Below are positions 1-64,000 of a stretch of DNA of 64,000 nt, piece after piece. The stretch is from NCBI RefSeq assembly GCF_006345805.1, contig NC_042998.1:130014001-130078000 (forward strand), written 5' to 3'. Position 1 is the first letter of the stretch; each line of letters opens with the position of its first letter. The stretch comes from Octopus sinensis. Taxonomy: Eukaryota. Below the pieces are notes generated by a model, which saw nothing but the letters and a program-made list of their open reading frames with translations, ran no database searches and had not been told where the DNA came from. A program made the translations under genes and the position numbers.

Positions 1-589
1 TCGAAGGAACGTCTTCGTTATGACAACGGCACCGACTAACGCCATTGTAATTCTTTGCCGCAACTGTACTGCGATGTTTGAAGTTAAAATGTCATGTCAT
101 TCCCCTTTTACCTGAAATGTCAGTTAAATGTATGATACAGAAATGAAACAACTATAAGAAATGAAGAGAAATGAATAATTAAAAACAAATGTCAATAATA
201 ACACCATAAAATACGAAAAACCGAAAAAAAAAAGCACAATGAAAATCAGAGAATATAACATAAAAATAATATAAATAACAAAATAACTGCAGAGAAAATG
301 AAATGAGAGCAATGAGGTTTTTGCTTTGAAGGTTATTTAAGAAGTGGGAGATAAAAAATTTCTTCAATTTGTTGTAATTGAATTTAAACATCAAACGCTA
401 CCATTTACTTGTTAATCGTGTTTCATGAGTCACCAATATGTTCCAGCGTAATATCACTTTTTAAAAGCTAATATTACATTCCGCTTTTAGAGTTGTCAAT
501 ATAAGAGGCAGTGTCCATTGATACATATATGTGTACATGCGTAACAGCATATGTATTGTTCTACATTCAGATGATGGTGTTTATCTTTT

Positions 590-790
590 TGTCTTTTACT
601 TGATTTAGCCATTACACTGCAGCTATGCTGGTCAACGACTTGAAATAAATTAGTCGAAGGAATTGACATCAGTACTTATTTTTGAAGCCTGGCCATCATC
701 GGTTACTCTCTGAACATCTGCAAACGGACAGGGGCATAAGCACACGAACGTAGATATTCAAACTGTGGTTGGGAGTTAAAACATAAAGAG
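590..790 (-). mobile_element. Degenerate SINE body (family also at 6960-7090, 20315-20476, 44120-44330)
   Basis: Diverged match to the cttttacttg...actgc...atgctgg...agtcga...acttatt...aagcct...aaacacacc sequence repeated elsewhere in the window. Confidence 0.5.
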
Positions 791-974
791 AGCGAGAAAG
801 ACCCATCCACAGATATATATAAAAACACACACACACACACAAAATAAGACTAAAGCTGTCGCTGATTAGCTCCAAGAAGCCATCGCCTCTAGCTAGCTAT
901 ATGACACACGAACCTGCGTCCATTACAACCTTCGAACAGGGGAAGTCAGCCCCTTCACCTTGCTAGTCAGACAT

Positions 975-1015
975 CTGCAGACATGTTTCAGGGTTGTTGC
1001 CCTTTATCAATGCAG
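975..1015 (-). ncRNA. Minimal type I hammerhead ribozyme motif, U3-A8 core variant
   Basis: Minus strand reads cugca-UUGAUAA-AGGG caacaa CCCU-GAAAC AU GUC-ugcag: 5-bp stem I, perfect 4-bp stem II, palindromic ACAUGU stem III, GUC cleavage triplet. Confidence 0.75.
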
Positions 1016-1293
1016 CGTAGTCAGAACCAGCAGGTGTCGCTACTGACCGTCTGTTCGAAGATTTTATTTATCTAGTTACAGTGGAATACATCCACTTGTT
1101 TTCAATAATAGAAATATTAAAATTACTAAGTCCCTGTAAAGGAGATAACGGCAGCGTTACTGGATATTAATAGTTATCGCCATACTAATATGGCAGTCTA
1201 TAACTATAAGACTAAAGCTGTCGCTGATTAGCTCCAAGAGGCCATCGCCTCTAGCTAGCTATATGACACACAAACCTGCTGGTTCTGACTACG

Positions 1294-1334
1294 CTGCATT
1301 GATAAAGGGCAACAACCCGGAAACATGTCTGCAG
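1294..1334 (+). ncRNA. Second copy of the U3-A8 hammerhead motif
   Basis: ctgca TTGATAA AGGG caacaa CCCG GAAAC AT GTC tgcag; one mismatch at the base of stem II. Confidence 0.7.
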
Positions 1335-1500
1335 ATGTCTGACTAGCAAGGTGAAGTGGCTGACCTCCCCTGTTCGAAGGTTGTAATGGACGCAGGTTCG
1401 TGTGTCATATAGCTAGCTAGAGGCGATGGCTACTTGGAGCTAATCAGCGACAGCTTTAGTCTTATATTTATAGACTGCCATATTAGTATGGCGATAACTA

Positions 1501-1538
<38 letters not shown>

Positions 1539-1554
1539 TTTATTTTATAGAAGG

Positions 1555-1605
1555 AGCTTCTACAGGACTAGAACTGTTTCATTCAAAAGAAATCATCAGG
1601 AAGCT
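1555..1605 (-). ncRNA. Type I hammerhead ribozyme motif
   Basis: Minus strand: agcuuc-CUGAUGA-uuuc uuuu gaau-GAAA CAG uucuaguc CUG UA-gaagcu. Canonical core, 6-bp stem I, extended stem III, GUA triplet; U-U mismatch at the base of stem II. Confidence 0.8.
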
Positions 1606-1651
1606 CCTGATGATTTCTTTTGAATGAAACAGTTCTAGTCCTGTAGAAGCT
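1602..1651 (+). ncRNA. Mirror copy of the hammerhead motif (stem I with one bulge)
   Basis: agctc CTGATGA tttcttttgaat GAAA CAG ttctagtc CTG TA gaagct. Confidence 0.7.
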
Positions 1652-1736
1652 CCTTCTATAAAATAAATTAATTTACTCTGCTATGTATTGAGTACCTTAT
1701 TTACTGTGGTTAACCCCGACTCAACCCGGGACCTAC

Positions 1737-1768
<32 letters not shown>

Positions 1769-1929
1769 TACATGAGGGGGTGATACACACACAGAGATAC
1801 ACCACACACACACATACACTGTCTCTCCCTCTTTCTCTCTCTCATATATATCATAATATTACATCCTTTAAAATGTATTAAATATATATAAATTGTGTGC
1901 AGTTTACTTCTTTTGTTATATATTTTTTT

Positions 1930-4892
1930 TCACTACAACTCACTGCGTGAGGAAAATTTCTTCAACGAAATTCCTTTTTACTGCACGTGAAACTGAAAAT
2001 GATGTCGAAGTAAATCACAAACACACTGGATAAAATCACCAACAAGGACATACTGAAAGAATTAAAAGAAATTAGCTCAAGTCTAGCCATACTAATTAAC
2101 AAAATCGATAAATTACAATTGATGTAGCCGAGAAACAACTGAAAATGAACAGTGAAGGCAAGTTACAGAGAAGATTAGTCAAAATTTAAACCAACTATGC
2201 ACAATCTTACACCTAATTTTTGCAAACAGTTTTGAAAAAGAAAAATCCTCAAATTACCAAGCATACAATGAAAATATACCAATCAGCACATCTAATTTAA
2301 ATCCGCATTAACCGTATTTGGACCAAAAATCTAAACGCTAGGAAATTTACATTTTCGAGCATCATTGAAAATAATAATAAGGCAGAAATACACGAACTAT
2401 GGATGAACTCAACACCGTTAATTCTTCCACGCAAACTACAAATCAAACCAATCCCCGAAGAGCCCGAACAGCAAAGATAACTTAGGGAGAAATTAACGGC
2501 AGAAAAAATGAAATCAGAAATTGAGATACTTAAACCACGCGCATCGACCAACGAACAGAAATATAAATCCATTGATGAAGACATGCGTATCGAATTCACT
2601 AAGCGTGCTGACGAACAGCTCTTGGAAAGTGTTCTCAAAGTATGAAAAGAAAGGTCTATATTTGAAGAAATAAATTCTCTTCAACGGTAGGGAAAAAAAT
2701 ACTAATTTTCTTTCAGTTATGAAACTCAGTTCAAAAGAGAGTACAGTTCAGATAAATAATCTAGAATGAAAACATAGAAATGAATAAACAACCGATTAGA
2801 TCAAACTATACACATCCATAGAGAAAAAAAAACGCCAGCACATAAAACTTGGAAATAAACCGTTTTCAAACTAGGAATAGGGACACCTCACAAATAAGAA
2901 ATACTAGAAGAAACCATCCCAGAGTTAGGAATATTAATTTTTCTCCACGAATTAGAAACGTCCAGTGGACTACATTTAAACCTCAACGAAGAAACTCGAA
3001 CCACGTAATCCCAACAAATTTACCCAGACAGCAAACCCAGCCTCCCAACAATTCAAATATAATTAATAACACTAAAAATCTATATCAACGTAATTACAGC
3101 AAACGGCTTTTTTTAGATCCAGTGCAGAGAAACAGTTTCACACGTTGCAACAAAACATACAGGAGAAACCCAGTGTAATGAATTTATCTAAGAAATCTCC
3201 CTCAGCAACAAAAATCTACATACTTCCAAAAGGATTACATTTTATTTAACCCCACGCAGGACGAATCAGAATGAAATTAAAGGTAATACTACGGAATTTT
3301 GCAGAAAACTACGATGTAGAGAAGCTTTAAATGACTACAACAACGAGGTTGAATGACTGGTCAATTATCTTCCACGTAAAGGCAGGAATAAAATACTAGA
3401 TGACTTCTGCGACCATATCCTGAATTTCCCCGAATACTTTGCACAAGCGAATACAAACCTCAACAATATAGAATGAAAAAGAAAATCTAATTGAGCTGAA
3501 AAACAACAAAAAATCTGACAATCCAAGAAGCCGACAGAGGAAGTGCTATAGTCCTCGTGGACATAGAATACTACAAGCACCAAGTACTTTCCATGTTAGA
3601 AAACAATACCTTGTACGAAAAAGTTGAAAAGTATAAACAACAAAAAACAATGAAATATCTTTCATCCTTAAATTATCTACAAGGAAAGGGTCTGAGAGAA
3701 AAAGAAATAGATTATATCACTAATTTTAAATGTAAACCTAATCTTTTCTACGGCGTACCTAAAGTACACAAGAGCCAGATAATTAATGAAGTCTGGAAGT
3801 AATCACCAGGCATATACTTCACTATCCAAGCGCTAGAAGATTATAGATGGGCCAGCGTGTGAAACCCACCATCTAAGCAAGTTTCTAGATATCATACTAA
3901 AATCTATTTTGAAATACATCAAACGTTAAATTAGAATCGATCTAGATATGCTAAACCACTTATCAAAAACAATTAGTGAAGCGACAATTATGGATTCCTT
4001 CGATGTTGGTAATTTAAAGTCCAATATCCTACACATCTATGGAATAGAAGCAATCAAATTGTGGCCGGAAAATTATCGCGAAGAACTTCCAGAACGCATG
4101 AACCAGGATTTGTATTAACTTTATTATTGAAACTCTAAAAGTTATCCTCCAGAACAATTACGTTTTATGTGATGACACGCACTACCGAAAAAAATGTGGA
4201 ATTGCGATAATAACGAAAGCAGCCTCAGTTCTTGCGAACCTAATAACGGGATATTTACAGTTAAACATATATGAAGTATCTCTACAAAAATATAGATACC
4301 CATTATATCATCATAAAAGAGAGAACTGGAAAAAATATATGGATAACTTTCTCATTTTTTGGAATGATACCATTGGTACATTTTCGAATTTAAATTATTA
4401 CTAAATAGTATAAATACAAATATTCAGTTTGTAATGGCGAACAGCAAAACACAACTCCCATTCCTAGATGTATTCATAAAAATAATGTCAACACCTAAAG
4501 AGAAATTGATATCTACCATAAACTAACGAAGTCGAAGGAATATATTCTGTTTAGTTCATGCCACTCGAAACATACCAAAACAAATATTCCTGTTAAATTA
4601 GCGAAAATGTCTGTTGCAAATACTCGGGACTTTCGACTTCAAACCTCAGAAAAACACTAGCCGAGAGACACTATCCACTCTCACTTATAGACGATGGAAT
4701 TAAGCGTGCCAAGAAAATAGGCATCAAAGCACTAAGCGAAACAAAACGGATTCCAACACCTCATCTCGAAATAATACCCTATATATCGACACACAACCCT
4801 GGAAACAATGAGGTATATAACACCTCTATTCCAAATCTACCAATGCTCACTAGGTATCCAAAGATGAATCACATTCTACAAACACAGAAAGT
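1930..4892 (+). pseudogene. Decayed Penelope-like retroelement reverse transcriptase ORF
   Basis: Frame-broken PLE RT motifs in order: IQEADRGSAIVLVD (about 3522), FYGVPKVHK, GPACETHHLSKFLDIILK, SFDVGNL, ASVLANL, WKKYMDN, LPFLDV, IYHK...FSSCHSKHTKTNIP, HYPLSLI, PYISTHNP. The 5' boundary is approximate. Confidence 0.85.
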
Positions 4893-5640
4893 CGTCATGA
4901 CCCTATATGTTGTGATCCTGAATTCGGCAGGGGACATATGGCCCGTGGTGCCAGCCTTGGATGAACCTTGACGCTAATGTTCAGGTCGTTTGGGCAATGC
5001 TGCTGGTATATTCTCCACATCTTGCAAATCATGTAACTCTCGCTGCGGCGCTAGAGAGAGTAGAATTTCAAGGTTTTAAGGCGGTCCCACTAATCGAGAT
5101 CAATCATGCCTTTAATTCGTCTAGTGAGTGCCCTATGGGGTGATTCGATTTTCGAGATGTTTTGTTTTGTATGCGGAGACCGCAGGGGGTAGCAGTATTC
5201 GAGGTGGGGCATACAAAGGTGGAGAATAGTGGAATCCAGCTGAGATTATTATTATCAACAATTACACCTAGGTCTCTTATATTATTAGATGCTGTGAGCG
5301 GTTCCCCTGAAGGAAGAGAGTATGGCTGTTTTAGTGTAGTCTTTCTTCCAAAATGCGATAGCTCAAATTTTCCTCGTTTAGTTGCAGTTTGTTTTTGTCT
5401 GCCCATTGACTCACCGCATATAGATCAGACTAGGGTTAAGTTCGATCTTCTTCATTGATGATATGCTGGAGCTTAGAGTCATCAGCAAATATTTTAACTT
5501 TGCAGTGATTTACGACGCTGGAAAGGTCGTTTATGTAGATTATAAAGAGGAGCAGGCCTAAGACAGTCTCCTGAGGGACACCACTGGTGATTTTTGCTGG
5601 GCTTGAGTGGACTCCATCAACCACAACATGTGTGGTCACC
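4893..5640 (-). mobile_element. CR1/L2-type LINE RT fragment interrupting the PLE
   Basis: ORFs with SGVPQETVLGLLLFIIYINDL, IFADDSKL and IRDLGVIVD..LSW; frameshifted. Confidence 0.8.
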
Positions 5641-5899
5641 CATAAAAAAATCTCAAAAGAAATAAAACAATCATTTACAAATCACTCAACGAGAAAACAA
5701 AAGTACATGAAACGATCACTCAAGAAAATGTGGGAAAATGTTTAAGGCTCTTGTGGGCCTTTAAAGACTACATAATGAGGGGAAACAGCTTTGCGACGAT
5801 CGAAGAGCGAGCCAAAAGAGCGAGCCAAGGACCTTTCCACAAGGTCCTTTCAACATGAAAATCTACTCATGATCCCTACATACCTTGGTCGTAGGGTCA

Positions 5900-6560
5900 T
5901 AAAAATAAAAATTAAAAATGTGCTCCCTGAAATTGAAATAAAATGACTCGTGTCTGCCATTTGCTATGATATCAAGGACGAAATTCATATATAGGAAATC
6001 GTTGTCCTGGACCAGTAAAACTGGATTGCCCAGGGAGTCGAAATTCTTGCCCAAATCGATCCAGCGAATTTTGAAAAAACTTCCCCACCGAATCTTATTT
6101 ATGGAGGATTCGAGCTTGCATGTAGCTATCGAAAGTAGAAAGCCACGTTGCTATGTTTGTGGTAGCAAAGCACACTTAAAAACTAACTGCGCACTAGCAC
6201 AGAAACAACAATAACAACAACGACAACAACAAGACCACAAAAAACAACGACCACAAGAAAACCAAAAAGCGAGCAAAAAACCAGAACTACTACCCACACC
6301 GCCATATGCACAACTAATTAAACAGATCTACAAACAAATGAAGGAACATCAGCAGGCAACAAGCCATTCAAACCAAGCAACATCACCTCCAGCGCCACCA
6401 AAAACAGAACCAACACCATCATCAGTAACTCCAAAGGAAGAAGAGGAAAACAAAAAGACTCATACCCCACCCTCAAAAACTCAAACACCAAATCCCAACT
6501 GTCACCAAGAATGTCTAAACAAGGAAAATTATGTTCGTTAAAAAGTACAGACCACACCTT
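5900..6560 (+). pseudogene. Gag/ORF1-like remnant with CCHC zinc knuckle and Pro/Thr/Lys-rich tail
   Basis: CYVCGSKAHLKTNC = CX2CX4HX4C in ORF 5966-6214, followed by low-complexity ORF 6338-6541. Confidence 0.5.
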
Positions 6561-6894
6561 GAAATACAACCTTGACCACTTCAAAAATTATACTTAGGAG
6601 TTAGTAGCCCTCTCCCCTTGCCACCTGTTGCCTCCCTTGACGCATACTTCTTTGTCAAGTTGAAAAGCTATTTTAGATAACGAAGACCGGTTGGATATCA
6701 CGACATACATAAAATATTTATGCATTAAAAAAATTTCTTTATAAAAAGATATTAATCTATGTGAAACGAAGGCATTTTCCACTTTTTAAAAGTGTTTCCC
6801 ACATATTTTCAACTCATAATTTTGCCACGTGGTGTATACTGAATCTCCAGTATTTTGGTCCTTTTGTACTTTTATATTTTTCTTATATACACAT

Positions 6895-6957
<63 letters not shown>

Positions 6958-7681
6958 CTATGTGTCTGTTCGTCCTACACCACGACTTGAGAACTGGGGT
7001 TGATGTGTTTACGTCCATAAAACTGAATCCTAGATGGTGCCCTAGTATGGCCGCAGTGTGATGACTAGATGTTAAAGAATGAAAGAATAATCTCTGTGTC
7101 TCCCTCCCTCTCTCTTTCTCTCTCTTTGTCTCTCTTTTTATCTCTCTGCCTCTCTCTCTCTCTATACATACATACATACATACATACATACATACATACA
7201 GAGACATATATAACACTTCTATGCCTATGGATAACAATATAGAAAGAAACAGAAATTAGGTTTTGCTATATAAAAGTACAGACAAAAGTGCATAGAATTG
7301 TTATAGATATTGTTATTGTTCATGTTAATATTTTCTGGGAAGATTAGCAATATTTTCTCCATAGACCAACAGTAAACATCTGTGTGACTGCACCACTTCC
7401 AAAGATTACTCTAGACTCTTATCAAATATAATGTCGTCGCAAACATATTTATATGTGTGTATGGTTTCGCGTGTTTGCGCCTGAACATGTCTGTGTGTCC
7501 CTCTGTGGCTCTGTGTGTAAGTGTAGATGTGCGTCTATATTGGTATGTATTATATTCCATATAAAACATACGTATACATACATACATACATACATACATA
7601 CACAAACACATGCGCAGTGTGTGAAGTCTGTGCGAGTGGGAGTATTAAATTTTCTATAATCGTATACGCAGAAATGCTCGA

Positions 7682-7722
<41 letters not shown>

Positions 7723-8159
7723 CGTTTGTATTGTGATATATGTAAGTTCAAAATATAGGTCACAAATATAAAGATAGTTTCTTTCAATAATGTTATAATA
7801 TTTAGGTTTAATACATACGTCACTTTATAAATTTATATCTGTGTATCTCTCCGAGTATAAATACATTCCAACACACACTCAAGCCCGCCCGCCCTCCCCC
7901 TCCTCACACACGTATATATATATACATACACACACACGCGCGCGCGAACACACATATATGTTTACATGAATATATATTGTTTATATGGGAATATAAAAAA
8001 TATCTGATATAGAAAAAAAAATATTTAAAAAAGTGTTTCCGCACTTTATTCAGTATAACTGTTCGAAGTAAAATTGTTATCGGCTTCAACACACGATTTC
8101 TAACCAAAATTGATGCTAGAGAATTTCAAAAGTGAAAAACATTGCCCCCATACATTCAT

Positions 8160-8254
8160 ACATAATCACATACATACATACAGACATATATGTATATATA
8201 TATATATATATATACTAGCAGTTACATACATAATTACATACATACATACAGACA

Positions 8255-8296
<42 letters not shown>

Positions 8297-8417
8297 CATA
8301 CATACTATATATATATATACATACATATATATATATATACATACATATATATATATATACATACATATATATATATACATACATATATATATACATACAT
8401 ATATATATTATACATAC

Positions 8418-8512
<95 letters not shown>

Positions 8513-8550
8513 ACATACATACATATATATATACATACATACATATATAT

Positions 8551-8597
<47 letters not shown>

Positions 8598-8664
8598 CAT
8601 ACATACATACATATAATATATATATATATTATATATATATACATACATACCATACATACATACA

Positions 8665-8744
<80 letters not shown>

Positions 8745-8756
8745 CATAAATATATA
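8160..8756. repeat. Compound (TA)n/(TACA)n microsatellite block (similar blocks at about 13390-14110, 37570-38050, 41760-42310, 58250-59210)
   Basis: Directly visible simple repeats. Confidence 0.95.
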
Positions 8757-9102
8757 CTAGAAGTTAAGCCCGGTTTCACCCGGTCTGTTTGGATGATGCG
8801 GGTGTGATCATTTTCGGTTAGGTATAATCTATAACATCGTTTCTCAACCTTATCATTTCGGATCCCCTGTTTCGATTGAAGCCTACAGCTGTATGAAAAT
8901 TTCTCCACTGTCAGAAAACAGCTTCAGATCAATTTTCTCGGTAAGTATGGGGGTCTAGGAAAAAATACAAACTGCATTCCAATCTATGCACCTGTCTTCA
9001 CATTTCTGCCATTTTCCACGCGAATCCACCTATCTGTTTGGCTGTGAAACTCAAGACAAGAAAGAATTACAACGCTCGCCCATGTCCAATTTATATTATA
9101 GA
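8757..9102 (-). mobile_element. Non-autonomous Helitron (about 346 bp)
   Basis: Minus strand begins A|TCTATAATATAAA and ends ...gaccgggtgaaaccgggc ttaactt CTAG|T: 5'-TC, GC-rich subterminal hairpin, 3'-CTAG, A-T target, no TSD. Confidence 0.75.
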
Positions 9103-9106
9103 TATA

Positions 9107-9139
<33 letters not shown>

Positions 9140-9445
9140 GCTAGCTATCGGGCGGCTTTTCAGCTAGCTCTTGTGAAGGGCTCTTCATTGTGCCTTGGGC
9201 CCAACAATGACAATTCATGCAATGATTACATATTACATTTTATTGATCAAGATTACAACTTGATCAAGATTTTTCAAGCAATGAGAAATTTTCATTAAAA
9301 CAATGATATAATTTGTCGACTTGGAACTTATTGCAAAGCTAAAGTGATAATCAACGTTCTTTGTCTTCCCAGTACAATTTTTTCTGTCTAACCTCCTTTT
9401 TTCCTTCTCTCTCTCTCTCTCTCTCTGTACATATATATATATATA

Positions 9446-9795
9446 TTACATACATGCATATACATACACACATATATATATTACATACATGCATATACAT
9501 ACACACATATATATATTACATACATGCATATACATACACACATATATATATTACATACATGCATATACATACACACATATATATATTACATACATGCATA
9601 TACATACACACATATATATATTACATACATGCATATACATACACACATATATATATTACATACATGCATATACATACACACATATATATATTACATACAT
9701 GCATATACATACACACATATATATATTACATACATGCATATACATACACACATATATATATTACATACATGCATATACATCCATACATATATATA
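9446..9795. repeat. 35-bp minisatellite, 10 copies (2 more at about 9936-10005)
   Basis: Unit ttacatacatgcatatacatacacacatatatata at 9446, 9481, 9516 ... 9761. Confidence 0.95.
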
Positions 9796-9886
9796 TATAT
9801 ATAATATATATATATATATGCTGACCATTGATAATTTTTTTTTCGGCAAAAAATGTTATCCTACATTAGTTGTATATATTATATAT

Positions 9887-9920
<34 letters not shown>

Positions 9921-9996
9921 ATATATATATATATATTACATACATGCATATACATACACACATATATATATTACATACATGCATATACATCCATAC

Positions 9997-10028
<32 letters not shown>

Positions 10029-10038
10029 ATATATATAT

Positions 10039-10078
<40 letters not shown>

Positions 10079-10084
10079 ATATAT

Positions 10085-10277
10085 GACCCGTCGCCATGAT
10101 AGATCGGTAGCCACTACACACATTTTTTCTTTCCTTTTTTCTTTCTGTGTTCTTTTTTGTGGAAGAGCGTAGGCTTGAAACGTAAAATACTTTTTCAATT
10201 CCTGAGCGTTATACTAATACATCTGTTTGTTTTATACACCACCTGTCTTCGTCTTTTGTTTTTTCGTGAATTCTCCC
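10085..10277 (+). mobile_element. Solo PLE pLTR-like segment in (TA)n with atypical hammerhead-like motif
   Basis: Similar to 60600-60798 (3' end of the PLE) and to the reverse complement of 59210-59303; contains tgtggaa-gagc gtag gctt-gaaacgta. Confidence 0.7.
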
Positions 10278-10504
10278 TATATATATATATATCACCTTGA
10301 AAAATTGTTAAGACACTAAAATATCTTCTGAACATGAAACCAAATAAAGAAATTATATCTAACAATGTGGTGTTGAGCACTCATTTTCATCGTTCGACAT
10401 TTATTTATATATTTCTCTCTCTCTCTCTCTGTACATATATATTATATATATATGCTGACCATTGATAATTTTTTTTTCGGGAAAAAATGTTATCCTACAT
10501 TAGT

Positions 10505-10554
<50 letters not shown>

Positions 10555-10588
10555 AATCAAATCGACCATTGGTCACTGATTGCAACAC

Positions 10589-10922
10589 GCAAAATAGTTG
10601 TAAAATCTCAAGAGAATATAGTGGTAACTATACTAACAGGTTATGTGGCTGTTTCATGTTACTACTAGTTTAATACCAGACAGACCTTCCATCAGATGAT
10701 TATCGGTTGTTGTCTAGGATGGCAGGATATCGCTCCCTCTGCTAGCAATATGTGTTGTATATTCATGATGCACCGTCGCACCAGTAACCAGCTGGCGGAG
10801 CATCTGCCTGGGGTGAAACTAGTCGTAACATTGAACAGCCACTGTGAGGTGGTGATTGACTTTACTTATTAATATAGTTACTACTCTGATCTATTCTTGA
10901 TATTTTACAACTAGCTATTTTG

Positions 10923-10923
<1 letters not shown>
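10589..10923. mobile_element. Old foldback/MITE-like element between (TA)n tracts
   Basis: Imperfect inverted arms over most of its length, e.g. gcaaaatag..ttgtaaaat / attttacaa..ctattttgc and gtggctgtttcatgttactactagttt / aaactagtcgtaacattgaacagccac. Confidence 0.6.
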
Positions 10924-10968
<45 letters not shown>

Positions 10969-10974
<6 letters not shown>

Positions 10975-11161
10975 TATTCATATCAATGCATATTTAAAAA
11001 AAAAAACTCTATATCACAATTTTTACCCAAAATACCGTCAGAACACGCATTTGATAGGCTAAACTTGTACAAATGAAATATATGACCGCCTTTAAAGTAT
11101 CATTAGTCTTTCGAAATTATACATACATGTATATAAGTTTGTGTGTGTGTGTGTGTAGGCA

Positions 11162-11209
<48 letters not shown>

Positions 11210-11404
11210 TGCCTACACACACACACACACAAACTTATATACATGTATGTATAATTTCGAAAGACTAATGATACTTTAAAGGCGGTCATATATTTCATTT
11301 GTACAAGTTTAGCCTATCAAATGCGTGTTCTGACGGTATTTTGGGTAAAAATTGTGATATAGAGTTTTTTTTTTTTAAATATGCATTTGATATGAATAGA
11401 CATA
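10969..11404. repeat. Near-perfect 436-bp palindrome centred on (TA)n
   Basis: Arms of about 195 bp differ only by two homopolymer indels; the ORF track gives the same peptide on both strands (11073-11279 +, 11092-11298 -). Confidence 0.95.
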
Positions 11405-11459
11405 GCTAGATAGATAAATAATAAGTTATGAGGTGTAGACGTATTGTGGTAATATAGGT

Positions 11460-11680
11460 TAGGGTAAAACCGGCACGCTGGCTAAATCGTTAGCATGCCG
11501 GGCAAAATTCTTTGCGGTATTTCGCACGACGTCCCGTTGTAAATTCAAATTTCACCGAGGTCAGTTTTGCCTTTCATCATTTCGGGGTCCATTAGATGAG
11601 TACCAGTTGAGTACTGATGCTATGTAATGAACTTTAATCCCATCTCCGAAAATTGTTGGCCTTGTGCCAACATTTGAAAC
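11460..11680 (+). mobile_element. Degenerate tRNA-derived SINE (Deu/Nin-type core)
   Basis: cgttagcatgccgggc...gcctttcatcatttcggggtc...gagtaccag core. Confidence 0.7.
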
Positions 11681-12569
11681 CTTTATGTGTAAAGGTAGAC
11701 TAAACATAAAGTTCAAGGAAATATACAATTAGATACAGGGAGTATGGTATTATACAAGAGAGCAACATACAAAAACTTATGAAGTAAAGTGAATACCAAG
11801 GGGAGAAGCTGTGACCGAATATGTTTGTAAGCCTTTTCTTCCAGAAAAAAAGTTTTATTTTTGAGGAATATGTAAACAAAATCATTATCTTCCGCAGGTA
11901 ATTAAATAGTATTAGTATTAAATATAATAAATGATTATAAATTATATTCAGTAAGCAAGCGATGGAGAAATCTGTAATTTTATAAGATGTTGTAAAAATA
12001 TCATTTTGCTAATTAGACAAGTCGATCAGACAAGTCGATAAGACACCGGGTCAGAAATGGTGTATGAAAAATTGGGGGAGAAGTGGAGCAGATGAAAAAA
12101 AAATTATTGAGAAAAAGGTGAGGGATGAAAAGAGAGAAATAAATTGAAGAGAAGAAAAGGCAGGGATAAAGAAAAATAGGATGTACAGGAAGGAAGAATG
12201 TGTATGGATATTTAGTCTGTAACCCTGAATGTAAAGTAGTGAAATATTGCTCGATGACTCGGGTACTTTAGTATCATTTACTGGCGCTTTAAGAAATTTA
12301 TAAAAACATAATGGACACCAAGATACGCCTGCTATTAAAATTTTTGAACTTCTTAATATGCGCACACATAGACACCAGACACACGCTTACACAAGTATAT
12401 TATATGTCTGTACATATGTGTATACATATAAAGTGTAAATATATAATCCGACAGACAACATTCCATTACATATTTTGACTTATGATGGCACCAAGATACA
12501 TACACAATATCAATGTTATACACACAGACATACATAAAATTACGCATGGATACACGATCGTATGTGTTG

Positions 12570-13260
12570 ACTTTTTGAGTTTGGAGGGATGGCCATTTCA
12601 ATCTGTTCCATTTAAAGTGACATAGGTCAGCATGTGTTGGAAGTATATTCAGATGGGAGAAGATACTTGAGGGTCGATATTCCAGGGTAAATAGACTGAA
12701 AATAATATTTACTGAGAGGCCAAGATGGTGGGATTCTCTAAGAATGGCAAAAGAAAAAGAGACAATTGGTAGAATTACGAGACAAGGCATTGTGTTGAAA
12801 ACTGGCTACAACTGTAGCGATACAAGAGGCAGAGAGACATCACACGTGTGGGCCAGATGAGGAAGCATGCTCGTTATTCACTAAATTCTAGTTACTCGAG
12901 GTCTCTTCTCTGGATGCAGTACAGGATGTCTGTGTGTGACAGTAGCACCTTCTCAGATGTGGCGTCAGTACTCCATTATGATTTTCACTTGAGCCTAGTA
13001 GAGTGTTTGTAGATATTACTTTGCGGAAATAATTCTTTCTTGACCTTGAAGAGAGCAACCAGTCAATGTGATGTTGTCTTAATATCGATGCCAAGGCGTT
13101 GAAAGTAAGTCGTGTCTAACAAAAAACGGATGCAGGGATATTTTCTTCATATGACTAAAACTCGATTGTATTTTACTGCCGTTAAAAGAAACAATTGGTC
13201 TAATCCGACGGAATGATACCCGCAGTGACTCAGCCATATGGAATCAATGCAGGTTTGTAA
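12570..13260 (-). mobile_element. Heavily decayed LINE 3' fragment (Jockey/I/L2-like)
   Basis: Minus strand near 13005-12945 reads LY*AQVKIIMEY*RHI*EGA, resembling the post-RT LYKAQVRPxMEYxxHxWxGA motif. Confidence 0.45.
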
Positions 13261-13741
13261 TGTGATATCTAGGATGCGTATTTATTTATGGTAGGAGAAA
13301 TATGAGTTATTTGCATCATGGAGAGCGTTGTGAATTTTGGAGGCAATTAAGTAAAAGACATAGAAAAATGAGAGTGGGAAATAGAGCCAACATTATGTAT
13401 GTATGTATGTATGTACGCGTGTGTGTATGTGTGTGTGTTTGTATGCATGTATTTGTGTGTATGTTTATGTATGCATGTATATACAGAGAACAATGTATGT
13501 GTGCGAGCGTGTATGTATGCTAGTGCAGTTTGAAAATTGTGAATTGAAACTTCGAATGCGGTGTCAATTTCTAGGAAACAGTTTCTTCTACAACACACAG
13601 TCAATAACATTGATTTATTCAAACAAATAATTTGGCTTTATATCGACAGCAATTCAGTCATTCTCTGTCTCTCACTCTCTCTCAATATTTGTATACATGT
13701 TGACAGTATATGTCTTGTATATATGAATGTATGTATGTATA

Positions 13742-13783
<42 letters not shown>

Positions 13784-13825
13784 TATGTACATATCTATCT
13801 ATGTATATATGTATATATATGTATG

Positions 13826-13856
<31 letters not shown>

Positions 13857-13909
13857 ATATATATATATACACATATATATGTACATATCTATCTATGTAT
13901 ATATGTATA

Positions 13910-13943
<34 letters not shown>

Positions 13944-15084
13944 GATATATATATATATATACACATATATATGTACATATCTATCTATGTATATATGTAT
14001 ATATATATATACACACACATATATATACATACATATATATATATATATGTATATATATTCACACACACATATATATACATATATATATAGGTATATATGC
14101 GTACACATGCACATAACACCACAGATAAATGTAAATATCAAAATATTTTTCTGTTATCGCTTGCCAGTTGACTTTGTAAAATTTCTTTGACCACATTTGA
14201 GTCATATTTATCTCCACCTTACTATCCTTCGGCTACAGCTTTCCTCAAAATACAAGATATTCCATCTGAGTATATCTGATTTATAACTCTATTGATTTTC
14301 TGATAATGTTTTGACTACTTAGGCAATATTTTCACATTATACTGTTGGATTTGCTTGCTGGGAATTATTGAATTTGGTATCTGATTCGGTTAGCTAAACT
14401 GTCTTCAGGTTTTTGTGATGGTTTTTAAAATTTTATTTCGCTTAAATTAATATTTTTCACTTCTTTGTTTTAAGTATCTAGTTTCATATTGTGTGCATAC
14501 GTATATCAATACCATTAGTTATGTAATGGGGCTACAACAAATCGTATATCTTCTTGCCAATATTTTTCGCAGATTTTTTTTTCTTTTAAAAAGAAAAGAA
14601 AATTTAATATTTATCCTAGAGCTCTTTGATATCTGTTAACCAAAATTTTTAACATAATGTTGCTTCTTATATCTTCACTAGATACTGCAATATTGTGACA
14701 CATCAAACATTAACCAACACTGGTCTCTAATACTGGATAAGAGAATATTTTTCAGAGTGAGACACAATCTATCAGTCCAGTAGTTGACCAATACCAATAT
14801 TTTGGTCCATATTTGAAATTACATAATTAACTGCTGTAAGACTTTACTCGCATGTTCCAGCGATTTTGTCAAATTACTACTCGTATTCTTAGCTCAGTAA
14901 TTTATTTAAATATATAGGTACTAAGCTTAAGACGTGGGGAAGTGACATAGTCAATATCACTGATCCCAGTACATGGCTGTTAATCTATTTTATCTATCCC
15001 AAAAGGGTGAAAGACAAATATAACGGGAACTGAACTACAAAAACTATGAGTCTGAAGATAATGCAAAGCATTTATTTTTGATTA

Positions 15085-15311
15085 GGCGGCGAGCTGGCAG
15101 AAACGTTAGCACGCTAGGCGAAATGCTTAGTGGTATTTCGTCTGCCGTTATGTTCTGAGTTCAAATTCCGCTGAGGTCGACTTTGCCTTTCATCCTTTCG
15201 GGGTCGATAAATTAAGTACCAGTTACACACTGGGGTCGATGTAATCGATTTAATCCCTTTGTCCTTGTCTGTTCCCTCTATGCTTAGCCCCTTGTGGGAA
15301 ATAAAGAAATA
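15085..15311 (+). mobile_element. Full-length tRNA-derived SINE with 20-bp TSD, nested in an older opposite-strand SINE (about 14915-15355)
   Basis: ggcggcgagctggcagaa head, B-box-like gagttcaaattcc, gcctttcatcctttcggggtcgataaattaagtacc core; TSD gcaaagcatttatttttgat at 15063-15082 and 15312-15331. Confidence 0.9.
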
Positions 15312-17408
15312 GCAAAGCATTTATTTTTGATGCTCTAACTCTTCTGCCAATTCGTATCTCGTATATAGCGAATAATGATAATATTTTTGTAAAATAATGA
15401 TATAGGAATAAATCTGCATATGAGAGATTTCTATAATGTGAAAACAAATACTGATATCAGATGTATACGATTTAAAATGAAAAAAAAAAACCAAAACGGA
15501 AGAAAACAGAAAATATGAATCTCCGATTTGGTATACAGTTCTCGTATACAAGCAGATGCTTTATAAGAATTGGAGTTTCGAATCTGACTTGTAAATTAAC
15601 TTTTTGGAAATTATATTCATGTCTGATAAACTATTGTATATATTTATATTAACTATATAGAAGCAAATTATTTTTAGCAATATAACACTGATAAAATATT
15701 GAACAATACAAATTTCTATAAATATGGTATAAATAAAGGTATAATTTTATGGTTTGTGTATTAAAAAACAACAAAAAAAGCGTTTGACATCAATTATAAA
15801 ACAATATATGTCAAACATTCTTACATCCGTTATGTAGTTGGTAAAATATCTTAATGTTTAGCTCCTTCGCTTACACACATCAAAAGCATTCCATTCTTTC
15901 ATTTTTTTTTAAGGCAGTACGAAGTGAATTGGCAGTTGCGTCTAGAAGGTCAGTAGGCGATGGAGAGGCTCCTTCGTTAGCGTGTGACAAACATATACAC
16001 TGTTATAGCAGTAAGAAATTTACTTTGAAGATTTAAATATTTGTTGTACCTGTGAAATATCTTGCAACATGCGAAACACCTTTGGGCAATATTCTTAGAG
16101 ATTGTACGTGATATGTAGCGATATCAAAGGTGTCTTACTCTATAAGCATTCTGTGCCATTCAAATTTTGTATTAATAGAATAATGGTGTCGCACAATCAT
16201 TTTTTTTTCTCAAGATTCGTTGAGCTTAATATGATCTTCATTAGTTGCACTATGTCTTAAACTATTGATGATAAACTATTGATGATAAACTATTGATGCC
16301 TATTAAGTATAATAACGGTATTTAACTTCCATAAACAAGCTTTTCCTACAACTAAATATTATCAAAGTAAGATTCGATTAATTCATAAGGTTGCGGTGAT
16401 TTTAGCCGTTGAAGGCATTAAGAGATGTTCGAAACATTTAAATCCAAGTGTTTCAGATAGAGCCATTGTAGCATATAAACATTTCTGCTATTAAAACTGT
16501 TGTTGTTGCTTATATACAAATAATCGTAGACGAACAAGATCTAAAAATTAAAACGGTTCCACTTGTTGCCATACTATCTTACATTTAGACATATTGCATC
16601 TAAGATTATATTGTCTAAAGCCCTTCACTTTTAAAGTAGAAGAGTGTCGTTTAAAGGAATTTTTTGATTTGTTAGCTGATTGAATGTCCTTAAAAGTTTT
16701 TTCTTAGTGAAACACACCCGTATGCAGCTAGTGTTGTAGAAAGTCACAAGATCTAAAATAGAACTATTTTGTTTGTTGATTTAATGCGTCAACCAATTCA
16801 CTATAGCCGAATTTGACTAATCCCGTTTCCTTGTTTGCTTTCAAGAGATTAACTAAATTACACTGAAATTTCTATCCACATTATACCATATGAAATTTCT
16901 CAACTGCGTTTCGAAAATGTCGACACATATCATTAAAATAACATTAGATTCTAGATTCAACGACACAAACAGTAAAATCCCCGTTAAAAATATTTACTTC
17001 TAAAAGGACAACATGGACGGCTTCTTACATTTTAAATGTTCTGAAAGTAGTATCAAGCAATTATAATAGCTATTCATAATTTGGTATTATATATGAACTG
17101 CTGTAGCTTAGTATTCTAAGACTATAACTTCTTTAGTTTTCGTAGCACAACATACAAAGAAAGTACAAGTAGTGGATATTGCGTTCCTTATGATCCAGGC
17201 TTTGAACAGATCAAAAGATAAGATGAACGTACAAAATAAATTACAGGTACTGACTGCAAATTTAACTCTTTTATCAGCAAGTCAGATAGCATCAATAACT
17301 ACCAAGCCATTCACGTTACCAAAATGATCAATCACAGTGTCGCCATATTTTGACTATGAAAACTAGCTGAAGTATAGGCTTCATATGACTTTTCAGGAAA
17401 CTATTCGG

Positions 17409-17479
<71 letters not shown>

Positions 17480-20238
17480 CAGCAAACAAGCAACGCTACT
17501 AAGCAACAAAGAGAACAAAAATGCTCCGCAAATATAACATCACAGAAAAAGATTTGCCGGAGATAAAAGAAAAGCTGAAACAAGATATCCTTGCCAAAGC
17601 TCAAAGGATCCACCGGTACGAGAAACGCCAACGCTTCTTTGAACAGAACAAAAAGTTCAACTCTGACCCCAAAATGTTCTACCAAGAACTGGGCAAAAAT
17701 AATATAGAAGTCACTGCAGCACCAACGGCAGAAGAATTGGAAGAATTCTGGAGAGAAATATGGTCGGCGAACGAACAGCTAAAAAAAAGGAGTATGAAAA
17801 TAACAAACTCGGCATCTGAACAAATTTGGACCCCCATAACAACTGAAGAGGTCACCCAGGCACTGCAAAAACTAAGCAACTGGAAGGCACCTGGGCATGA
17901 CAAGATCCCCACTTCTGGTTGAAATATCTAACAGAATGCACAAAAGCTGGCTGAAAACTTTAACAGCATACTAGCAGAGCCAGAGACAATGCCTGAATGG
18001 CTCACGAAGGGGAAAACCATCTTAATTCCCAAATCAAATGAAACAACAAAACCAGAAAACTACAGACCAATAACCTGCCTCCCTACTATGTTCAAGGCAT
18101 TTACTGCAGTGATATCGCAAAGGCTGAACAAGCACCTGGACGAAAACAAACTGTTCCCAGAAGAGCAGAAAGGATGCCGCAAGGGCTCATATGGCTGTAA
18201 AGATGAACTAATGATTAATAAAGCCGTAACTGAAGACACCACAGAAAGAAGAAAGGCCTCAGTATGGCCTGGATTGACTACAAAAAGGCGTTTGATAGCA
18301 TCCCCCACACATGGATCCTCGAAACACTAGCCATTAACAAAGTAGCACCAACAATCATAAAATTCATAGAGCACTCTATGAATAAATGGCAAACAGTCCT
18401 ACACCTCCAACAAAAGAGGGACTCATGAAAACCAAAGACATCCCCATTGGAAGAGGAATATTCCAGGGAGACACGCTCTCTCCACTCCTTTTCTGCTTGG
18501 CACTGTCACCTCTATCTGATATGCTAAATAGAAATGGATGCGGATATAAATGTTACGGCAAAACGATCAGCCACCTTTTATATATGGATGACCTAAAACT
18601 ATACGCTGCAAATGACAAACAGCTGGAAACACTATTAAAGACAGTTCATGGATTTACCAAAGAAATAGATATGAAATTTGGACTAGAAAAATGCGCCAAA
18701 GTAACCATGAAAAGAGGAAAACTAGTTAAGAGTAACAACATCACACTAGATAAAACCAATGAAATAAAAGAATTAGACCAAAGCCAAACTTACAAATACT
18801 TAGGAATCCATGAACTAGATAGGACACAACACACACAAATGAAAGACAAAATAAAAAAAGAATATTATAGACGTGTTAGATCAATACTAAAAACAGAGCT
18901 CAATGCTAAAAACAAGATAATAGGTATCAACACTTTAGCTTTCCCAGTTATAAGTTACAGCTACAATATCCTTAACTGGACACGAAAAGAACTGTCCAAA
19001 ATAGATAGGAAAACAAGAAAAATACTGACAAGATCTAGGATGCATCACCCAAAATCTGACATAGAAAGACTATATATACAACGTATAGAAGGTGGTAGAG
19101 GCCTTATACAGCTGGAAAACTACTATAAAATAACCACCATAGGACTGCAAAAATACCTACTTCAGAAGGAAGGAAAACTGATACAGATAGCAGCAAAACA
19201 CGAGCAAAACAAAAAAAACTGTTCTCAGTATTTAAGGAAGCTGACAAATACAAACAATAAATCATACCACCTAATAAACACAAAGAAGAAGAAGAAGATG
19301 ATGAAGAAACAACAAAAGCTATAAAACAAATGAAATCCAAACTAAAAATAGAACAGCAACGAGCCATGATAAAACGATGGCAAGAAAAACCCCTTCATGG
19401 TAAATACTGCACTAAACTAAACGCAAAAGAAATAGACAAAGAAAAATCCCAGCAATGGTTGAGAAGCTCAGGACTCAAAGCAGAAACAGAAGGATTTTTA
19501 ATTGCAGCACAAGACCAAAGCCTCCCCACCAGAAATTACCAAAAACATGTAATGAAAAGAAATATTACAAGTAACTGCAGAATATGTGGAGATGGACAAG
19601 AAACAATAAATCATATTATCTCTAGCTGCCCAGTCCTGGCTAAGAAGGAATATATTCACAGACATGACAGAGTTGGAACCTACATACATTGGAAGCTATG
19701 CCAACATTATGGAATAACAACAGAAAAAAGATGGTATAGGCACACACCAGAAAAGGTCACAGAAAACGAGAAAGCAACCATAAACTGGGATATGCCGATA
19801 CACAGAGATAGAGAAATTAAGGCCAACAGACCAGATATAGTTGTCAGAGATCATGCAGAAAAAAATGCTTTCTAATTGATGTATCAATACCGGCAGATGA
19901 CAACGTGTCTCTAAAAGAAATGGAGAAACTCTCAAAATACAAAGACCTGGAAATAGAGATAACTAGAATATGGAACCTGAAAACAGAAACAATTCCTATC
20001 ATAATAGGTGCATTAGGCATGATAAAAAAATATTCAGACAAATACATAACAAAAACACCAGGACTTACAAACACATATAACATACAGAAAATTGCAATAC
20101 TAGGCACTGTATAAATCCTACGCAGAACACTTTCCATACAATAACCATCAGAGCATCACAACAAATCACAGCACATACCCAAGGCACACAGGGCTGCGCT
20201 CGGTAGTGAAGTGAAAGCACGCTATAAAAATAATACTA

Positions 20239-20243
<5 letters not shown>
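17480..20243 (+). mobile_element. 5'-truncated R4/Dong-clade non-LTR retrotransposon (RT + CCHC + RLE endonuclease) in (TAA)n; frameshifted
   Basis: WKAPGHDKI, PEWLTKGKTILIPK, NYRPITCL, EEQKGC, GIFQGDTLSPLLF, HLLYMDDLKLY, CRICG..ETINHIISSC, RHD, RPDIVV..IDVSIP, KLSKY; (TAA)n on both flanks. Confidence 0.92.
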
Positions 20244-20314
<71 letters not shown>

Positions 20315-20476
20315 CTCTTTTACACGTTTCAATCATTTGAATACAGCCATGCTGGAGCATGCAGTAGCACCTTTAGTCGAAGAAATCGACCTCAGGGCTT
20401 ATACTTTGTAAGCCTAATACTTATTCTATCCATCTCTTTTGATAAACCGTTAAGTTTCGGGGACATAAACATACCA
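20315..20476 (-). mobile_element. SINE body fragment cut off by element C
   Basis: gccatgctggagca...tttagtcga...aagcctaatacttattctat...ggggacataaacatacc, homologous to 590-790 and 44120-44330. Confidence 0.65.
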
Positions 20477-21434
20477 AATGCAGAATATGCATTTCATGTT
20501 CGTCAATGCAACAAACTCAAGAAATATAAGAAAAAACATAACATTACAAACTCGATAGCCAACCGTAGAATTCGTCGTAGCATGTACGAATGTTTATCCT
20601 TACATATCTATGAAAATGGCGGGCTTTTTCGCAATGCATTTCGGTAACAAATTGCCTAGTCGGAATAAAAATTCAGTATTGAACTATTCCAGTGAAAAAT
20701 ATAAATTAACAATTGAGGATAAAATCTTTAAAAGAAATTATCAGTAGTCAGCGTGAAAAACCTCGTAAGAGAAAAAATCCGTAAATTCTTCCTCTTTGAA
20801 AATATTCATTTATATTATATTGAGGGTACTACCACTATTCGTAGATACCAACACGCTAAGAGGGACCAATGCAGTCAAAACTACTAAAAATAAACAAAAT
20901 TTTACCGAATAGTGGTAGTACCCTCAATATAATATAAATGAATATTTTCAAAGAGGAAGAATTTACGGATTTTTTCTCTTACGAGGTTTTTCACGCTGAC
21001 TACTGATAATTTCTTTTAAAGATTTTATCCTCAATTGTTAATTTATATTTTTCACTGGAATAGTTCAATACTGAATTTTTATTCCGACTAGGCAATTTGT
21101 TACCGAAATGCATTGCGAAAAAGCCCGCCATTTTCATAGATATGTAAGGATAAACATTCGTACATGCTACGACGAATTCTACGGTTGGCTATCGAGTTTG
21201 TAATGTTATGTTTTTTCTTATATTTCTTGAGTTTGTTGCACTGACGAACATGAAATGCATATTCTGCATTAAATGCAAAATCACATGTGATATGTAACTG
21301 AATTCTTTTTTTAAAATGATGTGTTTTGAAGTTTTGCATTCGGTAAAATTTTGTTTATTTTTAGTAGTTTTGACCGCATTGGTCCCTCTTAGCGTGTTGG
21401 TATCTACGAATAGTAGTAGTACCCTCAATATAAT
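20477..21434. mobile_element. Hammerhead-bearing element C, 501-nt monomer with fold-back inversion
   Basis: gtaccctcaatataatata recurs with period 501 (ccctc at 20921 and 21422). 20477-20910 is an inverted, circularly permuted copy of 20906-21434. The sense end runs into (TA)n. Confidence 0.8.
21237..21268 (+). ncRNA. Minimal type I hammerhead-like motif (inverted copy at about 20479-20510 has C3>U)
   Basis: tgca-CTGACGA-a ca t-GAAA tgcatat TC-tgca: canonical core, 4-bp stem I, vestigial stems II and III, palindromic ATGCAT. Confidence 0.55.
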
Positions 21435-21856
21435 ATATATATATATATATATATGGAGTTAAACGCAGTTGTTATTGAAATCTTTATAATTTCGACATAT
21501 ATGCAGTAATCACATTCGGTTAAAATGACTTATTGATGCGTTTGTTTCTTTTTTTTCTGAGAGGATTGCATTGTTTTACATCATTTTATTCTTTCTCGAA
21601 TAATACTGATGTTTTCTCGAAACATCTGTCGTAAGTATAGAGATTTGAATAACACCTGCGTTTAATTCCCTTTATTTATTTATGTGATATAAAAACATTT
21701 CACCAAAACCTGGAATTTCTACCTTTATAAGTAGGCTGTTACATCCTTGGTACTTATGTGAATTTTTGCTACCCTGCTAAATATTTATTTACTTTATCCG
21801 TGTTATATATAAACATTGAAAAAATACGCATACATACATACATACATACATACATA

Positions 21857-21971
21857 TGCTCGAAACGTTAAACCCTCCTTCTTTCCTTCTTTCCTGAGCA
21901 TCCAATAATACTATATTTGTTCCACGTCCTCGCGTTGTTGTGTTTTTTTGTGCTTTCTTGTTTGGATTAAC
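21857..21971 (+). mobile_element. 5'-truncated pLTR-like fragment ending in (TA)n
   Basis: Starts at gctcgaaacgtta (3' half of the hammerhead-like motif), pyrimidine-rich body, 3' end ggattaac(TA)n; same layout as 10085-10277. Confidence 0.5.
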
Positions 21972-21989
21972 TATATATATATATATATG

Positions 21990-22040
<51 letters not shown>

Positions 22041-22054
22041 ATGCATGCGTGGGC

Positions 22055-22640
22055 ACACGACGGCACTAAACGTGTACAACAAAAAAACGAAGTACGAGTA
22101 TATGGAATACAAACTATTTATTCGAACAATGAAAGGCAGAAGTAGAAAACAAGACAAACAACATAAAGAACGACCAAACAGTTGGCTGTTTTTTCTACTC
22201 TCGTATTTCGAGCTTTTAACAACAATATACGCTTTCGATAAAACAGTTGCTCCCGCAAAGTAAATCAAATAAAATTTGGGATTTTGCGGTGGGTCAAAAT
22301 TGGTAACACAAACAGGACTGTGAAAACAAATACGAAGGTCTGATAAGCCTAAATGAGGTTGTAGTGGTGAACACATAAATCAAGCTTGGGCAGGAGACAC
22401 AAGAACACGTCTTCCTTGTTCCAGCTACAAAGGTGAGAAAGAAACACAAGTTAGAATAAATTAAAATGGCAGATGGTCACGTGGGAGCCACGTGAGCAAG
22501 GAAGGGGCGTGAGAGAGAGAGAGTGACAATGTAATAGGCTAGAATAGTGTGAGAAGAGGAGGTAAATAATGAGAGAGAGAAAAACGAAAGAGTAAAAGAT
22601 CGTATACAGTACGCATCAGAATTAAGATAAAACTTATTTG
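22055..22640 (-). mobile_element. Probable PLE pLTR-like relic
   Basis: Minus strand of 22186-22246: ctgtttt atcgaa agc...gctc GAAA t acgaga gta gaaaaaacag, a decayed hammerhead-like fold; abuts a (GT)n tract. Confidence 0.4.
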
Positions 22641-23460
22641 GAAGAGAATGCGTGGCGTTCAATTGTATAGTTATGTAAATGATATATGTATGTATGTATG
22701 TATGAATGTATATATGTATGTATGCATATATGTATGTGGTCAAATTTCGCCAAGGTAGTGTTTGTATTTCATACTACCGAGGTTGATAAAATAAATAACA
22801 GTTGAACACTGGGATCGATGTAATCGACTTAGCTTGCGCTCTCCTAAATTGGTGACCTTGGGTCAAAATCTGAAACCAATATCATTTACTTAAAACAGCA
22901 TGCAGTAAGCACGCAAGGCAAAATCATTAGTCACCAGCTTTATCCTGGGGTCAACGTGAGCGACTTAAACCTACCCTAAAATCGCTGGCCTTGTCACAAA
23001 ATTTGAAATCATTATTAATATTACATATGCTTTCCCATATTTAACTGCGAGGTCCACAAATATATGATATGACTATGAATTTGTTTTGTCTAAGTAAAAT
23101 TACTCAAATTTACGTTTACGAGCGTACATTTGAAAAGTATATTTCCGATATATCGGCATTCATGTGTCAGTATAAATCACAAGATGGCAAGAAAAAATAC
23201 ACTTCCGGAAATTATTCATTCATTGCACTCATGCCGTTTGATTGATTGCATTATAGTGGAGCAAATAAGCATGTTGGCTAATAGTTACGAACATTAAATA
23301 CAGTATAATAAAATAAAGTATAATCATAAAGTAATGTTTTACATTAAAGTAAACTTCAACATACAACGGTATATTCAAATGAAGTTTAATATAAAACATA
23401 TCTGCCTCTCTGTCTATCTATCCATCCATGTATGTATGTATGTATGTATGTATGTATGTA

Positions 23461-23495
<35 letters not shown>

Positions 23496-25185
23496 CCATC
23501 CATCCATCCTTCCATCCATCTGTCCATCCATCCGTCTGTGCGTTTGTGCATTCGTCCGTCCGTCCGTCCGTCTGTCTGTATTCTCTTTGTCTATCTATCT
23601 ATGAAACGAAATTGAACTAAGAGAAATAACTTAGCAAATATTTCAACAATAAAGTCGCACAAAACAAGAGAAACTCTGATTTATTGATCCTATATCCGCT
23701 TCCAGAGACTATAGATCAACTTCTTGATGGCAACTGGTACAAAATCCAAATGAGAAAAGAAAGTAATCACAACAATTAGGAATTTTCCAAATTTGACAAT
23801 ACAGTCTAATTGTCTGAATCGTACTAGCAGATATTTCTACCGCAACAGGCATCACATGCCCAGCAATTATCCAAACTTATCTTCAGCAAACGAGACACTT
23901 GGACAGACGCTCTCATTGCATAGAGAGTGGAGACAAATACCACAAGTCCTTCTACCCAACTCTGTAATATTCTCTCAAATTGCTACATAAATACTTTTAG
24001 AAACATATGTATTCTCCTGCTGACATACAAACCGATAAATTCTATGAAAAGATAAATTTTCAACTCGCAACTGCTGCGAATCTTTCTCTCTCAAGTCACC
24101 TCTTTTGATAATCAAAATGCTGCGTTCTTGGTAAATAGAATTCATGAATTCTAGCGCTTCAATTATGCTCTCCGCTGGAGTTTTGGAGTAAAACGAGGAA
24201 AAACTTATCAATAAGAGCTTCATAGTAATTGTGTATGAAAGATATTAAATAGGGTCATCACACCATTCCTAAGTATAGAACACGTACACATACACACACA
24301 CACACATGTACAGGCATATATAAAAATATACAGATACAAACACGCATATAAGTACACAGAAATACACGCATATTATGAAAGGAACAGAGTGTGAGTGACA
24401 CACACAGTTATATATACACACACTCTCATAAAAACACTTGATGATAATCTTAATCATATTACCACCATGAATAATATTCAATGAAGAACTTCTATATCTT
24501 CAAATCTAGGATATGCGTTTAATTACTTGATTTCGAACTTACGGAGGCACAATTGTATCAGATTTTAATACACAACTTCCATGAAAGATACGTCCAATAT
24601 GTAGGAAACCTCTCATGGATATGTATTGATCAATACATATACATATACGTCTGGATGTATACATGTGTTTGAATATGTATGTGTGTGTCTGCTGAGGTGC
24701 ATGAATTGGTATTATACATATATTTAAACATACACACCGCGCGCACGTAAAATATATATATATACACACACACACATGTATATAGTTGTATATATAGGTT
24801 GTATTATACATATCTTTAAATATACACATGTATACATAGAAATGTATAAAGGAATATAAATATATATAGATAAATATATACATATATATATGTGTATTTA
24901 TGTACGTGTACATGTACGTGTCTATGTACCTATATATCTATTTATATGAATGTATGCGTGATTCTGTTTTTATAAATTAAGCCTGCACATATACAGACAT
25001 ACAAGAACAACAACAGACTCAGACACGCACAGACGCTCGCACACACACACACATACACACACACACACACACATACACACACACACAGAACACAACGCAA
25101 TCATAAATCTTTGTTTATATGTACGTGTAGGTAGGCACTAATTTGAAATATAAATATATAGGCTTCTACAAAATAAACAATAGTT

Positions 25186-25249
<64 letters not shown>

Positions 25250-25451
25250 TAATAGTAATAAACAAATAGCTACAAATATAAATAGCTTCACAGGATTCGC
25301 TTATTTTTGTATTTCATTCAATTATATTTGCGAAAGCGTCAGGTTTACTTGTTTATAAACACAAATTTCGTTTTATATTCATATATATCATACACACGTA
25401 ATATATACATATATAAAAACATGTGTCCAAATATGTGCGCAAACATATACC

Positions 25452-25535
<84 letters not shown>

Positions 25536-28500
25536 CTTTAATAATAATTACGTTTGTGTGTTAACAATAAATAATGACATAAAGAAGCGAACAAACGACT
25601 GATTAAATAAATAGATAACTTCAAAAATAGGATAACTATAATGAATGGATAATGATATTATTTAAATACTACCACAGATCCTATTCCCAAACACGTTTTC
25701 AATGGCACTTAGAGGTATGTAGCTGTATGTAAATATTGCTCGCTATGTGCTTATGCATGTGCATATGTACATAATTATATTTCATACACGTATACACATG
25801 CATTTGTGTATGTATGCATCTATACAATGCATTTGTGCATTCAAATACATGTATATACTTGAATGCATGCATGTATACATGTATGTGTGAATATATACAT
25901 ACACATACAAACACGCACACACATATGCATACGCAAGCTTGCCTATTTCTTTATGCACATATCTGTATCTATTTATATCTATCTGTCTATACATATATTT
26001 GTACTTGTGTATATGATTGTATGTATGTATGTATGTTTGTATGTATATGTGTATGTATGTAGTTACGTACATATATATATATATATATATATATAAATGT
26101 TAGATAGTTAGATATAGATTGATAGATACATACATCATACAAGGTATGTATGCTTGTGTGTATTTGTGCATGTGTATATCAATATATATGTATATATCCG
26201 AATGCAAATCAAAGGAAACTCATGCTCCTCCGCTGTATACTCACTGATCTTTTGCCAACTCCCATTAAATTAAATATCTAGTGCGAACAGGAAGACACAC
26301 ATTGAAAGCTGTGCGAACTGTTTTGCAATCTCTAAATCAATTGAACTGTACAGAGTTAACGCACACAAGCAGTAACCATCACAAAAAGCAAAACAAACAT
26401 CTGTGTGCTCCGCGTTAGTTTTTTTAGTTTGTATCAAGCCTCTCTCTGAGATATGAGAGTGGCTCTGGAAAGGCTGAATTCTTTAAGAAGTCATTCCTTT
26501 TTTTTAAAATAGCAAATGTGAACTTTTTGAGCATTTGTTTCTCTCTTGCAGGTCGAAGAAAACGTAGATGTTTTGTCAGTTGTTATTGTTTGCATTCAGC
26601 TTAATCCTACACCATCAAATATTTGGTATGACGCGTTTTTGTCGTGAGAATCTTACCATGTGTATCATAAAATATCTTGTTCACTATGCGCTCTGTTTTT
26701 CACAAGCTGTACTTCGATGGCAATTTGGTTCATATTTACAGTATATCCATTGGTTGCACAGAAAAAAGTGTTGCCTTTCTATGGCTGTTTGTTATAACTA
26801 GAATATCACCAGGAAGCATGATAAAAAGCATCGTAGCCGTAATTATCACGTCACCTTCCAGGCTCAGAGATATCTTTTCTAAGCAGTCAATTATATTTTA
26901 AGGGAATGACCTCTAGTTCAAGTTTAATGGAACCTATATGCTGATATTGAAATATGACTTACAGGAAATTGAAATTGTATAGTGAAACTTACAAAATTGG
27001 AAAGTTTGGTCTCCTTGTACTCGTAATTACGCTGTATTCTCCCTTTGTCTTCCTACCTTCCATGGATGCAGCGCCACGACCACCCATTTATTTATTTTAG
27101 CTGTGGATGCGATATCGCCTTTTCCTATAGAATTAAGGTGTGTCTCACTATCAGCAACTCGAATAGTAACTCGGAATTTCTGTCTCGTTATTAGTGCGCT
27201 ATAGACTTTTACACTATATTGAGAACTTATATTCTTTTGACAGTGTTAAATTTGGTGCGCTTTGTTTCCAGCAGTCATAGTCACCAGGCAAGCCTAGTGA
27301 GAGAGACGATTTAGCCACTGACAATCTTATCATGAAATATGTCGTACCACATTACATGTTGCACGTTCTACATGCACACTCTACAACTCATCCATCTGAG
27401 TGTATATATATATATATATATATATATAAGGCTGAACCGAACTATTGTAAACGATACGTTCGAAAAGATATAAATGACAAATGATGAAAGAAAGAGATAG
27501 AGACAAATTTGGAACGGCTTATGTTGAGACCATGAAAACATTTGAAAAAAAAAACAACTTGAAACTGAAATGTATGCATTGAGAAACAAAGAGAAGTTTG
27601 TGAAAATGGACATAAGGATATATTTAAAGGGTAAACTGAAGTAAAATTAAAGGGTGACCTGGAATCTAATGCGATGTTTTGGTCGAATGTGTGTTGGACA
27701 AGAAGTGTCTGGCCCAGGGTTGGTAATATATGTGGTGGACGACAGAGCTTGCAGCATAGAATGGAGGCGACATCAAATACACTGTATATGTACAGTTTCA
27801 TGTATATATATATATATAAATACTTTTACATATGCATATAAAGAAACTGACAGTTGCATTAATTTACATGCATGATATTTGTGTGTTTTCGTAGAGTAGA
27901 AACTGTAGGAGAAATTAAATGAGATATTATATGTGTATGTGCCTATCATGCATAACACGATTTATATTTTCAAACTCATATAATACTTGCTTATGTACAA
28001 AATCTGCCATAAAGCCACATATACTCACAAAAATACCTACCCACCTCCACACTCTAACTAACGTATCTGTATGAAATCGTATTTATTCGGTACACAATAC
28101 ATCAAAAGAAATGCTTCTATTACGATAACAATAATCATTGTTATTTTCTCTTTCTCCGCTATTGAACTTGCTATTATCTTTTACAATTATCATCATTATA
28201 ATGATAATTGAGTAGATGGCGGTTCTAGCAGAATATCACTATGAAATGCCTTGAGAGAGTTCGTTCTAGCTCTTTATGTTCAAATCCGACCGCATACGAA
28301 TATTCTTGTCATCATTTCAGTTTCGATAAAATTAATTACACCAAAATAATACAGCTGATTCGAACGCAATACTTCTCTTCCTGAAAATGGGAGACTTAGT
28401 ATGTTAGTAGTCATTTCGGTAAGAATAATACTGAGCTTAGTAGGAGAGAATCGGAAGAGTGGTGACAAAATATCTGACACTATTTAATTATATAATTTCA

Positions 28501-28550
28501 AATCTTGCTGAAGTCGATTTTAACTTTCAATGTTGTGGCATCGATAAAAT

Positions 28551-29129
28551 CTTTTCTACTCTAGGTACAAGGCCCGAAATGTTAGGGGAAAGAGTCAGTC
28601 AATTAGATCGACCCCAAAACGCAACTGGTACTTAGTATATCAACCCCAAAAGGATGAAAGGCAAAGTCGACTTTGGCAGAATTTGAACTCAGGACGTAAG
28701 TACAGATGAAATACATATTTATTTACTGCCCACAAGGGGCTACACACAGAGAGGACAAACAAGGACATACTAACGGATTAAGTCGATTATATCGACCCTA
28801 GTGCGTAACTGGTACTTATTTATTGACCCCGAACGGATGAAAGGCAAAGTCGACCTCGGCGGAATTTGAACTCAGAACGTAGCGGTAGCCGAAATACCTA
28901 TTTCTTTACTACCCACACGGCGCTAAACACAGAGGAGACAAACAAGGAGAGACAAAGGGATTAAGTCGATTACATTGACCTCAGTACGTTACTAGTACTT
29001 AATTTATCGGCCCCGAAAGGATGGAAAGCAAAGTCAACCTCGGTGGAATTTGATCTCAGAACGTAACGGCAGACGAACTACGGCTACGCATTTCGCCCGG
29101 CGTACTAACGTTTCTGCCAGCTCGCTACT
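28551..29129 (-). mobile_element. Head-to-tail SINE trimer in one 18-bp TSD
   Basis: Three Deu/Nin-core units; TSD ttgtg(g/a)catcgataaaat at 28533-28550 and 29130-29147. Confidence 0.85.
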
Positions 29130-29524
29130 TTGTGACATCGATAAAATAGATTACCAATGTAAAGAAGAAGCTAAGTTCAGTCAAGTTTCACCTCACTCCT
29201 AATTAACTCTTGGTCATACGATACTCATATATTATGACTCAAAGAATAATATATGGTGCGCGGCAGAATCGATAGAGTACCGCACGAAAATGCTCTACGT
29301 GATTTAGGTGTGGGTCCTTACGTACTCAACGCAAACTCCACTGAGGGCAACTTCAAATTTCATTCTTCCAGGATGTATAAAATTACTGCCAGTTAATTTT
29401 AAGGAGTCGTGTTAGCGGACAGTTGGCCCCAGAAAAGTGCGGCGTTTTATATTTATGTTAGACATCATTACTGTAAATATAGTGAAGGGTAATGAAAATT
29501 ACATGTCACAGAAAACTAATTATT

Positions 29525-29725
29525 TCTCTCTACTATAGGTACATGGTCTGAAATTCTGGAGGATTACATCAACCCAACTGCTTAACTGGTACTTATTTCA
29601 TCTGGCCCTAAAGGGTGAAATGTAAAGTCGACCTCGACGGAATTTGAGCTCAGAACATAAATACGAACGAAGTGACACAAATCATTTTGTCCGGCATGCT
29701 AACGATTGTGTCAGCTCACTGCCTT
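29525..29725 (-). mobile_element. tRNA-derived SINE (older copy)
   Basis: aactggtacttatt...aaagtcgacctcgacggaatttgagctcagaac...catgctaacgatt. Confidence 0.75.
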
Positions 29726-30008
29726 GTCATAGAAAAGTAATTAAGAAGAAATAATAGCAGCTATAATTTATTTGGTAGTTCAATAGAAAAATAAAAGTAG
29801 CTTTTATCAGTTTGATACTGCAGTAGAATCTAGGAGTTACTACTTTGCAAAATATTTAATCGCGTTCTTTATGTTCGTGTATTAGTATGATATCTACATA
29901 TTTCACAAAATTTGCACAAGTATTCCCAAATCCTGATACAATGATAAAAATCTATTATTTCAATACATGTACGGATTTGTGCCAGTATTAGACTCCCAAG
30001 ATAATATA

Positions 30009-30213
30009 TTTTTCTTTATTACCCACAAGGGGCTAAACATAGAGGGGACAAAGTATTAAGTCGATTATATCGACCCCAGTGCGTAACTGGTACTTAATTT
30101 ATCGACCCCGAAAGAATGAAAGGCAAAGTCGACCTCGGCGGAATTTGAACTCAGAACGTAACGGCAGACGAAATACGGCTACGCATTTCGCCCGCCATGC
30201 AAACGTTTCTGCC
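30009..30213 (-). mobile_element. tRNA-derived SINE with 19-bp TSD
   Basis: TSD agactcccaagataatata at 29990-30008 and 30214-30232. Confidence 0.9.
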
Positions 30214-33200
30214 AGACTCCCAAGATAATATAGGTGATTAACATATCGTGCAGGTTATTCCAGTCAGACGCAGTCATCCCATCTGTTTCACACAAATATA
30301 TTCAATGTGTTCTTCCTGTTCTCCAACACCTGTGCGTGGTTTATCTGCTATTTCTGGCATGTCGAGTTACAATATATACGATATTCGTTAATCAAAATAT
30401 TGGGTGAGCTAATCTGCAAAATGTCAGGTCAAAATGCAATGCTTTATTACTTAAATCTATCTTTTTTCTGTCTAGTAATAGTCTCTGCGCGGTCAACGTT
30501 GCTTTTCACTCCCCCATTTTGACAGGATTATTTTTTTATCAGTTATAGTCTGCAGATGAGTCAGTTCTCTCCCCCATGTGCACTATAGCAGTTATAGACT
30601 TGGGCCATTGTAATAAATTTTCAACAACAACAATAGTTGTATGGTAATGATTATAATTGTTATTTTATTATTTGTATTCGCTTGTTTTTGTTCTTTACTC
30701 TATTATTATATTGTTGCTGTTCTTTTCCATTTGACAACGTATAATGGCAATATCTTGTTCATGGAAATTACTCATGGAATGAATAACTTTGCTTTATATT
30801 ATGGCTATTGATTTTATCTGAATTGCAGCTGGCTGACTATAGAGACATTTGTCGTTTGTTGTCATGAACGTCACAACATACATTTGCATTCCTCTACACA
30901 TGGAATGGTGAGTGCATAATTTATAAAAGAAATCAATATTGTTCCATATTGTACAGTATCACACAGGGCTAAATCGATACATCACCGAACACTGAGTTCG
31001 AATTATGGTCCCAAAGCGTGCCAACTAGAAGAGAGTCCCATTATATATATTAGCGATATTTAGAGTTTATTCAGTAGAGTAACTCTTTTATGTACCACTG
31101 AACATTTTGTCTTCGTATATAGATTATTGTCTTGGATTTATTGGAATGTCTATTCCACGTCTACAAACCCTGTAAGTTCAGTTTTCGGTATTTTCTGTTT
31201 ACTCTTTCAGTACTTCTAGTAATTAGAAAGTTGAATTATGTGATTAGGATCTGTATCACAACCACACTACACACTACGATAGAAGTAACGATACACAAAT
31301 GTGTGTATTGCCAAATCAAGTCTTGGACAGGCTGTCGGCTCCATTATTGTCATGTCAGCATAATGTCTATACAGCCAATTGTATATAAGTAATACGAATA
31401 GTAAAATATCAACTCGTGCAATTGTAATATATTTGACATGGAAAGATTTGCATGGGGATCGATCCTTCAGGTGATTTCTATTTCGTGAACCAAACTTCAT
31501 CATTTAGGGTGGTTGCCTCAGTCCACTTTCAAACTTACTTTGATATTATATGTGGTTTCATTCAATATTTCATAGTTATATTGACCAGTTTCTTACAATT
31601 CCGATATTAGAGAGAAACAAGTCAATGCCAGAAGATTCTGGGATCAACCATCTCAGCAACAAGTATTTCGTAAGTGTAAGTTTAGATTTTACATACTAAG
31701 ATTGTAGAAGATAAAAAAATGTCATTCAATTACATGAATTTTTAGTCCTCATAATTTCTTCGTCTACTCGATAGCAACCGCTGACTTTATATATCACACT
31801 TATTAGTTTATGTCAGAATTTGGTTTTTCCTCACCGACTCAGTTCAACAAAAGTTTCCTTGCGTTCCAGATTTTATGTTTCCTAATTAATTGATATCATT
31901 ATTGTTTTTGTTAGCTCTATGTTGCAACAAAATAAAAGGGAGTCTATTTTACAGTCAGTCTTTTACTTTGATATAAATAAAGCACTCGAAACAAATTTAA
32001 AGGTCAGAAATTTAGATTACCATAAAACTATAGATATATAGAAAGAGAGTGAATGTGAGAAAAATTGTGAGGCATTGTGGTCGGAAAACTCAAGCACCAG
32101 ATTAAATATCGAGGTTATTTGGGTTTTCTCTTCCAAATTTTTACGTCTTCAACTTGAATTTCATTCCTTCCAGACCAAAGCGCGACGGATAATTAAAAAA
32201 ACTGATTTTGTTTCAATGTGATAAATGCACATCGGATTTCAGTATGTGTGGATATCTGTAGGGAAAAAGCTCAGCATTTCAAGTCGTAACATTTATAATA
32301 CCAGGAAAGTTAAAATTACGGCGAATCTATTTGCAATTAAATTTGCAAGTACAATGACCAAATGGATAGCTATTAAATTACTAGCTCATAAAAGAATACT
32401 TCAAATCAAATTGGGCGAATCATTGTATTCCTAAACTGTATATTTTAATGTGTTGTTGAATTAACGCAGCTCTTGGGAAATGACTTTTGGAAATACTTGG
32501 CCAATTACAAACAATAGACTATACTCTACAGATTTTATTTGCGATTTTCTCTTCTTATATCTCTTAGCAACAAATCACCAGGTGTAGTGGTGTGTACCTT
32601 GTGCATCGGATTTCCATTGAGTCTGTGATTAAGATAACACTCAAATAACACGGGCCCACTGTCTGAAAATAATCACAACAAACTTGAAACAACATGTAAC
32701 TTAAAACAACAGTAATTTAATAATGGCAAATGTCTCGTTACCTTGCAGTGCTTGTTTCAAATCTTGAAATGAATTGCAGAGAAATGTGATGCACACAGTT
32801 CTATAGTACCTCAACTACGCTGAATCTAGGATTTGAAGTTTCTTTTCCGTTATAAGTAGTAAAGAGGATTTACTATAACTCTTACGCATAGTTATAGAAA
32901 CCAACAAACCAAAGTGCTAGGCTTTTGCATTCAATTAACCTGATGCAAATCGCAAGATTTCCCCTATATGTCAGGTGGCTATTTCCTTCTTCAATGTCAG
33001 ATAAAGAAAGATGCATCCGATATTGTTGTCTGTGATATGTTAATAGGTACGAACACAAGGGCTAGAACTCATTTCATAAGTAAAGCTCAGTAAGAATTGC
33101 CCTTGGATTAAACAACATAAACAACAGCTGTGCAAAGAAAGTATAAGCACTAAATTACATGACATAGTGTGTTTTCTAAAATCGTTCTTGGAATTCGTAG

Positions 33201-33304
33201 ACAATACAAGCGTGTATATTCTTGTTACTAAATTCCATGTAATTCCTTATCTAGGTGTCACATAATCGAAATAATGTTTGGTTATATCGTCCAAATATAA
33301 AAAG

Positions 33305-33556
33305 CAGCGAGCTGGCAGAAACGTTAGCACGCCGGGCGAAATGCGTAGTTGTATTTCGTCTGTCGTTACGTTCCGAGTTCAAATTCCGTCGAGGTCGACT
33401 TTGCCTTTTATCTTTTCGGGGTCGGTAAATTAAGTACCAGTTACGCATTGGGGTCGTGTAATCGACTTAATCCGTTTGCCTGTCCTTGTTTGTCTCCTTT
33501 GTGATTAGCCCTGTAGAAAAAAAAAAGAAATAAAGAAAGAGGATAGTAAAGAAATA
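33305..33556 (+). mobile_element. tRNA-derived SINE with 18-bp TSD
   Basis: TSD tatatcgt(c/t)caaatataa at 33283-33300 and 33557-33574. Confidence 0.88.
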
Positions 33557-34547
33557 TATATCGTTCAAATATAATGAACCATGTAATTTTGAATTTGTGT
33601 ATTGTTTTGTTTTACCTTTACCAACGATATTTCTGCAGTAACATCAGAAGGTGTCCGGCTCATAATTACAAGAACATTGGTTCGGTTCCTGACCTAGCAG
33701 CGGGTCTGTGTTGTAAGGGCAAAGCATTTTATTTTACGTAGCTTTTCTAAAGCCAGCTGTAATGTGTATCACCCAGTTACTAGTGCAGCCATTTTCTACT
33801 AGTTTCTTGGCGTTCGACAGGGTCACGAACAAGCGAGCCAAGAAGGTGTCTGTGTTTGCTCGAAACCACAGAGATACGTAAAACAGCAAAGCATTGCTCA
33901 TGTTACTGGCGGATGGTTATAGAGTGTACTTGTATTGTACTGTGACATGCCTATTATTTCAATAACTTAACGTTTTATGGGTAGAGATATTGATATAGAA
34001 TATATTAATTCATTGGACGAATATTCAAATATTGTGAAAGGGAATGAAACATGATTTTTTTCTTGTGGATAGCAAACATATGTAATATAATTTTGGTTAT
34101 ATTTGTCTGCAATAGAATATTTCCAAGGTGTAGTAGAACACTTTATAGCTTTGGGCTGAGTAATATAGCAAATATCTATGCTTATAAAGACTCTGTGTTT
34201 AATTCTATGCCTTAATGTAAATTAAAACCTATAGCTGAGCCACGATGTTATGCCATATACACATACATAGATACATGCATATATATACATAAATTCTGTG
34301 CCTATAATTTCGATGTGTGCAAAGCTTAATCCAGATACATTTTTTTTCTCCCAGTTTTTATTTTTTAAAATTAATCCGTCTGATTCTCTCCTCACTCCTT
34401 TCTGTAGAGAATGTAGACTCAAAGCGCCAAAGACTTTTCCATTTTCCCTGAGCTTCAACCTAATACACTTTGTTGGCCCCTCATCTATCTTCCTGTTATT
34501 GTTTGTTTTTTGTACACTTTTAAACTGTATATATATATCGGAGACTC

Positions 34548-34802
34548 GGAGACCCCCTTCGGTCACGACATAGACCATGGATTGCACCTAGAAAGTTACC
34601 CTCCTAGACACAAGTCCGGGCGAGGTTGTTTATGGAAGACCAGCAGTCGCCCATACATACCAGCCTCCCCTCTCCACGCCACCAGTATTATCCAAGGGAA
34701 AGACAAAGGTCGATACAGCTTGGCACCAGTGACGTCGCAACTCATTTCTACAGCTGAGTGAACTGAAGCAACGTGAAATAAAGTGCCTTGCTCAAGAACA
34801 CA
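34548..34802 (-). mobile_element. Second SINE family, head missing
   Basis: Colinear with 43730-43975 (ggattgcacctagaa...gccgatacagcttggcacc...gaaataaagtg.cttgctcaag). Confidence 0.75.
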
Positions 34803-34804
34803 TT

Positions 34805-34842
<38 letters not shown>

Positions 34843-34843
<1 letters not shown>

Positions 34844-35490
34844 TTTATTTAAAGCAGCAGAAAATTCAACAAAACCTGTTACTCTGAGTTTCCCGTTGCC
34901 GTTCATCGGACAGTTTTTGCTAGCAAAATCTGTCCGGCGGTGTATATTTCGTTTGCCACTGTTATTTATGACATCGTTCGTGCGTTTGTACTGGTTTTAG
35001 CTTTGGGGTTTTAGGGTTGGGGTGAGGGTGTTAGGATTAGGGTTAAGGTTTTAGGGTTATAGTTAGGGTTTCCGAAAATAGTAGCTGAAAAACAGGAAAA
35101 AAGAAAAAAACTAAAAGCAGTAGAAATGCACGAATGATTTTGGTGGTGACATGAAGTAAACATACTTCAGATACACTCGTTTATTCATCCGAACTTAAAT
35201 GGGATGAAATAAGTCATAAATAACAGTGACAAACGAAATATACACCGCCGGAAGTTGTTGTTGACAAGCAACAGCAGTAATTTTATTCCGTTGAATACAC
35301 GTCATTGATTGGTTGAAATTACCGAAATACGACAACTTTAACACGAAATAACTTTAAAAATAGAAACTTTTCTCAACAAAACTAAGAGTAAAAGATATTT
35401 TATATGATACATTCTACCAGTGTCCGAAGTTTGAAAGTGTTTAGTTACAAAAATTAATTTCTCGATCTGCCGTTGAAATGGAAAAGATCC
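34843..35490. mobile_element. Unclassified non-autonomous element with 39-bp internal inverted repeats enclosing degenerate TTAGGG-like repeats
   Basis: IR at 34934-34972 / 35213-35251 (1 mismatch); ttagggtt-type repeats at about 34995-35070. Outer limits approximate. Confidence 0.55.
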
Positions 35491-36314
35491 CGCACAATTC
35501 TTTATTTCATGCCATCTTCGTTGATAGAAATAGTAAATTAAGGGCTACTGCTTCATTCTTATAGCAGACCAATAACAAATATCAGATACCAAAAGAAACA
35601 AATACACAATACACCGAAAAAATTATTACATATAACCGTTAGAAGATATGGATGTACAGACGCCCAAATATACGTGGTCTGGCGCACGTAAACACGCTTT
35701 TATGAACTATATATGGTTGTTCCGGTGGCGGTAGCGGACTATTATTTCCCATTAGCCATATAATCACGCGTGCTTATGTGCACCACAGATTCATATGAGG
35801 TTCTCTCATCGTAAATAACGCAGTATTTTGCATTGTAGCACAATATCCACTTTTAAATCGGGGAAAATGTTACATTTTGTTATCAATACCACATCAACCG
35901 TTGTTAATCACACACACCCTCGTTTGGGTGATTCCTACTTTTGAGGTTCTGCTAGTTATGAAACATATGTAGCTTCGTATGTACATATATATGCTTTATG
36001 TCGTCTATGAAATCTGAGAAAGACGATTCCACAATTTCTTGCTGAACAACCTGTGCAGTTCATTGATTTATAATGAAATTTTTGCACCATACTTGAACTC
36101 ACTTCATTGAATCGACGTGGCCTGTATAGGTGCATGGTGTCTCACACGTCAGTTATCGAGGTGATAGAAAGTAACGTGAAATGTGAAATTATGTGTTTTA
36201 CTCAACAACGCAATGTACCATCCGGTCCGGGGTTCGAAACGTCAAGTTTGTGATCTTCGGTATTACACCCTAACGACTAGCCCATTCTTGTTCATTTAAA
36301 GGCATATATTTATT

Positions 36315-36955
36315 CTTTTCTACTATAGGCACTAGATCCGAAATTTTGGAGGAGGCGGGGCAGTCGAGTAGATCGACCGCTCCCCATGTACGCAACTGAT
36401 ACTTAATTTATCGACTTCGAAAGGATGAATGGCAAATCGACCTCGGCGGAATTTGATCTCAGAACCTAAAGACAGATGGAATACTTCTAAGTATTTCGCC
36501 CAGCGTGCTAACATTTCTCCCAGCTCGTCACCTTATTTACTTATTTCCCACAAGGGACTAAACACAGAGGGGATAAACAAGAACAAACAAAGGGATTAAG
36601 TCGATTACACCGACCACAGTGCATAACTGGTACTTAATTTTTCGACCCCGAAAGGTTGAAAGGCAAAGTTGACCTCAGCGGAATTTGAACTCAGGACGTA
36701 ACGAGAGACGAAATACCTATTTCAATTTCTTTACTACCCACAAGGGGCTAAACACAGAGAGGACAAACAAGGACAGACAAACGGATTAAGTTGATTAGAT
36801 CGACCCCAGTGCGTAACTGGTACTTAATTTATCAACCCCGAAAGGGATGAAAGGCAAAGTCGACCTCGGCGGAATTTGAACTCAGAGCGTAACGGCAGAC
36901 GAAATACGGCTACGCATTTCGCCCGGCGTGCTAACGTTTCTGCCAGCTCGCCAAC
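36315..36955 (-). mobile_element. Head-to-tail SINE trimer
   Basis: Three core units; possible TSD gc(a/c)tatatttatt at 36302-36314 and 36963-36975. Confidence 0.85.
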
Positions 36956-37601
36956 TTAAGATGCCTATATTTATTAGCGATGATGTTATGTACATACTTA
37001 CGGAGATTATTGACAAAATCTGCTAAATCATTATCGTATCATCGTAAAAAATATTTTGTACAATTTCAACTGATTCTTATACAGTACAGACAAAACAGAT
37101 TGGAGGTTTACGATATTCTGATTTCTTTTCAAAGCCCTCTTGAGTAAGACATATGGGAAAAACATATTAAAAAAGCAGCTTTGAAGAGAATCAAGAATAA
37201 AAACTAAGTATAGTGATTAGATTATGAGTGGAGAAACTTTTACGTGTTGCAACAAATACACTTCACTTAACTCGATAATAATCTCCAATGTTATGGACAA
37301 CATTAGTTCATGTTTTCAAACACTTTGAAATTAAATATAGATAATAATTAGTTTAGGGGAAATTTTTATTGCTAATTACAAAGGGTGAGGGGAAAAATCA
37401 ACAAATATTGTGTTCTTGTCATCTTAGATGTAAGTGCAAAAATTAGTGTTTGATTCTGTTTACTCTGGGGAATCTCACAACTATTATGGCTGACTTCTCA
37501 ATTACATACATAAAGGGTAGCAGAGAAAAATGAACGAGACACGTGAACGTGCAAACAGAGATACTTACGAAAACATATATATACATATACATGTACGTAT
37601 A

Positions 37602-37653
<52 letters not shown>

Positions 37654-37945
37654 ATATACATTTATCTATCTATCTATCTTCCTCTCTCTCTCCCTATATA
37701 TAAAAATATATATATGCACGCGCACATATGCCTATTCATCTACCTATATATATATATATATATATATATATGCATATCTCTCTCTCTATACACACACACA
37801 TACACATACTTATAAATTATGCTTGCATGTTTGTACACATGCATATATATCTACCTATATGCATATATATGTATATTATCACACACACACCTATATATAT
37901 ACACACACACACATATAAATTGTGCTTGAGTATCTGTACTTTGCA

Positions 37946-37996
<51 letters not shown>

Positions 37997-38263
37997 ATCT
38001 ATCTATCTATATCTATCTATCTATCTATCTATCTATATGTATGTATACGTACAATCATTCACGCATATTTTATCGGTTGAACTAGAGTTCTTCCATATTG
38101 GCGTGTCCATATATAGCTGTTATATTGGAAATATGATTTTTACATAAAGACATGTTACTGAGCAGACACACAAGGGTAATAATTAGAGTTAAGCTGATTA
38201 AATCAGGTATAACCTCATACGTGTACCGACCACGTTCTGTCCAATCCCTAACGACACCCAATG

Positions 38264-38300
<37 letters not shown>

Positions 38301-38304
<4 letters not shown>

Positions 38305-38567
38305 CAATTGAGGATAAAATCTTTAAAAGAAATTATCAGTAGTTAGCGTGAAAAGCCTCGTAAGAGAAAAAATCTGTAAATTTTTCCACTTTGAAAATAT
38401 TTATTTATATTATATTGAGGTTACTACTATTCGTAGATACCATACGCTAAGAGGGACCAATGCGGTCAAAACTACTAAAATAAACAAAATTTTACCGAAT
38501 ACAAAACTTCAAAGCAAATCATTTAAAAAAAGAATTTTAAATGATTTGCTTTGAAGTTTTGCATTCG
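38301..38567 (-). mobile_element. Partial second copy of element C with its own short fold-back
   Basis: 38301-38535 matches 20706-20910 and continues as the reverse complement of 21340-21300; 38535-38567 inverts 38496-38527; abuts (TA)n. Confidence 0.85.
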
Positions 38568-38976
38568 TTATTTTCCTTGATCTACCATCGCAAATCAGTC
38601 AACGCTGTTGACTGACTTCTTCATAAAGCTATTGCTTTATAAGTTTGTTCAAAGTTGCATCTCCTATGTATACCCTATAGAAAGAATAAAAAAAAACTTG
38701 AGAAAACTCGATGTCTGGGATTCCTGATAGATTGCGACACTGAACAAACGGAGTGTTTTCAACCTAAATTTTGCTTATGCCTGAAGACTGCTTGGCGCTA
38801 ACATTTCATTATATACATATAAATTGTTTTAGTGGGATCCTCAGTGAGAGACTTGCTCCGCTGATTTCGTATCAGAAGGGATATGGAAAGTATTACTTGA
38901 GGATTTCACGAACGAGCCACACGATGATATTCACTTCAATTTGCGCATTTGGTTGATGTATTTATTTTTGCTACTA

Positions 38977-40249
38977 CTTACTTGTCAGGAAAGTTCTTGT
39001 GGAATTTTAAATTTTTGTTTTAAATGATGTATTTTCAAATTAATTTTCATTTAATTACTTTGACTTTATATATCATTTGAAAGCCCGTTTTTCGCTCTAT
39101 CTAATCGTGTTAATTTTTTTTTAATAATTAGGCCATTTTTCCCGACGTTTAATACAACATGGACAAAACGCAAATTCGCACAACTTTCTTATTCCAGTTT
39201 AAACTAGGCTGAAAAGCTGCTGAAACAGCTCGCGATATCAACGATATGTTTGGCCCAGGAACCTCTAATAAACATACAGCACAATCGTGGTTCAAGGACT
39301 TTCGTAGCGGTGACGAGAGTCTTGAAGATGATAAGCGTAGTAGTCAACCATCGGATGTTGACAACGATCAACTTAGAACCTTAGTGAAAGCCAATCTACG
39401 CACAACTGTTCGAGAGCTTGCTTCTGAATTAGACATAACGTGTACGACAATTTCCAACCACTCGAAAGAGATTGGGAAAACAAAAATACTTGAGAAATGA
39501 GTGTCGCACGAATTGAACGACAACTAAATAAAACACCGATTTGAAGTGTCATCTTCCCTTCTTTTACGCAACAAGAACGACCCGTTTCTCGGTCGGATTG
39601 TGACTTGCGATGAAAAGTGAATTCTTTACGACAACCGGCGACACTCAGCTCTGGGGTTGGACGTCGACGAAGCTCCACAGCACTTCCCGAAGTCAAAGTT
39701 GCACCAAAAGAAGATCATGGTGACTGCTTGGTGGTCTGCGGACTGTCTCATCCATCACAGTTTTTTTGGATCCAGGCGAAACCATTACGGTCATTGTCAG
39801 CAAATGGATGAAATGCATAAGAAACTCCGACTATAACAGCCAGCTATGGTCAATAACAAAAGGAGCAATTCTTCTCCACGACAACGCTCGGCCGCACGTC
39901 GCACAACTGACCCTGTAGAAGTTGAACGAATTGTGTTACGAACCTCTGCCTCATTCGCCATACTCACCAGACCTCTCGCCTACTGACTACCACTTTTTCA
40001 AGCATTTCGACAACTTCCTGCGTGAGAAATGCTTCAAAAACCAAGACGATGCCAAACACGCCTTCAACGACTTCATCGCCACCAGGACGCAGGATTTTTA
40101 CGCTACTGGCATAAATAAACTTGTTTCGCGTAGGCAAAAACGTGTTGATTCTGATGGTGTTTATTTCCATTAATAAAGTTTTGCTTAAGCCGAGATATGT
40201 GCATCTGAATATAAAGGTTAAAACCGCAAGAACTTTCTTGACAACTTAA
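38977..40249 (+). mobile_element. Full-length mariner DNA transposon (about 1.27 kb)
   Basis: TIRs ..ttgtcaggaaagttcttgtgg / ccgcaagaactttcttgacaacttaa, TA flanks, internal transposase. Confidence 0.9.
39159..40173 (+). pseudogene. Inactive mariner DD34D transposase (Hsmar1/cecropia-like)
   Basis: MDKTQIR..FKLG*KAAETARDIN, WFKDFRSGDESLED, RIVTCDEK, LHDNARPH, HSPYSPDLSPTDYHFF; stops and frameshifts. Confidence 0.9.
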
Positions 40250-40565
40250 TAGATGTTGTCTGGGGGATATCAAACAGTATTTGAATTCTATATGCTTATA
40301 TGTATGTATCCATGGATGCATATACGTATGCATATATTTACATGTGTAGTATGTGGTATAACAGCGTGTGGGTGTTTATCTGTGTATAGACGTATGCGTA
40401 TATATATATGTGGGCGTGTCAGTGAGTGTCTGTACACATTTACATATGTATACATGTATATGGATTTTTGTGTGAGTGTTTACGAGTACACATATGTCTC
40501 TTTATGTATATAAATTATATATGCAACCATACATACTGGCATGCAAGCATACATACATATATATC

Positions 40566-40650
<85 letters not shown>

Positions 40651-42128
40651 GTCCGTCTCTCTGCCTGTCCGTCCGTCTGTCGGTCTGTCTGGCCGTCTAT
40701 CTGTGTATGCATGTATGTATGTATCTATCTATCTATCTACCTTATATGCATGTATATCCAGCCCATTCATGTGTGTGGGTTGGCAAGTGCTTTTTTTTTT
40801 GGTCTTGTTCACAAACAGAAGTACTCAATACATGACTTAGAGTTTCTATTGTTCTTTCAAAACTGATGAACCTCCTCTTTGTGCTCATCTTTCTCGCCTT
40901 CCTCAAGCGATGCATCCTGAAATATATCACTTTATATCTACATGTTTATTATTTGTGTAGCATTAGATGATGATAGCTTATCGTAGTTGTAAAATTCACA
41001 TCATTATTTAGTAGGATCTATATAATTGATTTACATATTTGGAAGGAATTGTTATCAAATCGCATGACTTATCAGAAATATCATCATGTATTTTCACTAC
41101 TGCCATAGCAACACTTCATCAAGATATTAAAATAATATAATAATGATAGTGGCATAATAATGATTATAATCATAATTATAATTATTGTTATTGCGTTTCC
41201 TGGTTTTATTGTTGTTCTTAGTAGATGCGGTGATGTTATTGGTGAAAGTAGAGGGGGTAGTAATGAAGGGGATGGTAATATTGTCATTCCTTAGCCTACA
41301 TACAATGATTATTGGAAGCGAATGTGTTGACTACTTCGCTCCAACGGCATTTCGAAATAATAATAATAATACTAATAATAATATTAACAACAATGGCAAT
41401 AATAAAAAAAAACACTATAATAACAATAATAACAAGAATTTCAGTATTCTGTTGATTACAGGATTTAATCTATGAATAGCTAGATGCTCAGTGATCAAAA
41501 TGAAACAATAGATTAGATGAGAATTGATAAGAAACAAATGGAAAATGTCGTAAATTTAAAACAAAACGACTTGATAATTTTGTTTATGTATTTTGTGCTT
41601 CTCTGTTTGGATATTAATTCAAATATTGAAGTTTGCTCAATAAATTGAAATTTCATTCAGATTCTATTTTATTTAGATCACTCACGCTCCTTCGCTTTCC
41701 CTATTATTCTCTCTCTCTCTCTCTCTCTGTTAATCTTTCTCTCAACCTCTAATTCTCACACATGCAAACATACATATGTGTGTGTGTATATATATACATA
41801 TATATATACATATATATATATGTGTATATATATATATAAGCATATATATATGTACATACACATACGTGTGTATATGAATACATACATACACACTTACACT
41901 TATAACTCAGTGTCTATGTATGTATAACTGTATGCACGTACGTACATACGTATGTATGTATGTATGTATGTATGTATGTATGTATGTATGTATGTATCTG
42001 TCTGTTTGTTTCTGTGTTTGCTTGCCTCTCTTTCTTACTTTGTGTCCATCTATCATTTGTTTTCACCTTATCACTGTCTTTATACAACTGGGCGTACATC
42101 CATGAATATGTGAGTGTGTGTATATATA

Positions 42129-42173
<45 letters not shown>

Positions 42174-43729
42174 TATATGTACACACACACACATATACGT
42201 ATATGTATATATGTATATGTGTGTACATGTATATCCCTCTGTAGGTATATGTGTGTATGTTCGTGTGTATCCGTGTATTTGTGTATGTATGTATGTGTGT
42301 GTGTGTTTTCTTGCTGTAGCTCTATCTCATTATATCATTTATCTGTATATTCATTGAACCTGTTCATCCCTCTTTATTTTTTGTTGCTGTTTTTGTAGCT
42401 CTCTCTCTCTCTCTGACTCTATAACGTCTTTTATTTTGCTGTTGTAAACATAATGCAGAACATTTAAAAAGTATGAAATATATTTTATAAGCAGGATTTT
42501 CAGTTTTTGTCTTCGTAGTACACTACAGTTCTGAGAGTTCACTTCGACATCTAAAGTTCCACCACCATCACCACCAGTTTTAACCTTCAACAAATTCTCT
42601 ACAAATTCTCTCTTCAAACCCATATACCATTTGGACTCAACAACCCCCACCGTCTAGTAACAACTTCCACATGTTTTTTTAATTTGTTAAATATTTTAAA
42701 TGTTTTATGAATTAAATTTTAATTTTTGATTTAATTTAAATTATTTTTTTATTTTTAATTCATCAACGCACACATCCACTCACACACATATGCATAGCTT
42801 GCACTCTCCACATATAACATACATATCTACCGCACACACATAGACACACGTACACACTCACACATACACGTGCACACACACATACGTTTCCATATCCTGG
42901 CATGTAAAAAATATCCTTCACACACATACACACACACACACCCCTACATACGCACTTATGCGCAGACATAAATGGACGCATATACGTAAACATACATCGC
43001 GCGCATATATACATACACCCGTAAACATGCACTCACCAACACTTATACATACACACACAAACACATACATATACACGCAGCAGCATCAAAGCACTCACAC
43101 ACTTGTCCCCTCGCCTCTCACCCCACCACCACCACCCACGCAAACATATACACTCTTACACACGCTCTCATACACATACGTACACATACAGTAACACCAA
43201 CCTACTCACGCATTTGTTACGTCACCTTTCACACCAATACACACACACGCGCAAACACACGTATACGTACAGGGACAGCGACACCAAGCATTCACACACT
43301 TGTCATCTCACCACTCACACATTCACACATACACATAAAAGCACACACACACATGCACACACACAAAGCTTAACACACACAGTAACACCAACGCACTCAC
43401 CAAATCTTACTGCGCTAACCTATCGGCACCATTTCCTTACACGCACACAGATACTATCACACACACTCACACACACAGATACTACGACACACGCACAGAT
43501 ACTACCACACACTCACACACACAGCTACTACCACACGCAAATACACACATACACACATTTTCGCACTCTCCAGCCTTAAAAACCCAAATATTTTTATCTC
43601 AGATGAATATGGTACTTAAGATGAGGCACCAGAATTTAGTACGGTATTATCCATACAATTCAAAATAGGGTGATTAAAATCAAATTAAGCCACCAGGATA
43701 ACCAGAGGTATATATATAAATATATATAG

Positions 43730-44054
43730 GGGGTGACCCTATGAATGAGTATGGGATTGCACCTAGAATGCTACCCTCCAAGGTAGAAGTCCGGGCAAGG
43801 TTGTTTATGGAAGGCTAGCAGTCGCCCATACATACCAGCCCTCTCTCTCCATGTCACTGCTTTTCCAAAGGAAAAGCAAAGGCCGATACAGCTTGGCACC
43901 AATGACATAGCAACTCTTTTCTACTGCCGAGTGAACTGGAGCAACGTGAAATAAAGTGTCTTGCTCAAGCGCACAACGCGCCGCCCGATCCGGGAATCGA
44001 ACTCACAAACTCACGATCGTAAGCTCGACGCTCTAACCACGGAGCCATGTGCCT
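43730..44054 (-). mobile_element. Second SINE family, full length with tRNA-like head
   Basis: Minus head ggcacatggctccgtggttagagcg...gagttcgattccc (A/B boxes), then cttgagcaagacacttta. Confidence 0.85.
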
Positions 44055-44073
44055 TCACACACACACACACACA

Positions 44074-44119
<46 letters not shown>

Positions 44120-44122
<3 letters not shown>

Positions 44123-44330
44123 TTATTTCTTTCAGTTATTTGACTATAGACGTAGTAGGGCTTCGCCGTGACAGGTTTTCGCCGTAGAAACGACCTCAGA
44201 GCTTATTTTATCAAGTCTAGTACTTATTATATCGGTTTCTTATGTCCAACCGTTAAATTATGGAGATGTAAACACACCAATATCGGTTGTCAAGCGGTGG
44301 TGGTGGACAAACGCAGATAAAAAGACACAC
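44120..44330 (-). mobile_element. Third SINE family body; a matching tRNA-like head lies at about 45515-45632
   Basis: agtacttatt.tatcggt...gtaaacacacca.atcggttgtcaagcg; head piece gattgaacccgaacccatgtggttgggaagc. Microsatellite and inserts separate the two parts. Confidence 0.6.
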
Positions 44331-44635
44331 ATACACATATATATCTATACACACACACACGTATATTTCATAGCTAGTAGAACCTCGAAATTAGTAATTA
44401 TCCAAACATGGGATAATTTGTTAGCTACACGTTGGGTCAAAAGTACCTTAATCAAAAGAAGTTACTTGACCCTTGGATCTTACGATTACACACACACGCA
44501 CACGCACATGCACACATGCACACATACATGCACGCACGCACACACTCACACATACACATACGCACACACGCACACACATACGTTCATGTATTTGTGTTTC
44601 AAGATTCCTGGTGTGAAGTCGTATGTTGAAACAGA

Positions 44636-44850
44636 TATTGCTGTATTTCGCGATGGTCATATTGTTTTTGCCAAATAAAAACACGGACTATATATTCGTT
44701 CTTCACTCGTTTATTATTGTTACATTTTAACTCATGATCGTTGATCGGACAATGGACATGAGTTAGAATAAGAACAGCAATGGACAAATGAATATAGTGC
44801 GTGTGTTTATTTAACAAAAAAGACAGTGACCAAACTGAAATACTACAATA
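44636..44850. mobile_element. Old foldback/MITE-like element ending at (TA)n
   Basis: Imperfect arms tattgctgtatttc..tggtca..aaataaaaacacggactatat / atatagtgcgtgtgtttattt..tgacca..gaaatactacaata; inner hairpin attttaactcatg / catgagttagaat. Confidence 0.55.
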
Positions 44851-44897
44851 CATATATATATATTTATAATCTCTCTCACTTATATATATATATATAT

Positions 44898-45514
44898 ATC
44901 AATACTAATAAAGGGTAAAATTAATTAATCAATTTATAATTAATAATCTTACCAAGTAGTTCCGTATGTTAAAAGAACCATTATCGGTAAATTTATACAA
45001 AAATTATTATAATTATAAACATAATTATAATTCAGGTTTAGCAAAATTGTTTCACCACATACCGAAATTTAGAAATAGCAGTTAAATACTATTCTACTAT
45101 CGTAAGATATCTCCCAGACATCAATACTCTCAACTCTCACAGGCAAAGAGGAAAAATAACGAATCCACCCGGCTTTGATTAACTATATATGCGTTTCTAG
45201 ATTAAAGATATGTAAGATTTCTCATACCTTATTTCCGTCATCAATATAGTATTTCAATAATAAATGTGAGAGCACTAGTAATCAAGATATCTATTCGGCC
45301 AAGTGCCATCGAATAAAATTAATATCCCAAAAACCAGTACTTCCGAATTCATACAGACGACTTAAGGCCCGCACCCTCTCCCAATCACCCGCGTGCGTTA
45401 CGAGTAATCCCGCAGAAACTGCAGTTTACTATCAGGGAGCGAATTATATTATCAACAATAATAAAGGGTAAAATTAATTAATAAATTTATAATTAATAAT
45501 CTTACCAAGTAGTT
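44898..45514 (-). mobile_element. Hammerhead-bearing element D, 553-nt monomer with about 65-bp terminal direct repeat
   Basis: taataaagggtaaaattaattaat...cttaccaagtagttc at both ends (ggg at 44913 and 45466); sense 3' end in (TA)n. Confidence 0.75.
45182..45250 (-). ncRNA. Decayed type I hammerhead motif with long stem II
   Basis: Minus: acuaua-UUGAUGA-[cgga...aagguaug / cauaucuu...ucua]-GAAAC GC A UA-uauagu. Perfect 6-bp stem I; two transitions away from CUGAUGA and GAAACGCGUA. Confidence 0.6.
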
Positions 45515-46441
45515 CAGTTTCCGTTTACTAGCCCAAGGTTATAGCAGAAGACGTTTGCTGAAAGGTACCACGCTGTGAGATTGAACCCGAACCCATGTGG
45601 TTGGGAAGCTAGTTACTTGTCACACAGTCACGTGAAATGCATGGGTACTCTGTACGGTAACATTAAACTAGGGGTGCTCTGTACGGTAACATTAAACCTT
45701 TTTCGTATCGAAAAACTCGATTTGAAAACACGTATCATAAAGCCACCAATATAATGGACCTATGAATCATCTATTTTGAATATATCTCCTCTTGTTTCCG
45801 GTATTGTTCATGAAATTAGCCGAAACAATCTCAATTTTACTGATGCCCTATCAATATTGAATATATGAAAATTAACGGAATTTGAATATGATAGTCGTAA
45901 ATGTATACAAATCACTCATATAGAGAGGTATCAGAATGTTTAACATGCTCTTTAACGGTTGCTTCAACAGGTAAAGTGATCTCAAGAATTTTACTTTTTA
46001 AAAGCTCTTCAAATTATTGTAAACAGAACAGCAGCAACTGCCGCCGTAACAACCGAAGTGAAATATTGGAAAAGAAGAAATGTCAAGTTTCTTTTGTATA
46101 GAACTATGAATAAATCAGTGTTTCAGCCAATAAAAGCATGACAAATAATTACAATTCACTATCTTTGACATCTTAAGTAAACCGCCATATTAATGTACAG
46201 CAACACAATATTATTTAATTATGTAACAGAAAACCATTGTTATTTCCAGGGTATTGCTACTCATATATTTTGTTCTATGAAACTATACGAGCTATCGAAG
46301 GCTGCAATATTAACACTGGACACAGCAGCAGCAGCAGTTAAATCGACACAAATCTCAACTGAACGCCTTAGAAAAAAAGAATAATTCGTTTAATCATGTA
46401 GTACTACGTATGTATGTAATGCTTAAAAATACATCCTAGAA

Positions 46442-46663
46442 GGCGGCGAGCTTGGCAGAAACGTTAGCTCGCCGGGCGAAATTCGTAGCCGTATTTCGTC
46501 TGCCGTTACGTTCTGGGTTCAAATTCGACTTTGTCTTTCATCCTTTCGGGGTCTACAAATTAAGTACCAGTTGCGCTCTGGGGTTGATGTAATCGACTTC
46601 ATCCGTTTGTCTGTCCTTGTCTGTTCCCTCCGTGTTTAGCCCCTTGTGGGTAGTAAAGAAATA
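46442..46663 (+). mobile_element. tRNA-derived SINE
   Basis: Same family as 15085-15311; TSD-like ata(c/t)atcctag on both sides. Confidence 0.88.
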
Positions 46664-47056
46664 TATATATCCTAGTAGGGATTGCTAGTGCATATAGGCT
46701 TGTTCGAGAATCATTAGCCACTAAGTTAACAAGATCCACAACAACAAAACTCTTATGCACACAAGCTACATATGTCTTAATAGATGGATATCACTAACTA
46801 AATGGTAAATTCAGTCAGTCTCTTGAATTTACAGTGATTTATTACTAGTATATATTTTAGCCACTAGTAAGTGGTAGACTTCAAAGACGATTTCAGAAGC
46901 GTTTAGATACAGAATATAGATTGATGAAACTGAAATATTTAATTATTAGTGAATATTATTAAACCGAGCTTATATCAGATATAGTAATAATATTTTATAA
47001 CGACCGCGACGACATCACCACCACTACTCCTACCACTACTACTGCTGCTGCTGCTG

Positions 47057-47101
<45 letters not shown>

Positions 47102-47127
47102 ATAATAATAATAATAATAATAATAAT

Positions 47128-47340
47128 CCTCTCTACTGGAAACACAAGGCCTCAAATTTGGGGGAAGGGATTAAGTCGATTACATCAACTCCAGTGCGTA
47201 ACTGGTACTTATTTAATCGACCCCGATATGAGGAAAGACAAGGTCTGCATCGGCAGAATTTGAACTCTGAACGTAAAGACGAACAAAATACCGCTGATCA
47301 TTTTACCCGGCGTGCTAGCGATTCTGCCAGCTCACCGCCA
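47128..47340 (-). mobile_element. tRNA-derived SINE in (TAA)n (further decayed copies about 22740-23010 +, 47750-47945 -, 49420-49620 +, 50430-50596 -)
   Basis: Core and head motifs as in the other copies. Confidence 0.8.
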
Positions 47341-47362
47341 TGATAATAATAATAATATAATA

Positions 47363-47396
<34 letters not shown>

Positions 47397-47397
47397 T

Positions 47398-47590
47398 GTA
47401 CGTGGAACAAATAGGGGCTGCAATAAGGACGAGGAACAAATAGAGGCTGCAATAAGGGTGGAGCACTTGCAGAAAACAGCACTGCTTGGAACCGCTCGAA
47501 TACTCCGGAAGGTGCTCGAAAAATAAGAAGTGTTACATTAGTTCACTAGTAGTGAAAAGCTGACACTATAGTACATCTTCAGCTTTAGAA
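47398..47590 (+). mobile_element. Extreme 3' fragment of an R4/Dong-type LINE next to (TAA)n
   Basis: Encodes VEHLQKTALLGTARILRKVLEK*, homologous to IQKIAILGT..ILRRTL at the end of 17480-20243; about 25-bp duplication at its 5' end. Confidence 0.7.
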
Positions 47591-47704
47591 GCATATTCTC
47601 CCGACTTCGGGGGACTATGAACTCAACGTATCGAAATAACGCTAAGCATTCCGTCCAGCGTGTGTCAGCTCACTGCCTTAATAATGATAATAATAATAAT
47701 AATA

Positions 47705-47742
<38 letters not shown>

Positions 47743-48779
47743 TTTACTATCCTTTCTTCTGTAGACACAAAACTTGAAATTTTGAGGAAGAGAACTACTC
47801 GATTACATCTACTCTAGTCAACCCAAAAGGATGGTGGGGAGGCAAATTCAACTTCAGCGGAATTTGAACTCAGGACGTAAAGACGAACGAAATGCTGCTA
47901 AGTATTTGCACGGATTGCTAAAAATTCTGCCAAATCACTGCTTTCTTGATCTTTGCAGAAATGCTGCAAGTTTAGGGGCTTTTCACTGATTTGCACCGAT
48001 GAACTTCAAAGGTGACCTCAGCGGAATTTGTACGTAAATTACGTAAATAGCCGGAAAAATACCGGTAGGCATTTGGTGCGATGCAGTAACGGTTCTGTCT
48101 GATCAATATACTTATTTTAATAACTTACGTTAATGTTGAAGTTTCGAGCAAAAATGTAAGTGATACACGAAACTCATACACATTTATTTTGCCTCGTTTT
48201 ATGAGGTGAAATTTAAAAGGAAAACAAAAGAAAACAAAAATTTATAATACAAAAAGTATACACTGTTAATAAATATGTTATTAGATTTTTGCTTGTTAGC
48301 GTATAGTTCATTTGAGATAATATCATTTTAATTAGTTTTTGAAATAACCGTAATTCGATTGAAATATTTGAGTTTGATTTAGATGTTTAGTGATGTGTAT
48401 TTTTATATATTTTATAATCAGCTAATATTTGAAAAAGCTTTTTAAGAGAATTCTGTCCACTTGTGTTTTACAAAAAATTCTTGATAAAGAGGCACAAATG
48501 TCAGTGATCAGAAGTATCAAACAAGTAACATCGTGGCTAGAGTTAATCTCGAAATAGAAAAAGAAAAAGCAAGAAGTGAACACTATATACACAAACGTTT
48601 CAATAGTATGTGTATACGAGTTTAGTTAGACAGATAGACAGACAGATACACTCACACACATACGTGCACACAAACGTATGTATATGTATATGTAGAGAGA
48701 GAGAGAGAGAGAGAGAGAGGATTACCTAAAGATATACATGCAGAATTACATAATCGCTATGTACATAAGGAGGTGTATA

Positions 48780-49145
48780 CGCATGATGTCGGGGCTAAAT
48801 TTGACGATATTTTAAAGTCACTTTTTTTTTCTCAGGAACGACTTTGCGGGACAGTTAACGGCATTGGAGAGAGTTTACAGGTTAAATATGCAGTTAACAA
48901 AATTTTTTTTAGCTAACATGGAGGATCGGACCGCATATGAATGTAGAAAACAATTATCTGTATCATGATGATACGCGTTGAATATCAAAAGGCTGACATC
49001 ATAACTCCCGTTCAATGCTTTGTGTACACTCTCAAGGCTGTAAGACATGACATGGACAATCAAAACGGCGACTACGAAACCGTGGCCAGTAGGAAGCGAT
49101 ACATCAGGCGTTCGGAATGCGTCCGCACGCCGGTATTGCTCTCCA
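48780..49145 (+). mobile_element. Possible 5' fragment of a maT/Tc1-mariner-type transposon
   Basis: ORF 48965 (MIRVEYQKADII...KAVRHDMD...VASRKRYIRRSECVRTP) resembles N-termini of DD37D-type transposases from memory; no catalytic motif present. Confidence 0.4.
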
Positions 49146-49619
49146 TACCATTGAAGAGGCCCTTAATCTCTATCGTAAGCTTAAATCTTAGTAAGTTAAG
49201 AGTATGAGTCAAATGTTTTCTAAACCTGTTTATAGAGATCGTTGTTCCTATATAGGCCAAATTCGGGTGAAAGGAATCTCTTATTTAAGGTGTCGAGTAA
49301 AAATATGCTAAACGACAGCTGATCCTGTAATGCTCCTATTACCACTTCAAAAGAATCTTCTGGATCTGTCCGTTTGACCCTGGCCTAAATTCTTTCAAAC
49401 AGTAGGGTTGTCTGGCGTGGGATGGCAGAATCGTTAGCAGGTCGGACAAAATGCCTAGCAGCATTTCGTCCGTCTTTATGTTCTGAGTTCAAATTCGATT
49501 TTGCTTTTAATCCTTTCGGGGTTTATAAAATTGTACCAGAGAAACACGTGGATTGATGTTATCAACCAATTTCCTCCCCCGAAATTTCGAGCCATGTGCC
49601 AAAATTTGAAACCATTATT

Positions 49620-50390
49620 ACCTCTATATCCCTATCTCTAACATCAGTAAAATTCCTTTCCGACAACCATTGCGATATGCATGGATAAAATTCTACTACA
49701 TCGAATTGGTTGAACCTTGTTCTCCTCCTATATTGGCTTGCTTTGAACCATGGTATTACTTCATTGGTGTTGTGTAACACAAGAGAGACGGGATGCTTTC
49801 CTTATGTAGTCGTTTATCTTCCTTAATATCTGCTTATCCACCAGTCCATTTTCCGATTTAGCTCGGTCGATTAGGTGGCACTTGAGCTGGTGGCAAATTT
49901 CGGTTTGTGATCTCTAATGATAATAAAGACATCCCTTTTAGCTGATATATTTAACGTGCTGGTTTGGCTTTGTTGTTCATGTTATCGCATGAATGAGAGA
50001 AAACCGGCAATAGTTTTATGTGATACTAACCTCTAAGGCACGGTATATATTCTATATAGGGTTTTAGTTTCATCCTAGGAAAGCAAGCGCTTTCGTTTAA
50101 TATTTAAGGAGTCTTATATATCGAGTAAATATATCCTGAAAGAGGTTAGAAAACTTAAGAAGTTTTACTTTAAAATCAATGCCCAGTATGTCTGCTTTGA
50201 GAGAGCCTCTGCTTCTTTGATCTTTGGTGGGAACCTTCTATATTTAAGGTAAAACTTGGAATCCGAAGGTGACGTTGCTTGAGCATGAAGATTATAAGGT
50301 CGATAATCTTCCATAAGAACACCCTCGTGTAGAATTGTTTACATGGTGTGGGAATTCTTTTGTTACGTTAAGCGTGGTCGTATACCTCCA
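49620..50390 (-). pseudogene. Decayed PLE RT fragment of a different clade
   Basis: FIIIRDHKPKF, KCHLIDRAKSENGLV, NTNEVIPWFK, QFDVVEFYPCIS correspond to PLE motifs FITLKDHK, CRLINPAKSE, FDIVDFYPSI. Confidence 0.65.
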
Positions 50391-51800
50391 TGACCATTAA
50401 GACAACAAGACCAGCAGTTTCAGGAGAGTGAGCACGTCGATCACATCGATTCCAGTGCTCAACTGGCACTTATTTTATCGATCTGGAAAGGATGGAAGGC
50501 AAAGTTAACCAAATTTGAACTCAAAATGTTGAAACAGACGAAATACCAGTAAGCATTTTGCCCATCGTGCTAACGATTCTGCTAGCTCACTGCCTTTGTT
50601 TCGTTGTAAATAATTCTGCTCGTGGCTGTAGTTACCGTGGAGTAGGAATGAGCACTCAGATTTATTGTCTGGGTGTCAAGAGTAGCTACTTTTGAAATAT
50701 ATATTTGAGGTTCCGGCCAAATAGGTTGGCCGGTTATTTCGAACGGATAGAGAATGATCATAAGCTGGTTTCCACAGAAGCAAATGGATTAAACGTCTTT
50801 TTTTCTTGCTTTTTATTTTCTTCTTTCAGGGATATCACTGCCTATGTTAGATTCTGAAAATCCTTGTAAAATATAGTCAATATTTATTTGGTCCTTCCAG
50901 GGGTTTCCAGGCTCTTAATGCATGCAAATTAAGGCATCCGTTAATTTAGAAACTAATAGGGAGAGGGAAGCTGAGTACATTTCTTTCAATCTAAATGAGT
51001 ATAAATGATGATTGTGCCAGATCTTGTAGTAGCTTGCAACGATTTTCTTATTGTACCTCTGAATACAATGAGAAAACTCACTGGTTGATCTATATATAAA
51101 AAACCTTGGAGAGGTGTGTTGTCGTATAATTTGGTTTTTAGAAACAAAGCAATCTACCTGTGTTTTAGTTTAGGTCGTGCAATCTGGGAGATAATATTTA
51201 AATAAGAATTATTAACCTGTAATATACGTTGGAATATCAACTTCCTAACTATGAATGATAGCTACATTAAACTAAAGCAGATTACTTTCTTTCCACTATA
51301 TGAGATAACTACACTATATTTTAACTATATTGTTCAAATGTCTGAGAGTATTGGCTCGCAGTATAATATGAAATCAGACTGTACAAGAATGTTTATTGTG
51401 GAAATCCAATGAGCCTGTGACTCAATGGCATCTTACTTGTAGTTAAAGAATATTGCAGCATGAGCTATTAATGTTTTTTTTAAAACAACAACTTCGTCGT
51501 AACTTAAAAGTAATCTTTTTTTGAGAATTGGTCCGAAAATATGAAATAAGCTTTTAGACACCATGTCGAATTTAAGAAAGATTTGCTTTTTATCGTGCCA
51601 GCTTCTAATTTTCCTCTTTGCGTGTTAGCCTTCAAATCTTCGAATATTTTATCACACATCTATAAACTTCAGAATATAGGTGTCAAACGAGCTTTAACAG
51701 TCACGTAGAAAAATTTTAAGTGAAGGAAAAAAGTCTGTCGAATATGTTGTTCGGATGTTCAAGCCGTTCTTTTACATGATATAAACTGCAAAACTATTAA

Positions 51801-53429
51801 CACTGGCGAAAATAAATTTAAGACCGATGATAAAAGTTATATTTCTTACAAAATATTTTGTTACTAACACCATACAAATTATTTTTATCTTTTATACCTT
51901 ATGCAGAATTTATTTCTCTTTCGAATGATGCAGACGATAACTATTTTTATACAACTTGAAGAATTCTAATGCTAGATTAATATAAACGTTTCAAATTTAC
52001 CAGCAAAATTAGTTTAAGACCGTATCATTATAATTTTATTTAAAGCTTAAGATTGTAGCAAAAATGAGCAACAAGAACGAAATACATAGTAGTACTTTGT
52101 GTCGTAGCCTTTATTCTTAATAACGGCTGAACAACGCCTCGGCATTGAATTCACTAAGTGATTACAAATTCTGTGGGAGTATGTTGCCATATTTTATTGA
52201 TATAATCGAATAATTGTTTTAGATTAGATGGTTTTTTAGCATGGACTATTTTTGGAAACATAATTCCACAAGTTCTCGATCGGATTCAGGTCCGGGCTCT
52301 GGGGAGGCCATTCGATTACGTCAATATTATGGTGATCAAAAAATTCCGTAACTGTGTTGGCTTCGTTCACAGGACTATTGTCCTGCTGATAAATAGCCCC
52401 CGGAGGCATTTGGTGAGTCAAATATGGCACAACATTATCCTTTAGTAGATTCATATAACCTACACTATTTAGCTTTCCATCAACTAGAGGGCCAACACTA
52501 AGGCTTCTAAATGCCGCCCACACCATCACACCCCACCCCCGCTTGCACCGTCTTTTGCACCCATTTTGGATGGAACTCCTCGGTTGGGCGATGTCTGACG
52601 TATGTTTTACCATCTGATCCATATATACAGAAGCGTGACTCGTCACGCCAAAGGACCCTGCACTAATCTTCGGCAGTCCATTGAACATGGCTTTTTGCGA
52701 AATTAAGGCGTTTGAGTCGATTTCTTTCGGATATTATTGACTTTTTCCTAGCGATTCGTCCATGTAGTCCGAATTCTCTCAAACATTTGCGGACGGATTG
52801 TGGTATAAAAATAACACCATTCTCGTTGCACACTTGTTTACAAATGTCAACGGCTGTCGGCATGCGGTTGCCTACCGAAAGTCGGTGGATTCGACGGTCC
52901 AACTGCGCTGACATTTGGCTTGGGGCGCCAGCCCTTTGCCGAACTCTATATTGACCTCTCTCCGAGTATCACTTCCACGTTTGCACGCAAGCCGTTTTAC
53001 TGCACTTTAGTTGCTTGCTGATGTTCGAAAAATAAATTTTTTGCTGGTGGAGTAATACGATTTTTGCTCTCGTGACTGAATTGAGGCTTTGTTGTTTTCC
53101 CATTATTAATCAATTGTATAATAACGTTAGATTATAACATTATATAGTGCAGTTAGACTAGCTGTGCGACCACCCATTTTGGCAAAACAAATTGCATACA
53201 TATTACATGGTCTTAAACTAATTTTGCCGGTAAATTTGAAACGTTTATATTAATTTAGCATTAGAATTCTTCAAGTTGTATAAACATAGTTATTGTCTGC
53301 ATTCTTCGAAAGAGAAATAAATTCTGCTTAAGGTGTAATAGGTAAGAATAATTTGTATGGTGTTAGTAACAAAATATTTTGTAAGAAATAGAACTTTTAT
53401 CATCGGTTTTAAATTTATTTTCGCCAGTG
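51801..53429 (-). mobile_element. Full-length Tc1-family transposon with about 220-bp IR/DR-type TIRs
   Basis: TIRs 51801-52021 / 53209-53429 (cactggcgaaaat...); each arm has a repeat ending tttaagacc at both ends; TA on the right flank. Confidence 0.92.
52090..53103 (-). pseudogene. Inactive Tc1 DD34E transposase
   Basis: MGKQQSL..., GLHGRIARKK..KRLNFAKSH, VMVWAAF, YQQDNSP, WPPQSPDLNPIENLW, GYDTKY; frameshifts. Confidence 0.9.
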
Positions 53430-54528
53430 TAAATGTGAACCAAGTCTAGATCTTTAGAGCCAAAACAAATATTTAAAAGTTAAGAAAGCTATTAATAAAT
53501 AATTATTATACCTTACTAAGCTTCTCTGAGATCCAGACTTCCATTGTAAGTGAAGCAGAATATAAATAAATAATGAGATATTGGTTTGCAAGAAATTATT
53601 CCAAGAAAAGTTGCCTTATTATCTAAGACAGCGCTTACTTGTATTAATATTTGCAGTACGTAGATACTAATGTTACAGAATTAGAGACTCCTTTCTGGTT
53701 TTCAATTTCGTGTCAGTGATAAAAAAATATTCAGTGAGAGAAAGCTTATAGATATATTATATTTCAAATCTGATATGATACAATTGTGTGATTTTGTTGA
53801 AATTGTAGTCAATAGTATTATATGAAAGTCTCCAATAGAAATAAGCTTAACTTCTGGAAAGGATTTATGATAAATATTGGTAATATCAACGGCAAATATG
53901 ATGGCAGTATATTCTTACTTCCACAAATTGATGAACCAATGCGAATATTAATAACCAAATTTGGTGTCGAAATATTACGGAAAAAATTTAGAAGAAAAGT
54001 TGTGACCACCTTTTAGAAAATATTTATTGTTTATAGGTAGTTTCAAAAAACCTTATATACATGCATACATACATACATACATATATACATACATACATGT
54101 GTGTGTGTGTACATCAATTTTGAAGGAAAATAGTATTCTTTCATTTTTCTCTTAGCAACTCAAAAGGCTTGTTATTCAAATATCTCGATCTAATTTAGTA
54201 TATAAAATACAACAGGGTTTTATTGGATAGTTTCTAATAAGTAATGATTAATATTGTATCTTATAAATACAGATTAATGTTGTCTCGGATTATTGAGGAT
54301 TAATGTCGCCAGTATCTTATACGTAGTGCTTCGTTCTCTGCATTCAAAAGAAAATATCATTTTGGGGAAGAAGACAATTCCCCTTTAATCTTCCACTACG
54401 TATATAATTACATATACAAACATAATCAGTCGCATACGCATATACAAAGCAGACATGTATATATGTGTGTACATGTGTGTGTGGTGGGGTGTGCTTATAT
54501 GTATATATATATAAATAGGAACAAATAT

Positions 54529-54559
<31 letters not shown>

Positions 54560-54853
54560 CTCAAAATAAGCAACAAGGATATCCAGAGGTAATGCAGTTC
54601 GATCGTTTCATGCGATTCCATTTAATTGAACAATGAAAACATTACGTCAATTTAAAATGTAGTTCAATCTTCAGCTGCACAAAAATATAGAATTTAATTA
54701 AATTCGAAGGACTCATTAGTATAATTTTATTCAAAATCTCCAAGATTGCTCTACATTTTAAATTGATGTAATGTTTGCATTTTTCAATTAAATGGAGTCG
54801 CATGAAACGATCGTGTTGCATTACCTCTAGATATCATTGTTGCTTATTTTGAT
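54560..54853. mobile_element. MITE with about 110-bp TIRs and TA flanks
   Basis: tcaaaataagcaac..gatatc.agaggtaatgca..cgatcgtttcatgcga (54561-54670) is inverted at 54742-54852. Confidence 0.8.
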
Positions 54854-57800
54854 TATAATCATCATATTCTAAATTGTATGGATAATACCATACTAAATTC
54901 TGGTGCCTTCAACTTAAGTACCATATTCATCTGAATCTAAATTTTTTACTGAACTTTATATATATGGAATAATTACTATTAATAATTGTAAATATATCAT
55001 TTGCACTGAAAGTACTCATGTGCATGAATGAAGATACGAAACATTCGACCTCATATTATGTCCCCTCAAATCTGTGAATCTGTATCATCACGTTAACTGA
55101 GATTTTATTTCTAAATTTAGACAGATATTTTACGTGAAGCTTACAACTACCATCCTCATTTTTAGTAAACTTTCTGAACGTCCGTTCACTGTCATTACTA
55201 TTGTGATACGTTCGTTTAAATTTCGAAATTTGTATCAGCCACGTTGCCTTTGACAACGATCCACTGCAAACTCAAGTTGGTGAGAATGTCAATGGAATAT
55301 CTAGCGCCTCTAACCACGGCTCAAGTGCCTACGATCGCATCATGTGCATGTAGATTATCGAGAATAATTACAGTAAATAATTGCATTTTGTCATCTGTTA
55401 CCTTTTATATTATTAACCAAAGTTTTCTTGTCTTTTGTTTAAATAGTAAATTATTTTATATCTGATATTTATCGTATATTTTCCGTGTTTAAATATATCT
55501 TCTTATATATGACATCGCCAGATAATAATTGTTTTCTAAGGGCCAGGTTTGTTTTGAACTATCGCTGATGTTGGTTTTGCTGAGAGTACACTGTGCTGTT
55601 GCTTTTTGCAGATCTTGTATCACCAGCGGTATAATCAATATGTATCACAGGAAAGTTACTAAAAATGAATTTTATCTAGTTTCTGCAACATTTTATCTCT
55701 TTGTTTATTTGTATTCAACAAACATATTTCTTGCATATTACTTTATGTTAGTCTGTGCAACACATTGACCATATTGCGGGGAAACTTGTGCAGGGAAGGA
55801 TAGTGTTTATTGATGCCAACCTTATATTTATGTTAATATTTCCCCCTTAACTTCGTGTTATATTTCAACAAAGAATTGATTTTCATTTGATGAGTTTACG
55901 GTACGAATGGTTTTATAAAGCCATGTAAGGGCAATGTTGATCAGAAAATCATGCTTCAGTATGTAAACGATTGCATAATTAGAAGACAATGTGTTGTTCG
56001 ATCACATGTTAGTTTTAGTAGCAATGGCTCTCATAAATAACATCTCACAATCATTTAGAAAGCAGCACATTGAGCAAAATATGGAAAAACATGTACTGAT
56101 GGTATTGAAACACCTTTAATAAGTGACCTTGTTCGGGATTGTCCTCTATTTAAACAACAATCTTCATATTTGGTAAAAGTGAATGACTTATAAAGCGCTA
56201 CAAATAATTTTATGTATATTACATCAGATCGTAAGTTCAAAGGTCGATGGGAAGATATCCCATGTTTCATTGTCTCTTGGACGGATACACTAGTTTATAT
56301 TAAAATAAAGTTCCATGTTGTTCCCAATCTGTCACATGGATTTTCGTGCAGAAACTTTTCTCTGCTTTTATCAGTATCGCTGTCGCAGTCAATATAGATC
56401 TAAATAAATAGGTTGAAAAAAGGACAGATCCCCAATCTTAACCAATGCCAACATCGTGGCGTTACAGCTGTGAGTTCTTAGCTCGCAGTAATCTATTTAA
56501 ATCTTCCAAGATACCTTAAATAGGAAACGAAAATCCTATACTGATTACTAACTATGAAATACGAACCCAAATAATATCAAATGAACGGTGATTCAAGTAG
56601 TTGCTTTGCGAGATGGCTACTATGTGACGGTACATGTCGCGCTAAACGCATCACCATCAGAATTCCAAACGATGCTAAATTTATTACAAAATGGATGCAT
56701 GACTATGCATCAAGGAATTGTGCGAATTCAACTGCCATACATCATACACATTCACAAGTACAGCATCGACAATACAGAAGCTAAGTCGCATAAACACATA
56801 CACCATGCATAGAAGTAATACATATTGCCAAATGCAAGAAATATATCAGTCGAAATACAGAAGCTAAGTAAGTGGTTGTGAGTTTCTGTATATATGCCTG
56901 TATGTATGAGTATATATTTATTTAAAGGTAATATGTTTTTAATAGTCTAGTGTCAAAAATATTTAATTAGATAAAAGAGATAACGAGCATGAAATAGGAT
57001 CCTGTATGTTATATTTGTTTGCTTTTGTATTAATTCATTTCCTCTGGCACAGAAAAGCAGATGCTTCTCCTTTTTTTGTAGCAGGTTGTTGTCATTATCA
57101 TTTTATAGTTTTATTATTGTTCTTGTTGCTATTCTCATTATTCCTTTTCTTATCTAATTTTCGCACGGAGATCAACAATGTATTGCTGAAATATGCAAAT
57201 ATCGGCAAAAATATAATTTGTACAATCTGTATATCAATACATAAATATCTATACCAACACCTGCATGCTAATGTGCCTATATATATATGTGCATTATAAA
57301 GATATAATACATATATATGTATAATGCTAATCTGTTCACAAACATTTTTTCGTCAAAGTAGGCGTGCTTGTTTGTGAATAAGGAAGTGCGTACATATGTG
57401 AGCATGTTACTGTGTGTGCTTTTACATTTTTTGTGCAAGCGGGTGCATATAGCTACCATTTCCCCTCAACATTTTACGTCCTCAGGCAAGCTTTGAACTT
57501 CACTAATGAGATTTACGGAGACATATTTTTATTAGCTTGTAGCCAAAATTATCCTGCTATGTTTCTATGTAATTCAGACCTCCGACTGATATTATTTCGA
57601 CTGAAATATTTCTTGCATTTGGCAATATATCTATGTATTTTATATATTCAGTTGTTTGTTTCAAATGTATTTTTAATATTAATATTTTTTCTTAATTTTG
57701 GAAAATATAATACTATATTTCCGAAATATATTTTACATACACTTTTTTGAAAATACATCAATTCCTTATTTCTACATACGAAGCGTTATACTTTCTAGAA

Positions 57801-58250
57801 GAAGGAGAAAAACTGGAAGAAAATGAAACAATGAGTTGTGATATTTATGCCTTTCCAAAGAATTTTAGTTATAGATGGGTGTTTGTTGAATATATCTAGA
57901 ACTCTTTGGGAAAATATCAATTTCGTACCAGTGTTAAAAGAGATGTTCTGGCAGTGAAAAAAAGACAAATGTTGCTTCTGATATTTAAGCTGTTCCCAAG
58001 AACTTTATTTATGCATTTGAAAATATTTACATTTAAAAATATATAATATACCAATATATATAATATATTTCCTTGCAGGAGTTATCAAACTCTTACGTAG
58101 ATAGAAATTAAGATAACATTTTGGAAAAAAACGTATGTCTATCTACCCGTGTGTGTATCTTCACAAATAATCAGATTCACAAGCACAGAGACACGCAAGC
58201 ATATGTTCATATTCAAGCAAATATACATACTTACGCAAAGCTTACCATGC

Positions 58251-58281
<31 letters not shown>

Positions 58282-59096
58282 TGTATGTATGTATGTATGT
58301 ATATATGCATGTATGTATATAAATATGTATTTATGTATGTATATGAGGCTGTATGTATGTATGTATTTATGTAAATACGCATGTCATTATTCAGTTTTAT
58401 CTCAAGATTTCTTGCCAATGGAGTAAGAGCTGGTTTCTAAAACATCTAAGCACCATCATTGCGATTTCAATCACATCGACATGGTATTTTTGTATGTATG
58501 TATGCATGTATGTATGTATGTATGTATGTATGTATGTATGTATGTATGTATGTATGTATGTATGTATGTATGTACGTATGTATTTATGTATGTATGTATG
58601 TATGAATGTATGTATATGTGCAGATTTGTATGTTTTGTTTTTTGTATGTATTCTCATGCATATACTTTCATATCTAGACATGCTCATATATACTTGAATG
58701 ACAAACTTTTGGAAAGTTTTACAGATTTTTACAGTCACAGGCATAGCTTGGCTCTGTTGTCTTCGAATCAGCTTCCTCCTTTCAGCCTTTGAGAAGCCTA
58801 ATTTCTCAAGATTGGTATTTAGGCAGTGTGTTGCATATCCCAGTTCCCCAATAGTTACAGGTATAAACCTGAACTATTTATCTGGATAAAGTATCTATAG
58901 ATTCCTCAATAGTTCTAAGTGAGTGTTTTATTTTTTGCTGATCTTTAGCTGTATGTTATCATCTGCTGGGCATTTGATTTCCATGTATGTATGTATACAA
59001 TTTCTATGTATGTATGTATGTATGTATGTATGTATGTATGTATGTATGTATGTATGTATGTATGTATGTATGTATGTATGTGTGTATATAAACACA

Positions 59097-59134
<38 letters not shown>

Positions 59135-59165
59135 CACACACACACACACACACACACACCACACA

Positions 59166-59209
<44 letters not shown>

Positions 59210-59210
<1 letters not shown>

Positions 59211-60798
59211 GGGAAGAATTCACAAAATAAGAAAAGACGAAGACAGGTGGTGTAGACAACAAACAGATGTATTAGTATAACGCTCGGGAAGTGAAAAAAT
59301 CTTACATCCACACCTTAACTTCTCCTCCTCCCAACCTACCCACACCAAGCTCTCCATCCCATACTCACGACTCCTCCGGTCTGCGTCGGCTCTGTAGTGG
59401 CAACCATGACTTTGAGACACAGTCTCAAATTATGGTTCGCCATTTCATCCTTCGTGGATATCCACTCGCCACTATCCACACAGCCCTTGTCAGAGCATGT
59501 TCCGTGGACCGTGACTCTGCTCATTCCTCGCACCCACACCAACGTTGCCCGTCTGATGTTTCCCCTCACCTACCACACCTCCAATGCACCATTCTCCGAG
59601 CCTTCCTGCTACTCAAGTCCGACCACTCCACCTCGTACATTTTCCCCAACCTACTCCTTCTGCTCTTCAAACGAGTCCACAACCTGCGTGATCTCCTGGT
59701 CCACAGTTTCTTCCCTAACCCAACCTCCCAACCTGGCTTGTTCCCTTGCTACCTCACTTGCCACTACCTCTTCAACACCACCATCCTCACAGGCACCCAT
59801 CGTCATCCCTATCATATCACCGACTCCTTTATTTGCACTACTAGCAACGTCATTTACTGCATCTCCTGCTTTTTCTGCCAAATGGGATGCCGCTTGTCTG
59901 ACCGGTTCGCGGAGCACCTCCGAGACATCAGACGCGCCATTTCCGCACTACCGGTCACTCACTACAACACCTGTTTCTGTTCGGATTGTCTTTGCACAGG
60001 AACCATCCGGACTCCTGCCTTCGCCATGAACAGAAATTAATCTTCTCTCTTCGCTCCTTTGCACCACATTGGTTCAACTCCCCTCATCTCTTCATCTGAC
60101 TGCCCCTCACACCTCTCTTCATCTGACACCTACTTTTCTTCATTCCTACCTACCTCTCATCTCCTCTCTTCCGCTGACACCTGCTTCTTTTCTTCACTCT
60201 CAACCCACCTTTTCTTTTCATTGATAACATCCCACCCCCCACACACTTCCACATACCCCATCCTACACCCCCATACTACACCACTCCACACCCCCACACC
60301 AACACACCACCCACACCACTCCCCACATACTAGCATTGACCACTTCCTAGCACCCACATCATCTGCACATCCACACACCCTAATCCGCACACCACACACT
60401 TTCATCCGCACACCCACACATTACAGGCGCACATAATTACACACGCACACACCCACACGTCAAAGACACTATCCTCCATCCACAAACACACACACACATT
60501 CTCACATACACACACACGTACGCGCACCTTCCTTTTGGGACCACCAATACTTTCTTATCACCCTTTCTTTATATCTCTCCTCTCAAACTTTTTTCCCAAC
60601 CAGTCGCCATGTTTGATCGCAAAATGCAGAGTGTTTTTTTTTTATTCTCTCTCTCTTTATTTTCTCTCATTCCTTTCTGTTGAAGAGCGTAGACTCGAAA
60701 CGAAAAACACTTGCTCACTTTCTCGAGCGTCAAATTAATACACCTGCTTGTTGTTCATACACCTGTCTTTGTCTTTTGTTTTTCTGTAAATTTCAACT
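59210..60798 (+). mobile_element. 5'-truncated Penelope-like element: inverted partial pLTR + RT thumb/GIY-YIG remnant + 3' pLTR
   Basis: LNFSSSQPTHTKLSIPYS, LRRLCS, RGYP, FKRVHNLRDLLVHS, PGLFPC, CTTSNVIYCISC, RLSDRFAEHLRDI; inverted pLTR piece 59210-59303; pLTR about 60600-60798. Confidence 0.88.
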
Positions 60799-60989
60799 AT
60801 GTGTGTGTGTATGTGTGTGTGTATGTGTGTGTATGTGTGTATGTGTGTGTGTATGTGTGTGTATTATATATACAAGCAGGGCCTATAAATATTTGAAACT
60901 GATGATTCTCTACATCACATCTAATTTTTTTAGGTTACATATATGAAGTTCATGGATTGATAGAGTTACATATATGAAGTCCGCGGATT

Positions 60990-62620
60990 GATAGAGTGTT
61001 GTATCTATATATCTTTGCACCTTCCTTCTTGACTGTTCCTGGGTCAAAGAGACATGCAAAATCAACTGTATAACATATGTTATGCACCTTGTCCACCACC
61101 ACTAAATCCGGTTTCTTTGGATTGCGGAATCCCAGAGGATTTTGCTAGTCGCCGATTGTGTTACGCTCTGCGGTTTGTGCTCATACCACATCTTGCTTCC
61201 CTTTCGCCCCCTCTTTTCGTACAGGTTCTACCTGGTCGTTTCACCACAACTTGTGGATGCTTTTGGGCAAGTCTAGGGAATTCGTTCGTGCTACGATCAA
61301 TGGTTTCATCCACTCTATTGCAGATGTGGCACAGCGGAGACACTTGCTCATTCCTCAAGATGACCCTCCAGTTCGTTGTCAGAGCTTGGTCCTGCGCTGC
61401 CAGTATAGAGCTCTGGGTTTCTTTTTTTAGGGTTCCTTTCATCAGCCAATCCCAACTATCTTTTCCAGGAACTTTTGTTGTGGCTAAATGGAATTGATTG
61501 TGTAGTCCCTTCTTGTGAAGTTCTTCTCCATTTCCTTTTTGTGCTCCTTTCTTTGTTTTCCCTCTTTTTCTGTGCTCTCAATATTTCCTCGCTCCTAATT
61601 GTCACTAGCAAGGTTTCCTTACTCCGGGCTAGGTATCTCATTAAACTCTCGAGGTCGATACGCACACATTCTTCCACACTTTTCCATCCCCTTCCTTCAT
61701 TTGCTCTTCTCATGTGTAGGCGATCATTGTTTGCACGTAGATGCAGCGTTAGGAACTTTTTTGACTTCCTGTCCATCTCCTTTAGCTCCTCCTCTGCCCA
61801 GTCCAAGATTCCAGCGCCATTCCTAATTACTGCGAGTTTATTGCTGAAATTATACGTCTGGCATTCAACTTTGAAGATAATATTTTTCTCACTCGCTGCA
61901 GGTACTCTTTTTGGTCTTTTTCTTCCTGTCGAGGTGTTCGATTTCATCTGCCTCAAGTATTCCCAAATATTTATAGCTGGACTGAGGTTGAATTGCCTGC
62001 ATCATTTCACCACCTAGCAACCATATGCCTTCTGTCCTGGCAAGCGTTCCTCGTCTTATCACAATCATAGTACATTTTGAAAGTCCAAACTCCATCTTAA
62101 TATCAATTGGGAAAATCCGCACAGACTCGACTAGGCTGTCCAGTTTAGTCTCACTTTTTGTGAATAGCTTCAGGTCGTCCACGAATAGCAAGTGGTTTAG
62201 TTTTCCCTTACCTCTTCCCAGTTCACGCCCTAACTTTGTTTTCTGTAGTATTTCACTCAAGAGGATCATTCTCAGCACGAATATCAATGGGGACACACTG
62301 CTCCCTGGAAGATTCCTCTGTTAATTTTCACTTCTAGTACCTGCTTCACTGCTGTCAATTCCATTCTCCAGTATTTCATGTTATTCCTTATAAAGCTTCT
62401 CATATTCTCTGTTACTCCATACATTTCCATTATTTTTAATCATCCAGGGGTGTGCTATCATATCGTATGATTTGCGATAGTCAACCCATGCCATGCTCAA
62501 GCTTGTATGTCTTCTCTTGCAGTTCCTGATAATTAGATTATCAATTAAGAGCTGATCCTTCGTTCCCCGGCTCCTTTTTCGGCACTCTTTCTTCAGTGAC
62601 CTCAACAGCAGAAATGACTG
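60990..62620 (-). mobile_element. Decayed R4/Dong-type LINE
   Basis: [80 protein letters not shown]. Confidence 0.85.
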
Positions 62621-62679
62621 TCTAGTTACTCCATTTCATATGACATTGTGAAAGAAAGAATACTTTTAAATAATCTTAG

Positions 62680-63514
62680 ACTAAGGAGATGTGGCTCATG
62701 AAGAAATTCGTCTGAAGGCTCCAAAGCTCTTCGATGCCCGTACGAAAGTGTGCATATTTGTTGGTCCTCAGGTAAGTGTGAAGCCACGGAAACTTGAACC
62801 AAAATGATCCAAGTTCAAAAGGGATGTATATAGTGCATTTTGCGTAATTGTTCATGGATGTATGATGACTTATAAGCTGCCTAACTGCAAGGAAAATGGG
62901 GAGGTGCAACGCTATGAGAACAAAGTATTCTACTGTGTCTTTAAGATCGCATCTCCTGTATTCACATCCTGATCGTTTGTACGAAAACTTAGGTGACGTG
63001 AATGAGAGCATGGTGAATTGTTTTGCTCAAACATCACCACAATGGAGTAAATAATACAGAATCCATCAATAACGGAAGACTATATATGGTTTCTGGTTAG
63101 AAATGATTAGAAAAGAAAGCAATTGCAAAAAAAGTTCGATTTTAAGGAAACATTTAACTTCGAAAAATATTCCTTATTTTCTGCAATTGTCAATTATATG
63201 TTAGAAACATAATTTTTGAGCGAAGTATATAGTTCCGAATTTATTACTTATGCTCGTTGAAAATTTTTATTGAAAACGTTTGAGTAAATTAAACACGAAA
63301 TTGATTTATTATGCACTAACCTATGAGTCAAAATGACGCCAACACCTAGCCCAAGGCGAAATTTGTATTTTCTAATCGTTTAATACAAAAATAAAATTAA
63401 TTTCCGAAAACATTGACGACATGCGAAAACTAAAATGATTTTTAGATCAGCGCCCCAAAAAATGCGTATTAATACCAAAAAATTTTAGATAGCCAAAACA
63501 TGTGTTACATAGTG
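62680..63514 (+). mobile_element. 3' fragment of a Chapaev3-like (CMC superfamily) DNA transposon
   Basis: PKLFDARTKVCIFVGPQV and SLRSHLLYSHPDRLYENLGDV resemble PKLSEAKIKEGIFVGPQI and SLKIHFLHSHLDFFPENLG; terminus tgttacatagtg|tta. Family name assigned from memory. Confidence 0.6.
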
Positions 63515-64000
63515 TTATTTACAATTTATTTTCATCTCTGCATCATTGAAAACTTGATCTTTAAAATTCTCTCAGACGATATTCATTGAAATGATGGCTG
63601 GTAATTCTCTTCAACACTTTCTTTTAATTGTAGTTAATCTTCTTTTGAATGAAAATAAAATAAATAATCTCGAACGTGAGGTGTTATTCGCTTCCACCTA
63701 TTAATTAAAGGAAAGTGTAAGTGAACCTGTGAGAAAAAAACACATATTTCTACTTGGAAAAAAATGCCTATTTGAGCTATTTACAAAGGTAAAACTGAAG
63801 TTTTATAATTACAAATCCCTCAATTATGCCTTTATATTCTCATATCATTGCAAGTTTTATCGCTGACTTTATTGCTGTTGTTGTTGATGCTGAAGTTTTT
63901 ACTTTTAAGGTTGATGTAATTTTGATGCTGTTGTTGCTTTTGGCTGTCTAAGTTCTAATACACCTTGGATCGCACAGGTATATCATTCCAGTCATGAGTA

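Follow-up and report, generated by a model that had tools for sequence, protein, structure and literature searches.

We consider it likely that families A, C and D, three of the four hammerhead-associated repeat families in the window (the whole 64,000-nt stretch of Octopus sinensis DNA analysed here, NC_042998.1, 130,014,001-130,078,000; all coordinates are window positions), are dispersed non-coding repeats with Penelope-like element (PLE)-type ends at (TA)n tracts, likely copied in trans by a PLE reverse transcriptase (RT)/GIY-YIG protein with an RNA template that is likely a circle or an uncleaved multimer, and that the fourth, family B, represents the 3' terminus of a PLE of the Hydra type. 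The same genome contains PLEs of both the Neptune and the Hydra type that target TA. The initial annotation had united all four families in one guild of non-coding elements. This grouping was abandoned for B, which proved to be the end of a PLE that encodes protein and whose 3' ends are fixed, the outcome that the annotation itself had named as incompatible with its proposal. For A, C and D, the analysis supports non-coding, circularly permuted, TA-targeted copies of more than unit length, inserted in the inverted and tailed manner of PLEs.

The units of families A, C and D measure 362, about 498 and about 553 nt, respectively. Their periods were confirmed in the window copies (844-917 identical to 1206-1279, period 362, for A; 20906-20945 to 21407-21446, period 501, for C; 44891-44965 to 45445-45518, period 554, for D), each of which exceeds one unit and reads through its own end-to-start junction as previously described, and the periods recur across loci. 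The four families are indeed mutually dissimilar, the best BLASTN matches between them spanning just 16-18 nt (E 0.06). The proposed lack of coding capacity held for A, C and D: no stop-to-stop frame of at least 120 aa lies inside A or D, and the edge of C is overlapped by one 134-aa frame beginning in a microsatellite. It did not hold for B, whose parent element carries an ORF. Genome-wide, copies range from 0.2 to 2.7 units and arms longer than one unit were found in 18/47 (A), 13/34 (C) and 12/41 (D) cases, the longest reaching 2.74, 2.1 and 2.01 units. A trimer of C was found among the listed matches and long arrays were not seen: at most 2 (A) and 3 (C) of the first 100 core matches listed stood in tandem, and head-to-tail units were absent in B. 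The 30 loci that best match A, C or D have no long flanking body in common. Best BLAST matches, and not random copies, make up the D sample and some of the A and C samples.

Table 1. Features of the window, element by element.
Feature	Position	Strand	Remarks
Family A left arm	844..1279	-	1.2 units of 362-nt monomer; 3' end at monomer position 171, off hot sites, against (TG)n
A hammerhead	975..1015	-	Stem I of 5 bp, stem II of 4 bp and palindromic stem III (ACAUGU) round a U3-A8 core; cleavage predicted 3' of GUC, between 980 and 979 (monomer position 31)
Family A right arm	1274..1507	+	Ends at short start site (position 209); second copy of the hammerhead at 1299, altered once in stem II
(TA)n target common to A and B	1504..1535		
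B left arm	1539..1608	-	Type I hammerhead intact at 1607-1553 (stem I 8 bp, stem III 3 bp); ends at short 3' site
B right arm	1600..1737	+	5'-truncated Hydra-type PLE 3' terminus including ~70-nt tail; inversion junction disturbs 5' strand of stem I
(TA)n at B long end	1737..1770		
PLE relic	2436..4896	+	
Family C left inverted arm	20477..20910	-	3' end at monomer position 30, abutting other repeat (20372-20477)
Family C right arm	20906..21434	+	1.07 units; ends in (TA)n at short site (203); hammerhead-like core 21241-21261, palindromic AUGCAU, 4-nt linker replacing helix II
Family C fragment	38294..38570	-	3' end into (TA)n at 38301; short inversion; without hammerhead box
Family D	44898..45514	-	1.13 units; ends in (TA)n at long site (353); hammerhead-like boxes 45244-45225, 2-nt linker, T at core position 3 (broken 3-8 pair)
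Hydra-type PLE RT relic	49664..49978	-	tblastn E 4e-7 with P0001, E 2e-4 with B-parent RT piece
PLE thumb/endonuclease relic	59276..60040	+	Weakly similar to Neptune-type proteins, E 3e-6

One type I hammerhead per unit had been claimed for every family. A strict type I descriptor, which gave 1 match in 30 shuffled windows, matched the window only in A (1010, minus strand; 1299, plus strand) and B (1599, minus strand), and the claim was not confirmed for C and D, where the catalytic boxes are present, 4 nt and 2 nt stand in place of helix II, and the strict descriptor fails. The hammerhead family was also absent among the 150 listed of 270 Rfam matches in the window, mostly microsatellite hairpins; a generic repeat search of the window was likewise dominated by microsatellites. 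One D subfamily carries a G at the cleavage position. The D linker, CG, is self-complementary and resembles that of engineered dimeric minizymes. The core of family A, for which 200 exact matches were found, is more conserved than the rest of the unit (18/924 versus 1136/28702 mismatches), and conservation of the core boxes over background was found in A (p 5e-4), D (p 1e-3) and C (p 0.05), these p-values being inflated by related copies. No tail sequence or fold common to the families was evident.

Family B corresponds to the 3' end of a PLE of the Hydra type whose 3' UTR, rich in microsatellites, measures 2.5-3.5 kb; 5,293 exact matches to the B core were found. An ORF (loci L302 and L305) is linked to the B hammerhead and tail by roughly 2.5 kb of UTR rich in repeats. 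The L302 ORF (229 aa) displays a C-terminal endonuclease, a CxCX5C linker, CxxC and CxH around conserved E and N, and no CCHH, which is the definition of the Hydra clade, and the canonical hammerhead and (TA)n insertion of the B parent also agree with that clade as described in the available text of Craig et al. 2021 (PMC8557442). A homologue, P0001 (38% identity across 83% of the query), has N-terminal RWK and DKT motifs. Pfam did not support the endonuclease of the B parent and recognised GIY-YIG in the Neptune-type protein only at E 0.006, so that the clade calls rest on motifs. Hydra elements are generally shorter than 3 kb, a typical and not a strict feature, whereas the B parent exceeds this size with its UTR and has left thousands of young terminal fragments. 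Best matches had given the impression that B was a fixed palindromic unit of about 200 nt; this was rejected, as 20/30 distinct arms in a position-ordered sample extend into the UTR. B is a caution that short hammerhead palindromes in TA tracts may be ordinary PLE termini.

The three PLE relics put forward as candidate partners are present in the window (Table 1). BLASTN comparison of A, C and D with PLE 3' ends (13 Neptune-type, Hydra UTR) revealed no similarity, with the exception of a D-like insert lying antisense within the Hydra UTR, and A and the PLE in locus L223 have in common only the U3-A8 and ACAUGU design. Among Xenopus retrozyme families, 24/57 match known transposable elements, nearly all of them PLEs.

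The 3' ends of the copies fall at two fixed sites per unit: 36/47 A, 31/34 C and 34/41 D arms end at most 5 nt from one of them, against 2.9, 1.5 and 1.6 expected. The two sites are separated by 59 nt in A, 103 nt in C, 102 nt in D and about 70 nt in B, and the 5' ends of A, C and D copies are scattered round the unit. The postulated enrichment at (TA)n was borne out genome-wide, (TA)5 being found at hot-site ends in 30/36 A, 30/31 C and 26/34 D arms as compared to 424/9138 window positions (4.6%). In the window itself, (TA)n follows the ribozyme-sense 3' ends at 1507, at both B ends and at 21434, 38301 and 44898 as reported, but is lacking where the left arms end in A (844) and C (20477). The features of PLE mobilisation, namely 5' truncation, an inverted arm, a one-ended tail and a microsatellite target, are all present in A, C and D.

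In two-armed inverted insertions, the arms differ in their ends, one being short and one long, in 59/60 classifiable cases (A 20/20 out of 34 pairs in total, C 17/18 out of 25, D 7/7 out of 8, and B 15/15), and the arm-arm junctions mostly overlap by a few nt. The short/long difference is the known PLE 'tail', and its pairing suggests paired priming on one RNA. Classical L1 twin priming was rejected, the arm coordinates overlapping instead of abutting. Two internal RT starts define the PLE tail in the work of Frangieh et al. 2024 (PMC11167929), where both strands are cut and extended. Two results of the same study count against our model: the PAc start sites seen in vitro lack homology to the cut DNA, and in bulk the in vitro start site did not differ visibly between strands.

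Self-cleavage to monomers, as initially proposed, is not reflected in the copies. None of the 3' ends lies within 5 nt of the predicted cut (0/47 A, 0/34 C, 0/41 D), 5' ends do so in 2 (A), 1 (C) and 0 (D) cases (expected 1.4, 0.8 and 0.8), and 35 A, 27 C and 30 D arms read through it. Copy ends off the cut site together with read-through point to a circle or an uncleaved multimer as template, and between these two we slightly prefer the circle. Consensus units folded as circles did much better than 40 shuffles, with z-scores of -7.2 (A), -3.9 (C) and -8.7 (D). Recurrent fixed differences between tandem units within an arm are absent (at most 6/55 A arms), and divergence is lower within arms than between loci in A (3.7 versus 5.5%) and D (7.2 versus 12.0%), in favour of our reading, but equal in C (2.0 versus 2.0%), against it. 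Contigs of four runs guessed to be RNA covered all 28 bins of the A unit and joined its end to its start, as tandem DNA or read-through RNA would likewise do.

A strict retrozyme cycle, in which the hammerheads of A, C and D would cut multimers to monomers that are ligated to abundant circles serving as sole templates, is favoured by seamless read-through of up to 2.7 units without long arrays among the listed matches, by the highly paired circular folds, by the conserved core boxes (with the inflation noted above) and by the circles demonstrated in coral, mussel and axolotl (PMC7229834). We nevertheless hold it to be possible rather than probable: C and D have no helix II, just 1/9 predicted Xenopus retrozyme dimers was cleaved in vitro, and PLE hammerhead mutants still insert (PMC11167929). 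Similarly tentative is a scheme in which existing genomic copies of 1.5-3 units (solo pLTR-like tandems) yield read-through RNA that, uncleaved, is the source of new A, C and D copies, with largely vestigial hammerheads and homology-driven template jumps restoring the length. It agrees with a cut site unmarked by copy ends, with uncleaved RNA being the main PLE substrate in vitro (PMC11167929) and with the incomplete motifs of C and D, but it requires the lengthening step, it conflicts with the conservation of the core boxes, and the recurrent unit-specific variants expected from few master tandems were not found. It is quite improbable that A, C and D are, like B, only termini of longer autonomous PLEs with overlooked bodies. 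B sets a precedent, its copies appearing short under best-match sampling and as a long element under position-ordered sampling; position-ordered samples of A and C, however, map entirely on the unit (D was sampled by best matches only), and the unit's own tail sits upstream of each hammerhead.

For A, C and D as repeats copied in trans, we propose that the PLE protein would bind the unit near the two fixed internal start sites and cut both strands of the TA tract, each target strand then priming at one of the two sites, perhaps aided by TA-like microhomology. Each cDNA would be extended to a varying length, traversing the hammerhead and circling the unit, and the two cDNA ends would join via short overlaps to give an inverted pair with a tail on one arm only. 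The hammerhead probably sets the unit but would stay uncut in the copied template. More speculatively, and with rather low confidence, one PLE dimer might prime both strands at two fixed sites on a single circular RNA (twin-priming rolling circle), C and D being natural helix-II-less hammerheads that cleave only as dimers. If true, twin-priming rolling circle would account jointly for PLE tails, for inverted arms and for partial tandems.

The concept of non-LTR retrozymes as non-autonomous PLE derivatives is already in print (Cervera and de la Peña 2020, PMC7229834; Li, Clavereau and Pollet 2026, bioRxiv 10.64898/2026.07.22.740005), and A, C and D are further members of this published class, to which the per-insertion short/long start-site rule adds a mechanistic element. 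As far as the available text of these reports goes, non-LTR retrozymes resemble A, C and D in being non-coding, AT-rich and head-to-tail with type I hammerhead boxes, in a size range (51-972 bp) that includes our units, and in their co-occurrence with PLEs and proposed PLE mobilisation. They form arrays, whereas A, C and D, known here from DNA copies, occur as scattered partial tandems within TA tracts, with tails and with arms in inverted orientation; no pLTR homology was found for them, and C and D are devoid of helix II. The insertion anatomy matches that of PLEs (PMC8557442, PMC11167929) in 5' truncation, inverted 5' copy, one-ended tail, two internal RT starts and AT-rich/(TA)n targets. 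It differs from the described PLEs in tails of 59-103 instead of 30-40 nt, in TA-like start sites, and in a short/long pairing counted per insertion and on ORF-less templates. Minimal PLE hammerheads (Cervera and de la Peña 2014, PMC4209133) likewise show U3-A8 core covariation, a dimer-suited palindromic helix III and opposite-strand pairs 100-700 bp apart, and a circular template was already proposed there; they keep or lengthen helix II, unlike C and D. Non-autonomous Chlamys elements such as MRC1 (PMC8557442) likewise code for no protein and depend on PLEs, carry pLTRs and insert as several head-to-tail copies, but they resemble an autonomous partner at the 3' end, a resemblance not detected for A, C and D. 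Our search of the available text of papers returned no description of these families nor of per-insertion start-site pairing, and the terms ribozyme, retrozyme and Hydra gave 0 matches in the available text of PMC13282606.

The origin of tandem, inverted and tailed PLE insertions is raised as an open question in the discussion of PMC8557442. Short ORF-less units displaying all three features supply the in vitro PLE system with minimal templates, and the 59/60 rule is a sharp prediction for the sequencing of single insertions. The insertion footprints lend direct support, at the genomic level, to the mobilisation of retrozyme-like units by PLEs, which was earlier argued via co-occurrence and pLTR homology.

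Self-BLAST of the window bore out the coordinates assigned to elements A to D by the initial annotation and the periods of A, C and D (362, 501 and 554 nt). The four lack sequence similarity to one another. Exact core patterns matched the microsatellite-rich host genome (2.72 Gb) 200 times for A, 5,293 for B, 212 for C and 30 for D; these counts are lower bounds, and reversed control patterns gave 0. Across loci the units repeat at ~362 (A), 497 (C) and 540-557 nt (D), D being an older, more diverged family. Three further loci of the assembly (L198:2830-3267, L048 and L054) hold relatives of C and A that have diverged further, also at TA tracts, and judging by these sequences the families are more numerous than the four listed. 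Family A is probably common to related species, as window positions 844-1205 are also covered by contigs of sequencing run X10, whose species label differs from that of runs X1, X4 and X11. Another permuted-family candidate is an unrelated unit at L222:2436-4927, which repeats directly every ~540 nt and contains nested inversions (97-99% identity).

Other repeats in the window
Feature	Window position	Strand	Remarks
Inverted repeat, 193 bp, near-perfect	10993-11378		centred on (TA)n tract, no spacer
Broken LINE-type RT element	17503-19875	+	RVT_1, zf-RVT
Broken LINE-type RT element	61161-62320	-	RVT_1
Tc1/mariner-like relic	51796-53434		233-nt inverted repeats (93%) flanking DDE_3 fragment 52236-52733
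SINE-like repeat, ~180 nt	28597-29081, 15072-15273, 30036-30215, 33301-33456, 47165-47352
First of these SINE-like copies, as a tandem	28597-29081		2.6 copies, period 183
Minisatellite, 35-nt TA/CA units	9431-10084		copies near-identical

A type I hammerhead had been proposed for each unit; under a strict descriptor this held for A and B, the sole matches in the window (shuffled windows gave 1 match in 30), and failed for C and D. The A motif has a U3-A8 core, stems I and II of 5 and 4 bp, a palindromic ACAUGU stem III and a predicted cut after GUC; Penelope-like element (PLE) hammerheads with the U3-A8 variant and a palindromic helix III are described in PMC4209133. B has a canonical core and a stem I of 8 bp. 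Helix II is missing and stem I imperfect in both C (CUGAYGA-ACAU-GAAA) and D (CUGAWGA-CG-GAAA), whose boxes are hammerhead-like, putative ribozyme motifs. These boxes are still more strongly conserved than their surroundings: mismatches amount to 2/418 in C against 1.5% elsewhere in the unit and to 17/360 in D against 9.1%, the copies not being independent; the ~30% diverged C relative in L198 keeps the first box and the 4-nt linker with a changed second box. A fits well among non-LTR retrozyme-like elements; C and D appear to behave like non-LTR retrozymes but fail the strict ribozyme test.

Arms, the continuous copy stretches within insertions, were collected in position order for A (47 from 27 loci) and C (34 from 23 loci), and as best matches for D (41 from 29 loci). 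Their 5' ends are spread, with no fixed position, whereas 36/47, 31/34 and 34/41 arms have their 3' end at one of two sites, short or long, located at 209/268 in A, 203/306 in C and 251/353 in D (counted from the first hammerhead core base) and themselves TA-like. The proposal that 3' ends run into (TA)n was correct for most of these arms, (TA)5 adjoining 30/36, 30/31 and 26/34 of them (background 4.6%). No 3' end of the 47, 34 and 41 arms falls at the predicted cut, nor are 5' ends in excess there, and 35, 27 and 30 arms run across it. As had been claimed, copies can exceed one monomer and read across their own end-to-start junction (up to 2.74, 2.1 and 2.01 units). The RNA copied into these insertions is therefore not a linear cleaved monomer.

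Insertions whose two inverted arms meet at their 5' ends had one short and one long end in 20/20 classifiable pairs of A (34 in all, the other 14 having an end off both sites), 17/18 of C (25 in all), 7/7 of D (8 in all) and 15/15 of B, for which "short" merely means that the tail, the stretch between the sites, is absent. Since same-site pairs number 1/60 and about half would be expected under independent choice, we infer that the two target strands are primed in coordination, most simply on a single RNA. A tail at a single end is a described feature of PLE insertions (PMC8557442); according to PMC11167929, the tail in vitro is the stretch separating two internal RT starts, and the PLE protein, a predicted dimer, cuts and extends both target strands.

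As template of A, C and D we lean slightly towards a circular RNA over an uncleaved multimer. Copies longer than one unit are seamless, yet long arrays are absent among the first 100 matches listed for A and C; tandem units lack recurrent mutual differences, and circular folds of the units are predicted to be strongly paired. Against the circle, or neutral to it, PLE hammerhead mutants are reported to keep inserting and uncleaved RNA to predominate in vitro (PMC11167929), 8/9 Xenopus dimers failed to cleave (bioRxiv 10.64898/2026.07.22.740005), the C and D motifs are incomplete, and divergence within C arms is not below that between loci.

Best matches had pictured B as a 200-nt palindrome. 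In position order, the matches instead form pairs on opposite strands, separated by up to 6 kb, and the palindrome was rejected because 20/30 distinct B arms of this sample run on 5' into a common CA/TA-rich sequence. Coding sequence lies upstream of it, in part RT (pieces L297 and L307), in part a frame of 229 aa that holds the Hydra motifs CxCX5C, CxxC and CxH; from this frame L302 and L305 run unbroken as far as the hammerhead of B and its (TA)n. By this contiguity B is the 3' terminus of a Hydra-type PLE and not a free-standing unit, and the supposed guild of four elements of one design does not hold. The remaining 10 arms end at or near the hammerhead and several junctions have the stem I palindrome AGCT at their centre, so that the motif marks a truncation hot spot. 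This PLE (L302:509-1195 with L305; L211, L213) has a 3' UTR of 2.5-3.5 kb, mostly CA/TA microsatellite-like, that carries an antisense D-related insert (L213 ~1900-2120). At L156:1042-1630, a two-armed insertion has D-related sequence (72%) directly fused, in sense, with B's hammerhead and tail; templates may have been switched between a D-like and a Hydra RNA, or the insertion may be nested.

The helper of A, C and D could be a Hydra-type or a Neptune-type PLE; apart from the antisense D-related insert, no extended DNA match was found between these families and the 3' sequences compared from either clade. The youngest copies seen belong to the Hydra-type family. Neptune-type PLEs, with a CX4CxxC linker plus GIY-YIG at the C terminus, are abundant, and most of 12 retrieved 3' ends terminate in (TA)n; 7/12 have a hammerhead-like core bearing an A3-U8 pair. 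Such cores, which escape a CUGANGA search, occur with a palindromic stem III in the 3' UTRs of L285, L286, L287, L289 and L295; in one of them stem I is a perfect 7 bp. The Neptune-type PLE in L223 resembles A in its U3-A8 core and ACAUGU.

The non-LTR retrozyme class and its link to PLEs are already in print (PMC7229834; bioRxiv 10.64898/2026.07.22.740005). New here are the families themselves, the pairing counted per insertion, and insertion footprints linking ORF-less units to PLE chemistry; in addition, the microsatellite-like Hydra-type UTRs may seed dispersed compound microsatellites in this genome.

Follow-up and report, generated by a model that had tools for sequence, protein, structure and literature searches.

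A non-coding repeat, called here element C, is found at two places in a 64,000-nt window of the Octopus sinensis genome (contig NC_042998.1, positions 130,014,001 to 130,078,000). Each of these loci, A and B, is a head-to-head pair of copies, and each finishes in a run of TA at a different TA-like spot of the repeat. The explanation to which we lean, by a modest margin over even chances, is that element C is a non-autonomous passenger of Penelope-type elements (PLEs), of which a longer-than-unit RNA would be copied into a nicked (TA)n tract from an internal patch able to pair with TA. A retrozyme-like PLE passenger is the most likely identity because the anatomy of these loci is that of published PLE insertions and because PLE remnants are present in the same window. 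The PLE machinery, which the initial annotation of this DNA did not name, would explain at once the inverted arms, the TA target and the ribozyme.

The sense arm of locus A (20906..21437, plus strand) comprises one full unit of 501 nt and 31 nt of the next one. This period is deduced from a 100-nt direct repeat (unit 433-501 followed by 1-31) located on either side of unit 32-432, with unit position 1 at 20906 and position 502 at 21407. The unit has a GC content of 0.31 and lacks an ORF for a reverse transcriptase (RT) and a GIY-YIG domain, the longest stop-free stretches in the six frames being 47 aa on the sense strand and 96 aa on the antisense strand. No additional copy was detected in the window with blastn or nhmmer. 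As expected for an animal repeat, the unit has no match in phage and plasmid records, and a 24-nt element C pattern has no exact match in bacterial and archaeal genomes. The inverted arm of locus A (20477..20910, minus strand) covers unit 433-501 and then 1-365, with 2 differences from the unit in 434 nt. Its outer end, at unit 364-365 (20477), carries no TA tract, and this arm interrupts a SINE-like repeat in the middle of its body. The two arms share a 5-nt microhomology at the inversion junction (20906..20910), unit 1-5 being the reverse complement of unit 433-437. Deamination of the cDNA was considered for the three differences found in locus A (all C-to-T, minus strand), and was dropped because the difference in the locus B arm runs counter, in polarity, to the cDNA inferred for that arm.

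In locus B, the sense arm (38294..38536, minus strand) runs from unit 396 to 501 and then from 1 to 135/143, and is identical to the unit in 231 of 243 aligned columns, with 6 gap columns. Its inverted 5' arm (38535..38567, plus strand) is limited to unit 405-437, which folds back with a loop of 6 nt, and ends at unit 437 (38567), again with no TA tract. Element C has therefore four outer ends and not two, at unit positions 31, 135-143, 365 and 437. The unit junction is crossed by all three long arms. The tandem extent within the window is at most 1.06 units. At both loci the inverted 5' arm is joined head-to-head through a microhomology of 2-5 nt, and the central junctions of A and B are unlike one another. 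No target duplication was found at either locus, the longest words shared by the flanks being of 6 and 4 nt and located away from the junctions. Breakpoints fall at unit 433-437 in both A and B, a coincidence that is expected among eight breakpoints. The near-perfect palindrome of locus A, whose arms are identical at 364 of 365 positions, could suggest an assembly or long-read fold-back artefact. This is hardly credible, since the spacer of 64 nt consists of genuine unit sequence that recurs in locus B and at the 3' end of A, two differences separate the arms over 434 positions, and the same anatomy is observed in locus B and in another repeat of the window, the 841 element (841-1503). The latter, with a unit of 362 nt, is unrelated in sequence and contains an intact predicted ribozyme.

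The description of the 3' ends given in the initial annotation was confirmed. The two copies end at different points of the unit, A at 26-31 and B at 135-143; locus B indeed continues through the end site of locus A before stopping in (TA)n, and the distance of about 110 nt between them was measured as 106-112 nt. Both ends also lie on AT-rich patches able to pair with a TA repeat, each of them among the three that score best for TA-likeness in the unit: only 26-34, 135-143 and 230-238 reach a TA overlap of 8. At locus A, the (TA)n tract (21433..21454, plus strand) overlaps the unit by 5 nt exactly (reached by 2.4% of simulated junctions) or by 8 nt with one mismatch (2.7%). The tract of locus B (38267..38301) overlaps it by 2 nt exactly (24% of simulated junctions) or by 8 nt with one mismatch, i.e. 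7/8 (2.7%). The joint chance of such overlaps at both ends ranges from 0.006 (exact) to 0.0007 (one mismatch), for a measure that was picked after the ends were seen and applied to two loci. The reading of the TA-joined ends as free priming sites is weakened by this post hoc measure, by the number of loci and by the 2-nt exact overlap at B. The proposal that reverse transcription can start at any TA-like patch is thus upheld insofar as both ends lie on TA-like patches beyond chance; the word "any" goes too far for two loci.

The end of locus B could be either a priming site or the product of a later microhomology deletion into a TA run. According to this second explanation, which we consider rather unlikely, element C is an ordinary PLE-type passenger with a fixed 3' end near unit 31, and locus B, once a longer tandem or inverted arm, was cut back by a deletion joining its internal TA-like patch to a nearby (TA)n tract. 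This deletion predicts the same junction at locus B, with an identical 7/8 overlap, and to that extent counts against priming. The window offers 43 TA tracts of at least 16 nt, locus B is about 5% diverged from locus A, and microhomology deletions were reported in PLE copies (PMC3846280). Fixed ends also exist: in a second PLE family of the window, 4/4 aligned copies, including a divergent one, stop at one site before TA, and the copies of Hydra-1_Obim are described as ones that "terminate at same site" (PMC8557442 supplement). However, a second event is required, the insertion at locus B is complete in every other respect, being capped by an inverted 5' arm and finished in TA on the 3' side as at A, and the end of locus A is itself on a top TA patch. 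The fixed end of the second PLE family shows, moreover, that the contrast in 3' ends is real. The initial annotation had drawn the contrast with LINEs and SINEs, for which it is overstated: L1 and Alu are known to prime internally at patches complementary to the target (PMC4859970; PMC3415434).

Alternatively, RT could start at two fixed sites defined by the structure of the RNA, equivalent to an unusually long PLE tail of 110 nt, the TA-likeness of these sites having been selected for priming. The PLE tail has been explained by two internal start sites (PMC11167929), a 13-bp hairpin is found in the stretch following the locus A end (z -2.4 for 20906-21005), and the arms of the 841 element are unequal by about 40 nt, a stretch that spans a hairpin. 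Tails in the literature are nevertheless of 30-40 nt (PMC8557442) and the outer ends of element C are four different ones, which makes this possibility improbable.

The initial annotation proposed reverse transcription from a circular or multimeric RNA. A template longer than one unit is supported by the data; the circle is not specifically, since identical sequences would arise from a tandem precursor. Such a precursor suffices for every feature of element C, and a circle is possible but doubtful. No run of at least two successive units, each bearing a complete hammerhead, was found for element C in the window. The predicted folding of the sense strand has a z of -2.9 relative to shuffles and that of the antisense strand a z of -1.5; the circular fold (z -2.86, with 1 of 60 shuffles equally good) does not distinguish a circle from a linear multimer. 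A bolder version, in which element C is an endless RNA circle parasitising octopus Penelope enzymes, each genomic copy is a different circular permutation determined by the point where a nicked TA microsatellite pairs, both broken DNA ends prime on it and the 32-nt hammerhead, despite its missing stem II, cleaves with the help of a protein, must be regarded as unlikely.

This hammerhead-like motif (21237..21268, plus strand) is present as described, with a stem I of 4 bp, an intact core, a stem II spacer of 4 nt and a putative cleavage site after 21264. The combination of core, UH and a 4-bp stem I present in the sense arm of A was obtained in 7 of 20,000 shuffles, and is beyond chance. A second copy is present in the inverted arm of locus A (20479..20510, minus strand), in which C3 of the core is changed to U without a compensating A8 at position 8. 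The hammerhead region lies outside the locus B copy, and the motif represents one independent copy in the window. It shares with the 841-element ribozyme the same scaffold, the same cleavage context and a stem I of identical sequence. A helix II with a G10.1-C11.1 pair is absent, the 4-nt spacer being 10 nt shorter than that of the 841 element and too short even for the most permissive core descriptor in the literature (7-17 nt). In the register cleaving after 21264, stem III is not palindromic, and the active dimer is predicted at +5.3 to +7.6 kcal/mol versus -9.7 for the best fold. As a positive control, the 841-element ribozyme gives -22.8 for the active dimer versus -23.2 kcal/mol for the best fold. 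Neither an active ribozyme nor the dimeric cleavage after 21264 suggested by the initial annotation is therefore supported, and the motif of locus A is likely a decayed relic that would be dispensable for mobility.

Two other registers, judged by eye and each 3 nt out of register, were rejected as unconvincing: the one cleaving after 21261 uses a 6-nt palindrome and is without stem I, and in the one cleaving after 21270 a 5-bp hairpin can form stem III while stem I is preceded by 3 unpaired nt. No Rfam hammerhead was found among the matches listed for the whole window (150 of 202), over 20450-21440 (3 matches) or over 800-1740 (31 matches). This negative result is uninformative, because the well-formed ribozymes at 800-1740 were missed too. 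PLE hammerhead variants were reportedly studied by Lunse et al. in 2017, and may bear on cleavage by such a reduced motif.

The hammerhead core of element C is carried by the strand that ends in TA, as it is in the fixed-end PLE family of the window. This strand is also the better folded one. Both observations speak against a very unlikely alternative in which an antisense RNA is copied after self-priming at the central hairpin, the TA-joined ends being truncation points, variable as they are in all retroelements, joined to the target by microhomology. For PLE palindromes of the head-to-head type, an origin by self-priming on an antisense template has been put forward (PMC3846280) and the fold-back at the centre of locus B would suit it, but the central junctions of A and B differ.

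Remnants of PLEs were found in the window. A PLE RT remnant lies at 3.1-4.4 kb and is akin to Octopus sinensis proteins with a DKG motif, and a GIY-YIG-like piece at 59.3-60.0 kb constitutes a lead only. Of 9 fragments of the window compared with Pfam, 5 gave no match, and these include all the PLE pieces. Element C has no sequence similarity to five PLE-related stretches of the window (best E 0.13), and four short motifs (three sites) gave no exact match in the PMC8557442 supplement, which is a weak test.

According to the PLE-passenger reading, a tandem master locus would be transcribed as a multimer, and a PLE GIY-YIG/RT protein supplied in trans would nick a (TA)n tract. The nicked TA end would then anneal to an AU-alternating patch of the element C RNA and prime the cDNA, and with such internal priming no fixed 3' end would be needed. 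The 5' side of locus B would be closed by snap-back of the cDNA, and that of locus A by a second cDNA primed from the other DNA end and annealed through the 5 nt, with a presumable loss of target DNA during the closure. A snap-back after a single priming was ranked lower for locus A, for which it would need two template switches. Several points argue against this scheme: two of the four outer ends lack TA, there is no sequence link to the five PLE-related stretches of the window, and the 841 element overlaps TA weakly (4 nt; 4% exact, 20% with one mismatch). So does the one PLE studied in vitro, which initiates at two fixed, adjoining sites without homology to the target (PMC11167929).

The choice of the start site by PLEs, their preference for microsatellites and the origin of their tandem and inverted forms are considered open (PMC8557442), and for animal retrozymes a cycle with a circular template has so far the status of a proposal (PMC7229834). 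Should element C copies pile up at the three TA-like patches, RNA-DNA pairing can steer TA-targeting PLEs, and a non-coding passenger can do without a defined 3' end. If no such accumulation is observed, element C is a non-autonomous PLE derivative of the ordinary sort, and its ribozyme is dead. If the circle were real, these loci would prove directly, from genomic sequence, that the reverse transcription of animal retrozymes proceeds by rolling circle, and the 32-nt motif without stem II would rank among the smallest natural hammerheads.

PLE insertions are known for partial tandems, an adjoining inverted 5'-truncated copy, a preference for (TA)n, listed for octopus Naiad and Hydra PLEs in the supplement, and target site duplications (TSDs) that are hard to find (PMC8557442). 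Like EN+ PLEs (Neptune, Naiad, Hydra, Penelope/Poseidon) and their non-autonomous pLTR derivatives (PMC8557442, PMC3846280, PMC4209133), element C combines a partial tandem, an inverted 5'-truncated arm, a (TA)n target, no clear TSD and a hammerhead core in the repeat. It differs from these elements by the absence of an RT/EN ORF, by ends about 110-200 nt apart instead of a 30-40 nt tail, and by the absence of a sequence link to a known pLTR, which was looked for in the window. In truncated PLEs, minimal hammerheads come in pairs, one on each strand, with a spacing of 100-700 bp (PMC4209133); the paired motifs of element C, also on opposite strands, are about 730 bp apart. When purified, the PLE protein cleaves AT-rich DNA, elongates both of its strands and starts inside its RNA, independently of ribozyme cleavage (PMC11167929). 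Internal initiation, AT-rich targets, extension of both DNA strands and a ribozyme cleavage that can be dispensed with would be common to element C and Anolis Poseidon in vitro (Frangieh et al. 2024, PMC11167929), even if the Poseidon start sites are adjacent, fixed and not target-homologous, whereas the TA-joined ends of element C are 110 nt apart with a target overlap of 5-8 nt.

With animal non-LTR retrozymes (PMC7229834; bioRxiv 10.64898/2026.07.22.740005), element C shares a short, GC-poor non-coding unit, a type I hammerhead core, a well-paired predicted fold and the co-occurrence with PLEs. PLEs are the proposed mobilisers of these retrozymes, in a proposed cycle where a primed circle yields a more-than-unit cDNA (PMC7229834). 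The 501-nt unit is slightly above the 150-450 bp of Cervera and de la Pena 2020 (PMC7229834) and within the 51-972 bp of Li et al. 2026 (bioRxiv 10.64898/2026.07.22.740005). Unlike retrozymes, element C has no canonical hammerhead and, in the window, at most 1.06 tandem units, and shows head-to-head arms and TA-joined ends. Finally, the internal and twin priming of L1 and Alu (PMC4859970; PMC3415434) involves a target overhang that pairs internally, which produces a different 3' end, and gives 5' inversions with small junction changes, as seen here. Internal priming is an occasional departure from the poly(A) default in L1 and Alu; in element C it would be the rule, and would use a repeating template and a TA target. 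Homology-guided internal priming is already known from L1 and Alu. Element C can be seen as a slight variation on an established type of element.

Element C, a repeat of the octopus genome in which no ORF was found, has a period of 501 nt, as shown by a 100-nt direct repeat within its locus A (20477-21454). Unit positions are numbered here from 20906 (position 1). Locus A is made of two arms facing away from each other: a sense arm, A+ (20906-21437, plus strand), which runs through unit 1-501 and on to position 31 of the next unit before (TA)n, and an inverted arm, A- (20477-20910, minus strand), with unit 433-501 plus 1-365, which differs from the unit at 2 of 434 nt. A 5-nt microhomology (20906-20910) is common to both. 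Locus B (38267-38567) combines a sense arm of unit 396-501 plus 1-135/143, then (TA)n (231 of 243 aligned columns identical), with a 33-nt fold-back arm, unit 405-437. The ends described in the initial annotation proved correct, including the offset of about 110 nt between the two loci. No target duplication was found for the insertions of element C. Locus A interrupts a SINE-like repeat, of which the far half is absent. The outer non-TA ends (20477 and 38567) both fall 0-2 nt past the hexamer TGCATT, of which the unit holds three copies, a post hoc pattern with n=2; the A- outer end is also 5-6 nt beyond the putative ribozyme cleavage site. Directly right of the TA tract of locus A stands a MITE-like sequence with imperfect terminal inverted repeats (21455-21670).

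To evaluate the TA-joined ends, (TA)n was attached in either phase after each position of the unit and the overlap was scored. The exact overlap is 5 nt at the A junction (2.4% of junctions) and 2 nt at the B junction (24%), and the latter could be the product of a deletion into the TA run. With one mismatch allowed, both junctions, first described as AT-rich patches capable of pairing with TA repeats, reach the maximum of 8 (2.7% each), and this value is attained at three patches of the unit only (26-34, 135-143 and 230-238). The joint chance of both ends is 0.006 to 0.0007, for n=2 and a measure picked post hoc; the two ends without TA have low scores. As a control, a 3' repeat family of the Penelope-like element (PLE) type, found at 10146-10277 (+), 59305-59215 (-), 60668-60792 (+) and 21856-21971 (+), has a single fixed end before TA in 4/4 aligned copies, one of them divergent. 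Element C does not show a fixed end of this kind, by which PLE-mobilised elements are tested.

The hammerhead-like motif of element C (21237-21268; 20479-20510 in A-) was compared with shuffled sequences using a core with UH plus a 4-bp stem I, the short spacer of C being permitted. This descriptor was matched by 7 of 20,000 shuffles, a count that rises to 36 when G-U pairs are allowed; 279 of the 20,000 match the core by itself. A single pattern, derived from these same motifs, matches only both arms of C and both arms of a second repeat, the 841 element, and 0 of 100 shuffles. By alignment, the C motif is the 841-element scaffold with stem II shortened by 10 nt and stem III lengthened by 3 nt; the A- copy carries an additional core change and the region is absent from B. 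The motif is taken to be of hammerhead origin and probably decayed. Forcing C into an active fold is unfavourable, at +5.0 vs -2.8 as a monomer and +5.3 to +7.6 vs -9.7 as a dimer, as against -22.8 vs -23.2 for the 841-element ribozyme, energies that take no account of tertiary or protein help. The dimeric cleavage after 21264, earlier put forward as a check, is without structural basis here, and element C does not qualify as a canonical ribozyme.

The 841 element, a 362-nt tandem unit (841-1503) unrelated to C, is the better retrozyme candidate. It has the same head-to-head anatomy, with read-through and TA-ended arms; its arm ends differ by about 40 nt, a stretch that spans a hairpin and amounts to a PLE-like tail. 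Its TA overlap is just 4 nt (chance 4% by the exact measure and 20% when a mismatch is allowed). Its minimal hammerhead, at 1295-1333 (+) and 1014-976 (-), is well formed, with the U3-A8 core covariation reported in PMC4209133. A degenerate PLE (1536-4900) adjoins it, with RT remnants and a 5' palindrome (1549-1657) bearing hammerhead cores on both strands; its inverted arm terminates at an AT-rich patch beside a TA tract common to both elements. The degenerate RT at 3.1-4.4 kb is, over the queried piece, about 70% identical to two Octopus sinensis proteins with weak RT matches and the DKG motif, described as diagnostic of PLEs (PMC8557442). The fixed-end control family sits downstream of a PLE-type ribozyme remnant, two copies having a hammerhead-like remnant, and its 60.7 kb copy follows a 254-aa frame (59276-60040) which resembles GIY-YIG/HTH_animal clusters and is retained as a lead. 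No partner PLE for C was identified among the five PLE-related stretches of the window compared with it, which counts against the mechanism proposed below.

The surrounding animal DNA is AT-rich (~34% GC), dense in microsatellites and in other repeats. A non-LTR retrotransposon with RT fragments (17385-20290), similar to the TAA-targeting R4/Dong type, has (ATA)n on both flanks. A Tc1/mariner-like transposon (51796-53434) has 233-nt inverted repeats enclosing a DDE transposase, which is broken and encoded on the minus strand; at 39213-39500 there is also the remnant of a mariner HTH. An abundant SINE-like family (28537-29125, 36301-36951), which resembles octopus SINEs, forms 183-nt tandem units locally and about 12 dispersed copies. 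The near-perfect 193-nt fold-back at 10993-11378, centred on an (AT)n tract, causes spurious miRNA matches in Rfam. Other short inverted-repeat elements lie at 34933-35252, 56822-57628 and 54561-54852, the last beginning directly past an (AT)n tract.

Element C is a real feature and very probably a retrozyme-like, non-autonomous passenger mobilised by a PLE. Partial tandems, an adjoining inverted 5'-truncated copy and a (TA)n target are reported marks of PLE insertion (PMC8557442, PMC8969392, PMC3846280), and octopus Naiad and Hydra families favour (TA)n in the supplement of PMC8557442. As C has no ORF, PLE enzymes would be needed in trans, a supply already proposed for animal retrozymes (PMC7229834). 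A TA-targeting PLE would nick a (TA)n tract, the nicked TA end would anneal to an AU-alternating patch of an RNA exceeding one unit, and the cDNA would begin at that patch. The 5' side of B resembles a cDNA snap-back; that of A would be best accounted for by a second cDNA off the other DNA end, with a template of about 2.2 units or two RNAs. Of the circular or multimeric RNA initially invoked, the longer-than-unit template is retained; a circle is compatible, not required, and seems rather doubtful. Shuffled sequences rarely fold as well as the sense strand (0/100 linear and 1/60 circular as good), a result that does not distinguish a circle from a linear tandem.

A variable start of copying, guided by homology to the target, is slightly favoured. 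Our literature search, which covered few subscription journals, returned no description of an octopus retrozyme or of a PLE passenger whose starts vary under the guidance of TA patches, and a recent preprint lists no cephalopod in its text (bioRxiv 10.64898/2026.07.22.740005). Element C may already be catalogued in a repeat library such as Repbase or Dfam. Purified PLE protein is reported to nick AT-rich DNA and extend both strands, and to initiate within the RNA, ribozyme cleavage being dispensable (PMC11167929). In the same in vitro system, however, starts are fixed and independent of target homology, which counts against homology-guided starts in C. The principle of target-paired starts is not new, since L1 and Alu are known to prime internally at patches complementary to the target (PMC3415434, PMC4859970); what would be new, if true, is internal priming as the default mode for a PLE passenger with a repeating template.
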